Of a stretch of DNA of 64,000 nucleotides, positions 1 to 64,000 are shown in pieces. The stretch covers positions 103,376 through 167,375 of the forward strand of contig JAJZBD010000002.1 of assembly GCA_021799085.1 (NCBI GenBank). Direction: 5' to 3'. How positions within the stretch are numbered: position 1 is the stretch's first letter; the number at the start of each line of letters is the position of its first letter. This DNA is from Nanobdellota archaeon (lineage in GTDB: Archaea; Nanobdellota; Nanobdellia; Parvarchaeales; Parvarchaeaceae). The notes under the pieces are model-generated. The model saw only the letters and a list, made by a program, of their open reading frames with translations, ran no database searches and was not told the DNA's origin. A program made the translations under genes and the position numbers.

Positions 1-355
1 TAGGAATTACAGGGGGCACAGGATAAGGGTGGAAAGGCAGCAGATAAATGCACAGGCTCTTCTAAGGATAATAAGCGAGATGGACGAGAACTTTCCAATA
101 TTGAAGGAGGCTTACAGGGAGATAGAAGAGGATGTGATGGACATGAGCAATGCTTCTAGGATATTGAAAGAAATAAAAACAAAAAGCATAAAGTACTCAA
201 TAATAGATACCCCAGTGCCGTCTCCATTTTCACACAGTCTTATAACAATGGGGGAAAGTGATGTGGTCTCAATAAAAAACAAGAAGGAATACGTTAGAAG
301 GCTACATAAACTGGTATTGGAAAAAATAAGGGAGAATCAAAATGCAAATAAATGA
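1..355 (+). CDS. lhr: Lhr-family ATP-dependent helicase, C-terminal part (5' truncated by window)
   Basis: Frame open from position 2 (RNYRGHRIRVERQQ...EAYREI..D.MD...PSPFS), typical archaeal Lhr C-terminus; overlaps a metallophosphoesterase gene as in the conserved Lhr-MPE pair. Confidence 0.8.
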   Translation, partial: RNYRGHRIRVERQQINAQALLRIISEMDENFPILKEAYREIEEDVMDMSNASRILKEIKTKSIKYSIIDTPVPSPFSHSLITMGESDVVSIKNKKEYVRRLHKLVLEKIRENQNANK

Positions 356-1085
356 ATCGATAGAACTTCTGGAAGGCATGCCAATAGCTTACATAAAACC
401 GCTTGATTCACTTATCATATCAGATACCCACCTTGGGTATGAAGGACAGATGTCTGCAGTCGGTACTTTGATACCAAGCAGAAACCTGCAGTTCATAGAA
501 AACATAATACGAAATGCTGCAATGTCTACAGGCGCAGATCGGGTTATAGTAACTGGTGATCTAAAGAACGACTTTTCAGACTTAAAGTATTATGAAAGAA
601 AAGAGATAGGGGAACTTATAGAATTCTGCAAAAGTATCTCCATAAAACTGCTTCTGATAAAGGGAAATCATGACAATTACCTTGATAGGATAAAAAACAG
701 CTATGACGTGGAGATAATAAAGGATTACTTGCTTGAAAAAGGGTTTTACATTGCGCATGGAGACGAGCTGCCGAAATGTGAGGCTGACACTTATATCATA
801 GGCCATGAACATCCAAGCATAATAATCTACAGGTTTACAGGATCGGGGGAGAAAATGAAGGCCTTTCTTTATGGTGATACAAACAATGGGAAAAAGTTGC
901 TGGTTTTACCGGCTTGCAGCATATTTGCACCCGGTAGCAATATAAACGAAGAGAAAAAAGAAGAACTGCTCTCTCCATTTCTAAAGGAAATGTGTGATGT
1001 AAATGAGTTAAATGCAATCTGCATATCGGAAGGAGAAAATCTCAATTTTGGAAAGATAAAGGACTTAAGGGATATAATAGTCTAA
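342..1085 (+). CDS. Calcineurin-like metallophosphoesterase (Lhr-associated MPE)
   Basis: SDTHLG, TGDLK, KGNHD, AHGD, GHEHP motifs. Confidence 0.85.
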   Translation: MQINESIELLEGMPIAYIKPLDSLIISDTHLGYEGQMSAVGTLIPSRNLQFIENIIRNAAMSTGADRVIVTGDLKNDFSDLKYYERKEIGELIEFCKSISIKLLLIKGNHDNYLDRIKNSYDVEIIKDYLLEKGFYIAHGDELPKCEADTYIIGHEHPSIIIYRFTGSGEKMKAFLYGDTNNGKKLLVLPACSIFAPGSNINEEKKEELLSPFLKEMCDVNELNAICISEGENLNFGKIKDLRDIIV

Positions 1086-1879
1086 TCATCAATAATTAAC
1101 TGGTATATATTTAGGTTTTGGTGCCTAGAATGTGGTTTAATGAATTCAAATGGAATGTCTTTGTCGTACCCTCCTTTTTCCGAGTAATCTATTTCCCTCT
1201 TTTTAAATAAATCCTTAAAGTCCACAAGGTCTACATTTGAACTTGGGTCATAATTTTCATTTGTTTTTATAACGTAGGTTTTCTTTCCTTTTGGTGTGCC
1301 GTCAGAGCATATTAAGTATCCGCCTTTTTTTACAGCCAGGTTCGTTATCCTAATCCCGCTGGAAACTAGTATCTGCAGGTCAAGATTTCTTTTTCCTTGC
1401 CGGTATAAACTACCCGAATCTGCGCATATCTCTACGCCTATCCTAAGGTTTTTCCATTCAAAGTCGTTGGTCATTGAGTAATCCCTTCCGATGAGCTCAT
1501 AATTCCCATTGTTAAAGAAGGAAGTTCCACCATCAGTTGTCTTTATCGTTGAAAATATGACATTTCCGTCATAAATTACAGGCAGAAAATTGTACATTTT
1601 TCGGTTTTTTGTGTATATAACCGCAGTGCCTACTACAGCAAGTTCCTCCGTTTTATTTGTTGCGTTTTTCAGTCTGCCAAATAGTTTTTTCAGTTCCTCA
1701 TGGGAATAAGGAATCTCATTGCTAAACCTGTTATCCATAAGACTCCATTCAGGCCCGACTATTATGTCTAAATCGAATTTTCTTGCCTTCTCAAGCACAT
1801 CTAGTGTTTTTTCCAGGCTGGAATACTTTGGCTTGTTTGTGTTTATGTCTATTACACCTACTTTTAACGATTTTGACAT
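1082..1879 (-). CDS. Divergent carbon-nitrogen hydrolase (nitrilase superfamily)
   Basis: Glu-Lys-Cys triad pattern: VGPEW, TIKTTDG, VEICAD; paralog of 14800..15675. Confidence 0.6.
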   Translation of the reverse strand: MSKSLKVGVIDINTNKPKYSSLEKTLDVLEKARKFDLDIIVGPEWSLMDNRFSNEIPYSHEELKKLFGRLKNATNKTEELAVVGTAVIYTKNRKMYNFLPVIYDGNVIFSTIKTTDGGTSFFNNGNYELIGRDYSMTNDFEWKNLRIGVEICADSGSLYRQGKRNLDLQILVSSGIRITNLAVKKGGYLICSDGTPKGKKTYVIKTNENYDPSSNVDLVDFKDLFKKREIDYSEKGGYDKDIPFEFIKPHSRHQNLNIYQLIIDD

Positions 1880-2082
1880 ATTTAATCTAGAATTTAGCAG
1901 CTATTAATACGTTTGGTATTACTTCAGGTTCTTTGAGTAAATGCTTATTCGAGCTAATCCTGTTTTAATCATTAAATGATTTCTTTTTTAATCTTAAGCA
2001 TTTTTGATAAGCACAAGCTGTAAATCTATAGAAAATATACCTGTTCTTAATTATTTATAGAATTAAATCTTATTCTGATGCT

Positions 2083-2799
2083 ATGACAGAAAAACTATAT
2101 CTTAAGGATTCTTATCTAAGGGAAACGAATGCAAAGATAACAAACATAAACGGCAGTGAAATTACAGTAGATACTGACCTTTTTTACCCAAGTGGCGGGG
2201 GCCAACCTGCAGACAGTGGAAAGGTATTGCATAAGGAAAACGAATATGCTGTAAATGAAATTAAAAAAGACGGGGAAAACATAGTTTTGGTGTTAGATAA
2301 AGCAATAGATGCAAAGGAAGGGGATGAAATCAAGGAAATAATTGACTGGGACAAAAGGTATGCGCACATGAAATTGCATACTGCTATCCATATAATAGAT
2401 GGTGTGCTAGAGCGGGACTATAATTCAAGCCTTATAACTGGCAACCAGATATACGATGACAGAGCAAGGATTGACATAAGTATGGATGGCCTGACAAAGG
2501 AACTGGCATCTGGAATCATAGAGAAGGCGAATTCTGTTATATCTGAAGGACATGAAGTAAACGTAAAGTTTTTAACGAAGGAGGAGGCGGCAAATAAGAA
2601 CCTTGTAAGAACGCAGCCGGGAAGGGAATTGATGAGCAAACTGGATATCATACGGGTAATAGAAATAGCTGGGCTAGATGAGCAGATGGATGGAGGAACG
2701 CATGTTAAAAACACGAGGGAAGTCGGACACATCACCTTGGAAAGCTTTGAAAACAAGGGGAAACGGAATAAACGCCTTTACATTAATTTAAATGACTAA
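2083..2799 (+). CDS. alaX: Free-standing alanyl-tRNA editing protein AlaX-M
   Basis: FYPSGGGQPADSG, HTAIH, DGGTHV, KGKRNKR motifs. Confidence 0.9.
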   Translation: MTEKLYLKDSYLRETNAKITNINGSEITVDTDLFYPSGGGQPADSGKVLHKENEYAVNEIKKDGENIVLVLDKAIDAKEGDEIKEIIDWDKRYAHMKLHTAIHIIDGVLERDYNSSLITGNQIYDDRARIDISMDGLTKELASGIIEKANSVISEGHEVNVKFLTKEEAANKNLVRTQPGRELMSKLDIIRVIEIAGLDEQMDGGTHVKNTREVGHITLESFENKGKRNKRLYINLND

Positions 2800-2890
2800 A
2801 AATGTTTTGCATATAATCTTTCACTAAATAATAATCTACCATTTCTAAATATGATTCAAATATTTAAGCTACTGTTGTTTATCAATTGTT

Positions 2891-4195
2891 ATGGCAAATA
2901 AAGTAATAGTAATAGGTGCCGGCGCAACTGGTTCTTTCATCACACACGATCTAGCCAGCAGAGGATTCGACGTTACGGTTATAGAAAAAGGAAATATCAT
3001 TGGAGGGACAAGCGGAAAGTTCCATGGAATGCTTCACAGCGGCGCAAGATACGCAATGAATGATGTCAAGGCAGCGCAGGAAAGCATAGCGGACAATAAA
3101 GTTATCTCTGAGATAGCACCGTTCTGCATAGAAAACACGGGGGGTTTATTCGTAGCTTTGAATGAAGAAGACCTCTCTTTCCAAAGCAAATTCGAAGAAG
3201 GGTGCAAGCAATCCAATATACCTATAGAAAATTTAAGCATAGAATCTGCCCTAAAAGAAGAGCCTTTTCTCAATAATTCAGTAAAAGCAGTATATAGAGT
3301 ACCTGACAAGGTAATAAACTCATTTAGATTTATAACAAGTTTGCTCCTTACTGCAAAAAGAGAATCTGCAAAGGTTTTGCTGAATACAGAGGTATTGGAA
3401 TTTATAAAAGAAGGAAATGATGTAAAGGGTGTTAAAATAAAAAACAACAATACTGGACAGGTAAGCGAATTGAAGGCAGACTTGGTTGTAAATGCAAGTG
3501 GAGCATGGGCATCAAAGCTTATAGACGAAAAATTGGGAATAAAAAGCATAGAAATGATACTTTCAGCAGGTACGATGGCAGTCATAAATAGAAGGTTCAC
3601 AAAGCACATAATAAATAGGTTAAGGGAACCTTCTGACGGCGATATAGTCGTGCCTTTCTTCAATGATTCAATTATAGGAACTACCGCATTTATCGTTGAT
3701 GATCCAGAGAAATTTGACGTTGACAAAGAGGACATAAGCTTTCTGCAGAAAGCCGGCAGTGAAATGTTGCCGATTCTTGCAAATTACCCGGTTTACAGAT
3801 ACTACGCCGGAGTAAGGCCGTTGATAGCCGCAGGAGAAAACGATGACAGCAGGAAGGCCAGCAGGGATTTCAAAATATTCGATCATTCTGCTACAGACAA
3901 TGTAAACGGAATAATAAGCATCGTCGGCGGTAAATTAAGTACTTCAAGGATAATGGCAAAGGAAATCGGAGATTTTATCGGAAATAAGATGGGTAACAAA
4001 ACCGAATCAAAGACTGATAAGATAAAGCTTTACTGGCCGCAGGTTAACAGTGAAAACATTGCTGAGATGGCAAAGTCTCTGTCATTAAACAGGGATTTTC
4101 TTTCTGAAATGGTAAATGAATCGGCGGGTAAAACCTATTCTGATATGTATTCCAATGCAATGGATTTGCTGTATTCGAGGGGGTTGTTTAATTGA
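2891..4195 (+). CDS. glpA: FAD-dependent glycerol-3-phosphate dehydrogenase, GlpA-like, short C-terminus
   Basis: GAGATG, GTSGKFHGMLHSGARY, GVRPL, SRDF, GGKLST. Confidence 0.85.
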   Translation: MANKVIVIGAGATGSFITHDLASRGFDVTVIEKGNIIGGTSGKFHGMLHSGARYAMNDVKAAQESIADNKVISEIAPFCIENTGGLFVALNEEDLSFQSKFEEGCKQSNIPIENLSIESALKEEPFLNNSVKAVYRVPDKVINSFRFITSLLLTAKRESAKVLLNTEVLEFIKEGNDVKGVKIKNNNTGQVSELKADLVVNASGAWASKLIDEKLGIKSIEMILSAGTMAVINRRFTKHIINRLREPSDGDIVVPFFNDSIIGTTAFIVDDPEKFDVDKEDISFLQKAGSEMLPILANYPVYRYYAGVRPLIAAGENDDSRKASRDFKIFDHSATDNVNGIISIVGGKLSTSRIMAKEIGDFIGNKMGNKTESKTDKIKLYWPQVNSENIAEMAKSLSLNRDFLSEMVNESAGKTYSDMYSNAMDLLYSRGLFN

Positions 4196-4196
4196 T

Positions 4197-4661
4197 ATGG
4201 AAATGAAGGGAAGTTTTACAGTAGACTACAAAGTTGAAAAAGTTTGGGACATAGTATCGGATGCAAACAAGTTTGCAAAATGCCTGCCTAATGTGGTTTC
4301 TACAGAAGTAAACGGCGATAACTTTCAGTTGTCATTCAAGGCAGACGCAAAAAAATACACATCGAAGTTCCTTGGTGCCAGCTATCTTTCTAACCTTAAC
4401 ATCAAATTTTCTGCGCAATTGAAGGAAAAGCAGGAAAATAAGCATATGTTGATACAGGGAGATGGCTCCACAATCGGTTTGAAGTTTTCCCTTGCTCTTT
4501 ACATTGATTTAAGCGCACAGGATTCTTCTACTAAAATAGACTGGAAGGCCGATATAGAGCTTGGCAGGATGGCAAAGCTTTTCGGTGAAGATGTAGTAAA
4601 CCAGGCGGTAACCGACGTAGTAAACCAGACAATAGATAACTTGAAAGCTATACTTAAATAA
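4197..4661 (+). CDS. CoxG/SRPBCC (START-like) family protein
   Basis: MEMKGSFTV...KVWDIVSD...KCLPNV pattern; ATG two nt after glpA stop chosen over the 4116 start. Confidence 0.75.
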   Translation: MEMKGSFTVDYKVEKVWDIVSDANKFAKCLPNVVSTEVNGDNFQLSFKADAKKYTSKFLGASYLSNLNIKFSAQLKEKQENKHMLIQGDGSTIGLKFSLALYIDLSAQDSSTKIDWKADIELGRMAKLFGEDVVNQAVTDVVNQTIDNLKAILK

Positions 4662-4719
4662 ATTTAAAGTTAAAATAGAACAGCTTATATATTCAGGACT
4701 TTTGAAAATATTATAAATC

Positions 4720-6189
4720 ATGAAAAGCACTGGAACTACCAAAGACGTAGACATAAATGGCAGCTTTAAGAATGAAAATTTAATACTTTCAGTTCTTGTA
4801 ATAAGCGTATTGATGGCTTCAATAGACTCTACTATAGTCCTACTTGCCTTTCCGGCAATAACACAGGCACTGCATTCTAACCTATCAACCATAATCTGGG
4901 TTATCCTGATATACCTTCTTGTCACGGCAGTTGCTGCTACTCAGCTTGGCAGAATAGGAGACATTTTTGGTAGGTCAAGGGTTTTTAATTCAGGCATAGC
5001 AATATTCACTATCTTTTCCTTTATGTGCGGTATTGCTCCGACAGATATTACATTAATTATATTCAGAGGTTTCCAAGCCGTAGGCGGTGCAATGATGACC
5101 GCAAACAGCGGAGCAATAATAGCCGATACTTTTAGAAGGGAAAGGCTTGGCAAAGCATACGGCTTTACAGGCATGGGCTGGAATGTCGGCGCAATGCTTG
5201 GAATAGTCCTTGGGGGGATAATAACCACTTTCATTGGCTACAGGTATATCTTTTTCATCAATGTTCCAATAGGCATAGTTCTTTTAGCTCTTGCTCTCAA
5301 ATACATAAAGGACAATAAAAGAGAGCATGAAAAGCTTGATATCGCAGGGATGAGCCTTTTGGGTATAACGCTTTCCATGATATTGTACGCAGGAGTAAGG
5401 ATAGCATCAGTTGGATTGAATTACACAAACGTTTCCATACTTGTAGCAGGTTTCATATTGTTAATTCCATTCTATTTCAGGGAAAAGGTCTTTGTGAATC
5501 CAGTAATAAAGTTTTCAATGTTCAAGAACAAGGTGTTCAAGAATTCTGTTTTAGCGTCGATGTTCCAGGGCCTTGGTTTTATGGGAGTAGCCTTTATGCT
5601 TATAATGTATCTACAGGGCGTTCGAGGTTTAACGCCGTTTTATGCTTCCCTGCTTCTTCTTCCAGGTTACATACTAAGCGGCATACTCTCTCCATTTATG
5701 GGAAGGTATTCTGATAAATATGGCGCAAGGCTCCTTGCGACTCTTGGCTTATTAGTAATGATAGCAGGAATAACTGTCTATTTTGCATTGACTGCAACCT
5801 CTAGTGTATACATAGTCCTTATAGACTCAGCAATAACTGGTTTTGGAGGCTCGATGTTCTGGCCTGCTAACAACAGTGCAGTAATGAAAAGCAGCGAAGC
5901 TGGCAGGTTTGGAACGGCTTCCGGTGTTTTAAGGCTGTTTGGAAGCATGGGCATAATGGGGAGTTTTATAATAGTTATAGTCACAGCAACTTTAGCAATT
6001 CCGAGGTATCTAGCATTTGAGATATTTGTAGGGACTTCTAAATTGATAGGAGGAATAACAAAGGGATTCATAACCGGTATGCATTTTTCTTTTGTTTTTC
6101 TCATAATAATGCTTGCGATTGCTGCTTTGCTTTCTCTTACACGGGGAAATGAAAATATGGCAGAAAAAGTTAAAAATAATCACTTATAA
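4720..6189 (+). CDS. MFS drug:H+ antiporter (EmrB/QacA, 14-TM)
   Basis: IDSTIV, GRIGDIFGR motif A, FRGFQAVGGA, YRYIFFINVPIG. Confidence 0.9.
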   Translation: MKSTGTTKDVDINGSFKNENLILSVLVISVLMASIDSTIVLLAFPAITQALHSNLSTIIWVILIYLLVTAVAATQLGRIGDIFGRSRVFNSGIAIFTIFSFMCGIAPTDITLIIFRGFQAVGGAMMTANSGAIIADTFRRERLGKAYGFTGMGWNVGAMLGIVLGGIITTFIGYRYIFFINVPIGIVLLALALKYIKDNKREHEKLDIAGMSLLGITLSMILYAGVRIASVGLNYTNVSILVAGFILLIPFYFREKVFVNPVIKFSMFKNKVFKNSVLASMFQGLGFMGVAFMLIMYLQGVRGLTPFYASLLLLPGYILSGILSPFMGRYSDKYGARLLATLGLLVMIAGITVYFALTATSSVYIVLIDSAITGFGGSMFWPANNSAVMKSSEAGRFGTASGVLRLFGSMGIMGSFIIVIVTATLAIPRYLAFEIFVGTSKLIGGITKGFITGMHFSFVFLIIMLAIAALLSLTRGNENMAEKVKNNHL

Positions 6190-6243
6190 GTAATACAAAG
6201 CTTTAAATACTAGTTGTCATCTAAATAAAGAAAGGTGAAAAAT

Positions 6244-6723
6244 ATGAAACTAAATGACATTTTAAAAAATGAAAAAGGACCAAAAAGCATTGGAAACAGC
6301 GGTTATTACGGATTGTATAACACATTTGAAAAACTGAAAAACAGCGGAATAAAGGAAAACCAGCTGGAAAAATACGCTAGTTACATGGTCAAACACATAG
6401 AAGGCTACACTCCAAGAGAGTTGATTTACTTTGTTGGCACTAAAATAGAAGAAGTAACTTCAGACGAAGAAAAGAAGCTTTTAAGCATATATAACAAGGC
6501 GGCATGGAACAACATTGCAAAAAAATACCGGATGGAAAAATTCTTTGAATCCGGAAAAGAAGGCTATCTCTCAAAGGTAAAGGATTACTTGCTTGATAAA
6601 TACGATAAACTGTCAAATGGTTTATATACAGCTATAGACAAATACGCATCTAAACTAAAAGGAAATGATGACTACAGTGAAAGAAACAATGGATTAAAAA
6701 TGACATACAGTGAAAAGAATTAA
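6244..6723 (+). CDS. Hypothetical soluble protein (lineage-specific)
   Basis: Open frame; GGTGA SD-like site before ATG 6244; TATA-like TTTAAATA upstream. Confidence 0.6.
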   Translation: MKLNDILKNEKGPKSIGNSGYYGLYNTFEKLKNSGIKENQLEKYASYMVKHIEGYTPRELIYFVGTKIEEVTSDEEKKLLSIYNKAAWNNIAKKYRMEKFFESGKEGYLSKVKDYLLDKYDKLSNGLYTAIDKYASKLKGNDDYSERNNGLKMTYSEKN

Positions 6724-6914
6724 CTGTGCCTGCGCATTGCAAAAAAGAAGGAAAAGAATACAACTACCTCTATTACTATTATAAAAGACATAGAAAGCAA
6801 CGATGGGTTGTTTTGGAACCTATTAGGGGCAAGAAGGAAGATTATTATGAATGCTGTTACAAGTGAAGCAATTCCTGCAAAGAAAGCATAAAATATATCC
6901 TCCCTCCCTATCAT
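6720..6914 (-). CDS. Small 2-TM membrane protein
   Basis: Two hydrophobic stretches; ATGA overlap with the upstream helicase stop. Confidence 0.55.
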   Translation of the reverse strand: MIGREDIFYAFFAGIASLVTAFIIIFLLAPNRFQNNPSLLSMSFIIVIEVVVFFSFFFAMRRHS

Positions 6915-9631
6915 ACTGCTTTAGAACGTTCGTATTCTTCCTTTAACTTCTTGAAAATCTCATCGTTAAGGCTGTCAGAATAATAGTACTTTTCAGTTGC
7001 CTTTTCAATCAATTTCTCGGGATTTTCCTTGTATTCCAATAGTTGAAGAATGTGCTTCTTGACAGTATCTATCTGCATGTCTTTTACTTTCTGCGTGTCC
7101 AATTCATATTCAAACTTCCCCGTGTTTATCTTTCCAGTTAAGTTTATGTATGCTATTGCAGTGTCTATATCTTTTTCATTGATTTTCTTCTCTATCGCAA
7201 AAAGCCTACGGTAAAGGGCAAGCTGCCTTCTATGCTTTGATCCTTGTTCTTCTGATTTGTCCGTTTTGAAGTCTATTATCAGGAACCTATTCTTTACCTT
7301 GTTGAGGAACACGGCATCAAGCTTTGCAGATACCTTTAAATCGATTTTTATGTCCGGAAAAACTACTTCAAGCGGCATTTCAATCGTTTTTTCGGCGTCT
7401 ATTTCTTCTGCATTGTATTTCCTTTTTATCTCTTCCGTAATACTTATTATGTTCTGAAGGATTTTTTTCTGAGTTTCGTCCAATTCCTCTTCTTTTAACG
7501 TGTGTTTGAAGTAATCCTCGGCTATTTTATGTGCCTTTAACCCGAATTTTGTGCTTTCTGTTACTTCACTTATTCCCAACACCTTTGTTTTTATGAAGTT
7601 CAATGGATCTGACATCGCATCCAGTAATGAAAAAGATATGCCTTTAAGCTGACTGAAATAACTGTTTATCCTCTTTACAAGCCATTTATCACTCTCTTCA
7701 AGCAAGGCCTTTGCTGCATCATATTCCTTGTTGACAAAAAGAGAATATGCTTCGGCGTATTTTTTCTTGAAAGGGGCTGGCTCGTCTTCCATTTCTGCAA
7801 TGCTTTTTTCAATAAAGCCCTCAATGTAGTAATCCTCAGCAAGTGCCGGAGGGGTTACAACAAAAAGGTTTTCCTTTGCCCTTGTAAAGGCAACAAAATC
7901 TACCCTTATGCTTTCCTCTGCCAACTCTTCCTTAACATCTATTTCCTTTGTCTGCTTGATTATGGAATTAGTTACTAGATCAATGAAGCTTGTTTTGTTG
8001 CTCTGTTTCTTAGGGACGTAGATAACATTGTCGAATTCCAAGCCCTTTGCCTTGTGAACTGTTGTAAGCACCAGGTTTTCCTGCTTGTCATTTGATTCAT
8101 AACTGTCTTCTGCAGTGTAAAGGTACACCAACATATCTGAAAGATTTGGTAGCTCATTGCTGTCCATGTACTGATTTATGTTTTCAAGCGTTGCCGCTGC
8201 GCTTATGTAATAGTCATTGTCCAAGGCTACCGATATTGGCAGTATGGTTTCATTGAAAAGCTTGTTTATGTTGAATATGTTAAGTTCTGCAGCGGCTTTT
8301 CTATCAAAAAAAGGCTTTGCAAGCCTCTTTACTTCATTCATGCCTATCTCTTTTTTCCTATATTTCTCTTCGATTTCAAACGCAGTCTTTAGAGAAACGC
8401 CTGAAAATGGGGTGAACAAAGCCTTTAAGATATCCTTTTCATCAGCATTGAATATGCCTTTCAAATAATCAACTATGGAATTCTTTGCTCTTGTTGAGAC
8501 AGAAGCGCTTGCAGTCGTTGCATATTTTACGTTCTTAGCGTCCAAAATACGGGAAATGCTTATTATTTGGTCATTAGTTCTCGTTATTATTGCTGCGTTC
8601 TTACCCTGAGAGACAAGGTCCATGGCAAGCTTTACGGCTATTTCGTCCGTGCTGTTTCCTATCAGCTGTTTTACGCTGCCGCCCTGTCCTTTATTGCTTT
8701 TAAAGTTTGACAATTCATCTTCATAGCTTTTGTCCTTCGTTTTACTGAGAAAATACTGCTTTGAATACTCAAGAATTTCACTGTAACTTCTGTAGTTAAG
8801 GCCCTTTGTCAGCTGCTCCAAATTGCTTAGTTTCTGGAATTCAATGAAGTTTTTCAGGCTGCCTCCTTGAAAACCGAAGATGGACTGCTTTCTGTCCCCG
8901 ACAAGAAACAGGTAATCTCCTAAAAGTCTGGCTATCTCTGCTTCTACATCGTTTAGATCCTGTAATTCGTCAACAAGGACATACTTGTAATGCTTTTTCA
9001 ATGGATCATACTCTAGTAAAAACCTCTTCAAAAGATCATTGTAATCAATGTTTGTTTCTCCTTTCTCTCTTTCATAATCCTTGAAAGCAGTTACGAAATA
9101 ATCAAGAAAAGCTAGGATTTCCTCTACAGTTACGCTGTTCATGTTTTCTAAAAATGACTTGTTTATCAGCTCTTCCTTTGTAATTTTTACGTTTATTTCA
9201 TTGGGTGTTATCCCAAAGCTTTTTATGTACCTTATTGCGTTCTCTACCTTTGGAACCAATTCCTGTATTACGTAATCCCTGTCATAATTGAAAGCATTGT
9301 TGTTTTCAAAGCTCTTGAATATTGAAAACCTTATGAAGTTATTGCTAACAAGCTCGTATTCCTTTCCCTGCTCTGAAAAATATGAATTGCAGAAACTGTG
9401 GAAGGTAGATATTGTTATGCCGTTTATCCTTGAAACCTCTAAATTGTTTTCCTTTAGTTTTTGGCTGATTTTTTCAAACATCTCATCTACTGCCTTGTTA
9501 GTAAAAGTCAAGCAAAGTATCTCTTTTTCGCTTACTCCATTTTTTATAAGCTCTATTACCCTGTCGGCTAATGAGGTTGTTTTACCAGTGCCAGGATTGG
9601 CTTTTATCAGTATGTTTTTACTTAAGTCCAT
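6911..9631 (-). CDS. UvrD/AddA-like SF1 helicase fused to C-terminal PD-(D/E)xK nuclease
   Basis: ANPGTGKT, LTFTNKA, VDELQD, VGDRKQSIFGFQG, TVHKAKGLEF, VAFTRAK; nuclease KLDAVF..IIDFKT..RQLALY. Confidence 0.9.
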   Translation of the reverse strand: MDLSKNILIKANPGTGKTTSLADRVIELIKNGVSEKEILCLTFTNKAVDEMFEKISQKLKENNLEVSRINGITISTFHSFCNSYFSEQGKEYELVSNNFIRFSIFKSFENNNAFNYDRDYVIQELVPKVENAIRYIKSFGITPNEINVKITKEELINKSFLENMNSVTVEEILAFLDYFVTAFKDYEREKGETNIDYNDLLKRFLLEYDPLKKHYKYVLVDELQDLNDVEAEIARLLGDYLFLVGDRKQSIFGFQGGSLKNFIEFQKLSNLEQLTKGLNYRSYSEILEYSKQYFLSKTKDKSYEDELSNFKSNKGQGGSVKQLIGNSTDEIAVKLAMDLVSQGKNAAIITRTNDQIISISRILDAKNVKYATTASASVSTRAKNSIVDYLKGIFNADEKDILKALFTPFSGVSLKTAFEIEEKYRKKEIGMNEVKRLAKPFFDRKAAAELNIFNINKLFNETILPISVALDNDYYISAAATLENINQYMDSNELPNLSDMLVYLYTAEDSYESNDKQENLVLTTVHKAKGLEFDNVIYVPKKQSNKTSFIDLVTNSIIKQTKEIDVKEELAEESIRVDFVAFTRAKENLFVVTPPALAEDYYIEGFIEKSIAEMEDEPAPFKKKYAEAYSLFVNKEYDAAKALLEESDKWLVKRINSYFSQLKGISFSLLDAMSDPLNFIKTKVLGISEVTESTKFGLKAHKIAEDYFKHTLKEEELDETQKKILQNIISITEEIKRKYNAEEIDAEKTIEMPLEVVFPDIKIDLKVSAKLDAVFLNKVKNRFLIIDFKTDKSEEQGSKHRRQLALYRRLFAIEKKINEKDIDTAIAYINLTGKINTGKFEYELDTQKVKDMQIDTVKKHILQLLEYKENPEKLIEKATEKYYYSDSLNDEIFKKLKEEYERSKAV

Positions 9632-9694
9632 TCTAATAATTGTACACCTTATTATAAAAATTTTTAAAATAGTCGGATTCTTTTTACAGAAAAA

Positions 9695-9725
9695 TTTATA
9701 AATTAGTTAGTACATAATAATTATT
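9695..9725 (+). promoter_or_regulatory. Putative hsp20 promoter with palindrome over the predicted start site
   Basis: A-rich BRE then TTTATA at 9695-9700; perfect palindrome AATAATTATT at 9716-9725. Confidence 0.4.
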
Positions 9726-9756
9726 GTAGTCTATAAAATCTAAGGAGGTGGTTTGT

Positions 9757-9819
9757 ATGGCTTCCGTAAAAGATTTTATAACGAGAATTTCAGTTTCCTT
9801 TAAGAATTTTAACACGTAG
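9757..9819 (+). CDS. 20-aa small ORF MASVKDFITRISVSFKNFNT upstream of hsp20
   Basis: Strong SD AAGGAGGTG at 9742-9750; amphipathic periodicity; followed by GGCCG-GTTA-CGGCC hairpin. Confidence 0.5.
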   Translation: MASVKDFITRISVSFKNFNT

Positions 9820-9880
9820 CATATTGGCCGGTTACGGCCGCCTTAAATTTTTAATTAAATAAGACAGGGAGGTGGTGCAT

Positions 9881-10294
9881 ATGAGAATAAAAGACTTGCA
9901 ACCTATAGAACCAATTGACTTAAACCCTTTCCAGCAGCTTGACAGGTTCATTTCAGGCTTTGGGTTTAACTTCAATTACCCGAGGGTCGACATATTAGAT
10001 GAAAACAACAGGGTTAAAGTAATTGCAGACCTGCCAGGTGTGGGCAAAGAAGACATAAAGCTGAAGATAGAAGAGGACAGGCTCATAATAAGGGCAAATA
10101 CGCAAAAAGAGGTAGAAGAAAAGAAGGATAACTATTACAGAGTGGAAAGAAACTCCGCAGGTTATTACAGAGAGATTGCTTTGCCTGCGCCTGTGCAAAA
10201 GGAAGGAAGTAAGGCAAGCTTCAAGAACGGGGTATTAACTGTGGAGCTGCTGAAGAAGAAAGGGGCAGAAGACAATGACATAGATATAGAGTGA
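9881..10294 (+). CDS. hsp20: Small heat-shock protein (Hsp20/alpha-crystallin)
   Basis: PRVDI, ADLPGVGKEDI, ERNS.GYYREI.LP, ASFKNGVL, C-terminal IDI; SD GGGAGGTG. Confidence 0.92.
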   Translation: MRIKDLQPIEPIDLNPFQQLDRFISGFGFNFNYPRVDILDENNRVKVIADLPGVGKEDIKLKIEEDRLIIRANTQKEVEEKKDNYYRVERNSAGYYREIALPAPVQKEGSKASFKNGVLTVELLKKKGAEDNDIDIE

Positions 10295-10363
10295 TTTTTG
10301 TTTTAATTTTTCTTTTCTTTTTTTGGATAAAAGTTTATAATTAAAAAAATGCTATCCTTAAAG

Positions 10364-10948
10364 ATGGAAAGGAAAGTTTATACTGAAATCAAGGAAATAG
10401 TAAATCCAGAACATACTGCACTTATAGTGTGGGATGTACAGAAAATGCTGGTGAACAACATATACAACAAGGAAGAATTTCTTAAAAACATTAATGAACT
10501 GATAGAAAGCGCAAGAACTAAAGGGATGCCAATATTCTTTACAAGGATTACGCCATTGCCGAAGGAATTTGAATCTCCTGCTAGAAAGTACTCTTCAAGC
10601 AAAATGAAGTTCAACCTTTCGCAACTACCTAAAGAAATGTTTGACTTAGCTATTGAACCTAAAAGCAATGAAATAGTCATAAACAAAAACACTGCAAGCA
10701 TATTCATAGGCACAAATTTCGAGCTTATGTGTAGAAATGCAGGTATTGAAACATTGATAATCGCAGGAATAGCAACTGAAATAGGGGTTGAATCTACGGC
10801 AAGAGATGCAGCAAACCGAGGCTTTTATGTAGTTGTAGATTCAAATGCCTCTTCTTCAAGTGACAAAGAAGCTCATGAAAGATCCCTTGAGAACATGAAA
10901 AAGCTTTTTGATGTTCTATCTACTGAGGATATAATAAAGGCGCTTTGA
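10364..10948 (+). CDS. Isochorismatase/cysteine hydrolase family (YecD-like)
   Basis: TALIVWDVQ, INKNTASIF.GT, GIATEIGVESTARDA. Confidence 0.85.
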   Translation: MERKVYTEIKEIVNPEHTALIVWDVQKMLVNNIYNKEEFLKNINELIESARTKGMPIFFTRITPLPKEFESPARKYSSSKMKFNLSQLPKEMFDLAIEPKSNEIVINKNTASIFIGTNFELMCRNAGIETLIIAGIATEIGVESTARDAANRGFYVVVDSNASSSSDKEAHERSLENMKKLFDVLSTEDIIKAL

Positions 10949-11196
10949 TGGCTTTAAAAAAAGACAGAGATAGGATAAGAAAAAAGATAGAGAGAAATTA
11001 CAAGGTTTTAGGTTGGATAAACGATTTTATGATAGGGTTGGAGTTCTTAATAGGCAGCATAGAATTCCTACCGGGGCACTTGAACACAATAGGAGTTTAT
11101 CTCTTCATCTTGGGCAGCTTCCAGATATTATTAGTCCCAACGATAAGGATATCAAGGGACATACACTTGAAACTTAGACTAAAAAACCATAAATAG
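10948..11196 (+). CDS. YrhK-like small membrane protein
   Basis: NDF.IG..FLIGSI.F...GVYLFILGS.Q.L..P.IR pattern. Confidence 0.7.
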   Translation: MALKKDRDRIRKKIERNYKVLGWINDFMIGLEFLIGSIEFLPGHLNTIGVYLFILGSFQILLVPTIRISRDIHLKLRLKNHK

Positions 11197-11216
11197 AATC
11201 AACAACTTAAACAAAT

Positions 11217-12110
11217 ATGGAAACAAAGGAATTCAATAAGACAAAAAGCAAACTTTCTATTATCGGAGTTGGCACTTGGCAGCTTAGCAGCAACAGAGAA
11301 GAGAACGTGAAAGCAATAAAATATGCAATAGACAACGGAGTAAACTTCATAGATACCGCAGAGATGTATAATACCGAGGACATTGTCGGAGAGGCAATTA
11401 AAGGCTATGAAAGAGATAAGCTCTTCATCGCAAGCAAGGTGTGGCCCACGCATTTTAAATATGAAGATGTAATAAAGGCATGCGAAGCCAGCCTAAAGAA
11501 GATAGGAACAGATTATTTAGACTTATACCAATTGCATTGGCCTAACAAATCGGTTTCAATAAAAGAGACAATGCAAGCGATGGAAAAGCTAGTAGATGAA
11601 GGAAAGATAAAGAACATAGGAATAAGCAACTTTTCGCTTGATGAGATGAAGGAAGCACAGGCCGTTATGTCAAAGCATGAGATAGCATCTAATCAAGTAG
11701 AATACAGCATAGTTACAAGAGACATAGAAAAAACGGGAGTGTTCGATTACTGCAAAGAAAATCACATTGCGGTAATAGCTTATAGTCCATTATCTCACGG
11801 AAAGATCTTTGATAACAAAGAACTGCTTGCCGATATTAGTAAGATATCAAGTAAATACGGAAAGACTCCTGCGCAGGTGGCATTAAGCTGGCTAGTTCAC
11901 AGAGACAATACATTCCCGATACCAAAAGCAAGTAATCCAGCTCACATGAAAGAAGACCTTGAAGCGGCTAAAATAAAGCTTAATAAAGAAGACCTAGATT
12001 TTCTTTCAAGTTTGGAAGGAAAATACTACACTGAGCCGATAGCAAAACAGCATAAAAAGAATGAAGACAAGATAAACAGCTATAATTTCAAGGAAGAGAA
12101 GATAAACTAA
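11217..12110 (+). CDS. Aldo/keto reductase
   Basis: GVGTW, DTAEMY, SKVWP, YLDLYQLHWP, IGISNF, AYSPL, PIPKAS. Confidence 0.93.
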   Translation: METKEFNKTKSKLSIIGVGTWQLSSNREENVKAIKYAIDNGVNFIDTAEMYNTEDIVGEAIKGYERDKLFIASKVWPTHFKYEDVIKACEASLKKIGTDYLDLYQLHWPNKSVSIKETMQAMEKLVDEGKIKNIGISNFSLDEMKEAQAVMSKHEIASNQVEYSIVTRDIEKTGVFDYCKENHIAVIAYSPLSHGKIFDNKELLADISKISSKYGKTPAQVALSWLVHRDNTFPIPKASNPAHMKEDLEAAKIKLNKEDLDFLSSLEGKYYTEPIAKQHKKNEDKINSYNFKEEKIN

Positions 12111-12142
12111 ATGCATTAAAGCAGAGAAAATCAATAATTTAT

Positions 12143-12520
12143 ATGGCATGCAATACTTTAGACCTTTTGAATGTGCTTGGAAAGAAGTGGGACGCAACAG
12201 TATTAGAGGAAATAACCAAAAATGATGGCATAAACTTCGACAAGCTGCTTTCATTGAATCCTAAGATATACCCTAAAACGCTTAATAAAGCGTTAAATGA
12301 TTTAGTGAAAAGAGGGCTCATAACCAAGAAGGTATCATATAACAATAACATGAAAAGGAGTGAATACAGCATGACTGAAACTGGCAAATCACTAGTTTCT
12401 GCATTTGAAACATTTAAAAAAGTCAATTGCAATGGTTCAGAAAGCGTTAAGAACTGCGGAGAATGCCAAAATGGACCAAACGGTAATAACCAAGAAGTTA
12501 GCAATCCTATAAAAATATAA
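12143..12520 (+). CDS. HxlR-family winged-helix regulator with N-terminal Cys and C-terminal CxxC
   Basis: C...LNVLGKKW...L, PKTL...L..L...GLI, EYSMTE.G. Confidence 0.8.
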   Translation: MACNTLDLLNVLGKKWDATVLEEITKNDGINFDKLLSLNPKIYPKTLNKALNDLVKRGLITKKVSYNNNMKRSEYSMTETGKSLVSAFETFKKVNCNGSESVKNCGECQNGPNGNNQEVSNPIKI

Positions 12521-12603
12521 AATACCTTTTTAAAATAAGGCAGTAAAGCTGCATTTTTTTGCAGTTGAACTATTTATAGGGATAATTAGTTATTTGATAA
12601 GGT

Positions 12604-14037
12604 ATGGACAAGGATAAAAAAGGCAATAGCTCATTTTTTAGCCCTTTGATCGATTTAATGCATGATCAGTACATAAAATATGTGCCATCTTATGGCAACA
12701 GCTTCTTTTTCACGATAGGAATATACCTTTTAGAATTATTCGTAATATTGGCAATAAGCGGCATGATAATGCTAATTTTTGGCCCTTACTGGTGGGATAC
12801 TACTGCAATCGGTACCTTCTTCCGAAGCTTACATTTATGGGCAGCAGAAGCCTTTGTGACATTGATGTTTATCCATCTTTTCGTTAATTTTTCAACGTCT
12901 GCATTCAGAAAGAAAAAGCTTGTTTGGATGATTGGCAGTGTGCTTCTTCTTTTGGTTTTACTAGAATTTGCATTTGGTATAGGAGTCCAAGGGGGGCTGC
13001 TTTCACAGTGGAACGACAAGGCAGGTGCGGACCTATGGAATGGCATGGGCTTAGGCTTTTGGGTAAATCCATTGAATCAAGGGGCCGTTTTAGGCTGGCA
13101 TGTAGCCATAATCCCTATTCTTTTGATTCTGCTTATGTTTATGCATTATTCATTGGTAAAAAAAGACGGATTAAGCACTCCTTATAGAAAAGACATACCT
13201 TATAAGATGGTAAAGGCAGACCATAAAAAGATGTACAGAAGAATGATTTATATTTTCATAATAGTATTGGTGTTTGCATTTGTATTCAGCTCACCGTATA
13301 TAGCACCTTTGACAATTAGTCAGGCAGCAAATTCTAATCCTTCTGGAGTTGCAACTACTTTGCTGCAGGAATTCAACTTTTCATCGGGGACTGCTACTTA
13401 CCTTGACAGTATAGATCCGTATACTTTTAGTACTAGGGCAGTTTACTTCACAGTTCCATATTACACTTATGTAAACCTTGAAAATAAAACAAATGAACTT
13501 TCAATATTTTTTAATGAAAGCCCTTCGCAACAAAAAGCGCAGTTTATGCAAGCGTATAATTACTTTAGCAACAATGGCTCAATTTCAAGTGCAATGAATT
13601 CTCAAAACCCATTAATAATTGCGACTGCCAGTTTGACTAAAATGGCGGAATCGGGAGAATATCAATTAGTGGTACAAAATGAAAGCTCCAGTGGATTGGA
13701 TGAAACGTATGTTTTAAGATTTTTGTACGATACAGGTGCGTTGACGACTGCTGCAACGCATTATGGCTTAAGGACTGCACAGTGGGGAATGCTAAAGGTA
13801 GGCGCACCCCCCTGGTCTATAGAATATTGGCTTATACCATACGATGCCCTTGAGATAGCAACATCAAATATTTCATGGTGGAATGACCTTGAGAATGGAT
13901 TGGTAGCAATAAGCATCTTTTTCATATTGATGCTGTTTCCATTTATTCCATATTTGAATAAATTGCCTGATAAACTGAAGATGTACAAGCTGTTTTGGAA
14001 CAAGTACACAAATCCTGAAATGCGGAAGAAAAAGTAA
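12604..14037 (+). CDS. Cytochrome b/b6-like di-heme membrane protein with large extracytoplasmic insert
   Basis: SG...RSLHLW..(x13)..H and GWH..(x14)..H heme-ligand pairs; N/S/T-rich loop between TM blocks. Confidence 0.8.
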   Translation: MDKDKKGNSSFFSPLIDLMHDQYIKYVPSYGNSFFFTIGIYLLELFVILAISGMIMLIFGPYWWDTTAIGTFFRSLHLWAAEAFVTLMFIHLFVNFSTSAFRKKKLVWMIGSVLLLLVLLEFAFGIGVQGGLLSQWNDKAGADLWNGMGLGFWVNPLNQGAVLGWHVAIIPILLILLMFMHYSLVKKDGLSTPYRKDIPYKMVKADHKKMYRRMIYIFIIVLVFAFVFSSPYIAPLTISQAANSNPSGVATTLLQEFNFSSGTATYLDSIDPYTFSTRAVYFTVPYYTYVNLENKTNELSIFFNESPSQQKAQFMQAYNYFSNNGSISSAMNSQNPLIIATASLTKMAESGEYQLVVQNESSSGLDETYVLRFLYDTGALTTAATHYGLRTAQWGMLKVGAPPWSIEYWLIPYDALEIATSNISWWNDLENGLVAISIFFILMLFPFIPYLNKLPDKLKMYKLFWNKYTNPEMRKKK

Positions 14038-14092
14038 AGCCGTAACCAAATGGATAATAAAGGTTTATAAACAATAAAATATTACATTAATT

Positions 14093-14734
14093 ATGGGATT
14101 CGTAGATGAATTGGCATTGGAATTGTTCTTCGTTGCATTTATCGGATTTCTTATGGATTATACTGTGATTGCTATTTATAGGGATTACAAAGCAAGATAT
14201 GTAACTAAATCAAATTCAAAATTGAGCATAGAATCACACTTACAGGGCTCTATATACATGTTTGCGGCTATAGCAGTATTCATTCTTGTAATGGGCTTTT
14301 ATGGAGAAATGACCTGGAATTTACCCGGTGCATATAATTTACTATTCTATGATCCGTTCATAATGTTGGGAATAGTAACCCTTGGATTCGTATTATCAGT
14401 TAAATATAATCAGAAATTGCAGTACGTTGGACTTATTGCATTATTCATGGGCTTAGTCCTAATAGAATATGGTATTTCCGGTTATAATCTAGGGTATACT
14501 AAATCTCCAATAGCACTTCTTGGTTTGTATACAGCTTTTGGCATTGCAGGAATATTCGCTTATCCAACCACATTGGTAATGGACAAATATAGAGAGAATG
14601 GCAGCAATAAACCATTAAATAAAAGTTGGATCATTTACATAGTAATATTCTTAGTCTTCTTAACATTGGGCTCACTGCTTGCAGCCTATACCGGCGGAGC
14701 CGCGATTCCTGCCCACCTCGCAGCTCCTCCTTAA
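14093..14734 (+). CDS. DUF981-like multi-pass membrane protein
   Basis: F.D.L, TW.LPG.YN.LFYDP, Y...YTKSP, terminal HL..PP. Confidence 0.7.
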   Translation: MGFVDELALELFFVAFIGFLMDYTVIAIYRDYKARYVTKSNSKLSIESHLQGSIYMFAAIAVFILVMGFYGEMTWNLPGAYNLLFYDPFIMLGIVTLGFVLSVKYNQKLQYVGLIALFMGLVLIEYGISGYNLGYTKSPIALLGLYTAFGIAGIFAYPTTLVMDKYRENGSNKPLNKSWIIYIVIFLVFLTLGSLLAAYTGGAAIPAHLAAPP

Positions 14735-14799
14735 TTGGTTAACTTTTAGTTTCTAAGGAAGCAAAAACTATTAATATTATTTACTTTCTGATAGAGAAA

Positions 14800-15675
14800 A
14801 TGAAAATAGAAATGATCCTTGGGGCAATGAGCAATATTGAAACCACCCATAATGGAAACCCTTACGAAGTAATAGCGAATATTTACCGTGCTAAAGACAG
14901 AGAAATAGATATACTGATAGGGCCGGAATGGAGCCTTACATCCGCTTCAGGAGTATATGTTCAGAAATTTATCAGAAACAACAAGGCAAAGGATGCAATT
15001 AATATGCTGTTCAATGCTCCGGATTACTGCGAATATGCACCTAGGGATGCAAAGAAAATACTTGAAGAAAAAATAAATGATGAATCACTGTTTAAAGAGG
15101 TTCCGAGAATACCTTACTCGAAAAGAGAATACGAAAAGCTGTTAAAAGGTCTTAAGATGGCAAGCAGGGGTTCAGATATGCTTATTTTTCCAGGAACTGC
15201 CATGTTTTATGATGAAAATAAGGCGCTGTATAACGTAATGCCAGTGATTAGAAACGGCGAAGTGATAAAAAGCGTTTACAAGTTCAATGATGGCCTCGGT
15301 TCAAAATTCAATTTAGAAGGAGCATTAAAGTTATATCCCTCTGAAACAAACAATGATGAATATTGCGAAGGGAAATACTCATTATCTTATGGGGAAGACC
15401 CAATAGTAAACTTTGAAGGCATAAACACTTCGGTTGAGATATGTGCCGATGCGGGGATACTAAAAAAATATGGCATAGATAATTTAGATCTGCAGGTGCT
15501 TTCTTCATGTGGTAATTCATCTACGGATAGCGTTATAAACAATAGTGGATACATTGCGGCCGTGGATGGATTTAAAGGTGTAGAAATAAATGTGTCCGGT
15601 AAATATGCACCGAAGTTAAGACCTATCGAAAAATCAAATGATCTACACTTATTTAATTTGCAGTTCGATCTCTAA
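14800..15675 (+). CDS. Divergent carbon-nitrogen hydrolase with insertion
   Basis: IGPEWSL, PGTA, YKFNDG, VEICAD, NLDLQVLSS; paralog of 1082..1879. Confidence 0.6.
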   Translation: MKIEMILGAMSNIETTHNGNPYEVIANIYRAKDREIDILIGPEWSLTSASGVYVQKFIRNNKAKDAINMLFNAPDYCEYAPRDAKKILEEKINDESLFKEVPRIPYSKREYEKLLKGLKMASRGSDMLIFPGTAMFYDENKALYNVMPVIRNGEVIKSVYKFNDGLGSKFNLEGALKLYPSETNNDEYCEGKYSLSYGEDPIVNFEGINTSVEICADAGILKKYGIDNLDLQVLSSCGNSSTDSVINNSGYIAAVDGFKGVEINVSGKYAPKLRPIEKSNDLHLFNLQFDL

Positions 15676-16232
15676 ACATTTGTTTTGGCGTCTTTCTTTC
15701 TATGCAAGTATTCTCTGCCCCAATAATATAAAAATGGGGATACACAGATTATTGTAAGCGGTATAAAAGACTGGGCATAGCTCATATTTGCTATTATGTT
15801 GTTATAGTTGTTCATTGAAAGATAATTATGTAGTGAAACTAGGGATTCGGATCCGCCCATACCAAGATATATACTTCCAAGCATTTGCTTGTCTTTCAAG
15901 CCAACTTTTTTATGTATCTTGGAAGAGAAGATATACATAGAAACGTTCGCTATTATATAGGAACTTATAGCAGAGGGAATTATTCCTATGTAGTTGAACA
16001 GCTTTGCCATTATAGGATTCGCTTCCTGGCCCCCTTGGTATTCCAAGCCAAAATAAGTAAGTATTCTGTCGGAAAACATCGCTGCGCTTTCATAAAGAAA
16101 CTTAAATTTAACTGCCAGGTTATCCTTATAGAATTTTTTCAAACCGGAAAAGGCCTTACTAAGGTAATATTTGAGGTTTTTATTCGCATAAACCTCTTTG
16201 TTTTCATCGTCGATTATGGAATCTAAGCCCAT
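15672..16232 (-). CDS. Membrane protein, DUF5658-like
   Basis: D..LTY.GL....EANP motif, several hydrophobic segments. Confidence 0.55.
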   Translation of the reverse strand: MGLDSIIDDENKEVYANKNLKYYLSKAFSGLKKFYKDNLAVKFKFLYESAAMFSDRILTYFGLEYQGGQEANPIMAKLFNYIGIIPSAISSYIIANVSMYIFSSKIHKKVGLKDKQMLGSIYLGMGGSESLVSLHNYLSMNNYNNIIANMSYAQSFIPLTIICVSPFLYYWGREYLHRKKDAKTNV

Positions 16233-16247
16233 TATACCTTTAAAAAA

Positions 16248-17456
16248 TCATCGCTTATAAACCCTTTTTTTATTTTGAGATAATACTTTAAAGTAGATAA
16301 ATCCGCCAACTGTTTGGAGAACCCCCCCAAAAAGAACTGGAAATGGCAGTGAAACATCCATCAAGTAACCGGATAAACCTGAACTTGTCTGTGCCAACCT
16401 GTTTGCTAGACCCATCACGCTTGATGCCGTCCCATAATCCTGAGAATCCACGCCGCTCATGTTTACTGCACTTCTTGATGGGGAGCCGAAACCCGCTATA
16501 AATGAACGGATAGTAAAGAAAAGAGATGAAAGAATAAACAACGGAGAAAATGCTATTATTATTAGCATCACTCCCTGCAATGCCCTTGTATAAGAGGCAG
16601 TAAAAAGCGTGGAAAACCTTGGAGAATATGCTTTTCTTGAGGCTGCAAATGCGGCAAGCGCAGTAGCTGCATATGAAATAGTATATATTATACCGATAAG
16701 GCTACTGTTTACACCGAAACGCAGTTCAAACCATAGGGGGAGAAGAGGAACTGCCATACCCAATCCCAAACCGTTGAAGGAATTAGCGATGATAACCTTA
16801 ATAGAGTAGTGTATGCTTTGCCGCTTCATTACTCTGGTCGTTTTTTTCGGTCTCTTTACCTCTGCGACAAACAATAGTGCGAATAGTGAGATAAAAATCA
16901 TGAAAGCTGAGAGCCCAAACAATATTCTGAAACTGTCTATTATACCCACTGAATTAACAAAAAAAGCCTTGAAATAAAGCATGAGGCTGCCGAATATTGC
17001 AAATGCAGAACCAACATACGTAGTATCCGCTAGTTTCTTTACTCTCTCTTTGCTATCCTTCCAGTTGCTCACTATCAATGCCGTAGACCCTGGTGAAAAA
17101 GTCCCTCTCATTCCTCCCGCAGCACCTGCTATTCCTCCAATTATTGCCGCTATGACTATTGCAAAAAAATTCACTGAGAGAGTAAGCAATATCAAGGCCG
17201 CGAGTGGAAAAACTTCTCCTATTATAAGTGATTTCTTATACCCTATTCTGTCGCCTAAAGCACCAAGAAGTAATGACAGGCCGGCATTGAATGCCATTAT
17301 GACAAAATATATTATTCCTATTGAGATTATGTTATAATGTAGTGCAAAAAGGTAAAGGGGCAAGGACAATGTGACAAATATGAGAGCTACGCTTCTAGAT
17401 GCCCTAGAAACCAGAAAGAACTTGAATGTCTTTTCTTCCTTGCTTACTCTATTCAT
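16248..17456 (-). CDS. MFS transporter (12-TM)
   Basis: GALGDRIGYKK motif A, about 12 hydrophobic helices. Confidence 0.85.
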   Translation of the reverse strand: MNRVSKEEKTFKFFLVSRASRSVALIFVTLSLPLYLFALHYNIISIGIIYFVIMAFNAGLSLLLGALGDRIGYKKSLIIGEVFPLAALILLTLSVNFFAIVIAAIIGGIAGAAGGMRGTFSPGSTALIVSNWKDSKERVKKLADTTYVGSAFAIFGSLMLYFKAFFVNSVGIIDSFRILFGLSAFMIFISLFALLFVAEVKRPKKTTRVMKRQSIHYSIKVIIANSFNGLGLGMAVPLLPLWFELRFGVNSSLIGIIYTISYAATALAAFAASRKAYSPRFSTLFTASYTRALQGVMLIIIAFSPLFILSSLFFTIRSFIAGFGSPSRSAVNMSGVDSQDYGTASSVMGLANRLAQTSSGLSGYLMDVSLPFPVLFGGVLQTVGGFIYFKVLSQNKKRVYKR

Positions 17457-17516
17457 TCATTTATTATCACAGCATACCGTATATATTCTTTTACCAGTAA
17501 AACATATTAGTTTTGT

Positions 17517-18584
17517 ATGCTCTATTATTATATGGAAAGGCTGGAAGGGCAGGGAGCAATAAGCATAGTAAAAAAAGGAAACTATATACTTCTTGATTTG
17601 AGAAAAGCAAAACATGGCCACATTTGGGAGGTTCCTGGTGGTGGAATAAAAGAAGGAGAAACGCCTGAAGAAGCTGTTAGAAGAGAAACAAAGGAGGAAG
17701 TAAACATAGACCTAAAGAATCCAATATGGTTAGGCGCAAAAAACCAGGGGATACACTGGATAAATACGGAAATAGACCATTTTTTCTTGTCAAATTCATT
17801 TGCAGGAGAGCCAAAGGCAGTTGATCTGGAAGACAAGGAAACCCTTGAAGTAAAATGGGCAAGGATAAGCGATATAAAAGCAATGCTAAATATAAGTTGG
17901 AGAGTAGTAGATGCCATGTACTTCCTTTCGCTTCGTTTTCCGGGCTTAAAAACGGAATACTACAAAATAAGAAACGCATTTGATAACCGTGCAGTGTATT
18001 CATTTGAGCAGCTTTCTTATTGGTCTGGAAAACTATCCTCTTTTTTCAGGTATAAAAACTATCTGGATAGAAGACTTGCGGACAAAATTGAAGATATTTT
18101 GGATAAACTCAGGCCACCCGTGCTCCAGATAAATCCTGGCTTCGGGGAAATAACGAAAAAATTGATAGAAAAATTCGGCAATGTTGACATTGTTGAACTT
18201 TCTCCCGAAGCAAGGTACCATCTAATTAAAAATTTCGGTAATAAACTGCATTTTATAAAAGGAATAGCTGAGAGTTTTCATTCAAACAAAAAATATAATA
18301 GCATAGTAGCATTGAACTCTTTTATATACCAGCCTTCTTACATCTTATTTGCGCAAAGCATTCTTTCTTCAATTAATCCAAATGGAAAACTAGTATTTTC
18401 ACCGCTTAGTATAAAACGCCACATCTTGCCTTCATCGTATGTAGCTTACCGCCATTCCATAAAAGCTTTGGATTCTTACAAGCAGTTTTTTGCAGATTTT
18501 GGCCTCGAATTTGATGAATTATACAGCTTTCCTCTAGACAGACTTAATAACATAAAAACAGATGTTCTTTCATTTATCAAGTAA
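17517..18584 (+). CDS. Nudix hydrolase fused to class I SAM-methyltransferase-like domain (start may be 17532)
   Basis: Nudix box PGGGIKEGETPEEAVRRETKEEV; degenerate motif I VLQINPGFG, VELS; paralog of 50482..51621. Confidence 0.75.
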   Translation: MLYYYMERLEGQGAISIVKKGNYILLDLRKAKHGHIWEVPGGGIKEGETPEEAVRRETKEEVNIDLKNPIWLGAKNQGIHWINTEIDHFFLSNSFAGEPKAVDLEDKETLEVKWARISDIKAMLNISWRVVDAMYFLSLRFPGLKTEYYKIRNAFDNRAVYSFEQLSYWSGKLSSFFRYKNYLDRRLADKIEDILDKLRPPVLQINPGFGEITKKLIEKFGNVDIVELSPEARYHLIKNFGNKLHFIKGIAESFHSNKKYNSIVALNSFIYQPSYILFAQSILSSINPNGKLVFSPLSIKRHILPSSYVAYRHSIKALDSYKQFFADFGLEFDELYSFPLDRLNNIKTDVLSFIK

Positions 18585-18603
18585 TATCGCTCTTACGATA
18601 TTA
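18582..18603. promoter_or_regulatory. Inverted repeat TAATATCG-N6-CGATATTA just upstream of the FMN reductase BRE/TATA
   Basis: Perfect 8-bp arms seen in sequence; operator or terminator role is inferred. Confidence 0.35.
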
Positions 18604-18640
18604 GCGAAAGATTTATATGCATTTAGTGCATGATTAAAAA

Positions 18641-19195
18641 ATGGAAAAAATAACAATAGCAGCAATCGCAGGAAGCCTTAGAAAGGACTCGTTCAACAAG
18701 GCAATAATAAATACTGCTAAAAAATATGCGCCTGAAAACATAGAAATAGAGATACTTGACTTGAAAGATATACCTTTGTTCAATCAAGATGAAGAAAAGG
18801 AAATGCCTGAAAGTGTAAAGATATTCAAGGATAAGATAAAGAAAGCAGACGCTGTACTAATAGCCACACCAGAATATGACAGGTCCATACCAGGGGTTCT
18901 AAAAAATGCAATAGACTGGGCTTCTAGGCCTTACGGCGACAATTCATTTGACGACAAAGCCGTTGCAACTATAGGAGCAAGCGGCGGTGCTATAATAGGA
19001 ACAGCGGTAGCACAGTACCATTTAAGGCAAATATTTTCATTTCTCAACGCGCATCCTTTAGAAAGGCCTCAGATTTTTATAGGGGGAGCAGGCGATAAAA
19101 TTGAAAACGGCCTGTTTGTAGATGAAGATACAGTAACATTGATAAAAGATCTTGTGCAAAAGCTTGCAGAATGGGCCATAAGGCTGAGAAAATAG
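18641..19195 (+). CDS. NADPH-dependent FMN reductase (ChrR/SsuE flavodoxin-like)
   Basis: GSLRKDSFN, ATPEYD.SIPGVLKNAIDWASRP. Confidence 0.92.
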   Translation: MEKITIAAIAGSLRKDSFNKAIINTAKKYAPENIEIEILDLKDIPLFNQDEEKEMPESVKIFKDKIKKADAVLIATPEYDRSIPGVLKNAIDWASRPYGDNSFDDKAVATIGASGGAIIGTAVAQYHLRQIFSFLNAHPLERPQIFIGGAGDKIENGLFVDEDTVTLIKDLVQKLAEWAIRLRK

Positions 19196-19224
19196 TATTT
19201 ATTCACAGAACTTAAATTTATTTA

Positions 19225-20424
19225 ATGTCACATGTAGGCAGTAGTTCTGCAATTATAACAGAAAAGACATCAGAAAAAAAGAACAGTAGCTACACAGCCA
19301 GTGAAGAAGCAAAGAAATCAAACACACATTCATTCGCGCAAAAGCCAATACTTGTATTTTGGGAGACTACAAAAGCATGTATGCTTGCTTGCAGGCATTG
19401 CAGGGCATCGGCGATACATTCTGCTCTTCCTGGAGAACTGACAACAGAAGAAGGGCTAGCCTTAATTGATAAAATCACAGAATTCGGAATTCCTTACCCC
19501 GTTATAGTATTCACCGGCGGGGACCCACTTATGCGAAAGGATATATTTGAACTTATGAAGCATGCAAAAGAACTTGGCGTAAAATTTGCTTTATCACCTG
19601 CTGTAACAAACCTGCTAACATACAATGCAATGGTAAAAATACGGGAGTTGGGCGCAACTTCAATATCAATTAGTCTGGACGGCGCAGTGAAGGAGACACA
19701 TGATGACATAAGATCAATTGATGGAACATTCGATGCAACTATAAAATCGATAAAAAATGCCATAGATGCTGGATTGAACATACAGGTAAATACTACAGTT
19801 ATGAAAAGCAATGTAAATGAACTTCCCCGAATATTCAACCTTATAAAAAGCTTGGGAGTAAAGGTATGGGAGGTTTTTTTCCTAATAAAAATTGGCCGTG
19901 GAGCAGGGCTTCAGGAGATAAGTCCCTCTGAATACGAAAGTGTATGTAACTTCCTTTACGATGCATCTAAATATGGGGTGGTAATAAGAACAGTAGAAGC
20001 GCCATTTGAAAGGAGAGTCGTTAGCATGCGGATAAAGAAGGGTAGTTATTGGAGAGATCCTTTCTATGATCATTTGCATTCAGAGCTTATGAATTTGGAG
20101 GGAGAACCAAAGTATAATTCGACCATCTCTCCAGTCGGAACATTGGATGGTGATGGCATAATCTTTGTAGGAAATGACGGTACTATCTTTCCAGGAGGTT
20201 TTCTGCCAGTAAAACTTGGTAATGTAAGAAAGGATAACATTGTAGAGATCTACAGAAACAACAGCATCATGAGAAGCATACGTGCAAGAGATTTCTCTGG
20301 TTATTGTGGAAAATGCGAATTCAAATGGCAGTGCGGGGGAAGCAGGGCTAGAACATACTATTCCGAACACGACATTCTTGCATCGGATCCCGCATGTTTT
20401 TATTCTAGGATAGCAAATAGGTAA
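19225..20424 (+). CDS. Radical SAM/SPASM protein, NirJ/AhbD-related (TIGR04053-like)
   Basis: WETTKAC.LAC.HCRA, TGGDPL, SISLDG, C-terminal CGKCEF...CGGSRAR...DPAC. Confidence 0.85.
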   Translation: MSHVGSSSAIITEKTSEKKNSSYTASEEAKKSNTHSFAQKPILVFWETTKACMLACRHCRASAIHSALPGELTTEEGLALIDKITEFGIPYPVIVFTGGDPLMRKDIFELMKHAKELGVKFALSPAVTNLLTYNAMVKIRELGATSISISLDGAVKETHDDIRSIDGTFDATIKSIKNAIDAGLNIQVNTTVMKSNVNELPRIFNLIKSLGVKVWEVFFLIKIGRGAGLQEISPSEYESVCNFLYDASKYGVVIRTVEAPFERRVVSMRIKKGSYWRDPFYDHLHSELMNLEGEPKYNSTISPVGTLDGDGIIFVGNDGTIFPGGFLPVKLGNVRKDNIVEIYRNNSIMRSIRARDFSGYCGKCEFKWQCGGSRARTYYSEHDILASDPACFYSRIANR

Positions 20425-20505
20425 TAGGTACATAGCTAATAAATTTATATGCCAAATAGCTTCAGCTGAAATTTTTAAGGCGAAAAAATTATAATGACTA
20501 TTGCA

Positions 20506-21132
20506 TTAGCGTAGGGCATTTTTTAGGCTGTTAATATGCTGTATGGGCATCAGTAGAAACAGCATGGAATACAAGCCCTTTATTGCTCTTTTTTGATAAT
20601 CATTCCAGTATATATATTCCTTAGAAAAGCCATCTAGAAACTGCTTAAAACCTGTTTTATTTGAATAGTTATAGTATGCAGCTGATAGTATTAGCAGAGA
20701 CACATCCCAATACCTGTACCTTTCTTTCTGAGTTTTTATTGCCTGTTCTGAATCTATTATATATGCTCCTTCGGAATTACATATGAAGTTATCAAGCTTT
20801 GAATCCCCTAAAGAATACCCCTCCCGGTGTATCTCTGAAAACAATTTTCCCAATTTTGACCCTTCGCAGTAATCTACTTTTCCATCAACGTATTCTCTGT
20901 TTAGCTCTTTATTATTAAGATCAAAGGAGTAGATCTTTGGCTTTTTTATGTCGTTGTTGGAATTAAGGAACTCCAACTCTCTCTCAAGTCTACTTTTTGA
21001 TAACGCTGCAAATGGATAAAATAGCTGTAATAAAGGGGAAAAAAGCCACTTGTAAGAATTAAAGCTGTTATACTTCTTCTTGATTATCTTGCGGTCTTTC
21101 TCTTCCTGTATCAGTACTTGACTTAAGACCAT
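20506..21132 (-). CDS. Atypical protein-kinase-like protein (RIO/Bud32/Kdo-type fold)
   Basis: IKKKY, REYVDG, IH..G..LGDSKLDNF, IIDSEQA. Confidence 0.65.
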   Translation of the reverse strand: MVLSQVLIQEEKDRKIIKKKYNSFNSYKWLFSPLLQLFYPFAALSKSRLERELEFLNSNNDIKKPKIYSFDLNNKELNREYVDGKVDYCEGSKLGKLFSEIHREGYSLGDSKLDNFICNSEGAYIIDSEQAIKTQKERYRYWDVSLLILSAAYYNYSNKTGFKQFLDGFSKEYIYWNDYQKRAIKGLYSMLFLLMPIQHINSLKNALR

Positions 21133-21171
21133 TAAATTTAAAGATTATAAAGGGTATTTATAACTTTAATT

Positions 21172-21678
21172 CTAGCTTTCCCGTTCAAAAAGCAGAAGGT
21201 AATGGAATTTTAATTCCTTCTCTTTTACTAGTTTGAAGCCTATGCTTTTCATATCGTTTATGACTTTATCCTTGCTTAGTCTTATGCTTACTGGGGGGCC
21301 GAACATAGTATCTTCAGGCTTAAAATCAAGTATGGCTATGTATCTCTTTGCTATTTTATTTATGTTTTTCAGTGCTTTATCCCGGCATTCCTGCACAAGG
21401 TCATGATAAACATTTGACATAAAAACCAGATCAAAAGAACCTGAGGAATAGTCACAAATGTCTGCCTTTACGGTTTTTATCCCCGCTTGTTTAAGCTCAT
21501 CAAAATAGATATCATTTAAATCCAAAACGGTAACATTTTCGCTTTTCTCAAGCATTTTCTTGCTGAAGAAGCCGTCTCTTCCTCCTATATCAATTATACT
21601 ATAACCTTTTTTAATGTCAAGGAAATCTATTATACTTTTATCAGTTAACCCACTCATTTCTCTGATTTTATCCATCAT
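21172..21678 (-). CDS. Class I SAM-dependent methyltransferase
   Basis: IIDIGGRDG, VLD, FDLVFMSNVYH, FGPP...R. Confidence 0.85.
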   Translation of the reverse strand: MMDKIREMSGLTDKSIIDFLDIKKGYSIIDIGGRDGFFSKKMLEKSENVTVLDLNDIYFDELKQAGIKTVKADICDYSSGSFDLVFMSNVYHDLVQECRDKALKNINKIAKRYIAILDFKPEDTMFGPPVSIRLSKDKVINDMKSIGFKLVKEKELKFHYLLLFERES

Positions 21679-21782
21679 AAGATATTTTTTAAGTAATTGG
21701 GATATTTAAATCGTTTGGTACTAAAAAGATGAAATGCTACGCTGTAAATAATGTTTAAATACACACAAAATTTTGATATAAA

Positions 21783-22091
21783 ATGGAGGGAACACTTAAC
21801 AAACCAGAAAGTGAAAGCATAACAGAAGATAACAATAATAAAAGTGCTTCAGTAAATGGTAATCAAAATAAACCAGAAGTGAACGATTCAAAAAGCGGCA
21901 TGCTTCCTTCAGATGACAGGATACCCAATACTCCCGGAAATGAAATTAAGATAAACAAATACCTGATAATTGCAGTAGTTGTTATAATAATACTTCTTGT
22001 AATTGCGTATTTTCTTTACCATTATAACATCCTTGGAGTAAGGATACTTGTAAGGCATACGCTTGGTTTAAGCACACCAGGCTCTGCTTAA
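21783..22091 (+). CDS. Single-pass membrane protein with disordered N-terminus
   Basis: N/S/E-rich N-terminus, one long hydrophobic helix. Confidence 0.6.
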   Translation: MEGTLNKPESESITEDNNNKSASVNGNQNKPEVNDSKSGMLPSDDRIPNTPGNEIKINKYLIIAVVVIIILLVIAYFLYHYNILGVRILVRHTLGLSTPGSA

Positions 22092-22135
22092 TAAACAAAG
22101 AATAGGCTTTTATATTCGTTTCTTATCATAATTAA

Positions 22136-23731
22136 ATGGATAATCCAAAAAATATACAAATAAGTTCAGAACCGAATAAAGGTCAAATAGGACATAAAAC
22201 TGCTGGTATAATAGTAATTATAGTATTATTAGCTGTTTTGGTATTCGTCTTCGCATCATATGAAGGGTATATCCCTTTCCTCAAGCTTTCAACTTCTGTT
22301 AATCCGTATTACAGTATTGCTAATGTGCAGCAATTAAGTTCGACTATTTCAAAGCTGCAGAATTCCAGCGGCCCATTCAATCTTTCATATAGTTTGCTTC
22401 TAAGCCTAAGCGCCACTTCTGGAACTTCAGTTTTCTCCTTTAATCTGCCAATTAACGGTTATATCGCCCATTATAAGCCGTATATAAGACAAACGGCCGA
22501 TATTAACTTAGGTGCGCTTGTAAAAGATATAGACAGCTTAAGTAAAAGTATAAACCTGTCTTCATTTCCAAAGTTCCTTGATACAGTGAACCTTACTTTA
22601 TTATCAAATATCTCTTACGGTACATTGTGCATTCCTTTCTCAATGCTGGCTTCCGCGGAAAATACCAGCTTATCTATCGTAGGGTATGCAATGAATGACT
22701 CCAAGATAGGCAATAATTCACTGCTTTGTGTCTCATTAAAAACAAATAATCTGGCAAATTCAAGCGCTCTTTCAAGCATTTTAAGCACATCAATGGCGTC
22801 AGCAAACATATCAAACATAAGTCAATTCAACGATTATGTACGGGTCAAATACATGAAAAGCGAGAGTTATAACGGAAATTCTTGCTCTTTGCTGGGCATA
22901 AACACTACGCCTGCATTTGAAAGCAAATATAACTCTTCAATGCACTTCAATTTCTGCTTTTCAAATACCTATGGCATACCTTTGAATGGCAGTTTTGTGC
23001 TTAACCTGACAAGAGATTCATCAGCAATAACAAGTCTCTTTAATTCATATGGAAACGCGGGTTCAATGCCAAACTTCTCCGATATAGTGCTATCTGCTTC
23101 CTTTAAATCGGCATTTAATCCTGCTCCGTCATCAGTCTCAATTCTGTCTTCTCTTCCATCCGGCTCTTATACTTTGAACGAAAGCAGTTTATTACAAACT
23201 ATTGGAGAGCTAAATATTATGCCGGCAGCTCCTACAAATAGCACTAAAGCCCTTGCTGCAAACGCTGATTTGACTGCCTTGGTTTCAGACAGCTTTCCAG
23301 GACTGAATCAAATATATCTGTCTCCCACTGCAGCTGCTGATGAGGGAATTAATCCAGGGGTATTTGAAAATTACTATCTTTTTGGGGCAGGAAATGCCGT
23401 ATTAGCAATGGAAAATGGCTCTTCAACTAATGGAATAAATGGCACAACCATATTGCTGGGAGTGTCGAACACCACTAAAAATCTTAGTTACTACTACCAT
23501 ACCTTTTTAGGCATACCTAGCATCTCCATATCCAACATAACCTTAGACGCCATACCTGCGATAAAAGTAGTAGCAAATCTGTCATCCTATGATGTAATAA
23601 CTGTTTTAGGAGTAACAAATTCAAGTCTTTATGAAATTTCAGCAGTTTCTACTGGCAAAGTCTACATAAATGAAGTTAATTCTGGAATGGCTAATTTCAT
23701 CAAAAATTTTAAACTGGACTATTTAAATTAG
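22136..23731 (+). CDS. Membrane-anchored S/N/T-rich surface protein (Cys-motif family, copy 1)
   Basis: N-terminal TM, many N-x-S/T sequons, YNGNSC...FCFSNTYGIP motif. Confidence 0.7.
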   Translation: MDNPKNIQISSEPNKGQIGHKTAGIIVIIVLLAVLVFVFASYEGYIPFLKLSTSVNPYYSIANVQQLSSTISKLQNSSGPFNLSYSLLLSLSATSGTSVFSFNLPINGYIAHYKPYIRQTADINLGALVKDIDSLSKSINLSSFPKFLDTVNLTLLSNISYGTLCIPFSMLASAENTSLSIVGYAMNDSKIGNNSLLCVSLKTNNLANSSALSSILSTSMASANISNISQFNDYVRVKYMKSESYNGNSCSLLGINTTPAFESKYNSSMHFNFCFSNTYGIPLNGSFVLNLTRDSSAITSLFNSYGNAGSMPNFSDIVLSASFKSAFNPAPSSVSILSSLPSGSYTLNESSLLQTIGELNIMPAAPTNSTKALAANADLTALVSDSFPGLNQIYLSPTAAADEGINPGVFENYYLFGAGNAVLAMENGSSTNGINGTTILLGVSNTTKNLSYYYHTFLGIPSISISNITLDAIPAIKVVANLSSYDVITVLGVTNSSLYEISAVSTGKVYINEVNSGMANFIKNFKLDYLN

Positions 23732-23735
23732 AAGA

Positions 23736-24245
23736 TTAAAAGCTATCTGTTTCCTTTATTTCCATTTCCGCTATGCTGTTATCATCATTAAACAAAAAAT
23801 ATGCGGTTATCTTTTTTCCCAAAAGAATATCGGGCAGCCAATATTTATCGTCAGACCACATTTTTTCAAGCGGTAATCCCTTAATATCCATCCATTGCGG
23901 AGCCATCTCCTCGCTTTCAACCGGTTCTCCTTCCCACTTATAAGCAATAAATACGTGTGCTCTCTGGTTAAAATCCTTATCTGATGGATTATTCTTAAAA
24001 TAAAAATTTATCACTGCAACTTTTTCAAACTCCTTAAGATTTACATTGATTTCTTCCTTTGTTTCCCTAAGAAGTGCATCGGTTATGCTTTCTCCTTTTT
24101 CAACTTTACCGCCTACACCGTTAAGCTTTCCGGCACCGAATCCCCTTTTTTTCATTGCTATGAGTATTTTATTTGTATTTTTATCAAAAAGATAGCATAA
24201 GGTTACATCCCTTAAGTTTCTGTAATTTTCAATGTAGTACTTCAA
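23736..24245 (-). CDS. 8-oxo-dGTP diphosphatase (MTH1/NUDT1-like Nudix)
   Basis: KKRGFGAG..NG.GGKVE.GE....RE..EE, ESEEMAPQW, MWSDD.YWLP. Confidence 0.88.
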   Translation of the reverse strand: MKYYIENYRNLRDVTLCYLFDKNTNKILIAMKKRGFGAGKLNGVGGKVEKGESITDALLRETKEEINVNLKEFEKVAVINFYFKNNPSDKDFNQRAHVFIAYKWEGEPVESEEMAPQWMDIKGLPLEKMWSDDKYWLPDILLGKKITAYFLFNDDNSIAEMEIKETDSF

Positions 24246-24275
24246 ATTTTTATCATTTGATTCTACCGTATAGGG

Positions 24276-25064
24276 TCAGACTGCACTCCATCCTCCGTCA
24301 ACTGCAAGAATGTGTCCTGTAATATAAGAAGAAGCATTGGAAGCAAGAAATACTGCTGCACCCTTAAGTTCATTAGGATTCCCTACTCTTTCCATTGGAG
24401 TCCTCTGTGTAATATGATCAAGTATAGCTTTGTCTTTTAATAGATCATTTGTCATTTCGCTTGGGAAAAATCCGGGGGCAATTGCATTTATCCTTATATT
24501 CTGGCCAGCAAATTCAACCGCCATTGCCCTCGTAAGATTTACCACCGCACCTTTGCTGGCATAATAGGGTGCAGCAGGTATTATATCTCCGAATAACCCA
24601 TAAATTGATGCTATGTTTATTATGCTCCCCTTTAAGTTGTGAGCAATCATGCTTGCTATTACCTTCTGTGAAAAGACAAATACCGCAGAGATATCAACGT
24701 CAAGAACTTTCTGCCAATCTTCCTTTTTTAAGTTTAAAGAGGGCCCCGCTACGGCAGAGCCGGCATTATTTATTAGTATGTCTATTTTCTGAAGTTTTTC
24801 CTCTGCAACCTTAACAACATTAATTATATCCTCTTCTTTTGTCAGATCTGCCTTTACGGGTATTATCTTTCTATTTGTGTACTTGCTTATTCTGTTTGCA
24901 TTTTCTATCAATTTTTCGTCCCTTCTAGCACATATTACAACATCAGCGCCGGCTTCTGCCAAAGCTTCCGTGAAACTTATACCCAAACCGCTTGAAGCGC
25001 CGGTTACTATAGCTGACTTTCCAGTTAAATCAAACATTTTAATTAATTCCGATTTTTCATCCAT
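24276..25064 (-). CDS. Short-chain dehydrogenase/reductase (gluconate 5-dehydrogenase-like)
   Basis: TGASSGLG, NNAG, YYASKG, NAIAPGFF. Confidence 0.92.
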   Translation of the reverse strand: MDEKSELIKMFDLTGKSAIVTGASSGLGISFTEALAEAGADVVICARRDEKLIENANRISKYTNRKIIPVKADLTKEEDIINVVKVAEEKLQKIDILINNAGSAVAGPSLNLKKEDWQKVLDVDISAVFVFSQKVIASMIAHNLKGSIINIASIYGLFGDIIPAAPYYASKGAVVNLTRAMAVEFAGQNIRINAIAPGFFPSEMTNDLLKDKAILDHITQRTPMERVGNPNELKGAAVFLASNASSYITGHILAVDGGWSAV

Positions 25065-25176
25065 TTTATTGATATGCAGTTTTATATTAAATAGTTAATT
25101 ATTAAAAACCAATATCAATAACCTATTACTACTCTGGCAGTTAGATATTTTTATATAAAGAACTTTATTAATTTGT

Positions 25177-26526
25177 ATGAAAGGAAATACCGCCGGCGCC
25201 GCACGTATCCTTCTATCAATAATAGGATTTATCTCACTAATAATTGGATTGGCGTTTCTATTCACTGGGCTGCTTATTTTTTTGGGTGTAAACGTATTAA
25301 GTACATTCCTACCTAAGTCAGTAATCTCCGTATTCTTGCCTTCAGATATAGGATTTATATCAGGAGTGGGGATAGTATTGGGCATTTCAATTATCATACT
25401 AAGCAGGCTTTTCCATACCAGCAGTAAATGGCTAAAGGAAAGGAGAGTAAAAGGAGGGATACTTGCAATCCTTTTGTCTGTTTCTTCATTGATAGGAATA
25501 ACTATAGCGGGAATTTCGTTTAACCTTACCTTATCAGGGTATATTTTTTATATACTGATATTAGTTTATGCTGCAATAATAATATCAATTCTAACCAGCT
25601 GGAAAGATATGAATGGTGGGCTTGAAGATGTTCTCCCGGGAGTGGGCTTCTTTTTTGCAGCCGCTTTTCTTATATTTGTGTTTTTTGCAGTATTGTATGC
25701 TTTTTTCCCGCTCCAATCTAGCTCATTATCAAACCTTGGCAGCCAGTCACTGTTTTCTATCTTTACAGGCTCCTTAGGAAGGAGCACTTTTCATTCCACA
25801 GCTATAAATTACAGTTATCCAAACTCCCTTGTAAATATAAACTTGAATGGCATTTTTGCATCTGCAGGCCCATTGCTTTCATTAAGCAACTCCTCAAACG
25901 CAAGCACTAATAACCTTACAAGAATACTCAAAAATACCAGTATAAACGTTTTATTGCCCACTTCATTTATAGTTTCTGCCATCGGCAACTCTCCCGAATT
26001 TGCGTCTAATCTGAAGGCATTAAACATAACCCAATACACCAAACAAAACAACTCCAAAAACGCCAGAGCTTACTTAGATGGATATTTCCCGGAGTTAAGC
26101 CAGTTTTACTTCATAATAACCGGTAAGCAAAAAATAAACTCTTCGGATAACATAAGCATACTGAGTCTTTCCCCCTCTAAATTCGAATCTTACCTTAAAA
26201 GACTCAACATAACTTTAGTAAATTCCAGCTTTCCGATAAATGCTACAAAATATCTATACTCTAGTGAAAGTGGCAAAAACCTAGGAAAGTACCTGCCTTC
26301 ACAGATGTTCTTTGTGAATATGTCAAATAATGTAGGAATACAATTAATATACGGAAGCAGCAAGATATTCAATATTACAAGAGTACCCTTTTATTCGGCA
26401 GCTATTGAATTGTATGTTAAGAACTCAACTATCTGTTTTGAATTCGGCGCAGATTTTTCATCTAGCAATGAAAAAATATTTGATTCTTCCTATTCTTTGA
26501 TAGGAAATACTTTGAAATGCAGTTGA
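25177..26526 (+). CDS. Multi-pass membrane protein with S/N-rich extracellular domain
   Basis: About 5 hydrophobic helices then glycosylation-sequon-rich domain. Confidence 0.65.
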   Translation: MKGNTAGAARILLSIIGFISLIIGLAFLFTGLLIFLGVNVLSTFLPKSVISVFLPSDIGFISGVGIVLGISIIILSRLFHTSSKWLKERRVKGGILAILLSVSSLIGITIAGISFNLTLSGYIFYILILVYAAIIISILTSWKDMNGGLEDVLPGVGFFFAAAFLIFVFFAVLYAFFPLQSSSLSNLGSQSLFSIFTGSLGRSTFHSTAINYSYPNSLVNINLNGIFASAGPLLSLSNSSNASTNNLTRILKNTSINVLLPTSFIVSAIGNSPEFASNLKALNITQYTKQNNSKNARAYLDGYFPELSQFYFIITGKQKINSSDNISILSLSPSKFESYLKRLNITLVNSSFPINATKYLYSSESGKNLGKYLPSQMFFVNMSNNVGIQLIYGSSKIFNITRVPFYSAAIELYVKNSTICFEFGADFSSSNEKIFDSSYSLIGNTLKCS

Positions 26527-26572
26527 TTTTAGTTAAACAATAATTAATATATCCAGCAAGGCATAATAATAA

Positions 26573-27214
26573 ATGGCAGGGATATCCTTTCCAGCGGTTC
26601 CAAACCTTGTGACAGTTGATAATTACAGCAACAGGCTTAACATGCTGATACAAACTAGGGTTGTTTATCCCCACAATTTTTCAAACACAAAAAACGAGTT
26701 CAAGCTGCTTTACTCCGAAACAATACATTCATTTCTTTATGGGTGCCCAGATGCAGCATTATCCTTAGCTGTTAGATGCTTAGAGCAAGGCCTCAAACAC
26801 TACTTGAATGAAAACAACATCAAAGAAATACACTACAAAGACAAAAACAATAACAAAAGAATTATAAAATTAAGCTATGCAAGGCTGTTTGATTTAATCC
26901 AATGCGACGAAAACCCTGTAAAGGACAAGGAGATACTGCAGTACCTTAAATCACTTAGGAATTATACTCATGAAGACAAACTAGTTGAGGACTTCCATGC
27001 ATTGGAAGCAATAAGGCATGTGACCGACGTTTTAAACGAGCTTTTTTCATTCAAAACTCTGACTATAACGGTAGAAACCTGCCGTTTATGTGGACAAAAG
27101 CACAGCATAGATATAGACTCAAAGGATTATTTCATAGGCAACAGGATAATGCTGAAATGTCCTAATAGTTCAGAATACTTCAACAACATTGGTGAGTTTA
27201 TTGTAGATATATAA
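26573..27214 (+). CDS. DUF4145/HEPN-like protein with C-terminal Cys/His cluster
   Basis: AA....RCLE..L, LRNYTH, CRLCGQKH...C. Confidence 0.5.
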   Translation: MAGISFPAVPNLVTVDNYSNRLNMLIQTRVVYPHNFSNTKNEFKLLYSETIHSFLYGCPDAALSLAVRCLEQGLKHYLNENNIKEIHYKDKNNNKRIIKLSYARLFDLIQCDENPVKDKEILQYLKSLRNYTHEDKLVEDFHALEAIRHVTDVLNELFSFKTLTITVETCRLCGQKHSIDIDSKDYFIGNRIMLKCPNSSEYFNNIGEFIVDI

Positions 27215-27226
27215 TGAAAATAAAGC

Positions 27227-27247
27227 AGGGTTGAATTTCACAACCCT
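27227..27247. terminator. Hairpin between convergent genes
   Basis: AGGGTTG-N7-CAACCCT perfect 7-bp stem. Confidence 0.4.
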
Positions 27248-27289
27248 TAATAAATGAATGTTAATTCTTTGCAGAATCACCAAAAAAAA

Positions 27290-27592
27290 TTACTGCTGGT
27301 TACCCTGATCCTGCTGCGGTTCTTCTGAAGGAGCTTCAGGATTTGACTCTGCACTAGGGTTTGAATCCGCTGCAGTTTCCTGCTTTTCCTCTTCAGGTTT
27401 TTCCGAAACACTTGGTTGCACAGTCTCTTGTTGGCCCATCCCCTGTTGGGGTTCCATAGGCTGCTCAGCATTTTGCTGAGGTTCCTGCTGTTCAGGCTGC
27501 ATGTGCACCTTCATATGTTCCTCGAGTTCTTCCTTGCTTTTGAACTCTTCTCCGCATGTTTCACACTTAAATTTTCTGTGGAATAATTCCAT
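27290..27592 (-). CDS. C2H2 zinc-finger protein with Q/E/P-rich tail
   Basis: FKCETCGEEFKSKEELEEHMKVH matches F-x-C-x2-C-x3-F-x5-L-x2-H-x3-H. Confidence 0.8.
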   Translation of the reverse strand: MELFHRKFKCETCGEEFKSKEELEEHMKVHMQPEQQEPQQNAEQPMEPQQGMGQQETVQPSVSEKPEEEKQETAADSNPSAESNPEAPSEEPQQDQGNQQ

Positions 27593-27719
27593 ATTAGTTT
27601 AAACAGTTAATCATATAAAAGTGTTTGCCAAATTTTAATCGAAAAACGGTAAATTCTCCAATGATTTCAATAAATCCAATATTTAAAAGAAATTTAAATC
27701 AGTAATGGTATAACAAAAA

Positions 27720-28505
27720 ATGGTATACTATTCGCAGGTCAATAAAAAGGAGATTTTAATTGAAGAGTTCGGCGTTGAAGAGCTGACCAAAAGGGTCATA
27801 GTCTGCCCAATAGAATGGGACAGAGTATTCCCCAATGATTGGATTGACAGACTAAGAAAGGAATTCAAAGTTGAAATCTTAAAGACTGGTGACAGGCATC
27901 TGAGCAAACTGGAGAACAATTATAGGATAAAAGACACCCTTTTCCTTTTCATAAACAGAGGCATAGCTGAAGCAACCGACAGATTTTATATATTGGCTAA
28001 AAATCCAAAGGTTAAAGAGATTATATTTTTAGGAACATCTGCATCATTAATTGATGATCTTGATACTGGGGATATAAATATACCTAAATTTGTACTTCCT
28101 TGGGAAGAATTAAGTTCAGAATATGTCAATGCCTTTGAATTTTTACCTGTTGGAAACAACGCCCTTGTTGACAAACTTACAAAAGAAACAAATAGATTTG
28201 CACAGAACTATAGTCTAAAGGTTAAAAACGACAACAATGCAACCGTGGAATTATTCTATGGAGAGACTACTGAGCTATTGGAATTTTTTAAGCAGATGAA
28301 TATTTCTACGATAGACATGGAACTATCCGCTTTGTACCGTTTGTCTGCAGCTTTTGATAAGAAAGCAGCAGGTATACTAGAAGTTGGAGATAGGCCCCTG
28401 CACAAGGAAGAATTTTTCTCCCAAAAGCACAAAAACAAGAAAAACAAAAGAAACGAAAGTAGAGAGGTTATTTTTAGAGTTGTTAAGTCACTATTGCAAA
28501 ATTAG
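27720..28505 (+). CDS. Nucleoside phosphorylase family (PNP/UDP)
   Basis: IIFLGTSASL, GDI.IP, TVELFY.ET, IDMELSAL. Confidence 0.75.
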   Translation: MVYYSQVNKKEILIEEFGVEELTKRVIVCPIEWDRVFPNDWIDRLRKEFKVEILKTGDRHLSKLENNYRIKDTLFLFINRGIAEATDRFYILAKNPKVKEIIFLGTSASLIDDLDTGDINIPKFVLPWEELSSEYVNAFEFLPVGNNALVDKLTKETNRFAQNYSLKVKNDNNATVELFYGETTELLEFFKQMNISTIDMELSALYRLSAAFDKKAAGILEVGDRPLHKEEFFSQKHKNKKNKRNESREVIFRVVKSLLQN

Positions 28506-28538
28506 AAAACTTAAATACTGAAAGATAAAAACAATATA

Positions 28539-29084
28539 ATGGACTTACAGAAAGGAACGTTTTATAAGGCCAAAGACGGCACTATAATTTTATTGCGTTA
28601 CCCTTCTAAAAATGATTCAATTCAATTGATGAACCTTATAAATGAATTAGTTGAAGAGCATGCCCCCATAGGCTCAAATGCAAAAGTGAATAGAAAGGAG
28701 GAGGAAGAACACGTTAAAAAGGCTATAAAAGAGATTAAGGAAAAAAATAGGATTCAATTTTTAGCCGAAGCCGACAACAACCTAATAGGGAATATCCAAA
28801 TAAAGAGATTACATGGAAAATCGATGCATGTTGGAGAGTTGGGCATATCCATAAAAAAAGAGTACAGAGACAGGGGAATAGGTAAATTGATGATGAATCA
28901 AGCACTGAAATATGCACGTAAAGAAGGAATAAAAATCGTAACGCTTTCCGTTTTCGCAAACAATTATAGAGCAATACACTTATATAAAAAATTAGGATTT
29001 AAGAAAGCGGGTTTACTGAAAGGTACTTTAAAAGATAAAGGCAGATATTTCGATGAAATTATAATGTTGAAGAACATAAGTTGA
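28539..29084 (+). CDS. GNAT acetyltransferase (RimJ/RimL-like)
   Basis: GISI..EYRDRGIG, L.VF..N.RAI.LY.KLGF. Confidence 0.88.
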   Translation: MDLQKGTFYKAKDGTIILLRYPSKNDSIQLMNLINELVEEHAPIGSNAKVNRKEEEEHVKKAIKEIKEKNRIQFLAEADNNLIGNIQIKRLHGKSMHVGELGISIKKEYRDRGIGKLMMNQALKYARKEGIKIVTLSVFANNYRAIHLYKKLGFKKAGLLKGTLKDKGRYFDEIIMLKNIS

Positions 29085-29195
29085 AAGTAGAATACACGTT
29101 ATTTATCAAGACGTTAATGCTTAAAAGTAAAAGGTCTAATTCATTAAATAAACTGCATAAAACTAATTTAAACTTAAATACATAAATTAAATAGA

Positions 29196-29894
29196 ATGAT
29201 AATGGCAGAGTACCCCAATATCAGCTTTGAGATATCTAAGGAAAAAGATGAAATAGTATGCATAGAACATCCTAATGGTATACCATTAAAAATAAGTGGA
29301 AAGGCAAAAATCATAAAATACGTTGAAAGTGTTTACGAACTACGATTAAAGGATATACAAGCAAGCAGGCAGTTACTGCAAATCGAGTGGGGCAAAATAC
29401 ACTATAAAGTCATGAAAAGGCTACGGGAGATTATGGACATTGAATGGCCTGATAAAAATATAACAGGGTTTATGACTCTCAATGAAATATGCCCAAGAGA
29501 TTTAGACACTTGGTCGTTTTTTGTTGAAGCATTTGCAAATGTTGAGGCACGAAAAGGGATATGTCTACATGAAATAACTCATTTTCTTTTCTTTGAGAAG
29601 TGGAAGCAGGTATTTAAGAATTTCAACGAAAAAGAGTTCAATAAGCCAGGGTTGGCATGGAACCTCAGTGAAATACTTGTTGAACCGATAAATGAAGATC
29701 CTATCCTAAAGAGATTAGTACCTAGTACTGCAAAAGCCTACGAAAGATATTACAAAACGAAAATAAATGAAGAAAATGAAAGCATAATGGAGCATTTTAG
29801 AAAAATGTATATAGATTACAATTCAGATTTTGCTGAACTCCTGAAAGTAAGTTATGACGAAATAAAGCACCTAAAGTCAATGAATGTACTTTGA
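29196..29894 (+). CDS. Hypothetical protein with HExxH zincin-like motif
   Basis: ICPR, LHEITHF...W..LSE. Confidence 0.55.
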   Translation: MIMAEYPNISFEISKEKDEIVCIEHPNGIPLKISGKAKIIKYVESVYELRLKDIQASRQLLQIEWGKIHYKVMKRLREIMDIEWPDKNITGFMTLNEICPRDLDTWSFFVEAFANVEARKGICLHEITHFLFFEKWKQVFKNFNEKEFNKPGLAWNLSEILVEPINEDPILKRLVPSTAKAYERYYKTKINEENESIMEHFRKMYIDYNSDFAELLKVSYDEIKHLKSMNVL

Positions 29895-29910
29895 CTATAG
29901 ACCTTTTTGA

Positions 29911-29931
29911 TTAGACTTATCTATAGTCTAA
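29911..29931. promoter_or_regulatory. Inverted repeat TTAGACT-N7-AGTCTAA upstream of the 29993 promoter
   Basis: Perfect 7-bp arms; an overlapping pair GACTATAGA/TCTATAGTC is also present. Confidence 0.35.
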
Positions 29932-29992
29932 ACGGATAAAAATGGTTAAAGAAAAAGAAAGCCTTAAATATATGCAGCATTCAAGTAATTAA

Positions 29993-30055
29993 ATGAAATC
30001 ACTTAAAAGTATAGAGGCATGCGGTCCGATGACAACCGCTTTGGTTCATAGGTAG
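29993..30055 (+). CDS. 20-aa leader ORF MKSLKSIEACGPMTTALVHR
   Basis: ATG about 25 nt after TATA-like CTTAAATA, the spacing of leaderless genes here; followed by a structured, U-rich leader. Confidence 0.4.
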   Translation: MKSLKSIEACGPMTTALVHR

Positions 30056-30183
30056 AATCACATACACAGACATACTTGATTTTATAGCGTTTTCTTTTCT
30101 TCTGGTATCTATAATGTATAGAAATACTGCTAATTCTCGTTTTCTTCGGGTTTTTGCCGAAATTAAAAAACAGGAGGTATAAA

Positions 30184-30970
30184 ATGGAAAACAAAGGAAA
30201 GGAAAAGCAGAAATCGACAAAAATTGGCAGTTTGAATGACGTGCTGTCACAAAACAGTGATTTTGTTCATATCAGAAGCTAAAAATGGCTTTTGTATAAG
30301 AGATTACAGAGAAGATGACTTTGCTGGAATTTACAAAGTATATAAATCAGCATTCTCTGAGGAACCCTGGAATGAGTACAAAAAATGCAGCTTATGCAAG
30401 GTTAATTATGGAATAAAAGAAAGTAATGATCCTGCAGAGAACTGCAAAAAATGTAGTAAGCCACTGAAATTAGAGGATTACTGGACTGAAAAGGACGTAA
30501 GTGACGACATAAGCTACGCAAAATCCAAGGAATGGAATTCCGTACTTGTTGCGGATTCGGGTGGGGAAATACTTGGGTTTACTTGGGCTTATAACATCAG
30601 CATAGAAAAAGACATGAATTTTCTTAAAGGAGCACAGAATATGGACTGCTCAAAAAAGACAATTTATGTCGATGAAGTTGCTACTGCTGCTAACTCCCGC
30701 GGCAAAGGAGTAGCAACCGAACTGGAAAAGAAACTGTTTTCCAAGGCCGAAAACGCTGGCTTTGAATATGTAATTCTAAGAACTGACGAAAGAAACATTG
30801 CTGCAATTAATCTCTACAGAAAGCTTGGCTTTGAAAGATTACTTTACGGCGTATCTGAAACCAACGAAAGCAAATACGCATATGACCCCGAATTTAATTC
30901 TAGGGTTTATTTAGTAAAGAAGCTTCTGCCAGGTGAAAACATTGGAGGAAACAACGAATGCAAGTCGTAG
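30184..30970 (+). pseudogene. GNAT acetyltransferase with CxxC...CxxC insert, split by a +1 frameshift near 30251-30264
   Basis: SD AGGAGGT + ATG 30184 opens 32 codons (stop 30282); GNAT body (YVDEVA...RGKGVA, N.AA..LY.KLGF) is in the +1 frame. Confidence 0.65.
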
Positions 30971-30971
30971 T

Positions 30972-31021
30972 GGATTCTGGGCCACTTCCGCAAGTAGCAG
31001 GGGTGGCCAGGTCCTTTTTTT
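30972..31021 (+). terminator. GC-rich stem-loop followed by U7
   Basis: GGAT.CTGG.GCCAC.TTCC / GGGG.TGGC.CAG.GTCC pairing then TTTTTTT, ending 3 nt before the M20 ATG. Confidence 0.55.
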
Positions 31022-31024
31022 GAT

Positions 31025-32050
31025 ATGGAAGAAAAAAATATTGCTAAATTGGCGATGGATCTCGTAAGAATACCATCTATTTCCGGAGAGGAAATGGAAG
31101 TGGGTAATTTTTTGAAAGATCTGCTAGCTAAGGATTTCACCATAAAAACGCAGAAGGTTGGGAATAGAATCAATGTTTTTGCTTTTACTGGCAGACCCAA
31201 ATTGATGCTCACAACGCACATGGACACTGTTCCGGGAACGCCGAAAATTGCAGAAGACTCTAAATTTATCTACGGTAGAGGCTCGTGCGATGCCAAAGGC
31301 GCTATAGCCGCAATGGTTTCTGCAGCGTTGGCTGCTTTGGAAGGTGGACTAAATGATTTTTGCCTGCTTTTTGACGTAGACGAAGAAAACGAATTTGAAG
31401 GCATAAAAAAGGCAATTAAAATGGTAAATCCGGAATTTGTCGTGGTCGGTGAACCCTCCTCTCTTAAGCTAGTAAACGGACAAAAAGGCCTTTTGCAATT
31501 TGATTTAAGCCAAAAAGGAAGGGCAGCCCCAGCTTCCCTACCGCAAAGGGGTCTTTCAGCAATAAATAAACTATTGCTTGATTTAAACAAAATCGCCAAG
31601 ATTAAACTGCCAAAAAATAAATTTCTCGGGGAAACTACAATGAATATCGGTAAAATAAATGGAGGGCGGGCGGCAAATATCATACCAGATTATGCGTATG
31701 CAAAAATTGACGTTAGAACTTCAAGTAGAAACAGCGAAATAAAGCAACTTTTCAGGAAAGCTGCTATTAACGGAAAACTGAAAACGGAGCTAGATTTTGA
31801 GCCGGCATTCAATGATTTATATGACCTTCCAAAGTTGCTTGGGCTTAAAACAATGGTAGCTTCCTATTTTACAGAGATGTATTTCTGGAGAAAAAAGGCA
31901 AATACGGTTGTTTTCGGGCCGGGAGATTACAGATATGCACACTCTGCATTTGAGAAGGTATCAAAGAAAGAATTGTTAAAAGCGGCTGAAATCTACCTTG
32001 AAATTATAAAGCTTGATTCAAAGGGCATGCTTCCTAGCAATGATCCATAA
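31025..32050 (+). CDS. M20 metallopeptidase/deacylase (ArgE/LysK/DapE-like)
   Basis: SISGEE, HMDTV, GRGSCDAKG, DEE, GEP, GPGD...AH...E. Confidence 0.88.
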   Translation: MEEKNIAKLAMDLVRIPSISGEEMEVGNFLKDLLAKDFTIKTQKVGNRINVFAFTGRPKLMLTTHMDTVPGTPKIAEDSKFIYGRGSCDAKGAIAAMVSAALAALEGGLNDFCLLFDVDEENEFEGIKKAIKMVNPEFVVVGEPSSLKLVNGQKGLLQFDLSQKGRAAPASLPQRGLSAINKLLLDLNKIAKIKLPKNKFLGETTMNIGKINGGRAANIIPDYAYAKIDVRTSSRNSEIKQLFRKAAINGKLKTELDFEPAFNDLYDLPKLLGLKTMVASYFTEMYFWRKKANTVVFGPGDYRYAHSAFEKVSKKELLKAAEIYLEIIKLDSKGMLPSNDP

Positions 32051-32111
32051 TTTTTGGTCATTTATTTTAGAACCAATTAAGAATTAAATACTACACTGGT
32101 TTTAATCAATT

Positions 32112-33065
32112 ATGGAAAATCTCGCTGTAAGAATAAGGAACTTGAGTAAGATTTATGAAAACGGCGGGAAGGTGACAAAAGCGCTAAAAAATATAAATCT
32201 GGACATAAAAGAAGGGGAAATATTGGGGGTACTTGGCCCAAATGGCGCAGGAAAAACTACTTTAATAAACATTTTGGCAACATTGCTTATCCCTGAAAAA
32301 GGCACTATCGATGCATTCGGCATAGATGTGTTGAAGGAATCAAACAAGCTTAGGGAAATTATAGGATATGCTGGACAAGACAGCGAAAAATCCGCATATT
32401 ATAGACTTACGGCTTTCGAAACTTTGGTGTATTTTGCGTACACGTTTAGAAATGTAAAAAAAGAGGACATAGAAAAGGAAATAAGGTATATAAGCAAAAA
32501 GATAGGCTTCTCGCGAAAATTAAACAGCCAGTTCTCTACGTTATCCGGCGGTGAAAAACAAGCTACGGTTATAATGCGTGCATTGGTCCACAAACCAAGA
32601 CTGTGCTTCCTTGATGAACCTTCAAAGTCACTTGATCCAGTAACAGCCAAAAAATTCAGAGCTTTTTTGAAAGCTTTTGTAAGAAAAGAGAATATCACAA
32701 CGATAGTCACAACCCACAATATGTCCGAGGCGGAAGAGATATGTGATAGAATAGTGCTAATAGACAAAGGAAGAATAAAATTTATTGGTACTCCATTGGA
32801 ATTCAAAAATATCATGGATTATACAGACAAAATAACGCTTGATATGCACTTAAGTAGGCCGATAATATCAAAACTTAAGAAGATACCTTCAGTAGTAAGA
32901 GTAAAACAGACAACTAGATCAACGGTTATATACACAAATAAAGTAAACCTGTCGCTTTTGGCAGTAACCTCTATACTGAAAAATGAAAACTTAGAACCAA
33001 AAATAATCGTAAGGAGCGCTACTGTAGAAGATGCATTCGTAAAGGTAATGGAAAATGGCAAATAA
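32112..33065 (+). CDS. ABC-2 exporter ATP-binding subunit
   Basis: GPNGAGKTT, LSGGEKQ, FLDEP, TTH. Confidence 0.93.
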   Translation: MENLAVRIRNLSKIYENGGKVTKALKNINLDIKEGEILGVLGPNGAGKTTLINILATLLIPEKGTIDAFGIDVLKESNKLREIIGYAGQDSEKSAYYRLTAFETLVYFAYTFRNVKKEDIEKEIRYISKKIGFSRKLNSQFSTLSGGEKQATVIMRALVHKPRLCFLDEPSKSLDPVTAKKFRAFLKAFVRKENITTIVTTHNMSEAEEICDRIVLIDKGRIKFIGTPLEFKNIMDYTDKITLDMHLSRPIISKLKKIPSVVRVKQTTRSTVIYTNKVNLSLLAVTSILKNENLEPKIIVRSATVEDAFVKVMENGK

Positions 33066-33870
33066 TATTAAGGAAATGTTTAAAATATTCCGCATGACAT
33101 TGTGGATGAACATTACCTTGCTTAAGAGATATCATTCAAATTTCATATTCTGGGTAGCTTACGCAATAGCAAACGCCGCTTTAATGCTTCTTTTTGTGCC
33201 GCTTTATTCAGCTTCTATTTCTGCAATAGGCACTAAAAGCATCGTTTCTTTTATTCTTATAGGCGCTTCGATGCTGCCGCTTCTTGAAGAAACGGTTTCT
33301 AGCGTGGCCGGAGATGCTAACTTTCAGCTGTGGTCCGGGATTATAAACTACTCGTTTACTACTCCCATATCTAGATACATCTACTTCAGTTTAAACAACC
33401 TGTCTGAAGTAACAATCTCTCTTATGATCTATTCTCCAATTTACTTAACTGCAATAATTTTTGCCTTTAATTATTTAACCCCTTTAGGTATCCTGCTTTC
33501 AATAGTATGCTTCATCATAGGATTTTTTAGCATGCTCCAGTTAGGGCTTATGATAGGAGCCGGAATGCTGCTTTTTAAGAGAGTAGAAGCATTGGAGGGC
33601 ATAGTTATCCTATTTATTACATTCCTAAGTGGAGCCTTTATACCATTACAGGTGCTGCCAAGTTCAATAAATTACGCAGCTTTATTTGTACCTTTGACCT
33701 CTAGTCTTTACCTTGTAAGGTATTATCTTATTGGATCCTCATTGATAGCCCCCGTATATTTAATGTGGATTATTACAATAAGCGAATTAATAGTATTTGC
33801 AGTAATGGCCAAGTTTATATTCAGAGCTGCTGAAAGGAAGGCGGAAAAAATAGGTTTTAACTACATATAA
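33055..33870 (+). CDS. ABC-2 exporter permease
   Basis: 6 TM, LSGAFIP...LP...PLT motif; overlaps the ATPase gene. Confidence 0.85.
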   Translation: MANNIKEMFKIFRMTLWMNITLLKRYHSNFIFWVAYAIANAALMLLFVPLYSASISAIGTKSIVSFILIGASMLPLLEETVSSVAGDANFQLWSGIINYSFTTPISRYIYFSLNNLSEVTISLMIYSPIYLTAIIFAFNYLTPLGILLSIVCFIIGFFSMLQLGLMIGAGMLLFKRVEALEGIVILFITFLSGAFIPLQVLPSSINYAALFVPLTSSLYLVRYYLIGSSLIAPVYLMWIITISELIVFAVMAKFIFRAAERKAEKIGFNYI

Positions 33871-33909
33871 TCTGAAAATATTTAAATTTGGCTAATTACA
33901 AGTAAAAGA

Positions 33910-34680
33910 ATGGAAAATAAAGAACTTTTAGCAATTCTTAAGTACCTTGACAGAAACTGGAATGAACCAGAAGAAGTTGAAGATGAAATGATAAAAACGT
34001 TGAATGAACACAAAATTCCAAGGCTTGTCGAATTAGGAAGGACTCCTTTACCTACAGAATACGGGCCTATGACTTACATTGTCTTTGGAGATTATGCCAC
34101 TGGAAAAGAACATGATATTGCAGTTTTTGGTAAATTCAATGGCAAAAAACTTAAATCTTATAGTTATCCCCTTGTGAGAGTTCATTCGTCCTGCAGAAGC
34201 AGTGAGCTTTTCCATGCGATAAACTGCGAATGCAGGCAGGAACTTGATTTAGCGTTGAAACAGATGTCAAAAGAGAAGAAAGGGGTATTGATCTACTTAA
34301 ATCAGGAAGGTGCGGGAAACGGGATAAAAGCAAAGCTTGCTGCTTATAAAAACATCTTTAACCTTAAGAATGGCATCATTTCTGTAAAGAAGGACAAAAA
34401 AGGAAGGCAATTGAGCGTTTATGAGGGATACGCAAAGGCGGGTTACAAAAGCGAACACAGGGACTTTGGGGTAGCTGCAGCTATCCTTAAAACTTTAGGA
34501 ATTAATTCTGTCAGACTCATGACAAATAATCCAAATAAAATAGAAGGATTGACTTCTAATGGAATAAGGGTAAAGCCGGTTGGAATACACATCAAACCAA
34601 CAAATGAAATAATGAAAAGGAATTTAATTATGAAAGCAGAAAAACTAGGACATAATATAACGGCTGACGACCTTAAATGA
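33910..34680 (+). CDS. ribA: GTP cyclohydrolase II (RibA-like) with N-terminal extension
   Basis: LPTEYG, VRVHSSC-x10-CEC, QEGAG, K..AY, RDF, RLMTNNP.K, K.GH. Confidence 0.85.
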   Translation: MENKELLAILKYLDRNWNEPEEVEDEMIKTLNEHKIPRLVELGRTPLPTEYGPMTYIVFGDYATGKEHDIAVFGKFNGKKLKSYSYPLVRVHSSCRSSELFHAINCECRQELDLALKQMSKEKKGVLIYLNQEGAGNGIKAKLAAYKNIFNLKNGIISVKKDKKGRQLSVYEGYAKAGYKSEHRDFGVAAAILKTLGINSVRLMTNNPNKIEGLTSNGIRVKPVGIHIKPTNEIMKRNLIMKAEKLGHNITADDLK

Positions 34681-34781
34681 CCCTTGCCAGAAAAAAGGCA
34701 GCCTTAAATTTTCTTTGGTTTAATAGGTTACAATTAACTGCCCCATTAATTTAAATACCTGCAGTTATCTTATAATACCAA

Positions 34782-35076
34782 ATGGAAGGCAAGATTAGAA
34801 GAACATTGGAAGCATTGACAGAGATAGCCTTGAATAGGAATCAGCTACTTATACTTAAAGAAATGGGGGAAAGCCCCTGGCAAATCAGCTTATAAGGTCC
34901 TTAAAGCAATAGAAGAAAAGCACAACGTAAGAAGTTCTACTTTAAAATTAAATGCAAGATCACTTAGAAGAATCGGCTTAATAGAGTTCGGCAAGGGCAA
35001 AAACGCAGAACTTACAATCAACGGGAAGGTAATACTTTCCGTTATAAAAGACATGGAGGTAGAACATGGAAAATAG
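34782..35076 (+). pseudogene. Winged-helix regulator split by a +1 frameshift at GGGGG/CCCC (34865-34877); absent from ORF track
   Basis: Joined frames give MEGKIRRTLEALTEIALNRNQLLILKEMGES/PGKSAYKVLKAIEEKHNVRSSTLKLNARSLRRIGLIEFGKGKNAELTINGKVIL, a coherent wHTH. Confidence 0.7.
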
Positions 35077-35750
35077 AGGGGAAAAGTATAAAACAATGAC
35101 GTTTGATAGGAACATTTACCGGTGGCAGGGAAACCTTCAGGCTTAAAAGTGAAAACCCGGCAAAACTAAGCAAAAAAACACTGGATGAAATTGTGGAGTT
35201 CACGGTAAAAACCTTTCAAAGTGGAATGACAGAAGCAGAAGTTATGGACCATATAAAGGATAATGACCTTTTCTTGGTATTGTACAAAGGCAAGAAAGCT
35301 ATAGGCTTTGCAGGCTCGAAGTATCTTAATAATAAAAATAACCTAAAGAAACATGCTTACTTCTCAGCAGCCGTCGTTTCAAGCGATTTTCAAGGCAGGA
35401 GACTATACAATGAACTTGTAAAAGCAAGGGTAGATGAAGCATTTGCACTAGGTTTTGACACAATAAGTACGAGGACTCAAAATCCTCTTGTCGAATTTAC
35501 CATAAGAGCGGAACTAAACATGAGAACAAACCTAAATTACATATCTGACTACTCAGTTGACAGAAAATTAATATCAGCGGTATTTGGACGCAGGCTTACT
35601 GAAAAGTTGCAAACATGCAGATACGAGTCAATAAATGAAGAGTATCGTAAACTCGATATTGACAAAGGTGACGGATACTACCTGACATTTAATTTGAAAA
35701 GGTATAAAAAAGATGACATGAAAGATAAGGCAGTTGCAGGCCGTATATGA
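35066..35750 (+). CDS. GNAT-fold acetyltransferase; probable true start 35066 needs a +1 frameshift near 35100-35135
   Basis: SD GGAGGT + ATG 35066 overlapping the wHTH end; body (AAVVS.DFQGRRL, TRTQNP) is in the +1 frame from 35103. Confidence 0.6.
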
Positions 35751-36463
35751 TAATAGATTTTCATACCCATTCCGGTGTGAGCTTTGATAAATCGACTTTT
35801 AATGAATTACAGAGAAAAATGCAGCAAATGGGGATAGAAAGGGCAGTCATATTCCCAAGCACGCAGGAATCCTACCAAAAATTGATGCAAAAGAACGTTG
35901 AAACACTGGATAATGCAGGTAAGTTCTTTATTCCTTTTTTGAGGTTTAACCCAAAAACCATTAAGAAGGAGGAATTTGAAGCGCTGCAGAAGGGATTTTA
36001 TGGCTTAAGGCTGACCCCTCGGGGAGAAAACTTTGACCCGTTGGACAAAAGCCTGGAAAGGATATTCGAGACAATAGAAAAAACGGGAAAACCTGTAATA
36101 ATTCATTCAAGAAAAGAAAACAATATTAACACGGATCCTGACAGGATAATAGAGCTAGCAAAGATGTATCCAAAAATAAACTTCGTATTTGCCCATTTTG
36201 CAAATGACTCCGACATTTTCTTTTCAAAGATAAATGAACTTGAAAATGCATACGTGGACACGTCTGTTGTATCCTCTCCCTTTATAATAGAGAGAAGAGT
36301 AAAAGAAATAACATCAAAGAAGATAGTGTTCGGCTCCGATTACCCTTTCTCTGATCAGGAGATAGAACTGCTTAAGGTAAAAAAAGCGGAAATATCTGAA
36401 ATGAAAAAAGAGGATATTTTTTATGGAAATGCAAAAAAACTGCTAAACCTGCAAAAAGTTTAG
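35747..36463 (+). CDS. Amidohydrolase family 2 (TIM-barrel metallohydrolase)
   Basis: IIDFHTH, PVIIH, FAHF, YVDTS, FGSDYP. Confidence 0.88.
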   Translation: MIIDFHTHSGVSFDKSTFNELQRKMQQMGIERAVIFPSTQESYQKLMQKNVETLDNAGKFFIPFLRFNPKTIKKEEFEALQKGFYGLRLTPRGENFDPLDKSLERIFETIEKTGKPVIIHSRKENNINTDPDRIIELAKMYPKINFVFAHFANDSDIFFSKINELENAYVDTSVVSSPFIIERRVKEITSKKIVFGSDYPFSDQEIELLKVKKAEISEMKKEDIFYGNAKKLLNLQKV

Positions 36464-36520
36464 CTTCTTGAAATTTAAACTAAATTATTAAACTTTGTAT
36501 GATGATTAATCTTATTGTAT

Positions 36521-37528
36521 ATGGCTGAAAATGTTTCTCGCATAAGAAAGGCGGTTAACGGCATAAAAAGCAGACAACTGGATTTAAACACTCCAATAAA
36601 ACTTCAAAGCATACAGCCCATAACCTCGGGAGAAACGCATTACAATTATCTTTTAACAATAAACGACAGAAAATTCCTGTTAAGGCTTACCTCCGTAAGA
36701 AAAGATGATAAAGGCGGAAACAGTTGGGGGGCCGCAAGGATAGACCTGGAATTTAATGGCATAAAAAGCTTGGAAAAATTAGGAATTGCCCCAAAAGTCT
36801 ATTACAAAGACACTTCATGTAAAATCCTAAGCAAGCCATTTATTATATCCGAGTATGTTGCTGGTAGACCAATAACAATGATGACCGAAAAAGACTTAAA
36901 ATCCCTGGCTTTAATTCTTGCAGAGCTGCATAAGATACACAATGTAAAAGGATTAAGAAGGGAACCAGTCAAAAACTACAACAGAAAGTACATTGAAAAA
37001 AGAGTTGACATCATAACAGATCCTGATTTTAAATACGTAAACAATCGATTCAAGGCCAATCTAAGGGAAGCATACAAAAGGATAAAGAACATAAAACTGA
37101 GAAGACAAAGGCTCTCAGTAATACATGGGGATGTTAGCAAAGACAACCTGCTGCGGACTAAAAACGGCTTGAAACTGATAGACTGGGAAAGCGTAAGGCT
37201 ATCGGAGCCGCAGTTTGAGATTGCCACGGCCCTGGAGAGGCTGAATCTCACAGGAAGGAAAAGGAGGATCCTACTTTCCGAATACCTAAAGCATTCCGAC
37301 AAGTCCAATCTGGAGGATCTGAGGGAATACGAAAAAATCAGGTGTTTTGACAGGCTTCTTTGGTCTATTTCGGAATTCGCAAAATTAAGGCAAGGAATAA
37401 CAGAGAAGGAAAAAGCAAGGCACAAATCCCCGTCAAAATACACTGCAAATGCACACAGGGAACTCTTAAGGTGCGAGGCGTTAGGGTTATTTCCCAAGCA
37501 AACTGTGTTGATAATATGCCAAAAATAG
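36521..37528 (+). CDS. Aminoglycoside phosphotransferase/choline-kinase family
   Basis: FLLR, E...L..L..LGIAPK, IHGD....N, LIDWE. Confidence 0.85.
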   Translation: MAENVSRIRKAVNGIKSRQLDLNTPIKLQSIQPITSGETHYNYLLTINDRKFLLRLTSVRKDDKGGNSWGAARIDLEFNGIKSLEKLGIAPKVYYKDTSCKILSKPFIISEYVAGRPITMMTEKDLKSLALILAELHKIHNVKGLRREPVKNYNRKYIEKRVDIITDPDFKYVNNRFKANLREAYKRIKNIKLRRQRLSVIHGDVSKDNLLRTKNGLKLIDWESVRLSEPQFEIATALERLNLTGRKRRILLSEYLKHSDKSNLEDLREYEKIRCFDRLLWSISEFAKLRQGITEKEKARHKSPSKYTANAHRELLRCEALGLFPKQTVLIICQK

Positions 37529-37652
37529 GTATTTAATATTAGGTTAACGGACTTTTGTGCGGTTATCATAAAAATATGTATATTAGTAACTTCTTTATAA
37601 TAGTAAACTATTTATATATGTAAACTTCTATAATAGTTATTAAAAGGAGGTT

Positions 37653-38233
37653 AACATGGAAAGCAAACTGGATTTGATTTTATTAGAAGAGCTAACTAGA
37701 AAGTACGGTGCTGTAGGCCCTTTTACTGGACATGTTACAGGAGCTGAGAAAAGAAGCGATTCCGAGGTTGATTCCTACCGTCTCGACATAGATAATGGGG
37801 ACAGTAGACTGGAAATAAACATGCTTGAAGTTGGCAAAAATACGGCTGGCGAATCAAAGGTTATATACTTAAGTTTGAATACGAGGAGGAAACCGTATGA
37901 TGATTATAAGAGAATTCTAGATTACAGACATGCAGTCGATCGGTTTAAAAAGCTGACATTATTCACCGGAGGCGGACACAGAAAGAGAGATTATCCCAAA
38001 GATGCCCCCAAATTTTATCCTGCCATCTCTTGCTGGTGGACATGCTACGGAAAGGAATCCGATTCGGCTTTCGTTGAACTGAAATACACTAACAGCGTAA
38101 AGATTGCTTTAGACTCCCTCAAAAAGTTTGCCTACGACAAGGAAGGCTTCGAAAAATTAATCCAATAAGAGGCATAAGCGAAACAACATGGAAAGCAAAC
38201 TGGATTTGATTTTATTAGAAGAGCTAACTAGAA
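37653..38233 (+). repeat. Identical 49-nt direct repeat (37653-37701 and 38185-38233) covering the starts of the two tandem genes
   Basis: AACATGGAAAGCAAACTGGATTTGATTTTATTAGAAGAGCTAACTAGAA present twice. Confidence 0.95.
37656..38168 (+). CDS. Lineage-specific hypothetical protein, tandem copy A
   Basis: SD AAGGAGG; homologous along its length to 38188..38625. Confidence 0.75.
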   Translation: MESKLDLILLEELTRKYGAVGPFTGHVTGAEKRSDSEVDSYRLDIDNGDSRLEINMLEVGKNTAGESKVIYLSLNTRRKPYDDYKRILDYRHAVDRFKKLTLFTGGGHRKRDYPKDAPKFYPAISCWWTCYGKESDSAFVELKYTNSVKIALDSLKKFAYDKEGFEKLIQ

Positions 38234-38625
38234 GGTATGGGAAGACGGAGAACGATTCTTTTCTTGGAGAAAAAAGGAATTTCAGCACTAATTCCTACTT
38301 TCTTGACATAAACGAAGGAAGAAGCGGAATTGAAGTGCGTATGCACGAATACCCTGCTGGCAACTCAAAGGTTATAAACTTGGAGTTATATGCAAAGAGC
38401 GGTCCATTTGGTGACTACAGGAGGATTTTAAATTACACACGTGGACTAAGCGATGAGAAAAACCTTACTTTATTTACCGGAAACAAGTACAAAGAGAATA
38501 GAAATTACAGCAAAGATGACTCAACCTTCATTGAAATGAAATACACCAAGAACGTAAAGACTGCCATAAATATCCTTAAAAATTTTGCCTATAACAAAGA
38601 AGCATTCGAAAAATTGGCTCAATAA
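38188..38625 (+). CDS. Lineage-specific hypothetical protein, tandem copy B
   Basis: Shares MESKLDLILLEELTR, SKVI, RIL.Y, LTLFTG, KYT..VK.A, FAY.KE.FEKL.Q with copy A. Confidence 0.75.
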   Translation: MESKLDLILLEELTRRYGKTENDSFLGEKRNFSTNSYFLDINEGRSGIEVRMHEYPAGNSKVINLELYAKSGPFGDYRRILNYTRGLSDEKNLTLFTGNKYKENRNYSKDDSTFIEMKYTKNVKTAINILKNFAYNKEAFEKLAQ

Positions 38626-38752
38626 AGAGGCACAAGGCCATATCCCCAACAATTTTGGCTTTGCGGATAGTTTTCTTTGATTTTATGTGTTATGCAGATA
38701 TTACTCACCGTATGGAATTAAACTTTATATAATGTCTTTTCCAATAGTTTCA

Positions 38753-39679
38753 ATGACAAAAGAAAATCTGGAAATGCTTATAAATGATTTTTTGACAATC
38801 GGGGGCGAAAAGCCAAGTTACAGTCTTTGTTACGCTACATACCATGAAATTAACGATTATTACTATAAAATATACCGGGAAATAAAAACCAAATTCACAA
38901 CAAAAGACATAGAAGAATTTGTCAGAAATCCAGAGATATATGTAAAACTAAATGATAGTTCAAAACTAGGTTTGTTCATATCTGCCGTAATAAACAAAAA
39001 CATAAAGAGAGGCGAAAGAGTTTTTATAGATTCACCTATCCCAATTAACCTACTTTTCTATAATTTAAAGGGTGTAGAAGCCCATGTAAATAAAGCTGGT
39101 GACAAATTAGGTTACTGCGCAGAGAGCAGCAAAATATATGCCAATGGAGTGGGAGATTATGCAGGCTCTGATATGGAAAACTCTGAGCTGCATGTAGATG
39201 AAGCTGGAATCTCTCTCGGAGAGTACGCAAGAAACAGCAAGATATACGCAAATAGGGCCAAAGAGGATGCAGGGCTTTACATGGAAAACTCTGAGCTACA
39301 CATAACTATCGCAGATGATTACCTTGGATCTGGCGCGGAGAACAGCAAGATATATGCCGGCAACGCAGGAGCTTGGGCAGGTTATTACATGAAAAATTCG
39401 GAATTAAAGGTAGTAAATGCGCTGGATTACCTTGGCTATGGGGCAAGAAACAGCAAAATATGCGCTGAGAAGGTAAGAATCCAGTACAATAAGGACAGTT
39501 ACAACCAAGTAACGGGCTTAAAGCTATACATCGGTGCATTGGAAGGAAAATTAAAGAACAGGCTAAACTTGTTGACAGACCTCACAGAAAAAGGAAATGA
39601 AGTTTATCTAGCAATGGAAACTTATAACAAACACAGGATACTATACCAAATGGCAGGAGCAAAGAAATGGGATATATAA
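38753..39679 (+). CDS. Beta-helix repeat protein (FwdC/GXGXG-like 18-aa repeats)
   Basis: About 3.5 units of 36 aa (A...LG..A.NSKIYA......AG..MENSEL.V); start chosen from TATA spacing. Confidence 0.7.
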   Translation: MTKENLEMLINDFLTIGGEKPSYSLCYATYHEINDYYYKIYREIKTKFTTKDIEEFVRNPEIYVKLNDSSKLGLFISAVINKNIKRGERVFIDSPIPINLLFYNLKGVEAHVNKAGDKLGYCAESSKIYANGVGDYAGSDMENSELHVDEAGISLGEYARNSKIYANRAKEDAGLYMENSELHITIADDYLGSGAENSKIYAGNAGAWAGYYMKNSELKVVNALDYLGYGARNSKICAEKVRIQYNKDSYNQVTGLKLYIGALEGKLKNRLNLLTDLTEKGNEVYLAMETYNKHRILYQMAGAKKWDI

Positions 39680-39741
39680 TAAAAATTAAAACAATCGGGA
39701 TAAATACCAGCAATAAATACTAGTAGGTACAGTTATAATAC

Positions 39742-40290
39742 ATGAAGGAGATAGAAACCAAGATAATAGACATAAACGAAGGAGAAGTAAGAAAAAGGCT
39801 AGCAGAGATCGGTGCGAAGAAGATTGGAAACTTATTTTACAGAAGATACGTATTCTTTCTGGCTGATAAAAAGGGAATAGACGAGTTTGTGAGGATAAGG
39901 ACGGACGGCAAAAAAACGACTATTACCTATAAGTATAGGGAAGGAAGCGGTCTAAGAAACACAGAAGAAATAGAAACTGATGTAGGAGATTTCAAAAAAG
40001 CAACTGAAATATTCAAAAAAGCCCTTAAGATAAAGCCAATATACCAGGAAAACAAAGTTGAAAAATGGCTTTACAAGGGGGTAGAAATAGATATAGCATA
40101 CTGGCCCTTGATAAAACCTATCCTAGAAATAGAAGGTAAAACTGTAAAAGATGTTGTCAAAACTAAGGAAAAACTGAACATAAAGGGGATGGATATAGGG
40201 AACAAAAATCTTGATTTCACGTTTAGATACTATAATCAAGCCGGAAAAGACAACGGAAATTTGTACTTTAAAGATAAAAAGAACTCGTAA
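39742..40290 (+). CDS. CYTH-domain protein (class IV adenylate cyclase/triphosphatase family)
   Basis: EIETK, VRIR, TYK, EEIE, LEIEG. Confidence 0.85.
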   Translation: MKEIETKIIDINEGEVRKRLAEIGAKKIGNLFYRRYVFFLADKKGIDEFVRIRTDGKKTTITYKYREGSGLRNTEEIETDVGDFKKATEIFKKALKIKPIYQENKVEKWLYKGVEIDIAYWPLIKPILEIEGKTVKDVVKTKEKLNIKGMDIGNKNLDFTFRYYNQAGKDNGNLYFKDKKNS

Positions 40291-40343
40291 AAAGCGCAAA
40301 GGAGAGAAGAAAAGTTTATCATATATTGAGGCTTTAAATTTAC

Positions 40344-41195
40344 ATGAACAAAATCGTTTTTATTGCGGTATTGCTTGTTTTGGCAATTGCAGTTATTTCT
40401 ATATTCTACATTAATAATCTAATTAAGCCAAGCGGCAATGCAGCACAGTTTTATTCGGTAACTAATTCAGCCGAGCTTCTTAATGCCACTGAACATTATG
40501 TCAACCTTACAAATCACTTTACGATAAACTACAGCGGAACAGCGGACATAATGTTTTCCAAGGATTCAATAAACGTAACATTGGCTGTGCCAATAAAGAT
40601 GTCCTTTCAAAAATCCAGTGGATTGGGCCTTTTCAAGTTATATGCTAACCTGACAAAAGCTTATAACTTCTTTTCAGCTTTCACAGGCTCTCCAAAAGAA
40701 CAGAATTACATCTCTGCGGTGTTTCTATACAACGGTAGCGGAATAATCGCATGTTCAAACATTACAGGAGAAACATATCGAAACTGCACATTCAACAGCT
40801 CAAAAGCGGTAATCAGCACAGTAAAAGATGATTTAGAGGATGTTGCGCTTAAATCGTATGCCAATCATCTTTTCGATACAAGTGTTCTTCTAAACCTTGG
40901 CAATTCTTCTTTTCCAGTAAAATTCAAGGGAACGGAAAGCTATAGCGGTGGCACATGCTCTATTTTTGACATGAATTTCAGCTCCTCAACCGCAGAAGGG
41001 AGCGGAAAAATATGTTTTTCTGACAGTGTTGGCATGCCTGTTTCACTTCAATTTGCTATTCAAGGATACATACAAAGCGGTTCAAACGCTGCAATAACTG
41101 GCAGTTACACAGTAATTTTTACAGCAAACTCAAATCCAATCTCTTATTCAAATGCTTCAATAGACGCAGATAACGCTGCAAAATACCTCCAGTAA
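40344..41195 (+). CDS. Membrane-anchored surface protein (Cys-motif family, copy 2)
   Basis: N-terminal TM; YSGGTC...ICFSDSVGMP. Confidence 0.7.
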   Translation: MNKIVFIAVLLVLAIAVISIFYINNLIKPSGNAAQFYSVTNSAELLNATEHYVNLTNHFTINYSGTADIMFSKDSINVTLAVPIKMSFQKSSGLGLFKLYANLTKAYNFFSAFTGSPKEQNYISAVFLYNGSGIIACSNITGETYRNCTFNSSKAVISTVKDDLEDVALKSYANHLFDTSVLLNLGNSSFPVKFKGTESYSGGTCSIFDMNFSSSTAEGSGKICFSDSVGMPVSLQFAIQGYIQSGSNAAITGSYTVIFTANSNPISYSNASIDADNAAKYLQ

Positions 41196-41224
41196 ATAAT
41201 TTAAACCCTAAAAAAGAACAATCC

Positions 41225-41734
41225 ATGGAAATAAGCGGCAATCCCGAATGCAAGAATTTGTTGAACAATTGTTTAAAGGTTTTCAGGCCTTTTAGGGGCA
41301 CTTACATAAACATAGATTATGCACCATTACCAAAGGGAATAGCCGGTAGGGTAAACGCTGAAATAGAGACGGTAAGAAAAAGGAAAAACCCTGGTTTTTT
41401 CAGAAAAGAGGTTGTAAGGATAAACCGTAGGATAAAGAACAATGAGTTTTATATAAGGATAAACGAGAACCTGAAAAAGATAACTGATGAACAACTAAGA
41501 AGAGAGGTAGTTACGAGCATTATAGTGCATGAACTCCTGCATATAGAAAGGAAGGATTTATTGGAGCACAGCAAGAATTACAGGAAAAGGAAGCACAAAA
41601 AGATACATTCGTCTTTGGAAAAAGAAGCACTTGAAAGATTTAACATGCTAAGGGAGCAGGAAGGCTTAAAGCCATTAGAAAAGGAGAATTACATTGAAAA
41701 GGAGATAGTAAGAAGAGTAAACGATGCTGAATAG
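41225..41734 (+). CDS. Basic HExxH (SprT/zincin-like) protein
   Basis: IRIN...IIVHELLH...KIH. Confidence 0.6.
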   Translation: MEISGNPECKNLLNNCLKVFRPFRGTYINIDYAPLPKGIAGRVNAEIETVRKRKNPGFFRKEVVRINRRIKNNEFYIRINENLKKITDEQLRREVVTSIIVHELLHIERKDLLEHSKNYRKRKHKKIHSSLEKEALERFNMLREQEGLKPLEKENYIEKEIVRRVNDAE

Positions 41735-41747
41735 TAGTGTTAAGCGC

Positions 41748-42329
41748 TTATCTATCGTTGCAGTAACCTATTACTTTCCTTATTTTACTGTTAAAATTGT
41801 TTGTAGTGTAGCTTTGTATGTTGTAGCAATTTTTAAGCAGATCCTTCGCTTCCTTTTCCATTTCAGAGAAGTGCACATCGTTGTAAAGCCTGTCTATATA
41901 GGAATTTACAATGTACTTCATTCCTGCTTTATAGTCCTGCGGGTGATGCGCATTCCCGAATTTATGCGTCAATTCATGAAGCAATACCTCGGTAATCTTA
42001 TCTTTTGTAGAATCGAAAAGCTGCCCATCGATAACGTTTTCAAAGTATTCTCTATCCAAAGCATTGCTTTTTCTGTTTGAATCGCTTTCAAGAAAACTAA
42101 AAAGATCTTTATTTTCTTTTTTTATCTCTTTGTAGCATGACTCCACTATACTGCCCAGAAATAGCTCTATCTTATCACAATTAGAATTATACCTGCCAAG
42201 TAAATTCTTATCTGAAGCATCCTGGCTAGAAAGCAGAAAATCTATTGTTGTTTTATTGCTTAATTTTTTGCCAGTATGTGAATATTTACTCTTGTTTTCA
42301 GTTCCTATTATTCTCCCAGGATTTCCCAT
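41748..42329 (-). CDS. HExxH zincin-like hypothetical protein
   Basis: LGRY...IELF...VLLHELTH. Confidence 0.6.
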   Translation of the reverse strand: MGNPGRIIGTENKSKYSHTGKKLSNKTTIDFLLSSQDASDKNLLGRYNSNCDKIELFLGSIVESCYKEIKKENKDLFSFLESDSNRKSNALDREYFENVIDGQLFDSTKDKITEVLLHELTHKFGNAHHPQDYKAGMKYIVNSYIDRLYNDVHFSEMEKEAKDLLKNCYNIQSYTTNNFNSKIRKVIGYCNDR

Positions 42330-42419
42330 AATTACTATATTTTAGTGATTATAATTGCTATAAATAGCTTTTTTTACCCAATTATAAGCTTAAAACCTAA
42401 GAACTTAAAATAATAAACA

Positions 42420-42521
42420 AAACCGCATATTGATAAGAGTTTCTTTAAAGGAAACAATGAGGTTTACTTAGGCAAAGAAAGCTACGATGAATTCATTAAA
42501 AATTATCCTGGATATAAATAA
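42420..42521 (+). pseudogene. Start-less remnant resembling the C-terminus of the beta-helix family
   Basis: Translates KPHIDKSFFKGNNEVYLGKESYDEF, compare EKGNEVYLAMETY in 38753..39679. Confidence 0.35.
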
Positions 42522-42591
42522 AAGGTAAAGATATTGAAAAATTAACTTAGAAACTTATCATACAACGTTTGGAATAAAACCGGTAAATCCT

Positions 42592-43305
42592 TTAAGAATT
42601 ATATCTTTTCAAGTATTCTTGATGCGCAACATGGATAGCATCGCTTAAAACCGACTTGAATTTGCTTATTATGCCGGGGTGGTAAGCTTTGGCTATTTTC
42701 CGGTAGTATTCATCATTTTTATCCATGTAATCCAAAAGGTTGGCCTTCTTTAAGTCTATTATGTCCTTGTCGCACCTTCCATTCATTAATCTATTTCTCC
42801 ATGCATTGTACTTTAGCCTGCCAAGGTTTATGGGGTCAACGAAATAGACTTTTTCACCATTGTATTCCCTGGAAAAAGCTTTTTTCTTAATGCTTTCAAA
42901 GCTTTGATCTTTGTCAAGCAGTCCTTCGCTTGAATAAAACTCTATTCTTATCTTCTTTTCCCCCAAATTTAAGTAGGAAACATGTATATCTGCATCAAAC
43001 AACGGCTTTGAACCTGCATCCTTAATATTGTTAAATCCCTTGCTGTACAGCAAATCCTTCTTTTCTTCCACATTTCCATTAACCACAACATCTATGTCTT
43101 TTGGCCTATGCAAAGGATAGTAATTCTGCAATGCTGCTCCGCCTATTAAGATTACATTGCCGCTGCCGAAAACCGAAGAGGCCATTAAATAGCTTTTGTT
43201 AATCTCCTCTTGACTTAGATACTCGCCCTCTTCATAATTTACCGGCTCTATCAAGTCATCATCTGCAAGCTTTGACAATATAAACTGCAGAGTCCTTTTT
43301 ATCAT
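42592..43305 (-). CDS. Pol-beta-superfamily nucleotidyltransferase-like protein
   Basis: LIGGAA...RPKDIDVVV, LK..A...R...KD..DL. Confidence 0.7.
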   Translation of the reverse strand: MIKRTLQFILSKLADDDLIEPVNYEEGEYLSQEEINKSYLMASSVFGSGNVILIGGAALQNYYPLHRPKDIDVVVNGNVEEKKDLLYSKGFNNIKDAGSKPLFDADIHVSYLNLGEKKIRIEFYSSEGLLDKDQSFESIKKKAFSREYNGEKVYFVDPINLGRLKYNAWRNRLMNGRCDKDIIDLKKANLLDYMDKNDEYYRKIAKAYHPGIISKFKSVLSDAIHVAHQEYLKRYNS

Positions 43306-43399
43306 AATTTAAGTAGAAGACAAGGATTATATAAATCTTTCTTTGCGTTTAACTTAGAAGTAAATAAAATTATTTAAATAGTTCTTATCTATAAATGGA

Positions 43400-44230
43400 A
43401 TGCTAAACGGTTTAGAAGAGGTTTTGAATAAAACCAGTGAAATAGAAGCCTACTTGATAGGAGGTGTAGCTATCAATTCATATATAGAAGGCAGCAGATA
43501 CAAAAGTATACGACCGCCTTCCCCCTCTAATGACATTGACTTTACAAGCCCTTACGTTAGCATAAGGGAGCTAGATAAGATAGCAGATAAATTCGATGGA
43601 AATATCTCTTTGCTAGTAAATGAATCAAAGATAAACTACACAATGTATGGTGTTATTGGCAGAATAGTCTATGATCCTGCCCCAGTATTTACATTGAATG
43701 AAAAGCTAAACAGCAGGGACATACAGATCTTTCCAAATTTTGTTGGTCCGATTAAAGTGGACAAAAATTACAAAAGCAATGGAGTGTTAAGGGTTGCAAA
43801 TCTCGACACATTGGTTGCAACGCAGCTCAATCCGATGGCCTTTGATGCAAACAGGCTAAGAAAAATAGATATAGCAGTCGCTGCCGAATGTGAAAGGACT
43901 GATGAACCTATAGAGCTTGCCTCTAAAGCTTATTCATCGGGCGCAAAAAGAGTATGTAAAGCTATTGACGATGTAGAGAAAGTGGCCAAACAAACATACG
44001 GCATATTAAAGTACGCAAAAATGGATGAATTTTTACTTGTAAATTCACAGATAAATGATAAAAGCTACTCGCATGACGGTTACATTGAGTTTATGAAAAA
44101 GACGGCAAATGAAGTTAAAAACCTGAAAATCAAAGAAAACAAAGTCCTTAGAAAATACTCCTCTGAAAAAGTAGGAAAAGCAGTAGAGCATGGATTAGAG
44201 CTTTTCTACGAAGAGATAAAAGGAATGTGA
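43400..44230 (+). CDS. Pol-beta-superfamily nucleotidyltransferase-like protein
   Basis: LIGGVA...R...NDIDF. Confidence 0.6.
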   Translation: MLNGLEEVLNKTSEIEAYLIGGVAINSYIEGSRYKSIRPPSPSNDIDFTSPYVSIRELDKIADKFDGNISLLVNESKINYTMYGVIGRIVYDPAPVFTLNEKLNSRDIQIFPNFVGPIKVDKNYKSNGVLRVANLDTLVATQLNPMAFDANRLRKIDIAVAAECERTDEPIELASKAYSSGAKRVCKAIDDVEKVAKQTYGILKYAKMDEFLLVNSQINDKSYSHDGYIEFMKKTANEVKNLKIKENKVLRKYSSEKVGKAVEHGLELFYEEIKGM

Positions 44231-44452
44231 TTTTTTAAGCTATCTAAAGATGAAAACGCCTGCAAAGATACTTTCACAGTTTTATGGAGCTAAGAAAACG
44301 CCATTAAACGCTTTTTATTAACGCCTCTGTTAATTTTTGTTTACATTAATACTGCTTAGTAAAAGACTATCTAAAATTATTTTACAATAATCAAAATTAC
44401 CTATTTTTTAGTAAAAAAAGTTTATATATTAGTTATATTCTCAAACTAAACC

Positions 44453-45439
44453 ATGGTAAATAAATCACTTAAAAAATCCAAGGGGGGAACGCTAGAGAGG
44501 CTATTATCTAGCCTACCAAAGAAAAACGAAGAGATTGGTGAAATCGAAAATTACAGTATAATTGTATATGGGGAAAGCCATATTAGCGAAAAAGACCAAC
44601 AAAGGGAAATAGAAATCATAAGGAAGTTTAAGCCTGATTATATTTTGGAGGAAGGGGGCAGCAGCATTATTTCGCTTAAAAATGAAGATTATTATGGCGT
44701 AACGATGAATTTAGAAAAGGATTTTTTAAATAAAATATCTGATAAAAACTTGCGTTCTAAGACTGAGAATGAACTTAATGAAATTTACAGTTCTATGAAG
44801 GCAAATCCGAGAAAAAATAAGTATATGGAGGACTTGACAACATTTAATGATGTAATGAAAAGATCGCTTGTGGGATTACCTGTCAACTATTTGGAAGAAG
44901 TAGAGAAAATTTTTCATGGGTATATTAATTCACAAAATAGGGTTGAGAATTTTAAACGCAACGATGTAATTTTCAATAATTTCCAGCGTGCTTTAACGAA
45001 TTTGGTGGCATATAAGAAGGATGTACTAGATTCAAAACAACCGAATAAGCTGATTCTTCATTTAACTGCTTACAACGCAAACAACAATGTAAAAGTTATA
45101 GAGATGGATTTGCCGGCATTAGAAATTGAAGGGTATTATTATAGAAAAAAGCCATATCAGAGAGATAATGACTTAAATAAGAAAAGAGAAGAAAGGATGG
45201 CGCGCAATATTGCTTCTTATGCAAATACGGTCAAAAACAGCGGAGAAAGGATATTTGTAAAAGTTGGAGATTATCATCTTAGGAAAGATAGCGCCATATC
45301 AAGGTATTTAGATGGATCAGAGTTGCCATATAAAATCTTTAGATCCATAGGAGATGACGCGTTATTTATTGATAAGATTAGATATTCAATAAGACTTCAT
45401 AGAAAGATCAGAGAAGATATGAAAAATCTGTATGGCTAA
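44453..45439 (+). CDS. EreA/ChaN/TIKI-fold protein (putative hydrolase/protease)
   Basis: YGESH, ILEEG, REERM..NI, VGDYHL order matches the His-Glu-Arg-His signature of that fold. Confidence 0.55.
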   Translation: MVNKSLKKSKGGTLERLLSSLPKKNEEIGEIENYSIIVYGESHISEKDQQREIEIIRKFKPDYILEEGGSSIISLKNEDYYGVTMNLEKDFLNKISDKNLRSKTENELNEIYSSMKANPRKNKYMEDLTTFNDVMKRSLVGLPVNYLEEVEKIFHGYINSQNRVENFKRNDVIFNNFQRALTNLVAYKKDVLDSKQPNKLILHLTAYNANNNVKVIEMDLPALEIEGYYYRKKPYQRDNDLNKKREERMARNIASYANTVKNSGERIFVKVGDYHLRKDSAISRYLDGSELPYKIFRSIGDDALFIDKIRYSIRLHRKIREDMKNLYG

Positions 45440-45445
45440 GTTTAA

Positions 45446-46036
45446 TTATTTGATTAGGAGATTATTAACCTTAATTCTCAAACTTTTATCTAACTTTTGA
45501 AGATATCTTTGTAATTTGTTACCGTCTAATCTTTTTTTCATTTCTTCTAAAATATCTTTTGGAATTGCAACCTTAAAATAAACGAAGTCTATCAACGTCT
45601 TTTCCATATCTGAAACTGGAAGAAATGAATTGCCAATCCGCTTTGCCTCATAGCCGAAGAACATCTTTCTCTGTATATGTCTTATAACTACATTTCTTCC
45701 AAGTATAGCCCTTACCCCGCTCCTAACTTTTCTAGTTGTTATTATGACTGGATTTGTTTCCTGTTCCCATAAATCATGCAATGACAAAGCTTCCTGCAAG
45801 CCGTAATAAAAAGGCTCGAATAAAAATCCTATCGTATCCAGATTATCATTAAAAGAGTAGTAACCTCTTTTTAATCTCTTTATTTCACCGCGCTTTTCCA
45901 GGTTATGCAAAGCAAGCCTCGCGTATTCTCTGCCAGCGCCATGCTGATTTAGGAACATTTCCGCTTCCTTAATGCTGAAGTAGCTCCTATATTTGAAATG
46001 CTCTCTGAACTCTTTCAAGTACTTTGTTTTGCCCAT
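45446..46036 (-). CDS. AbiEi-like type IV antitoxin/regulator
   Basis: wHTH L..RGEIKRLKRGYY, Y.GL..AL..H, SD.EKTLID. Confidence 0.8.
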   Translation of the reverse strand: MGKTKYLKEFREHFKYRSYFSIKEAEMFLNQHGAGREYARLALHNLEKRGEIKRLKRGYYSFNDNLDTIGFLFEPFYYGLQEALSLHDLWEQETNPVIITTRKVRSGVRAILGRNVVIRHIQRKMFFGYEAKRIGNSFLPVSDMEKTLIDFVYFKVAIPKDILEEMKKRLDGNKLQRYLQKLDKSLRIKVNNLLIK

Positions 46037-46662
46037 ACACTTAGCCCCTCTATTATACCTTTGAATGTAGGCACTTCTCCTTCGTACACGATTGCCTTTA
46101 AATCGGCTTCATCTGTTGGTTTTTCGATCTTCTGCAGTGATTCATTTACTATTTTCTTTATTTTCATTTCGCTTACTAACCTAGAAAGGAAATAAACGTC
46201 ATATATGTCCCTTATTCTTTTTCTGCTATTGTAAGCGGCTAGTTTTTCCAATATCAGCTCTTCCGGCTTCAATGTTAATACATCTAATGTGTTTCCGTTT
46301 GCCTTTTGATAAACTGATAGTGTCCCCCTAACCTTTTTTCTAGTTATCTCTAATTTCATTGAAGTTGTGTCGTTTGAAATCTCAGAAAAAAGCGTATTTG
46401 CAGTTTGCCTAAATTTAATTAATTTCAAGCCCCTTCTCTTCAATACCCTTTCTAGCTTAATCTTGAAGTCTTCCGGATATTTAGCGTAAATGTCTATATC
46501 CTCTGAGAATCTTTTCCCACCGTAGCAGCGCCATATCGCTGTTCCTCCGTGTATAACAGCATCGTCTAAGATTTCGTATATTACTTCTATTACTTCGTCC
46601 TGTAATTCCGTCAGGTTCTTCTGTGATTCCCTTTTAAGCCTGTAAACTATTGGTAATTCCAT
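46015..46662 (-). CDS. AbiEii-like nucleotidyltransferase toxin (DUF1814)
   Basis: HGGTAI...Y...RFSEDID, KLEI, EKL.A...R...RDIYD. Confidence 0.88.
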   Translation of the reverse strand: MELPIVYRLKRESQKNLTELQDEVIEVIYEILDDAVIHGGTAIWRCYGGKRFSEDIDIYAKYPEDFKIKLERVLKRRGLKLIKFRQTANTLFSEISNDTTSMKLEITRKKVRGTLSVYQKANGNTLDVLTLKPEELILEKLAAYNSRKRIRDIYDVYFLSRLVSEMKIKKIVNESLQKIEKPTDEADLKAIVYEGEVPTFKGIIEGLSVWAKQST

Positions 46663-46890
46663 AATTAACCTTAATTATATATATGTATAATTATCGTTGA
46701 TTCTATTTAAATTTAATTAATCAAGACCTGCAAGCTTTTTTGTGTCAGATAGAAAGTATTTGTACGGAGATACATCTAAAGCAATATATAAGCTGTCAAA
46801 AAGTAATGTATGAGAGTCCAGACAATGCTTAAAGAGACAATAAAGGATAGAACTGGGAAGCCTTAAATCTTGTAGTAATCTCCACATATT

Positions 46891-47586
46891 ATGGTTGATA
46901 AGAAACACAGAAATTATAGCCTTGAAAAATTGTTCTCATACCTTAGACTTTTCAATTTTAGCCTGCTCTTCTCCGTATTGTACATAATTTTCAACTGGGC
47001 ATACATATCCCTTTACAAGATAGTGCCAAACGGCATTTTGATATTTATAACAAGCCCTTTTAGCGCGCTTGAAGACTTCTCAGTTTCTTATGGTCATTTC
47101 TACGTAGGCCTTTTGCTGAACTTCTTGCCGGTTTTCATAATGTTAGCAATAATGAGCTACATTTACACTAAAAGCAACAGATTAAACAGATTTCTAAAGC
47201 CCTCGGATGTCTTCTGCATTGGTATAGTCTCTTCCTACCTGACTTCGGCGATTTACTGGTTTGCCTTCAAGATCCCTTCACGTGGAACTTCGATAATTGC
47301 TATCACAGTGCTTGTCTACTTCTTGGTGTATGTGATCACATTCGACTTTAGAGGCTGGTTCATTAAGAAGTCCAAGAAAAAATACGGCAAAAAAGCAAAA
47401 GAAAGGTTGGCTTGCACCACTAGATTTCTATTTGTAATAGCCATCATTTTGGCACTATCCTCAGAGTACAGCTTCTTGCTATTAGTGCATATGATAGGTT
47501 TGATCATATCGTTCGCTCTGATCGCATACTTGATACTTTGGCGCGAACATTACAGATTTATATTAACAAACTCTGGAGGTTATTAA
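46891..47586 (+). CDS. 6-TM membrane protein, possible divergent rhomboid protease
   Basis: LLLN, RGTS, VHMIG spaced like the rhomboid N, GxS and HxxG motifs. Confidence 0.45.
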   Translation: MVDKKHRNYSLEKLFSYLRLFNFSLLFSVLYIIFNWAYISLYKIVPNGILIFITSPFSALEDFSVSYGHFYVGLLLNFLPVFIMLAIMSYIYTKSNRLNRFLKPSDVFCIGIVSSYLTSAIYWFAFKIPSRGTSIIAITVLVYFLVYVITFDFRGWFIKKSKKKYGKKAKERLACTTRFLFVIAIILALSSEYSFLLLVHMIGLIISFALIAYLILWREHYRFILTNSGGY

Positions 47587-47622
47587 TTTTACTTAAAAGG
47601 TAAAAATTTAATTATCACGTCT

Positions 47623-47723
47623 GTTAATTATAGATATGAAAAATTATGTCGATCAAAATGCCTTGCTGCCTTGAATCCAATCGTGAGTTAATTATAGATA
47701 TGAAAAATGATGTCGATCAAAAT
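47623..47723 (+). repeat. 37-bp direct repeat (47623-47659, 47687-47723; 1 mismatch) with 27-bp spacer
   Basis: GTTAATTATAGATATGAAAAAT[T/G]ATGTCGATCAAAAT twice; each copy contains an ATG. Confidence 0.9.
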
Positions 47724-48611
47724 CCTAAATTTAAGGCATCTGATATCACCGTTGTAGTATCAACGCATAGTTCAGATGTTTTTGAAAAATGTGTAAGATC
47801 GGTTTATAATCAACGTCCAAGGGAAATAATCTTAATTTTAGATGATCCAGATGAGAAAACAGAGAAAGCTGCCGAATCCTTAAAGGGAATATCAAGGATA
47901 GTTAAGACACGTAAATCTATGTTTATATCAAAAACAAGAAACTTGGGCATAAAATTATCCAAAACACCTTTAATTGCCTTTTTAGACGGAGATTGTATTC
48001 CCACTAGAAATTGGATTAAACAGATCTTGAGGGCATTTCAGTTTGGAGATATAGTTTATGGTAAGAGATTATCTTATTTAAAAAAGGGTAATTGGAGAGA
48101 GGTTAGGTATAGGGCCAGATCTGGAAAATACGCGGAGAAAAGGATACGTGTTTTCACAAAAGATAACATGCAAGATATGTATTTAATATCTGGGCAAAAT
48201 CTGGCTTGCAAGAGAAGTTTAGTTGATAACTTTAAATTTGGAGGGGATCAGGATTGGCAGAAAGGAGGAGAAGATGTTGATTTTCAATTTTGGTCCATTG
48301 GGAGGGGCTATAAATGTGTATTTAACCCAAAGATGATAGTAATCCATCATCATCCTCAAAGTCTTTTCAAACATTTTAAAAAAGCTATAGATTATGGATT
48401 CGCCGATGGTTTCCTATTTCAAAGGCATCCTGAAGTCAAACAGAATAAATGGTTTAATAACTATACACCAAACTTATTACACTCCGTTTCATTATTAGAT
48501 TTTAATTTATTTTTGGCAGACCTTTTCGATTATATGGGTACTAAAATCGGTCGCTTATTATTTAGATTTTATAAAATTAAAAGACATATGAAAGGCAAGG
48601 AGAAAATATGA
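47700..48611 (+). CDS. Glycosyltransferase family 2
   Basis: ITVVV, EIILILDD, RNLG, FLDGDC, GEDVDF, V.HHH. Confidence 0.88.
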   Translation: MKNDVDQNPKFKASDITVVVSTHSSDVFEKCVRSVYNQRPREIILILDDPDEKTEKAAESLKGISRIVKTRKSMFISKTRNLGIKLSKTPLIAFLDGDCIPTRNWIKQILRAFQFGDIVYGKRLSYLKKGNWREVRYRARSGKYAEKRIRVFTKDNMQDMYLISGQNLACKRSLVDNFKFGGDQDWQKGGEDVDFQFWSIGRGYKCVFNPKMIVIHHHPQSLFKHFKKAIDYGFADGFLFQRHPEVKQNKWFNNYTPNLLHSVSLLDFNLFLADLFDYMGTKIGRLLFRFYKIKRHMKGKEKI

Positions 48612-49369
48612 GTATCTTAGTTAAAACTGTCTTTGGTGATACGACCTTCTCAGATAATGTAGATAAATACCAACTTTATAAACGAATACCTGGAATAATT
48701 GATTTAAGAGAATCAGACAGAGAAATAAAACTTACAGGCAAGTTCAAAAACCTCTTAGATTTAGCTAAAACCACAGGGGACGAGATTACGATTAAAAAAA
48801 GTTATCTAGAATATCTTGGACAAAAAAGGGGGCTTTATATACTCCATTCTGCTGCGGTTTATAAGGGTGAAAATGCGGTGTTGCTAATGGGCGATAGCTT
48901 CGCTGGAAAGACGCAAGCTGTAATTAGTTTAAAGGAGGATTATAAAATTATAGCGGATGATCATATCATTGTAAAAAAGGAAGCGGATGGGATATTCACC
49001 GCTGGAGCAAATCGGATCGGTAAAACAAGAGGGGTTGAGAAATTTATAGATTTTGGCCCGGATTCTCTTGTAAAGAAAAAGATAGTCTCCGCCGTATATT
49101 TGAAAGTGGTGGATGCTAAGGTTAAAGGGAATAAATTTTTTAAAATAGATAGTAAAGATCTAGCTTATATTGTGTGGGTTCAGATATCATCCGCTATAAC
49201 ATCAATAGGAAAATATCTAGGTGATATGGATAAACCAATCCCTCCTTTTGATAATGACCTTTTAGCGAAGAAAAGAATACAATTTTCTAAGAATTTTAGG
49301 AAAATACCATTTTACTTATATGAGGGAAGTATAAGTAGGTTAGAAGCTAAGATGAAAACTTTACTTTGA
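48608..49369 (+). CDS. HPr-kinase-related P-loop kinase
   Basis: LHSAAV...AVLLMGDSFAGKT...IIADDHIIV. Confidence 0.75.
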   Translation: MSILVKTVFGDTTFSDNVDKYQLYKRIPGIIDLRESDREIKLTGKFKNLLDLAKTTGDEITIKKSYLEYLGQKRGLYILHSAAVYKGENAVLLMGDSFAGKTQAVISLKEDYKIIADDHIIVKKEADGIFTAGANRIGKTRGVEKFIDFGPDSLVKKKIVSAVYLKVVDAKVKGNKFFKIDSKDLAYIVWVQISSAITSIGKYLGDMDKPIPPFDNDLLAKKRIQFSKNFRKIPFYLYEGSISRLEAKMKTLL

Positions 49370-50440
49370 TGAAACTAATTTAATGTAGGTCTTTTCAATT
49401 TCATCTACATTCCTTTTTATAGAAAAATTATTAATTATATTATTCCTAGCTACTTTACCAAAACTTCTGTATCTTTCTAATAGATAGCTTATTCCTTTAC
49501 TTAATGCGGTTATATCACCAGCTAGAACTATCAATCCTCCTCCCATATTGATTGCTTCATTCATACTTCCACCAGTAGTAGTTACTACTGGAACACCGCA
49601 GGACATCGCTTCGAGCATAGTCGTTAGTATGCCCTCTCGTTTAAGTGATGGGAAAACCGCGATTTTTGATTCAGAGTACAGATAAGGTAATTTTTCCATG
49701 TTTACATAGTCCATAAATTTTGCGTCTACATCCAACTTTTTTGATAGATCAATCAGTTTCTGCTTTTCTGGACCTTCACCAATTATTATTAACTTCAACC
49801 TGCTATTCTTTTGGGATCTTATGAGCTTTCTCACACCCTTTACTTTTATTAATCTACCGACATATATTATATCATAGATCTTCTTTACTCTTCTTGGTTT
49901 AAAGAAATCTGTATCTATTCCATTCCTTATAACGATGTTTATCTTCCTACTAAACTCAGGATATAATCTTCTCCATGCCGCTTTAATCTTATCACTAACA
50001 CTTATTATCAAGTCAACCTTTTTCAGTACTGAAACATAAAATTCAATTCTGCTATCTGGGATACCATGAAGATTTAAGACTATTGGATGCCTCTCTATGA
50101 ATTTAAGATCTAAAGTATGCTGAGATACCAATATATCTGGATTAATATCTTTAATTATTTTCCTTGATTTCAATTGAAGATCAAAGCTTTCCTTTTTCCA
50201 GAAATTGAATAAATCCTTATCATTCAATGGTTTCTCAAAGAATTTTGTATTTGATGGCTCATATACCTTTATTTTAGATTCTTTAACTTTTTTGAAGTAC
50301 TCCGTCTCCTTATCGGTTCCAGTGGTTATCAGGTGGATTTCATGCCCTCTCTTTTTCAATTCTATCATCTGTGAGATCGGAATCAATTCTCCTCCCCCAA
50401 TATAATAGGAAATCCTCGGTTGTAAGAAGAGCATTTTCAT
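49361..50440 (-). CDS. Glycosyltransferase family 4 (GT-B)
   Basis: GGGE, NGID, VGRL..KG, FPS..EG....LEAMSCGVPVV. Confidence 0.9.
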   Translation of the reverse strand: MKMLFLQPRISYYIGGGELIPISQMIELKKRGHEIHLITTGTDKETEYFKKVKESKIKVYEPSNTKFFEKPLNDKDLFNFWKKESFDLQLKSRKIIKDINPDILVSQHTLDLKFIERHPIVLNLHGIPDSRIEFYVSVLKKVDLIISVSDKIKAAWRRLYPEFSRKINIVIRNGIDTDFFKPRRVKKIYDIIYVGRLIKVKGVRKLIRSQKNSRLKLIIIGEGPEKQKLIDLSKKLDVDAKFMDYVNMEKLPYLYSESKIAVFPSLKREGILTTMLEAMSCGVPVVTTTGGSMNEAINMGGGLIVLAGDITALSKGISYLLERYRSFGKVARNNIINNFSIKRNVDEIEKTYIKLVSSK

Positions 50441-50481
50441 ATGATAATATTTATATCGTAATATTTACTTAAATTTAACCT

Positions 50482-51621
50482 ATGGTTGAAAGGGCATCTA
50501 AAGGCATCTTGAAAAGGGGAGAATTCATTCTTTTAGATTTAAAGAAAAGGAAGAACGGAAACATTTGGGAATTTCCAGGTGGGCATCTAGAGGCCGGTGA
50601 AACACCGTTTGAAACCCTAGTAAGAGAATTAAAAGAAGAAGTATGTGTAAACGTTAAAGATGCCATATTAATAGGTAAAAGAAACAGTGCATTTTATTCG
50701 AATGTAACTGCTATAGAATATTTCTTTTTAGTTAAAGATTTCTCAGGGGAGCCAAAACCTCTTGATATTGAGGAGAAAGAGATAATTGACGTCAAGTGGG
50801 TAAGGATATATGAGATCATTGATATTCCAAACTTAGGTTGGAGTGTAATAGATGGTATTAGATTTCTTTCCAATGTCTTCCCCAAATACCGTAAAATATA
50901 TGAAAATCTAAAGAAGATGTTTGAATCTAGGATGTCAAAGTCTTTTGATTATTTCTTTTATTCAAACTCGGTGTCAAAATGGTGGAAAGAAGGTAATCTG
51001 AAACCAAAGGAGGTATTCCTAGCGGAGGAGAAATTAATTGAAAAGATCGTTCCATCACTTAAACCGCCAATAATGGAAGTTGGACCTGGGTATGGTAGAA
51101 TAACAAGGATATTAAATAAAAATTTTAAGAAAGTTTATCTTTTAGAGGCTAATCCAGACTTTATAGATCTTCTAGAGAAAAAATTTGGAGATAAGATAGA
51201 ATTTGTGGATGGAACGATGGAATCTATAAATTCAAAGATAAAATTCAATTCTATATTAGCATTTGAAGTCGTTGTGCACACAAAATTATTGGGAGAATTC
51301 ATTGGAGGCGTATCTAAGTCACTGAAAAAAGGCGGTAAATTTGTCTCCTCTTTAGATAATATGAACTCAGATTGGAGAAGGGTGCGTGACACATATAAGA
51401 AAGTATTTGGATTAAAGAATCCAGAATACTATAGAAAGACAGATCTAGAAACTTATCTAAAATTATTAGAAGAGGATGGATTAAAAGTGGAAGAGGTGTA
51501 TGAAATAGGTAAAAATTATACTGTATCCGTACCGATCTTAGGTAGAGAGGTTCCAATTCCTAGCCTTAAACCTATTAAGGCGCCTTATCTTTATTTGATT
51601 GTAGCTAAAAAGCTTAAATAA
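50482..51621 (+). CDS. Nudix hydrolase fused to class I SAM-methyltransferase
   Basis: PGGHLEAGETPFETLVRELKEEV; MEVGPGYGR, LLE, V.VH, LKKGG. Confidence 0.82.
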   Translation: MVERASKGILKRGEFILLDLKKRKNGNIWEFPGGHLEAGETPFETLVRELKEEVCVNVKDAILIGKRNSAFYSNVTAIEYFFLVKDFSGEPKPLDIEEKEIIDVKWVRIYEIIDIPNLGWSVIDGIRFLSNVFPKYRKIYENLKKMFESRMSKSFDYFFYSNSVSKWWKEGNLKPKEVFLAEEKLIEKIVPSLKPPIMEVGPGYGRITRILNKNFKKVYLLEANPDFIDLLEKKFGDKIEFVDGTMESINSKIKFNSILAFEVVVHTKLLGEFIGGVSKSLKKGGKFVSSLDNMNSDWRRVRDTYKKVFGLKNPEYYRKTDLETYLKLLEEDGLKVEEVYEIGKNYTVSVPILGREVPIPSLKPIKAPYLYLIVAKKLK

Positions 51622-51646
51622 GGGTTCTATTCATCCTATATATAAT

Positions 51647-52477
51647 ATGATAGTTGAAACAAAAAGAGGAAGTGTATATACATATAAAGTTGAGCTTGCT
51701 AAAGAAAAGTTGTATAAGAAATTGCCGGCCGTAACACGTTTAATCTCAGGAGCTAGAGGATCTAATTTAGAGGACATCTTATCATCTGAAGATATAATTA
51801 GAAAAATAGCGGATTTAGGTAGAATAAGTGAAAAGGAGATTTATAATCGTATAAAAAGCGAATCAGATTTACTTGAATTGATAGATCTTGGCCTAGAGGC
51901 CTATGGACAAGAGAAAGGTATATATTCCATTGAAGGTGTAGCAGTAATACGAGATAAGAAAGCCGTAATCTTACTCGGTCAAAGCCGCGCAGGAAAGTCG
52001 ACCGCTGCCTATTACTTGAAAGATTATTTCAGTATAGGTGGAGATGAACACTTACTTTTAACTTATAAAGATAATACACCCTATTTCATCGGCGGGAATA
52101 GATACTCTTTTACAAAACCTTGGAATAAAAATAAAGGGATAGTAGATTTTGGAGAGGATTCTAACTTAGAAGCCCAAATTGTTGGATTTGTCACCTTAAA
52201 ACTTAATAATTTTATGGATAGTAAGGACAAGGTGATAATTTCAAAGGAAGAGCCAGATCACCTTACTTACACGCTTAATGATTTAACATCGCAAAAAATA
52301 AGGGGTATTAATAAATATCTGGGCCAGATTGAATTTCCACTCCCCTCCGTGGATAGTGAATCTACTGCTATCAATAGAGTAGAATTCTGTAAGAAAATTA
52401 AATATGTACCATTTATATTCTATGAGGGGAATGAAATTAATTTGAAAGCAGTTGTTGAAGACTTACTTAATACATAA
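51647..52477 (+). CDS. HPr-kinase-related P-loop kinase, paralog of 48608..49369
   Basis: VILLGQSRAGKST...GGDEHLLL; shares DFG.DS, I..I.KYLG....P.P..D and PF..YEG with the paralog. Confidence 0.72.
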   Translation: MIVETKRGSVYTYKVELAKEKLYKKLPAVTRLISGARGSNLEDILSSEDIIRKIADLGRISEKEIYNRIKSESDLLELIDLGLEAYGQEKGIYSIEGVAVIRDKKAVILLGQSRAGKSTAAYYLKDYFSIGGDEHLLLTYKDNTPYFIGGNRYSFTKPWNKNKGIVDFGEDSNLEAQIVGFVTLKLNNFMDSKDKVIISKEEPDHLTYTLNDLTSQKIRGINKYLGQIEFPLPSVDSESTAINRVEFCKKIKYVPFIFYEGNEINLKAVVEDLLNT

Positions 52478-52567
52478 ACCAATATAGCATAAGAATTGAT
52501 GGGAAAAGTTTTGGATTCAATCCATATAAACTGAAAGCATTAAATTCTAAGATATACCACCAGTACT

Positions 52568-52955
52568 ATGGAATATAATGAATTTTTAACTATTCTTAAA
52601 TACCTGGATAAGAACTGGGAAAAACCATGGGAAGTAGAAGCTGAAATGTTGGATTTATTAAACAAGAGTAAAAAGTCAAGACTTGTTGAATTTGGGAAGA
52701 ACACCTCTACCGACGGAATATGGTCCGATGACTTATGTTGTCTTTGGTAATTACGCCAAGGGTAAAGAACATGATGTTGCTATTTTTGGTAAATTTGAAG
52801 GGAAAGTGCTTGAGTCTTATGATTACCTTCTTGTAAGGATACATTCTGAATGTAGAACAAGCGAACTTTTCCATGCTTCAAATTGTGAATGTAGACATGA
52901 ATTGGATTTTGCATTGAAACAAATGTCGAAGGAAAAGAAAGGGATATTGATATAA
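52568..52955 (+). pseudogene. ribA: GTP cyclohydrolase II paralog, +1 frameshift at 52691-52693 and 3' truncated
   Basis: Two ORFs align in order to the first half of 33910..34680 and stop at KGILI. Confidence 0.88.
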
Positions 52956-53413
52956 TAATAGATTATGATGCGCTTAAGAAATTACGGTACATATATTTAT
53001 TAAGGAAAAACCCAAAGCCATCTAAATATGAGATAAAAACCCCCAAATTTGATATAGATATATACCTGCCTTACTATTCCAAGTTAGCAATTCCGCCGGA
53101 GGAAGCATTAAAAATGACACGTTCGGTTGAAGGATTTACTTTGCCGATTCCTGAGGTATTGCTGCTTTTGAAGGTATCCGCATTTAATTCAAGGAAGGAT
53201 AGCATAAAAGGACAAAAGGATTTGGTCGATATTCTGGGATTGCTCCTGTTTTCAAATGTAGAAAGATCTAAATTAATGGAATTAGCAAGAACTTATTCAG
53301 TTAATTTATTGCCACTAAAGGCAGCGATAAGGAGAGTGGATGATCAAACATTAAGATATCTAGGATTAAACAGGCATGAATTTTCAAAACTAAAAGATAA
53401 GCTATTTTTGTAG
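52940..53413 (+). pseudogene. 5'-truncated nucleotidyltransferase-like gene
   Basis: Frame of ORF 53114 is open upstream as RDIDIIIDYD...KYEIK...DIDIY.PYYSKL; the N-terminal GG motif is missing. Confidence 0.7.
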
Positions 53414-53746
53414 CATTAAAAATTTACGTTAATAAATGATTCATTTGTACTGCGTAGAACAGAAAGTACTTTATAGAATGATTTGAAGCTTCTCTACGAA
53501 GAAGTGCGGGATTAGATTATTTAGAATAGCAAAGCTTAAACCTAGTAGCCTAAAACGATTCTTTCTCTTTTAAAGAGAGTTTTCATCCACAAAATCGGCA
53601 AGTTCTTTAGCTTCTTCTAACACATTAAAATTCTCCACTCCGTCCATTACATCTAAATCAGTTATTATCAACTGTACATTGTATTAATCAGGTATTTTAA
53701 AGATGTAAAGTGCTTCTTTGTCGTTCTTTGTATTTTCTACCAAATC

Positions 53747-54103
53747 TTACTTTTTAAAGTATAAATTGCCTACGTTTTTGCCTTCCTGACCATAGTATTT
53801 AAAGGTAAACTCAAGATTTTTGTTCCCTATATCCATCCCCTTTATGTTCAGTTTTTCCTTAGTTTTGACAACCTCCTTTACAGTTTTACCCTCTATTTCT
53901 AAGATAGGTTTTATCAAGGGCCAGTATGCTATATCTATTTCTACCCCCTTGTAAAGCCATTTTTCAACTTTGTTTTCCTGGTAAATAGGTTTCATCTTCA
54001 ATGCTTTTTTGAATATTTCAGTTGCTTTTTTGAAATCTCCTACATCAGTTTCTATTTCTTCTGTGTTTCTTAGACCGCTTCCCGCTCTGTATTTGTACGT
54101 TAT
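53747..54103 (-). pseudogene. 5'-truncated inverted copy of the CYTH gene 39742..40290
   Basis: Blocks of 80, 81 and 62 nt are identical to the forward copy; the first about 60 codons including EIETK are missing. Confidence 0.9.
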
Positions 54104-54271
54104 AATACCGGTTAGAATAACAAATTAAATGCTTCCATTTAACTGTTTTCAGGCAGATTTTATGTAGTTAATAGACCACACATCTTTATCTATCAGCATT
54201 ATTACTGTAGGACAGGATTACGCAAGAATTTACCTTATTACATTTAAATATCTTTATTGGCTTGATTAATA

Positions 54272-56401
54272 ATGAAAGCAGGTAAAAAACCTAGAAAAAA
54301 GACTAAAAAAAGCAAAAATATTAGATATGTCCTGCCAATTATTGCCATTGTCATTGTAGCCATAGTTTTAGTTTTGATACTTTCTTCAAACCACACTTCT
54401 AAGAGCAGAATTTTAACACCTCAACCGCATGAAACTGTTCTGTCTTTTAACGGTTTTGTAGTGGCTAACCAGAAAATTAATAACTCGTTTATATTGCCCG
54501 CATACAAATATGAAGCATTTGAAATACCTGTAGCTGCGAATAGTTCCAGTTATTACGCTGGAACCAGTTTTTTGTATTCAGTCAATGCAAATACTTCTGT
54601 AAATGCTGTTCTTATGGACAAAGAACAGTTCAATGCGTTTAACTCTACAAAGAATTTTACTGATAATATTCTCCTACAGAATGGAAAACATAGTATAAAC
54701 GAATTTTTGTCAAACAAAAGTGGAGATTACTATTTAGTTGTATTTGGAAGCAGCCAAGTATCCTCTGTAAATGTACAATTAAATTCAACCACTGATTTAT
54801 ATTCAAATAACAGTGAGTTAACACCAGGATTCTACCGAATTATAAATCAAAGTACTTACTCTGTTCAAATGCCACTAACAATGAATGGCTCTTATGGTAC
54901 TTTTTTGATATCTGCAGTGGCAAATGCATCATTCAATCTAGAAGTATACGATAATTCAACTAATTCGATTGCATTTTACTCTCCAAAGATTACTGTTACA
55001 AACATGTCTGGTACGCAGGTTAATAACAGCTTTGTATATGAATTAAATTTAAGCAAAGGGCAGTATACCTTAAAGATAATTAAATCCAGCAAAAGTCCAT
55101 TGCTTTTATCTACAGTTTACTTATACCTCCCTAAAGCGGTTAACCCTCTCATTGAAAACAGCAATTCATATGCTAGAGGCTTAGCATCCTATGGAGTAGA
55201 GAACAATTCCGGTAAACTAACTAGTTATAGTATAGAAACACCGGCACTTATGGGCTTTGCACACATAAATTCCTTGTATTCTTATTATTCTTCGCAGTTT
55301 GGACAGTCCCACCAGATATCTTTGCAGCTAAACGGCGTGCTGACAGTTACCAACAATAACGGCAATAAATTCAATTACTGGGTTCAAGATACTGCAGACA
55401 TAAACTCACAGACTAGAACCATTTATTTTGAAGACAATGTCTGGAATTTTTCTTATTATCCAATACATCCTTTTTATTTGACGAATCAATCGATAAAAGG
55501 TGATGGTGCCGTGTATTATAGCAATACAAGCTCCCAAGCATTCTATGCAGATTCTACAAACAGCTCTTATTTTGACTTTCCATTGACATTCGCATTAATT
55601 GAAACGGCATACGTTAGAAATGGCACTGGTGTAAATATAAATACATGCTATCAGCCACTGCAAGGCAACGTATACAACTCCAATGTTTTGAATCCCGAAA
55701 TAGGCTGCTATGACAACATAACGATTTCTGATCCAAACGTGGAATCTGCGGAGTTTTACATAACCGGGGCAAACTATCCAAGCTTTAGCCTGCCACAGTT
55801 TTACGATGCTGAGTTTGTATTTGGGGGAGGATACAACGGTTCTCACAGCATTATACAGTCAATAAATGCGCAATTAGGACTTTATTATTATAATGAGTCT
55901 ACTACCAGCTACGTACAATTCCCCTCTTACTATCCGATAGGAGGAGATACTGGCGAGACTGCAAATAATCTAAACATAAATTACAATGGATTATATGCTT
56001 CTGCTACCGCTGGAAATGATAACATTGACTATTTAGGGCAAAGCAATAGTTTTATGCCCATTATAAACGTAAATAATGTTAATTTTACAGATCAAATCAA
56101 CTTTACTAATCTAAATGAGGTACAAAATTACAGTGGGGGTAACTTAACGGGGTTTTCTACATCTGCTGGCACTTATTATACGGATGACATAATAAGTTAT
56201 GATCCATTTAGCCAGTATACATGCATTTTAACCAGTATTAAATCAACTACGCCAAACCTTTATTTAGCTTCAGAAAATATAACTTTACCCTACACATTTT
56301 ACTCTGATTCTACTGTACCATGGGATTTCCAGATATTTTCATCTCCTTTTTACAATTATACTGGTAATTTAAACATACTTCAGAACTGGCAATGCTCATA
56401 A
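54272..56401 (+). CDS. Thermopsin-family (A5) acid protease, membrane-anchored
   Basis: GLASYG, SLQLNGVL, YWVQD, DNVWNFS, DAEFVFGG..NG, DTGET. Confidence 0.85.
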   Translation: MKAGKKPRKKTKKSKNIRYVLPIIAIVIVAIVLVLILSSNHTSKSRILTPQPHETVLSFNGFVVANQKINNSFILPAYKYEAFEIPVAANSSSYYAGTSFLYSVNANTSVNAVLMDKEQFNAFNSTKNFTDNILLQNGKHSINEFLSNKSGDYYLVVFGSSQVSSVNVQLNSTTDLYSNNSELTPGFYRIINQSTYSVQMPLTMNGSYGTFLISAVANASFNLEVYDNSTNSIAFYSPKITVTNMSGTQVNNSFVYELNLSKGQYTLKIIKSSKSPLLLSTVYLYLPKAVNPLIENSNSYARGLASYGVENNSGKLTSYSIETPALMGFAHINSLYSYYSSQFGQSHQISLQLNGVLTVTNNNGNKFNYWVQDTADINSQTRTIYFEDNVWNFSYYPIHPFYLTNQSIKGDGAVYYSNTSSQAFYADSTNSSYFDFPLTFALIETAYVRNGTGVNINTCYQPLQGNVYNSNVLNPEIGCYDNITISDPNVESAEFYITGANYPSFSLPQFYDAEFVFGGGYNGSHSIIQSINAQLGLYYYNESTTSYVQFPSYYPIGGDTGETANNLNINYNGLYASATAGNDNIDYLGQSNSFMPIINVNNVNFTDQINFTNLNEVQNYSGGNLTGFSTSAGTYYTDDIISYDPFSQYTCILTSIKSTTPNLYLASENITLPYTFYSDSTVPWDFQIFSSPFYNYTGNLNILQNWQCS

Positions 56402-56665
56402 AAATGAAGCAAATAAAATATTTAGGCTAAAAATAAACTAATATTTTAACAAATTTTACCATATATAAACTAAATCCTATATAAACAATAGAATTTTAAA
56501 ATTAGTATATGACTGAAGATATTGTTCTTAGATTTACTTTTATCTACTTAAATTAATATATTTTATTTCTAAATAAAAGTTTCAATCATAAAAAATGGAA
56601 GCCTTGAATCAATAATCCTGATTATTATCTTTAATATATTTAAATATCCAGAAATTAAGATTAAT

Positions 56666-57460
56666 ATGAAAGGAAAAATAATCCCTCTGGTTATATTTCT
56701 TGTTATTGCAGTAATTATAATAGCTATTCTGTTTAGTAAATATGTCAGCAAACCCAGTAGCATCACTCTCCCATCAGTTCCACCTAAAAGCATTTTGCCC
56801 GTATTGCTGTCAAATTCACAAACAAGTTATAACCTTGCAAACAAATTTGGATTAACATACAGGCTCTACTTCGTAAATACCTCAAACGGAGAAAACTACA
56901 CAGGTAACTATTCCTTCTTTAATAACGGAAATTTATTCAATATTTCGCTTTATTCTTCACAGCAATTGCTGCCGAATGTTGTAAAAATAGAGCATGTTTA
57001 TTCTTCATTCAATACAACTAAGATATCACAGTGCTTCAAAACTTACTTTGCCAACACCAGTGCAGTTAACAGCACATTGATAGCAGCAATAAACAAAGCC
57101 AACGCCAATTCAACTGAAACATGCTCTGTACCATTAAGTATACCTTCAAATATAAGCGCATTTGATGCGGCTTATTCAATAAATACACTTCCGGCAGTTC
57201 TCTTTACACCAATTGCAGGCTATACCCTCTATTACTTTGATCCAAGTGATATATTCATAAATAGCACAATTAAGTCACTGGGCCAGAGGAATTATTTGGG
57301 GCAAGGCTGCAACTTATACAACATAACCATAAAAAGCTACCCTGAAAACGTAACTTTGATGGAATGCATTTCAAACAAATTCGGCTTACCTTTGTCATCT
57401 GTTGAGGAATCCAGCAACCAAATCTTAATGTCAACCAACATTTCTTCGTTTGAAAGCTAA
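56666..57460 (+). CDS. Membrane-anchored surface protein (Cys-motif family, copy 3)
   Basis: N-terminal TM; YLGQGC...ECISNKFGLP. Confidence 0.7.
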   Translation: MKGKIIPLVIFLVIAVIIIAILFSKYVSKPSSITLPSVPPKSILPVLLSNSQTSYNLANKFGLTYRLYFVNTSNGENYTGNYSFFNNGNLFNISLYSSQQLLPNVVKIEHVYSSFNTTKISQCFKTYFANTSAVNSTLIAAINKANANSTETCSVPLSIPSNISAFDAAYSINTLPAVLFTPIAGYTLYYFDPSDIFINSTIKSLGQRNYLGQGCNLYNITIKSYPENVTLMECISNKFGLPLSSVEESSNQILMSTNISSFES

Positions 57461-57530
57461 ATATAAGCCTTTAAATCATTGTTTTAATTACAAACTGGTT
57501 TTTATCCCCCTTAACATCTTAATATTAGAA

Positions 57531-57866
57531 TTATAAACCAAGTTGCTTCCTCAGATTCACTTTTATAAGTTCAAATGATTCTGTATCCAATTTACCCACT
57601 TTATTGATTAATCTTTCCTTGCTTATAGAAAATGCCTGATAAGTAACTGCAACGCTGTCCACGGTCAATCCATTTTCTGCTGTTCTTAGGATTGGGACAT
57701 TTAAAGGTTCATCAAAACGCTTTTCTCCCTTTGATATCGCGACTACGAAGACCAGAGCATGCCCCACGAAATTTTTTATTATTACTGCGTATCTGTCTTT
57801 CTTTATCTCTGTTCCTTCCCGTTCATTTTCAGGTAATCTAACAAAATATACTTCTCCTTCATTCAT
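57531..57866 (-). CDS. mazF: MazF/PemK-family endoribonuclease toxin
   Basis: GEVYFV.L...G.E..K.R.AVII, GL..DS....Q...ISKERL...VG.L; ATGA overlap with the upstream gene. Confidence 0.85.
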   Translation of the reverse strand: MNEGEVYFVRLPENEREGTEIKKDRYAVIIKNFVGHALVFVVAISKGEKRFDEPLNVPILRTAENGLTVDSVAVTYQAFSISKERLINKVGKLDTESFELIKVNLRKQLGL

Positions 57867-58408
57867 GTATCTTCGGCCGTATCCAGCAGGCTTGCTTCCG
57901 CCCATGCTTTTGATTCTTTTTCTGCTTCTTTACGGATCTCTTCTTGTCTTTCTTTCGTCAATAAGAACGTTTTAGCTAGATTAATCGAATCTACCCTGTC
58001 CTCCAACGAAAGTTTCGGTTTAGCTTCCTTTAACTTTTGATAAGCATTTTTCCAACTAGCATTGCCCGTTCTTATCAAATAAATCATAGTAGTAGCTCCT
58101 TCCACTACGTTATCAGTAACTGAAAAGACTTCTTTCAATTTTTCCACTTGCTCATTGTCTGGCCTAACCTCTTTTGTTTGAATTGTATTTCTGGCGTACT
58201 CATAATAGAGTGTGGTCTCATCCGGAGAATAAGGGCCATGAGTATAGATGTTGAAATCATCTATCTCTTCATTGTTCAAAACCCTCAATAAAAATGCCAG
58301 TTTTTGCAGTTTGAACCTGGTTAAGAAATCTCCCTCTATATTTAATTTGAATTCTAGTGCTTTTGCATATGCTATCAATCTGCTTATTTCCTCAACACCA
58401 TCATCCAT
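57863..58408 (-). CDS. YwgA/Panacea(DUF4065)-like putative antitoxin with acidic C-terminal helix
   Basis: RFKLQKLAFL...F..Y.HGPYS motif. Confidence 0.65.
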   Translation of the reverse strand: MDDGVEEISRLIAYAKALEFKLNIEGDFLTRFKLQKLAFLLRVLNNEEIDDFNIYTHGPYSPDETTLYYEYARNTIQTKEVRPDNEQVEKLKEVFSVTDNVVEGATTMIYLIRTGNASWKNAYQKLKEAKPKLSLEDRVDSINLAKTFLLTKERQEEIRKEAEKESKAWAEASLLDTAEDT

Positions 58409-58410
58409 AT

Positions 58411-58737
58411 TTAGCCTCCTTTTTTATATTCTTTAACCGCATCAAACCATTCGATTATATTTTTTAATGCTTCCTCTCCGCTATCAGTAATTTTATAGAC
58501 AACGAGTGGTTTTTCCTGTATCTTTACTACAAAACCCTTTTTTTCCAAATACTGTATATTTGGCTTTGCTACACCTTCCATTACTCCAAGATCATTTATA
58601 AGATATTTGTAAGGGTAACCATCTTCCTTGTAAATAGATAGTATTGTCAAACTCATTATCTTAGAATACGTTAAAAGCCTATGAAATTTCTGGTCCAGCC
58701 AAGGGGGCCTAATTTGCTGACTGTCCTTTACCTCCAT
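58411..58737 (-). CDS. Winged-helix regulator (PadR/MarR-like)
   Basis: IL......GY.Y.L...L....G......L..KGFV......YKITDSG. Confidence 0.75.
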   Translation of the reverse strand: MEVKDSQQIRPPWLDQKFHRLLTYSKIMSLTILSIYKEDGYPYKYLINDLGVMEGVAKPNIQYLEKKGFVVKIQEKPLVVYKITDSGEEALKNIIEWFDAVKEYKKGG

Positions 58738-58916
58738 ATCTATAAATTTCCTTCATCGTATTTAAGTGTTTATTTTACCACATTATAAATAATTTATCAT
58801 AAAATATAAATAATTTTCAAATTTAAAAGTATTTAAATGAGTTTAAGTCCTAGTATTAGCATGAAGAGCAGGCAATAGCTCTAATAAATGGAAATTGGAA
58901 ATCAAGGTGGTTAAAT

Positions 58917-59099
58917 ATGGATAAAAATCAAAAAATAGTTTTAGAGGGTATAGGCGGATTAATTATGATAATTGCTGGATTATCTTCTAAAAATAAACTA
59001 GTAGCTAATCTTGCCTTTTCTGGAGGTTTAGCTCTTCTAATTTCAGGTATTAAAGATATTTTAGATCAGAATAATGATGCAAACGAAATTCCAGTTTAA
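58917..59099 (+). CDS. Small Gly-rich 2-TM membrane protein
   Basis: SD AAGGTGG; two Gly-containing hydrophobic helices. Confidence 0.6.
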   Translation: MDKNQKIVLEGIGGLIMIIAGLSSKNKLVANLAFSGGLALLISGIKDILDQNNDANEIPV

Positions 59100-59679
59100 T
59101 ACGGAAGATAACAAAAGAGAAGCGATAATATCATATTTAATCTGGAATAAACTAGCAATTAAAAATCTTTATAACATAGATATATCTCGTTTAAAAAATA
59201 ATATTGATCTTATCAAAAATTCGTTATATCCAAAAAGTTTAGACGAACTAATTAACTGCGTCAAAAATCTTCTAGCTAATACCGATTCAAACCTGCCTAA
59301 GATGTTCAATTGTCTTAAGTGGACAAAAACAAAAGTAGATGCAAAATTTGTAGGAACCGTTATGCAAAGAATGGGCGATTTACCGCAATGTGCATTATCA
59401 GGAGATCTGATAGATACCGCAAATTTTGTACAACAAAATAAAAGTTATAATAGCTCTCAATATATAGAAAAACTAACTAAGATATGCGGTTTCTTAGAAG
59501 AATTTCCGCCAATCCTTATATATAAAAGTTATAAAAATCGGAGGAAGGATAAGGCCAAGAATATTAAGTATTACATCGAAGACGGAAATCATAGAGCACT
59601 TGCATACATTTTATGCGGAAACACACAGTTCACAGCTTTCATAGGGAGTAATAAATTTTTAAGTATTTATCGATGTTAA
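59074..59679 (+). CDS. ParB/Srx-fold-like protein
   Basis: PPILI...YYIEDGNHRALA. Confidence 0.6.
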   Translation: MMQTKFQFNTEDNKREAIISYLIWNKLAIKNLYNIDISRLKNNIDLIKNSLYPKSLDELINCVKNLLANTDSNLPKMFNCLKWTKTKVDAKFVGTVMQRMGDLPQCALSGDLIDTANFVQQNKSYNSSQYIEKLTKICGFLEEFPPILIYKSYKNRRKDKAKNIKYYIEDGNHRALAYILCGNTQFTAFIGSNKFLSIYRC

Positions 59680-59778
59680 AGAGTTCAAATAGTAAAAATA
59701 TGCGCCTATACATATGGAAAAATTGTAGAGAAAACCTGTAAAACCATAATTTAAATACTTAAAGATTAAAACATTAAT

Positions 59779-61035
59779 ATGATATTTAAAAGGAGAAATA
59801 ACATCGAGGATAAAAAGAATACAGATAAATCAAATTCTGATGATACTAAAAAGCTAAACAGAAAGACGGATGATTTACTTAAAGAAATAAATTTAAAAGT
59901 TGCAGAAGCCCAACAGGATGATATAAATCGAAATTTAGTAAGGATAGGAACTCCCCAGATGAATAAAATAGGTGTTAAGTTAGGAGATTTTGTTGAAATA
60001 GAAGGCAATAGAAAAACAGTTGCAAAGGTCGACAGGACACATCCCGGCGATTTAGGTCTGAACATAATAAGAATGGATGATACTGTAAGAAAGAATGCAA
60101 AAGTGTCTATAGGTGAAAATGTAATAATCAGGAAAGCGGAGGTTTACGAAGCCGATGTAGTCAACCTTTCTCCATTGTCTACATTTTCAATACCGGGCGC
60201 AGAAAATACAATAGGCAGGTTGCTTTTGGGCAGGGCAGTATCAAAAGGAGACATAATAACGATTGGCAATGAAGGAAAAAACTTATTCTTTCCATTTTTT
60301 GAAGATAGTATAGGTAGTATATTTAATAATCCTGCTTTTTCATTCTCCCAATTAGGTTTATCTAAACTCCATTTTCTCGTCACTTCAACTTCTCCAAAAG
60401 GATTTGTATTTATAACAGAAATTACTGAAATAAAAATATCAAATAAACCAGCTAATTTTGAAGATGATGTTTATGGTCCAATGAAAATTCCGTTCTCTTT
60501 AGGCATAGACACTAGACAATCAGACATAATCTGGCTGGTTGATAATTATGATTCTTTTCCTATACAAAAATCAAGGATTATAGAAACGACTAAGGATTAT
60601 CAGGATAAAATAGACTTTGATTTAATACTGTATAAAGACAGAAAAAGGTATGTATTGAAACATTTTAATTTTTCAGTAATACCCGCAAGTGCAGGTAAAT
60701 CTAAAATAAAAATAGACACAGATGTAGATAAGTATGGTGGTGTGGCAGTATCTATACATAACCCTCCTTCGGCCAGCGCTATTAATATCTATTCTATGGA
60801 AGAAATAATAAAAAGTCCATTTACACAGGCTAAAGAAACGATAGAAGCAATAAATTTATTAATGGCTGACAAGGGTTTTAATTTAAAAGACGATGAGAAA
60901 GGGGAATTAAAGAAAATAATCGCCAGATTAAAAGCTGTTTTGAAATCTAATGACGAAGAAAAGATAAAAATAGAACTTAAGAAATCTCAAGAAATATTAG
61001 ATAAACTTGCAGAAATTATATATCATTTAGACTAA
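59779..61035 (+). CDS. Chimera of Cdc48/VAT N-domain and DnaK-like substrate-binding domain plus lid, no ATPase
   Basis: aa ~36-230 LKVAEA...D..R..VRI...GD.VEIEG.RKTVA.V...IIRMD...RKNA.VSIGE.V; aa ~236-418 PFSLGI.T...P..KS....T..D.Q...IPA..G...I....DVD..G...VS plus helical lid; no Walker A or actin-like ATPase motifs. Confidence 0.8.
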   Translation: MIFKRRNNIEDKKNTDKSNSDDTKKLNRKTDDLLKEINLKVAEAQQDDINRNLVRIGTPQMNKIGVKLGDFVEIEGNRKTVAKVDRTHPGDLGLNIIRMDDTVRKNAKVSIGENVIIRKAEVYEADVVNLSPLSTFSIPGAENTIGRLLLGRAVSKGDIITIGNEGKNLFFPFFEDSIGSIFNNPAFSFSQLGLSKLHFLVTSTSPKGFVFITEITEIKISNKPANFEDDVYGPMKIPFSLGIDTRQSDIIWLVDNYDSFPIQKSRIIETTKDYQDKIDFDLILYKDRKRYVLKHFNFSVIPASAGKSKIKIDTDVDKYGGVAVSIHNPPSASAINIYSMEEIIKSPFTQAKETIEAINLLMADKGFNLKDDEKGELKKIIARLKAVLKSNDEEKIKIELKKSQEILDKLAEIIYHLD

Positions 61036-61138
61036 AAACGATTTGGAATATTTTTATTTTCTAAATCGGCAAATTGAATCAATTAGATACATCAATAAAT
61101 AAAATGAGGGATTAGAAATAGAAATTTATAACTGATTG

Positions 61139-61740
61139 TTATTTTAATCTATGAACAGTGTATTCTCCATATGATTCGGAATCATCTGAATGTACTACTG
61201 GCAAAAAACTATGGTTATCGAACCATTCATTAATTTGGCGTTTTAAATCTTGTTGTGCTGTAAATTTTAACAATACTAAGTATAAGTAGTGTTTTGTTCT
61301 AACATATTTTATTCTGTAGCCTTGCGATGGTGGCAATAATTCCTTTTTTATTATTCTTTTAAATTTAACCTTTTTTATAGGAATTTCTTTCAATGATAGG
61401 TCTGGAATAAATAAATCGCATTTATCACCTTTAATTATAAATTTGGCATCCACTTCTATATTCTTAAATTTAAAAAGAACAGAGGATCTAGAATAACGTC
61501 TAAAGCCCGAATGATAAAGAAAGTTTTTTTCGGGTTTCCATAGTAATGACATACTTAAATAAGCTACTAATATCATATAAATAATTAAAATGAATTTTTC
61601 ATAAAATTATAGCTTAAGATATCTTTTGCTTATAATTTTCTAATAATAAAATAATGATAAAAAAGCGCTTATAGCAAAGACAGAAAGCTATAAAGAACGG
61701 GAAAAAGATTAAACTGTACAAACAAAAATAAAGTCTTCAT
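61139..61740 (-). pseudogene. Decaying membrane protein gene
   Basis: ATG overlaps the R-M stop (ATGA); hydrophobic N-terminus carries a frameshift and two in-frame stops before the surviving 145-aa frame. Confidence 0.45.
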
Positions 61741-64000
61741 TTTAAAGATTCTTCAATAATTTTCTTTTCCTCATCAACTATCCCATAAATTTTATAAACT
61801 AATTCATCAATTTCTTTATCTGTTTTTTCAATTTCCTTTTTTATTTTAGTTCTTTGCTCTGTTTTGTTATTATAAATTTTGTTAAGATGCTTGTTTAAAG
61901 AGATCATTTTATCCGCTAATTTAACAATTGCTAATTGCTGAGAATCAGCCGGGATTCTTATTGGCAACTGTCTTACCTGTCCAATTCTTATTTTAGGAAA
62001 GATATCAGTACCCGTTCTGAACTTTGTTAAATAGTAAAATTGCATTAATTTTGAATTTAGTACACCTAATAAAAATTTAATTTGGATTTTATTATCTTGT
62101 TTTTTCTGTATATCGTATAGAGTTCTTAAATTTATCAAACCTGAATCATCATAGACGGTTGTTAATCTAGTACCGGCTTCTCTAATCAATAATTTTTCAT
62201 TTTCAAATATATCTTTGTTCTTTTGAAAATCTCTAAAAATTCCTTTTTTAATAAATTTAGTTTTTTTGATTCTGTATCTTTCAACATCTTCCCCAGATAA
62301 AATAGGTAAATCATCTTTATTGTTCCTTTCTTCAAAGATTCCCTCGTGTTTTTTACTTAGTTCGATGCCTCTTGTAACAGTAACTAATTTATCCAATGTA
62401 ATAACATCAATAACCATTTTACTAATAATAGTATTTGATATATAATCAGTAGTGCTATCTATTATATAGTTTTTGTCTTTGTATAGGTCTATCTGTTTTC
62501 TTTTTATTTCTTTAAAGCCGTGATTTTTATTTATTTTTGTTTTGAATAAAAATACATTTTCTTTTCTTAACTTTAAATTGAAGCATTTTTCAAGAATTAA
62601 TATACAAGTTGGCATTTGTACCTTTTCGAAAACTTTGTCTCCTAAATCTAAAATATTAACTATTTTAGTATTATCTAATATAAATTCTCTAATTTTAGAG
62701 TACTGATAACCTTTTAAGATTAATGAAGGCACGATAAAACCGAATATTCCTTCTTCCTTAAGTAATGATATAGCTTTCTCTATAAATATACAAAATAAGT
62801 CAAATTGTTTATCTGCCACATGAAAATTTTCTTTATAAAATGCAACGTCTTTTTTGGGTAAATTATGTATTTTAATATATGGAGGATTACCTATTACAAC
62901 ATCAAAACCACTATTTTTCATTATATCCGTAAATTCCTCATTCCACTTGAAAGCTTTATCGCCGGCTATCTTTGGATCATCTATTAGAGAGTTGCCATTC
63001 TTTATGTTCTTTTGCAAAGTAGGTAGCCTCTTACGTTTTTCAGCGATTTTAAGTAATAAATTTAACTGAGCAATTTCAACAGCCTTTTCATCAAGATCTA
63101 CTCCAAATATATTCTTAGTAACTATTTCTACTTTCTTAGAATATGATCCAAAATCTTCAAGCTTGGTTTCATCTAATTTTCCTTTCTCTTTCCAATAATT
63201 CTCTAAAGTGTCGTAAGCTTTCAACAAAAAGCTACCAGATCCACATGCTGGATCTAGAATCTTTATATTTTCAATGTCTTTTTCCTTATGGCTTTTTATA
63301 TATTCTCCAACAGTGTTCTTTACTATATAATCTACAATATAGGTTGGTGTATAGTAGATACCCTCACTTTTTCTCTTAGCTTTACTTGCCTCTAACTTAC
63401 TAGTTTTACCTACTTTTTTAAGAATCCTGCCAAGATACTGCTCATATATATTGCCAAGTATATCTGCGGATATTAAAGAAAAGTCGTATCTATAAAGTCC
63501 ATCTTTAGATTCATAAAGGCCATTAATTACCTCTTCTAAGATATTGTCGTCTATTTTTAGATCATCACATAGGCTATGCTCAAATAATTTACTGTCATAA
63601 TCTTTGTCAAAACTGCTATAAATTTTATTAAGTTGATTCAGAAGATGCCCAGTTTCAGAGCTTGACCATTCTCTTACCTTAGACCTTAACTCTTCCGGCT
63701 CAAGTCCTCTATCCTCAGCGTTTCTAATAAATATCATCCTATCTATTATTCTTTGAACTGCTTCTTCAATATCTTCATCACTTAAATTTCTATTTTTATT
63801 GTTGATTTTTATATTATTATACAGGATTTCTCTAAAATTCGTAATATCATCTAAAAGTGCGGTATCTATTGATTTCTTTAATTCCTTCTTACCCACATAC
63901 TCAGCTTTTTTATCTAACTCTCCCTTTTTTATTGATTCTTTAGACAAAAGCATCAATTCATCTATCTTTTCTAGGTAGTCTTTAGGCTCTATAAAAATAA
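61737..64000 (-). CDS. Type IIG-like (Eco57I/TaqI-class) N6-adenine methyltransferase/R-M enzyme, 5' end outside window
   Basis: GIYYTP, LDPACGSGSFL, IFGVD, GNSL, GNPPY, TaqI-C-like LLGVLNSKL; frame open to window edge. Confidence 0.9.
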   Translation of the reverse strand, partial: IFIEPKDYLEKIDELMLLSKESIKKGELDKKAEYVGKKELKKSIDTALLDDITNFREILYNNIKINNKNRNLSDEDIEEAVQRIIDRMIFIRNAEDRGLEPEELRSKVREWSSSETGHLLNQLNKIYSSFDKDYDSKLFEHSLCDDLKIDDNILEEVINGLYESKDGLYRYDFSLISADILGNIYEQYLGRILKKVGKTSKLEASKAKRKSEGIYYTPTYIVDYIVKNTVGEYIKSHKEKDIENIKILDPACGSGSFLLKAYDTLENYWKEKGKLDETKLEDFGSYSKKVEIVTKNIFGVDLDEKAVEIAQLNLLLKIAEKRKRLPTLQKNIKNGNSLIDDPKIAGDKAFKWNEEFTDIMKNSGFDVVIGNPPYIKIHNLPKKDVAFYKENFHVADKQFDLFCIFIEKAISLLKEEGIFGFIVPSLILKGYQYSKIREFILDNTKIVNILDLGDKVFEKVQMPTCILILEKCFNLKLRKENVFLFKTKINKNHGFKEIKRKQIDLYKDKNYIIDSTTDYISNTIISKMVIDVITLDKLVTVTRGIELSKKHEGIFEERNNKDDLPILSGEDVERYRIKKTKFIKKGIFRDFQKNKDIFENEKLLIREAGTRLTTVYDDSGLINLRTLYDIQKKQDNKIQIKFLLGVLNSKLMQFYYLTKFRTGTDIFPKIRIGQVRQLPIRIPADSQQLAIVKLADKMISLNKHLNKIYNNKTEQRTKIKKEIEKTDKEIDELVYKIYGIVDEEKKIIEESLK

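Follow-up and report, generated by a model that had tools for sequence, protein, structure and literature searches.

Short peptides that mark proteins of many kinds are known from several systems. The encapsulation peptides of bacterial microcompartments (BMC; Pdu and Eut) are portable, short N-terminal amphipathic helices that a poorly conserved linker connects to unrelated enzymes, and several of them have a hydrophobic-acidic-x-hydrophobic-hydrophobic pattern. The phage T4 capsid-targeting sequence (CTS) is a short N-terminal peptide common to unrelated proteins and kept across relatives, and PTS2 is a short motif at a variable, short distance from the initiating Met of folded, cytoplasm-type, unrelated proteins, where a soluble receptor recognises it and brings all of them to a single destination. 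Type III effector signals and MIX are also N-terminal, lie in a disordered context and occur on fast-evolving, lineage-restricted cargo of many folds and of cytoplasm-type composition. LxxLL docking motifs are leucine-rich two-turn helices that dock in a groove, and the N-motif degrons of ClpX are terminal, with an unstructured segment after them.

A motif near the N-terminus of many proteins of an acid-mine Parvarchaeum archaeon is like each of these in the features just given, and differs from each. Its architecture is that of the encapsulation peptides with a shorter helix (~5–8 residues); the BMC helix has ~18 residues and is carried by only a few cargo proteins in any one organism, whereas the Parvarchaeum tag has a single two-turn core. 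BMC peptides need a PF00936 shell, and neither this family nor the encapsulin shell family PF04454 has a match in the Parvarchaeum genome (93% complete); to our knowledge there are no microcompartments in archaea. The T4 CTS functions in a virion setting, while the Parvarchaeum carriers are scattered chromosomal genes of the cell, do not lie beside head genes of a virus or provirus and include no virion genes. PTS2 is eukaryotic and has another consensus, with a known receptor and organelle. Type III signals have no consensus and the tag does; we know of no injectisome-type machine in archaea. LxxLL boxes are internal and belong to eukaryotic nuclear receptors, in contrast to an N-terminal motif with a near-fixed acidic second position (E or D in 48 of 59 carriers of its loose form). 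ClpX and ClpS belong to bacteria, and the tag is archaeal; its terminal motif and the seemingly unstructured stretch that follows would be compatible with degron architecture, and we know of no archaeal N-terminal degron of such form. No description of the motif was found in the abstracts and matched passages of the literature searched.

N-terminal enrichment of the motif and its lineage range

The starting point was a sequence-only reading of one 64,000-nt stretch of this genome (the window), which had noted [LI]-[DENQ]-x-[ILV]-[ILV] at the start of unrelated orphan proteins and proposed a portable tag for delivery into a host, or a docking or degron motif. That pattern is here the loose motif (59 carriers). 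The strict motif is L-[DE]-x-[ILV]-[ILV] starting at residues 2–12. Across the genome (0.91 Mb, 967 proteins, their starts predicted by a simple purpose-written gene caller) the strict form is present in 41 proteins, against 7.0 expected from its internal rate (Poisson P 1.5e-18) and 8.2±2.9 in shuffled N-termini, where 1000 within-N-terminus shuffles gave at most 19. The loose pattern starts within the first 10 residues in 56 proteins (24.7 expected from column composition), and LE.[IL][ILV] occurs near the N-terminus 25 times (2.4 expected). Residue order matters, as reversed and permuted patterns lack N-terminal enrichment (0.9–1.7x). Internally, the motif is as frequent as composition predicts, 507 observed versus 520 expected; no enrichment was found at C-termini, and the N-terminal excess is gone by residue ~20. 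When N-termini were scanned without bias in a reduced alphabet, hydrophobic-acid-x-hydrophobic-hydrophobic came out as the top pattern other than hydrophobic runs (89 versus 36, P 1e-13), while in the same scan of two outgroup genomes (G027 and G018) it was outside the top 12. The N-terminal observation is thus confirmed, and is stronger than had been claimed.

A distant congener (G017) has 23 strict motifs against 5.2 expected (P 8e-9). Ten related genomes of similar size, one from each of ten other families of the class (976 proteins; GC 38.5% and 42.6% in the two measured), have 10 against 9.5 expected, which is no enrichment, so that among the genomes tested the tag is confined to Parvarchaeum. 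(A phyletic profile meant to single out a reader of the tag, from proteins conserved in the distant congener and without outgroup match, was of no use: it gave 237 candidates, obvious housekeeping genes among them, the outgroup DNA being too incomplete.)

The pattern holds little information and the gene starts come from a home-made caller, and both invite an explanation by chance or by gene-calling artefact. As an account of the whole set this is scarcely credible, and we regard it as refuted by the probabilities in the two Parvarchaeum genomes, by the shuffles, none of which reached the observed number, by the same caller finding nothing in the outgroups, by TATA or Shine Dalgarno signals at the right distance from the carrier starts, and by retention of the motif in orthologues. 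For individual members it is another matter, and about 7–8 of the 41 strict carriers are expected to be chance matches, the five-residue core being so poor in information. Among the carriers the Leu of the motif is written with five different codons, which places selection on the motif at the protein level. No upstream 6-mer common to carriers stands out (best P 0.002 among 59 tested). TATA-proximal starts, taken to mean leaderless ones, are somewhat more frequent among carriers, 57% versus 40%, and TATA-type and Shine Dalgarno-type starts alike are present.

Carriers, orthologues and portability

The tag begins with Met and 1–10 polar or basic residues (K, R, S and E preferred), continues with a core, L-[ED]-x-[LI]-[LIV], predicted to form a two-turn amphipathic helix whose three aliphatic side chains share a face next to the acidic residue, and passes through a poorly conserved polar linker of ~10–15 residues to any of ~40 unrelated domains. 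The offset of the motif from Met is variable, from 2 to ~15. The K/S/T/G-rich stretch that had been described before the motif holds in part: K is enriched 3.8x at −3, E and S are favoured at −2 and K, R, G or T at −1. Hydrophobic enrichment at +7 and +8 after the motif was not seen.

All 11 strings listed for the window are present, and eight start at residues 3–6 from a supported start codon. Three of these occupy residues 3–7: LNDIL (6250..6264, plus strand) in a 159-aa orphan with its ATG at the start of 6244-6723; IEMIL, a loose form (14806..14820, plus), in a 291-aa orphan without Pfam family (14800-15675); and LDSII (16212..16226, minus) in a 186-aa DUF5658 protein (15672-16232), whose Pfam domain starts at residue 53, leaving the motif outside it. 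At residues 5–9 are LDLIL in a 170-aa orphan (motif 37668..37682, gene 37656-38168, plus) and in its 145-aa paralogue (motif 38200..38214, gene 38188-38625, plus), and LEEVL in a 276-aa orphan (motif 43412..43426, gene 43400-44230, plus), the sole homologue of which found among 19 congeners (in G011, 74% identity) keeps MLNNLEEVL. At residues 6–10 are LEMLI (38768..38782, plus) in a repeat protein and the loose form LQFIL (43276..43290, minus) in a 237-aa protein (42592-43305). The remaining three sites are further in. LERLL (44492..44506, plus; residues 14–18 of the protein encoded by 44453-45439) is where the enriched zone ends, LNDVL of a short leader ORF, treated below, begins at residue 17, and IDFLL (42231..42245, minus; residues 29–33 of the protein encoded by 41748-42329) is outside the zone, at a depth with no excess over background, and probably matches by chance. 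The effector-like folds attributed to the carriers hold for some: the protein at 44453 matches the Tiki/ChaN family and that at 30236 is a GNAT, and for the minus-strand gene starting at 42329 there are weak hints of a zincin.

The two LDLIL genes share, as reported, a single identical run of 49 nts, made up of 3 nts upstream and the first 46 coding bases. The second-longest run has 12 nts, and beyond the block the two genes are 64% identical. A signal at the nucleotide level was considered and rejected, since the homologue of the 37656 protein in another genome (G004), 38% identical, retains METKLDLILLEELARKYG but encodes it differently. The nucleotide identity within the genome is gene conversion. 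A search of a large protein collection with the 37656 protein returned itself alone and no homologue.

Genome-wide, there is a single paralogous pair among the 41 strict carriers. They are distributed over 11 contigs, with all the larger ones included, and no clustering was found (5 pairs within 3 genes, versus 4.7 in shuffles). No Pfam family is assigned to 34 of the 59 loose carriers (58%), against 22 of 100 random non-carriers (22%), and the difference persists between 60 and 250 aa (29 of 42 versus 15 of 57), which bears out the proposed association with orphans; by a rough estimate carriers make up one in six of the Pfam-less proteins of the genome. The tag marks mainly fast-evolving orphans. 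It is also on conserved, cytoplasmic-looking proteins, namely a second copy of PrkA (PrkA2), SpoVR, a metallophosphoesterase, DUF218, Toprim and SWIM proteins. Of 25 domain-bearing carriers, about 19 have it ahead of the Pfam envelope. Some carriers are ordinary cytoplasmic enzymes, and in about six of them (dCTP deaminase (DCD), IMPDH, a KaiC-like protein, hemerythrin, RpoH and PadR) the motif is within the conserved domain, so that part of the carrier set is coincidental.

Comparison of orthologues agrees with the prediction that the motif would be kept while the linker after it diverges. In three families identity in the motif, the linker and the rest is 0.84/0.61/0.57, 0.95/0.68/0.83 and 0.86/0.32/0.63. 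MKL[NSQ][DE][IL]L is kept in all 12 aligned homologues of the 6244 protein, all from Parvarchaeum. The Leu is kept in the 16 congener orthologues of PrkA2, down to 34% identity, with E, Q or S in second position in 14. All 13 SpoVR orthologues that are 70% or more identical and had the N-terminus read have a tag of 14 residues, while the SpoVR of the distant congener and that of L207 are without it and that of L206 has a short, non-matching extension; the tag is here a discrete 14-residue add-on, present or absent among orthologues. (The SpoVR alignment consists of Parvarchaeum-type records alone, with no distant homologues reached.) Between the genome studied and the distant congener the strict motif is kept in 5 of 12 orthologue pairs with a carrier and a looser form in 9, in contrast to 4 of 469 pairs whose member in the genome studied is motif-less. 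Better kept than its flanks, gained and lost, and borne by non-homologous carriers in varying codons, the motif is, as had been supposed, a portable tag at the level of protein.

Structural models differ in where they place it. In the AlphaFold2 model of the 6244 protein a predicted helix at residues 3–8 is on a coil detached from the confident core (pLDDT <50 at residues 1–16, 84–90 for the core, 20–94); no known fold was matched to it at E <= 0.001. In the model of another family (C11:4291) a helix at residues 6–9 (pLDDT 65) abuts the first strands and may pack on its own domain; its fold search gave weak kinase-like matches only (Bud32/PRPK and RIO, E ~5e-3, TM ~0.4). The latter arrangement would suit a motif with no common reader, a short N-terminal capping helix favoured by convergent biophysics in Parvarchaeum proteins, young ones above all, with a benefit for folding, for solubility, for early translation or for protection from exopeptidases. 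The short core of generic amphipathic pattern, its inclusion in the domain itself in DCD, IMPDH, the KaiC-like protein and hemerythrin, and the surplus of TATA-proximal starts all fit. Ten related genomes of similar size show no such enrichment, however, and a capping helix explains poorly why residue order matters, why the acidic position is nearly fixed, why the offset from Met varies, and why both types of start and varied codons are found. We consider it doubtful.

Location, and what might read the tag

In composition the carriers are cytoplasmic. K+R+D+E amounts to 28.4% in carriers, 28.5% in cytoplasmic proteins and 10.6% in the exported class, which comprises proteins with an N-terminal hydrophobic segment only; S+T+N is 18.1%, 17.4% and 32.4%, and sequons per 100 aa are 0.9, 0.6 and 3.4, respectively. 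Of the 37 strict carriers not TM-like right after the motif, 33 are without a hydrophobic segment, in agreement with the reported lack of Sec signal peptides, and hydrophobic residues make up 33% of the 15 positions that follow the motif, compared with 42% of the equivalent stretch elsewhere in the proteome. (The loose matches at residues 9–12 include a few genuine class III signals, KGQ..IDLVV plus a TM segment, which were excluded.) Sec, Tat and class III signals have a hydrophobic core of at least 7–8 residues behind a basic N-region, with a twin arginine for Tat and [KR]-G ahead of the core for class III; the carriers have neither such a core nor the composition of exported substrates. A non-classical signal for export into the medium, as counterpart of Sec and Tat, would account for the N-terminal position, the many orphans and the lineage specificity, and is disfavoured by the cytoplasmic composition and the missing hydrophobic core to the point of being very improbable. 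With such composition secretion into an acid medium is unlikely, and so delivery to a host would fit direct cell-to-cell transfer only.

Our preferred, tentative reading is that the motif may be a lineage-specific, portable N-terminal address tag on unrelated domains, with one reader for all. One shared cytoplasmic receptor would hold the helix in a hydrophobic groove, where a basic receptor residue would pair with the Glu or Asp of the tag. The tag would function only close to a free N-terminus, and binding would recruit the tagged protein to one destination, either an apparatus for cell-cell contact or transfer or an internal protein assembly. Three T2SSE matches represent PilB/VirB11-type ATPases in the genome, with nothing to link them to the tag; no receptor, translocon, export machine or compartment shell for it was found in this analysis. 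That the tag, more specifically, sorts proteins into an archaeal trafficking route not described before, for direct passage into a partner cell at the cell-cell contact or for loading of a tubular organelle, we rate as unlikely. A figure legend (PMC6098224) mentions the cytoplasmic tubular organelle seen in cryo-tomography of ARMAN cells. If transfer to a partner cell is true, the ~40 carriers would be the first effectors to be listed for any DPANN archaeon.

A different function for an N-terminal tag would be turnover. Helix and linker together would form a degron, which an AAA+ unfoldase or protease (for instance PAN or Cdc48 acting with the 20S proteasome, Lon, or a PrkA-type protein) would recognise and thread, so that regulators, toxin-like proteins and young orphans are kept short-lived. 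The strictly N-terminal motif with 10–15 polar, poorly conserved residues after it is what unfoldases need, and the cytoplasm-type composition of the carriers agrees. A proteasome alpha subunit is encoded in the genome. The tagged PrkA2 and SpoVR are encoded beside canonical PrkA, the B. subtilis counterpart of which is an ATP-dependent protease, and a homologue of an AbiEii-type toxin is tagged too. Complex prediction for canonical PrkA (738 aa, 7-row alignment) with residues 1–60 of SpoVR (10-row alignment), run without controls, scored 0.17 and 0.00, values that weigh neither for nor against contact. It would be odd, however, for dozens of orphans to keep a degron under stronger purifying selection than their own domains, and turnover seems to us an improbable function.

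On how DPANN archaea handle lineage-specific proteins and pass proteins to hosts there are so far few experimental handles. The tag gives a set of ~40 proteins per genome, a mutable core of five residues and a bait peptide for the reader, and any reader, whether translocon, scaffold or protease, would be new to the cell biology of archaea and peculiar to a single genus-level lineage.

Gene starts and the leader ORF of the GNAT gene

The motif also bears on annotation. The repeat protein with LEMLI had been read from the ATG at 38753 (to 39679), and a TATA-like box at −31..−24 of this ATG shows that start to be right and the gene caller's to be wrong. The leader ORF mentioned above has 32 codons (30184..30282, plus strand), with LNDVL at 30232-30246, and overlaps the GNAT gene (30236-30970), which is in the +1 frame. 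In all four relatives examined the leader ORF, its Shine Dalgarno sequence and its VHIR[SK]-stop end are conserved, and in all four there is no ATG in the GNAT frame. A +1 frameshift probably fuses the leader to the GNAT. The tag thereby exposed a probable conserved frameshift in the GNAT gene, and with its support for starts such as 38753 makes for better annotation.

A motif near predicted N-termini

The sequence-only reading drew attention to a loose pattern, [LI][DENQ]x[ILV][ILV], close to the start of otherwise unrelated proteins, and all 11 strings in its list (11/11) are found in the sequence. The source genome (G000; 912,732 bp, 14 contigs, GC ~36%), in which the window spans C7:103376–167375, was annotated with a purpose-written caller, which picks hexamer-scored ORFs greedily and starts each at its first ATG or, without an ATG, at the longest start. 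It called 992 genes (coding density 93%), with their starts as predicted. The loose pattern begins 56 times in the first 10 residues where position-specific composition gives 24.7, and 44 times at residues 3–7 where 14.5 are expected. Internally it shows no excess (507 observed, 520 from composition). The match list yields a sharper consensus: M, 1–10 residues that are mostly K/S/R/E, and L-[ED]-x-[LI]-[LIV] with polar residues behind it. Narrowed to L[DE]x[ILV][ILV] at residues 2–12 (the strict form, or tag), the motif is present in 41 of 967 proteins, where the internal rate predicts 7.0, and for LE.[IL][ILV] the figures are 25 and 2.4. Per 5-residue bin from the N-terminus, strict-motif counts are 14, 20, 11, 6, then ~3.5, and the C-termini show no excess. 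An unbiased reduced-alphabet pentamer scan of the genome places hydrophobic-acid-x-hydrophobic-hydrophobic third, with only hydrophobic runs above it. Reversed and permuted patterns, and also L[KR]x.., stand at 0.9–1.7 times expectation, without comparable enrichment. Shuffling residues 2–20 within each protein gives 8.2±2.9 matches and never more than 19 in 1000 rounds, against the 41 observed. That the pattern is a product of chance is next to inconceivable, and chance is excluded for the carrier set taken whole, some 7–8 of the 41 strict carriers being expected as chance matches. Proteins of this genome starting ME[STNK] have the tag more commonly than others (11/75 vs 37/892).

The carriers and their location

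The proposed bias towards orphan proteins holds. No Pfam family at E <= 0.001 was found for 34 of 59 loose carriers (a set from which hits preceding a hydrophobic stretch were excluded), against 22 of a random sample of 100 non-carriers (Fisher P 1.2e-5). Within 60–250 aa the Pfam-less are 29/42 loose carriers and 24/37 strict ones, against 15/57 non-carriers. All-against-all BLASTP of the 41 carriers, N-termini removed, gave the 37656/38188 tandem paralogues as the sole matching pair, and no genomic clustering of carriers was detected (5 neighbouring pairs vs 4.7 in shuffles). Carriers in the window are patchy within the genus, with homologues in 1/19, 1/19 and 5/19 congeners. The motif is N-terminal to the Pfam domain in ~19 of 25 domain-bearing carriers (among them the second PrkA copy, SpoVR, a 726-aa metallophosphoesterase, DUF218, Toprim, SWIM, nucleoside deoxyribosyltransferase, AbiEii, NAPRTase and an arginase-family protein); it lies within the domain in ~6, which are probably coincidental matches. 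The EreA/TIKI fold guessed for the 328-aa product of 44453–45439 (+) finds backing in an above-cut-off match to the Tiki/ChaN haem-binding superfamily (PF04187, E 6.5e-7), confined to residues 245–286. Class III (pilin-type) signal peptides (K-G-Q, then a hydrophobic stretch) also fit the loose pattern at residues 9–12 (C5:67919–69153, C5:59749–60138 and C5:157842–161516, all (−); C, contig), and are a known class separate from the tag. The MCM helicase gene (C12:51822–55052, +) contains an intein with a LAGLIDADG domain.

G000 proteins split into two sharply different compositional classes, a split usable to predict exported proteins in this acidophile. The exported class (N-terminal hydrophobic segment only) has 10.6% K+R+D+E, 32.4% S+T+N and 3.4 sequons (N-x-S/T) per 100 aa, as against 28.5%, 17.4% and 0.6 in soluble proteins. 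With 28.4%, 18.1% and 0.9, carriers are cytoplasm-type by composition. Secretion into the medium, which these data disfavour, is accordingly a very improbable function of the tag. Three strict carriers have a hydrophobic segment downstream of it, and for a fourth, the DUF5658 protein, family and composition suggest a membrane-bound state; in those four the tag would face the cytoplasm.

The AlphaFold2 (AF2) model of the 6244 protein has a short helix at residues 3–8 (pLDDT <50), then coil, then a confident helical core. That of C11:4291–4950 (−; L043), a tag-carrying orphan family restricted to Parvarchaeum (pLDDT 83), has a small protein-kinase-like fold weakly matching Bud32/PRPK and RIO1, with a helix at residues 6–9 (pLDDT ~65) adjoining the first strands. 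Some orthologues of this family have a Gly-rich tail with a final Tyr.

Conservation and lineage distribution

The motif is kept while the linker behind it diverges. For three aligned families, identities of motif, next 10 residues and rest are 0.84/0.61/0.57, 0.95/0.68/0.83 and 0.86/0.32/0.63. Orthologues of PrkA2, the shorter of two PrkA-like proteins, keep the leucine in 16 congeners at identities down to 34%, mostly as G-L-[EQ]-x-[LFI]-[VIL]. The SpoVR sequence K-S-L-E-K-L-L-V-D-G is kept in 13/13 orthologues that are ≥70% identical and for which the N-terminal sequence was read, including that of ARMAN-4. SpoVR of the distant congener G017 and of L207 starts exactly past the tag, so that, judged from these starts, the tag on SpoVR is a discrete 14-residue add-on; L206 has only a short, non-matching extension. 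Both proteins belong to a four-gene cluster outside the window (C7:53621–60378), conserved across Parvarchaeum (L174–L183) and comprising a canonical PrkA (738 aa), the PrkA-like protein (607 aa), a putative YeaH-like protein (~359 aa) and SpoVR (526 aa); of the four, the second PrkA and SpoVR alone have the tag. The closest public records to the PrkA-like protein bear the names Candidatus Parvarchaeum or Parvarchaeota (ARMAN-4, 63% identity).

In 720 kb of G017 no homologue was detected for 27 of the 41 carriers. Among reciprocal best hits of carriers the strict motif is kept in 5/12 and a looser form in 9/12, compared with 4/469 other G000–G017 orthologue pairs with the motif. G017 (PrkA2 35% identical, GC 41%) has its own carrier set, 23 against 5.2 expected (shuffles 6.3±2.5), its statistics and those of G000 being two views of one lineage, whose kin are non-independent. 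Its N-termini that fit M-[DE]-[STNQ]-[KR]-x-[STNQ] are 13-fold enriched in a reduced-alphabet scan (10 vs 0.8; L083–L102, L123–L142). Partial genomes representing ten further families of the class, taken as outgroups, show no enrichment (10 vs 9.5 in 976 proteins: G027, 5 vs 4.8; G018, 3 vs 2.8; G026, 0 vs 0.8; seven more, sampled at 4–32 kb each, 2 vs 1.1). The enrichment is therefore no general trait of N-termini, nor one that small AT-rich genomes share.

First Leu codons in carriers are varied (TTA 13, CTT 11, CTG 10, TTG 7, CTA 4). Upstream there is a TATA-like box ~25–30 nt before the ATG or a GGAGG-type Shine-Dalgarno (SD) sequence, and no carrier-specific 6-mer was found. The nucleotide-identical block reported for 37656/38188 is real: 49 nt (37653–37701 = 38185–38233), the longest other identical run being 12 nt and identity outside the tract 64%. 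The homologue in another congener, G004, encodes the same peptide with other codons, so the 49-nt identity is a local gene-conversion tract.

Possible role and a candidate frameshift site

The findings are in keeping with a tethered short linear motif that works only near a free N-terminus. The leading candidate, held tentatively, is an address or recruitment label, whereby one cytoplasmic receptor would read all carriers. A degron for an AAA+ protease is a rather unlikely alternative, and a biophysical preference with no reader is equally doubtful. No reader came to light. Families of BMC shell proteins and encapsulins were not found in G000, and nothing links its PilB/VirB11-type and ParA/MinD-type ATPases to the tag. 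In architecture the tag is like microcompartment encapsulation peptides, phage capsid-targeting sequences, PTS2 and effector signals, but of their further membership features, those tested (a microcompartment shell; carriers encoded beside phage head genes) are not shared by it. No description of such a motif was found in literature searches or among the term matches within a 2023 Parvarchaeales genomics paper (PMC10134863).

One listed string lies in a conserved 32-codon ORF (30184–30282, +) ahead of a GNAT gene (30236–30970, +). The ORF has its own SD, AGGAGGT, and a VHIR[SK]-stop end, and its overlap with the GNAT frame is +1. That frame is without an ATG in 4/4 relatives examined, two of which have a stop directly ahead of 'FIS..' in it, and the DNA around the end of the ORF is conserved. 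From sequence comparison, the arrangement has the look of a conserved, programmed +1 ribosomal frameshift at ..AGA-AGC-TAA-A...

What the first reader, a model, noticed from the sequence alone, without database searches (positions are those of the whole stretch)
59779..61035. ATPase-less chimera joining the client-binding modules of two different chaperone machines (Cdc48-N + DnaK SBD/lid) inside a defence-like island
Seen: residues ~36-230 follow the archaeal Cdc48/VAT N-domain (double-psi barrel plus second subdomain). Where the D1 AAA ring should start, the chain switches to PFSLGIDT...FPIQKS...TTKDYQD...IPASAG...IDTDVDKYG..VS, then a shortened helical lid ending KLAEIIY. That matches the C-terminal half of DnaK (compare PLSLGIET...IPTKKS...TAADNQ...IPPAPRG...TFDIDANG..VS). 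Both motors are absent and the frame is intact. Established: the VAT N-domain binds clients/cofactors, and the isolated Hsp70 SBD binds hydrophobic peptides without ATP. I know of no described protein with this architecture. Inference: an ATP-independent holdase, an adaptor bridging Cdc48 and Hsp70 clients, or a decoy/sensor for viral proteins that target host chaperones. It could be coupled to the adjacent ParB-like enzyme or the MazF module, conceptually like toxin-antitoxin-chaperone systems.
Basis: partly seen in the sequence, partly recalled or inferred. Interest (0 to 1): 0.82.

Follow-up and report, generated by a model that had tools for sequence, protein, structure and literature searches.

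The report
Motor-less Cdc48-N / Hsp70-SBD fusion protein
A small acid-mine archaeon carries a real, recurring gene that joins the client-binding parts of two chaperone machines (Cdc48 and DnaK) without either ATP motor, probably giving an energy-independent protein-holding or adaptor protein of a kind not described before.

Summary
ORF 59779-61035 (+), 418 aa, matches CDC48_N (res 39-121), CDC48_2 (142-225) and the C-terminal third of HSP70 (237-404), with no AAA or Hsp70 ATPase part. An AF2 model of the C-half (pLDDT 85) superposes on Hsp70 SBD-beta at Z about 11, rmsd about 3 A, followed by a three-helix mini-lid.

It is not an assembly chimera. Four diverged orthologue clusters (46-64% identity) keep the same junction, and contigs from three studies bridge it. 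The genome also has intact cdc48, grpE-dnaK-dnaJ and proteasome genes.

New here: the two halves have different histories. The C-half is a single-origin, strongly diverged SBD (about 27% identity to DnaK, with shared deletions). The N-half is 69% identical to the resident Cdc48. Across lineages it nests at several places among Cdc48 N-domains, and monophyly is rejected (p-AU 7e-6). This suggests repeated gene conversion or re-capture.

The gene is accessory: 1 of 39 genomes in the order and 1 of 401 in the phylum. It sits in a low-GC variable region with TA and RM genes.

Function is untested. The best guess is an ATP-independent bivalent polypeptide binder. Coupling to MazF or to a "ParB-like" neighbour is not supported.

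The parts
59750..59757 (+). TTTAAATA, an archaeal TATA-box-like element about 26 nt upstream of the ATG. It would give a leaderless transcript.
   Evidence: The sequence was read. The reading as a promoter rests on the recalled archaeal TATA consensus and spacing; no transcript data exist.
59779..61035 (+). Fusion ORF, 418 aa, coordinates include the stop codon.
   Evidence: Identical to database protein P0168, which is recorded on a 168,008-nt contig, the length of contig C7.
59779..59883 (+). N-terminal tail, res 1-35. A conserved M-[IL]-F followed by basic residues, then a poorly conserved Lys/Asn/Asp-rich segment. The resident Cdc48 has no such tail.
   Evidence: Alignment. Tail identity among the four clusters is 24-49%. 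pLDDT is 26-28 in the full-length model. Comparison with the resident Cdc48.
59893..60141 (+). Cdc48 N-domain, first subdomain (double-psi beta-barrel), res 39-121.
   Evidence: PF02359 E 1.1e-24. VAT-N 1cz4 E 2e-12.
60202..60453 (+). Cdc48 N-domain, second subdomain, res 142-225. It is about 28 residues longer than the matched part of the Pfam profile, and the resident Cdc48 aligns with it here without gaps.
   Evidence: PF02933 E 1.8e-10, 84 residues on profile positions 7-62. Ungapped 69% identity to the resident Cdc48 over res 25-230.
60454..60486 (+). Junction, res 226-236. It replaces the Cdc48 N-D1 linker on one side and the DnaK NBD-SBD linker on the other.
   Evidence: Bridged by contigs of three studies: X4 record 26, X11 record 5, X15 record 10.
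60487..60810 (+). Hsp70-type substrate-binding beta-sandwich (SBD-beta), res 237-344, eight predicted strands.
   Evidence: AF2 model pLDDT 85. Foldseek top hits are all DnaK/Hsp70 SBD at E about 1e-9. VIA-align Z 10.7-11.4, rmsd 2.9-3.2 A over 103-107 residues, aligned to DnaK 396-504.
60811..61032 (+). Shortened helical lid, res 345-418. Three helices that align to the distal part of the DnaK lid. A 20-residue deletion removes the region of helix A and the start of helix B.
   Evidence: (aligned to DnaK chain positions 142-213).
61052..61061 (+). T-rich tract (TTTTTATTTT) 17 nt after the stop codon, a possible archaeal terminator.
   Evidence: Sequence read. The reading as a terminator is inference.
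58917..59099 (+). 60-aa hydrophobic small ORF at the start of the same-strand gene group.
   Evidence: No family match.
59074..59679 (+).
   Evidence: No significant match in Pfam, PADLOC, NCBIfam or PHROGs. Only 3 protein clusters are known. The Atlas search returns only 'hypothetical protein' and DUF6309 clusters.
61139..61576 (-). 145-aa convergent downstream neighbour, family unknown.
   Evidence: No family match. 6 clusters known; its own cluster is recorded on a 15,602-nt contig, the same length as the contig of fusion member P0177.

Best explanation
The gene encodes a genuine ATPase-less, two-module polypeptide-binding protein of acidophilic Parvarchaeum archaea.

Shown:
- A disordered basic tail is followed by a complete Cdc48-type N-domain, cut exactly at the N-D1 linker.
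- This is joined to an Hsp70 SBD-beta sandwich that starts exactly at the NBD-SBD linker and ends in a three-helix mini-lid.
- The C-half arose once and then diverged strongly.
- The N-half stays close to, and has repeatedly been re-matched with, the resident cdc48 gene.

Inferred mechanism:
- The SBD pocket keeps its hydrophobic floor and binds extended hydrophobic segments without nucleotide control, so by simple on/off equilibrium.
- The N-domain binds whatever the resident Cdc48 N-domain binds (unfolded clients or cofactors).
- The protein would therefore act as an energy-independent holdase or adaptor. It either holds clients or links Hsp70-type clients to the Cdc48/proteasome route.
- It is an accessory, strain-variable addition to a complete canonical chaperone set.
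For: Architecture and fold:
- Domain matches. C-half model with pLDDT 85. Hsp70 SBD-beta match at Z about 11, rmsd about 3 A over 103-107 residues.

Real gene under constraint:
- 4 of the 17 hits are full-length orthologues (46-64% identity), and 118 positions are invariant across them, spanning the junction.
- 13 full-length members of the gene's own 90% cluster show 6 variable sites in res 237-418 against 29 in res 1-236.
- dN/dS is about 0.19 (dS about 1.0) for the N-half against the resident cdc48.

Pocket:
- Positions aligned to DnaK I401, F426, V436 and I438 are I/A/L, I/L, I and F in the four orthologues. That these DnaK residues contact the peptide is recalled from the 1DKZ literature.

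Local origin:
- The C-half shares DYQ and a terminal KIY with Parvarchaeales DnaK.
- The N-half is 69% identical to the resident Cdc48.
- Fusion N-domains are not one clade among 30 Cdc48 N-domains. The constrained tree is worse by 58.6 lnL, p-AU 6.7e-6.
- Identity rankings of the two halves disagree.
- 9 polymorphic N-half sites carry the Cdc48 residue as the alternative.

Canonical partners present:
- cdc48, grpE-dnaK-dnaJ and two proteasome subunit genes.

Recalled, not checked here:
- Isolated VAT-N and isolated Hsp70 SBDs bind unfolded polypeptides without ATP.
Against: - No experiment and no expression evidence is available.
- The DnaK 'arch' positions are not kept: M404 becomes R/K/N/G and A429 becomes T/L. 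The L1,2 loop is polar and variable among orthologues. Peptide binding could therefore be weak or re-targeted to one specific ligand.
- The lid lacks the region of helix A and early helix B, and its predicted orientation differs from DnaK (rmsd about 17 A when lid and sandwich are aligned together).
- The gene is rare: 1 of 39 genomes in the order and 1 of 401 sampled in the phylum. It is not a core proteostasis factor.
- In the population the N-half is the more variable half. This fits relaxed constraint or turnover as well as it fits a conserved ligand-binding role.
Confidence: 0.45

Rival explanations
1. Mimic, competitor or decoy of the resident Cdc48. The N-domain is kept similar to the cell's own Cdc48 N-domain so that it competes for the same ligands. 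This could shield particular proteins from Cdc48/proteasome unfolding. Alternatively it could act as a bait that absorbs or senses foreign (viral or host-derived) factors aimed at Cdc48 and DnaK. The diverged SBD would supply target specificity or a read-out.
For: - N-domains of the fusions track lineage-specific Cdc48 N-domains instead of forming one clade. Mosaic patches towards the Cdc48 sequence occur in P0170 and P0172.
- The distribution is accessory and strain-variable.
- The gene lies in a region with lower GC (0.28-0.31 against 0.36 for the genome) next to MazF, AbiE and Type IIG RM genes.
- The L1,2 loop of the SBD is polar and variable.
- One contig in run X4 appears to skip 58817-61679, the four-gene stretch holding the fusion (one contig, 35-nt side, so weak).
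Against: - Gene conversion between paralogues needs no selective reason.
- dS of about 1 between the window's N-half and the resident cdc48 shows no recent homogenisation in this strain.
- No PADLOC model matches the fusion or its three closest neighbours.
- No relative was found in viral contigs.
- No Cdc48 N-domain ligand is known in these archaea.
Confidence: 0.25
2. Dedicated chaperone of neighbouring gene products. It would work like a toxin-antitoxin-chaperone system for the MazF module, or as a partner of the 60-aa, 201-aa and 145-aa cassette proteins.
For: - Fragments of the 201-aa gene, the fusion and the 145-aa gene are all present in runs from other studies (X4, X11, X17).
- The 145-aa protein's cluster and fusion member P0177 are both recorded on a 15,602-nt contig.
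- The putative MazF antitoxin (181 aa) is unusually long.
Against: - The MazF operon is on the opposite strand, 1.9 kb away.
- The fusion has its own TATA-like box and an oligo-T tract.
- Homologues of the 201-aa and 145-aa proteins number only 3 and 6 clusters. None is recorded on a contig with the length of those carrying P0002 (351,933 nt) or P0003 (69,531 nt). This is an indirect proxy only.
- There is no SecB-like protein, and no family match for the neighbours.
Confidence: 0.1
3. Non-functional product of an illegitimate cdc48/dnaK recombination, or an assembly chimera.
For: - It is rare among genomes.
- It lies near a contig end: the gene ends about 3.6 kb before the end of contig C7.
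- No RNA evidence was obtainable.
Against: - Four diverged clusters have intact frames of 418-428 aa and the same junction.
- 21 and 9 member sequences of two of these clusters come from several archives.
- Contigs from three studies bridge the junction.
- Deletions in the C-half are shared by all four orthologues.
- The C-half has few polymorphisms.
- dN/dS is about 0.19.
Confidence: 0.03

Closest known systems
Archaeal Cdc48/VAT (TIGR01243; VAT-N structure 1cz4)
   Same: A complete N-domain with both subdomains. It is 69% identical to the resident Parvarchaeum Cdc48 over res 25-230 and ends at the N-D1 linker.
   Different: No D1 or D2 AAA ring, so no hexamer-forming or unfolding motor. The TIGR01243 score is 132 bits against a cut-off of 802. 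It has an extra 35-residue basic N-terminal tail.
DnaK/Hsp70 substrate-binding domain (PF00012 C-terminal part; 1dkz)
   Same: Eight-strand beta-sandwich at Z about 11, rmsd about 3 A. Hydrophobic pocket positions are kept. The helical C-terminal part aligns to the distal DnaK lid. DYQ and the terminal KIY are shared with Parvarchaeales DnaK.
   Different: No nucleotide-binding domain. Only about 27% identity to the resident DnaK SBD. The arch positions are replaced. There are 6- and 20-residue deletions, the latter removing the region of lid helix A and early helix B. Scores are far below the DnaK equivalog cut-offs (30.9 bits against 648).
Other ATPase-less Cdc48 N-domain proteins in archaeal metagenomes (P0014, P0017, P0020, P0061, P0069, P0111)
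   Same: A Cdc48-type N-domain used as a portable module without an AAA domain.
   Different: Their partners are further N-domain copies, a zinc-ribbon-like head or a short unrelated C-terminal domain. None carries an Hsp70 SBD. Of the 150 best representatives listed, only P0004 spans both halves.
Hsp70-like NBD/SBD units fused into McrBC-type CoCoNuT defence systems (PMC11090510; I read only passages returned by a term search)
   Same: A precedent for Hsp70-derived modules recruited into non-chaperone, conflict-related proteins.
   Different: Those units keep the NBD, are fused to McrB/McrC homologues, and are bacterial. No Cdc48 N-domain fusion is described in the passages read.
Toxin-antitoxin-chaperone (TAC) systems with a SecB-like chaperone (recalled)
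   Same: Concept only: an ATP-independent chaperone encoded near a TA module.
   Different: No SecB-like protein is present. The fusion is not in the MazF operon and lies on the opposite strand.

Membership tests
Cdc48/VAT AAA ATPase (TIGR01243) | N-domain with a double-psi barrel and a second subdomain | tested here: met
   PF02359 E 1.1e-24 and PF02933 E 1.8e-10. 1cz4 E 2e-12.
Cdc48/VAT AAA ATPase (TIGR01243) | Two AAA+ ATPase domains (D1, D2) | tested here: not met
   No PF00004 match. TIGR01243 matches profile positions 2-168 of 733 only, 132 bits against a cut-off of 802.65. The chain continues as an Hsp70 SBD instead.
Hsp70/DnaK (PF00012, TIGR02350, NF001413) | Actin-like nucleotide-binding domain | tested here: not met
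   Only HSP70 profile positions 390-558 of 599 are matched. The DnaK equivalog scores are 30.9 and 26.5 bits against cut-offs of 648 and 822.
Hsp70/DnaK (PF00012, TIGR02350, NF001413) | Substrate-binding beta-sandwich | tested here: met
   AF2 model pLDDT 85. Z 10.7-11.4, rmsd 2.9-3.2 A over 103-107 residues against DnaK/Hsp70 SBD-beta. Foldseek E about 1e-9.
Hsp70/DnaK (PF00012, TIGR02350, NF001413) | Full helical lid (helices A-E) closing over the cleft | tested here: inconclusive
   Three helices are predicted. They align to DnaK chain positions 142-213 of 1dkz, and a 20-residue deletion sits at the start of the lid. The predicted lid orientation differs (rmsd about 17 A for the whole SBD), but a model cannot settle this.
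Hsp70/DnaK (PF00012, TIGR02350, NF001413) | Peptide-contacting pocket and arch residues (the residue list is recalled from the 1DKZ literature) | tested here: inconclusive
   Pocket positions stay hydrophobic (I243, I268, I278, F280). The arch positions are changed: R246, which is K/N/G in the orthologues, and T271. Binding itself was not testable.
Toxin-antitoxin-chaperone (TAC) system | SecB-like chaperone gene in one operon with the toxin and antitoxin | tested here: not met
   No SecB match. The fusion is on the strand opposite to the MazF operon and 1.9 kb away, with its own promoter-like element.
Known anti-phage defence systems (PADLOC-DB 2.0) | Match of the protein, or of an adjacent partner, to a defence-system model | tested here: not met
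   0 families for the fusion, the 201-aa protein and the 145-aa protein. Only the RM methyltransferase gave a strong match. The 181-aa protein gave a weak DarG match at E 1e-4.

The most novel reading that the evidence does not exclude
The fusion is a chaperone mimic used in conflict. Its N-domain is kept matched to the cell's own Cdc48 N-domain by recurrent conversion, and its fast-evolving SBD acts as a bait. Together they would form a guard or decoy that captures, or reports, viral or host-derived factors that target the Cdc48 and Hsp70 client-binding sites. This would be a new type of ATP-independent immune or counter-immune component in DPANN archaea.
Probability: 0.12. Interest if true: 0.85.

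Novelty: new variant of a known kind. Interest (0 to 1): 0.6.

Why it matters
Both domains are textbook client-binding modules whose work is normally tied to an ATP motor. A natural protein that joins them and discards both motors shows that these modules are used as free-standing parts.

It also offers a simple system for asking what an archaeal Cdc48 N-domain actually binds, which is still poorly known.

The two halves have unequal histories. The SBD half arose once and diverged fast, while the N-half is repeatedly re-matched to the resident cdc48. That is a clear case of mosaic evolution by gene conversion within a domain fusion. It hints that similarity to the host's own Cdc48 may be what selection acts on.

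If the mimic or decoy reading were right, it would add chaperone mimicry to the known strategies of conflict systems in ultra-small archaea.

Tried and rejected
- Self-ligand idea: the conserved M-[IL]-F-basic N-terminus might dock into the SBD. Complex prediction on res 237-418 plus res 1-36 returned 'no answer' (score 0.01, mark 0.32, controls not run). This is no evidence either way.
- Full-length AF2 on the 4-row alignment gave a poor model (pLDDT 52) and was not used for domain arrangement.
- A mixed alignment of fusions, N-domains and DnaK SBDs (A3) misaligned the DnaK rows onto the N-domain and was discarded. A4 replaced it.
- Gene context of the orthologues could not be obtained. The C-half profile found no relative in metagenome contigs (391 pattern matches, 0 confirmed) or in viral contigs (139 pattern matches, 0 confirmed). 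The genome-contig scan returned 37 loci whose best matching segment covers only the N-half of the query, read here as ordinary cdc48 genes. The tool that looks up encoding contigs was closed. The second permitted metagenome scan was not used.
- As a proxy I compared recorded contig lengths of neighbour homologues with those of the orthologues. No link was found beyond the gene's own cluster.
- Expression: no RNA holder was listed among the 21 runs.
- Population dN/dS from laid contigs was not possible. Only 40 of 556 differences were printed, and none lay inside the gene.
- The ParB-like reading of the 201-aa protein found no HMM support. The Atlas gave only 'hypothetical protein' and DUF6309 clusters at 0.95.
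- The Atlas search with the C-half gave only HSP70 clusters with representatives of 184-256 aa. These may be fragments, so this is a lead only.
- Literature: searches found no description of the fusion. Supplementary files were not consulted, so domain-architecture tables there (for example in PMC11090510) could list it.
Full report
**1. Observation**

The window holds one intact ORF at 59779-61035 (+), 418 aa. Pfam places three domains on it:
- CDC48_N on res 39-121 (E 1.1e-24).
- CDC48_2 on res 142-225 (E 1.8e-10).
- HSP70 on res 237-404, matching profile positions 390-558 of 599 only (E 8.9e-7).

All three are above the curated cut-offs. There is no AAA domain and no Hsp70 nucleotide-binding part. 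NCBIfam agrees. The CDC48 model matches only its first 168 of 733 positions, at 132 bits against a cut-off of 802. The DnaK equivalogs match only positions about 386-482, at 27-31 bits against cut-offs of 648-822.

The PDB sequence search returns the VAT N-domain (1cz4, E 2e-12) and the DnaK SBD (1dky/1dkz, E 1e-5).

**2. Artefact or real gene**

The big protein collection holds four clusters that cover 92-100% of the query. These are 4 of the 17 hits at E <= 1e-3; the other 13 match the N-half only.
- Its own 90% cluster has 21 members.
- P0002 is 63% identical, has 9 members, and is named by NCBI as a hypothetical protein of Candidatus Parvarchaeum tengchongense.
- P0003 is 50% identical and is seen on 22 contigs.
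- P0004 is 47% identical.

Members come from ENA, Logan, NCBI and JGI records. All are 418-428 aa, plus one of 435 aa. Their alignment has 118 invariant positions spread over both halves and across the junction.

Laid contigs bridge 60454-60486 in three different studies:
- X4 record 26 (60191-60558, 0 differences).
- X11 record 5 (60402-61109, 7 differences).
- X15 record 10 (60247-60808, 10 differences).

These are assembled contigs, not raw reads. Even so, independent assemblies and diverged orthologues with the same junction exclude a chimeric assembly.

The stretch 59000-61700 is held by 20 runs from 7 studies, labelled mine drainage, mine tailings or sediment metagenomes.

**3. Anatomy**

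- *Tail (res 1-35).* It starts M-[IL]-F plus basic residues in all four clusters. Otherwise it is a poorly conserved K/N/D-rich segment with 24-49% identity. The resident Cdc48 has no such tail.
- *N-domain.* Res 25-230 align without a gap to the first 206 residues of the resident Cdc48 reading frame at 69% identity. The alignment ends at the N-D1 linker.
- *C-half.* Res 238 onwards align to the resident DnaK from its residue 377, just after the interdomain linker, at 28% identity.
- *Model of the C-half.* An AF2 model of res 237-418 was built on an alignment of the four C-halves plus 13 Parvarchaeales DnaK SBDs. It has mean pLDDT 85, eight strands and three helices.
  - Foldseek's best PDB matches are all DnaK/Hsp70 SBDs, at E about 1e-9.
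  - VIA-align gives Z 10.7-11.4 and rmsd 2.9-3.2 A over 103-107 residues for the beta-sandwich alone, aligned to DnaK 396-504.
  - Alignments that include the lid have rmsd about 17 A, so the modelled lid sits differently from the closed DnaK lid.
- *Deletions.* Relative to DnaK the family shares a 6-residue deletion before the last strand. It also shares a 20-residue deletion at the start of the lid.
- *Pocket.* In the ungapped stretch DnaK 396-441 (window residue = DnaK residue minus 158), the four orthologues carry these residues (window first):

| DnaK position | Residues in the four orthologues |
|---|---|
| I401 | I, I, A, L |
| F426 | I, I, L, L |
| V436 | I (invariant) |
| I438 | F (invariant) |
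| M404 | R, K, N, G |
| A429 | T, T, L, T |

The loop following position 404 is polar and differs in every orthologue. I recall from the DnaK-peptide structure literature that the first four positions line the hydrophobic pocket and the last two form the arch; I did not read that paper here. On that basis the floor of the pocket is kept and the arch is not.

**4. Origin and evolution**

The genome keeps a full canonical set, so the fusion is an addition and not a replacement:
- An intact cdc48 frame (765 aa open frame, contig C1).
- grpE-dnaK-dnaJ in a row on C7.
- Two proteasome subunit genes.

*The C-halves.* They are 41-63% identical to each other but 23-28% identical to Parvarchaeales DnaK SBDs, and they share the two deletions. 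I read this as one origin followed by strong divergence. They also share DYQ and the terminal KIY with Parvarchaeales DnaK. This suggests, but does not prove, that the donor was a local dnaK.

*The N-halves.* They behave differently.
- I built a maximum-likelihood tree of 7 fusion N-domains and 30 Cdc48 N-domains. I used 30 of the 38 loci with an N-domain match, leaving out L019, L034, L036-L039, L041 and L042, which include the two partial matches.
- In that tree the fusion rows fall in four places inside the Cdc48 clade. P0004 sits with L029 (support 99/95). P0003 sits with L014 (90/75). P0002 and the window group sit in the Parvarchaeum polytomy that also holds the resident Cdc48.
- Forcing the fusions into one clade costs 58.6 log-likelihood units (p-AU 6.7e-6). 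Long branches, notably P0004, are a caveat.
- Identity rankings disagree between halves. In the N-domain P0002-P0003 is the closest pair (80%) and P0004 the outlier (45-48%). In SBD-beta window-P0002 is closest (69%) and P0003 is the most distant from the window (48%).
- I compared 13 full-length members of the gene's own cluster. Two fragments and 6 unlisted members were left out. There are 29 variable sites in res 1-236 and 6 in res 237-418. At 9 N-half sites the alternative residue is the one in the resident Cdc48, including a patch at 101, 109, 110 and 117; the sequences show that P0170 and P0172 carry this patch.

The simplest reading is repeated gene conversion, or re-capture, of the N-domain from the resident cdc48.

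In the window's own strain this is not recent. The two N-domain copies are 74% identical in DNA, with dS about 1.0, dN about 0.20 and dN/dS about 0.19 by Nei-Gojobori. That figure also argues against neutral decay.

**5. Distribution and surroundings**

- A search with the C-half found the fusion in 1 of 39 genomes of the order. In 30 other genomes the hits were weak matches (22-30% identity) inside frames of about 600-660 aa, which I take to be DnaK; one more lay in a 425-aa frame near a contig start. In 8 genomes nothing was found.
- The C-half profile found it in 1 of 401 sampled genomes of the phylum at E <= 1e-12.
- The exhaustive search of 1.84 billion representatives gave 1492 hits. Of the 150 best listed, only P0004 spans both halves.
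- The orthologues therefore sit in genomes or contigs that are not species representatives, so the gene is accessory.
- It lies 3.6 kb from the end of contig C7. GC there falls to 0.28-0.31, against 0.36 for the genome.

Nearby genes:
- An AbiEi/AbiEii pair.
- Glycosyltransferases and a NUDIX-methyltransferase fusion.
- Two Asn-rich proteins with an N-terminal hydrophobic segment.
- A three-gene minus-strand unit: wHTH, a 181-aa protein and MazF.
- A Type IIG restriction-methyltransferase running off the window.

The fusion follows a 60-aa ORF and a 201-aa ORF on the same strand. It is separated from them by 100 nt containing TTTAAATA about 26 nt before the ATG, and it is followed by a T-rich tract. 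From the recalled archaeal promoter geometry I infer an independent, leaderless transcript.

One X4 contig appears to join 58816 to 61680, skipping exactly the four genes from the 60-aa ORF to the 145-aa ORF. With one contig and a 35-nt side this is only a hint of a cassette-like indel.

The 201-aa 'ParB-like' protein has no HMM match in four libraries.

**6. Mechanism**

*Shown:* both halves are complete binding modules cut at domain borders, they are under purifying selection, and they lack any motor.

*Inferred:* the SBD binds extended hydrophobic segments at equilibrium, and the N-domain binds what the resident Cdc48 N-domain binds. That isolated Hsp70 SBDs and isolated VAT-N bind unfolded polypeptides without ATP is recalled knowledge, not checked here.

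I therefore favour an ATP-independent holdase or adaptor (0.45).

The main rival is a Cdc48 mimic, competitor or decoy (0.25). It is favoured by the N-domain's tracking of the resident Cdc48, the accessory distribution and the variable SBD loop. It is weakened because conversion needs no selective cause and because no defence model matches.

A dedicated chaperone for neighbouring genes (0.10) lacks support from the layout and from the contig-length proxy. Artefact or pseudogene is practically excluded (0.03). The remainder is unassigned.

**7. Known relatives and novelty**

The protein fails the defining ATPase features of both Cdc48 and Hsp70, so it is a member of neither family. It contains one domain of each.

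Other motor-less N-domain proteins exist in archaeal metagenomes: tandem N-domains in P0014 and P0020, and an N-domain plus a short C-terminal domain in P0061, P0069 and P0111. The N-domain is therefore a portable module, but none of these carries an SBD.

Four full-text searches found no description of this fusion. The nearest item, the CoCoNuT paper PMC11090510, describes Hsp70-like NBD/SBD units fused to McrB/McrC homologues, not this architecture. I read only passages returned by a term search.

I class it as a new variant built from known parts.

**8. Limits**

- No expression data are available.
- The neighbourhoods of the three other orthologue clusters are unknown.
- No codon data are available for those clusters.
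- The lid position comes from a model only.
- The binding claims rest on homology.

Noticed in passing
window 57531-58737 (-): A three-gene unit on the minus strand: a winged-helix regulator (108 aa), a 181-aa protein with only a weak match to the C-terminal part of DarG (E 1e-4 to 5e-4), and a MazF/PemK toxin (E 9e-19). The 181-aa and MazF frames overlap by 43 nt. The 181-aa protein would be an unusually long antitoxin.
   Followed up: partly
window 61737-63998 (-), runs off the window: A Type IIG restriction-methyltransferase (PADLOC REase_MTase_IIG, E 1.7e-106). Contigs of runs X4 and X15 join about 61800-61828 to about 62875-62899, skipping about 1.05-1.08 kb in the C-terminal part of the gene. 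This looks like a swapped or missing specificity region in other strains.
   Followed up: no
window 45446-46662 (-): An AbiEi-like antitoxin (196 aa) and an AbiEii nucleotidyltransferase toxin (215 aa), forming a second TA module in the lower-GC part of the window.
   Followed up: no
window 54272-57460 (+): Two Asn/Ser/Tyr-rich proteins (709 and 264 aa), each with one N-terminal hydrophobic segment and many N-x-S/T sites. They have no family match and are probably glycosylated surface proteins.
   Followed up: no
window 50482-51621 (+): A NUDIX hydrolase domain fused to a class I methyltransferase domain in one 379-aa ORF, next to GT2 and GT4 glycosyltransferases.
   Followed up: no
database proteins P0061, P0069, P0111; P0014, P0017, P0020: Other Cdc48 N-domain proteins without an ATPase. 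Three share a similar C-terminal domain of about 60 residues. Others have two or three N-domain copies, one with a zinc-ribbon-like head. The N-domain seems to be a widely reused free module in small archaea.
   Followed up: partly
window 58816 / 61680: One contig of run X4 joins these two points. It skips the 60-aa ORF, the 201-aa ORF, the fusion and the 145-aa ORF (2863 nt), which may be a cassette-like presence/absence polymorphism. The flanks carry only weak AT-rich repeats.
   Followed up: partly
window 42000-64000: GC falls stepwise from about 0.37 to 0.28 towards the contig end, which lies 633 nt beyond the window. This fits a strain-variable or acquired region.
   Followed up: partly
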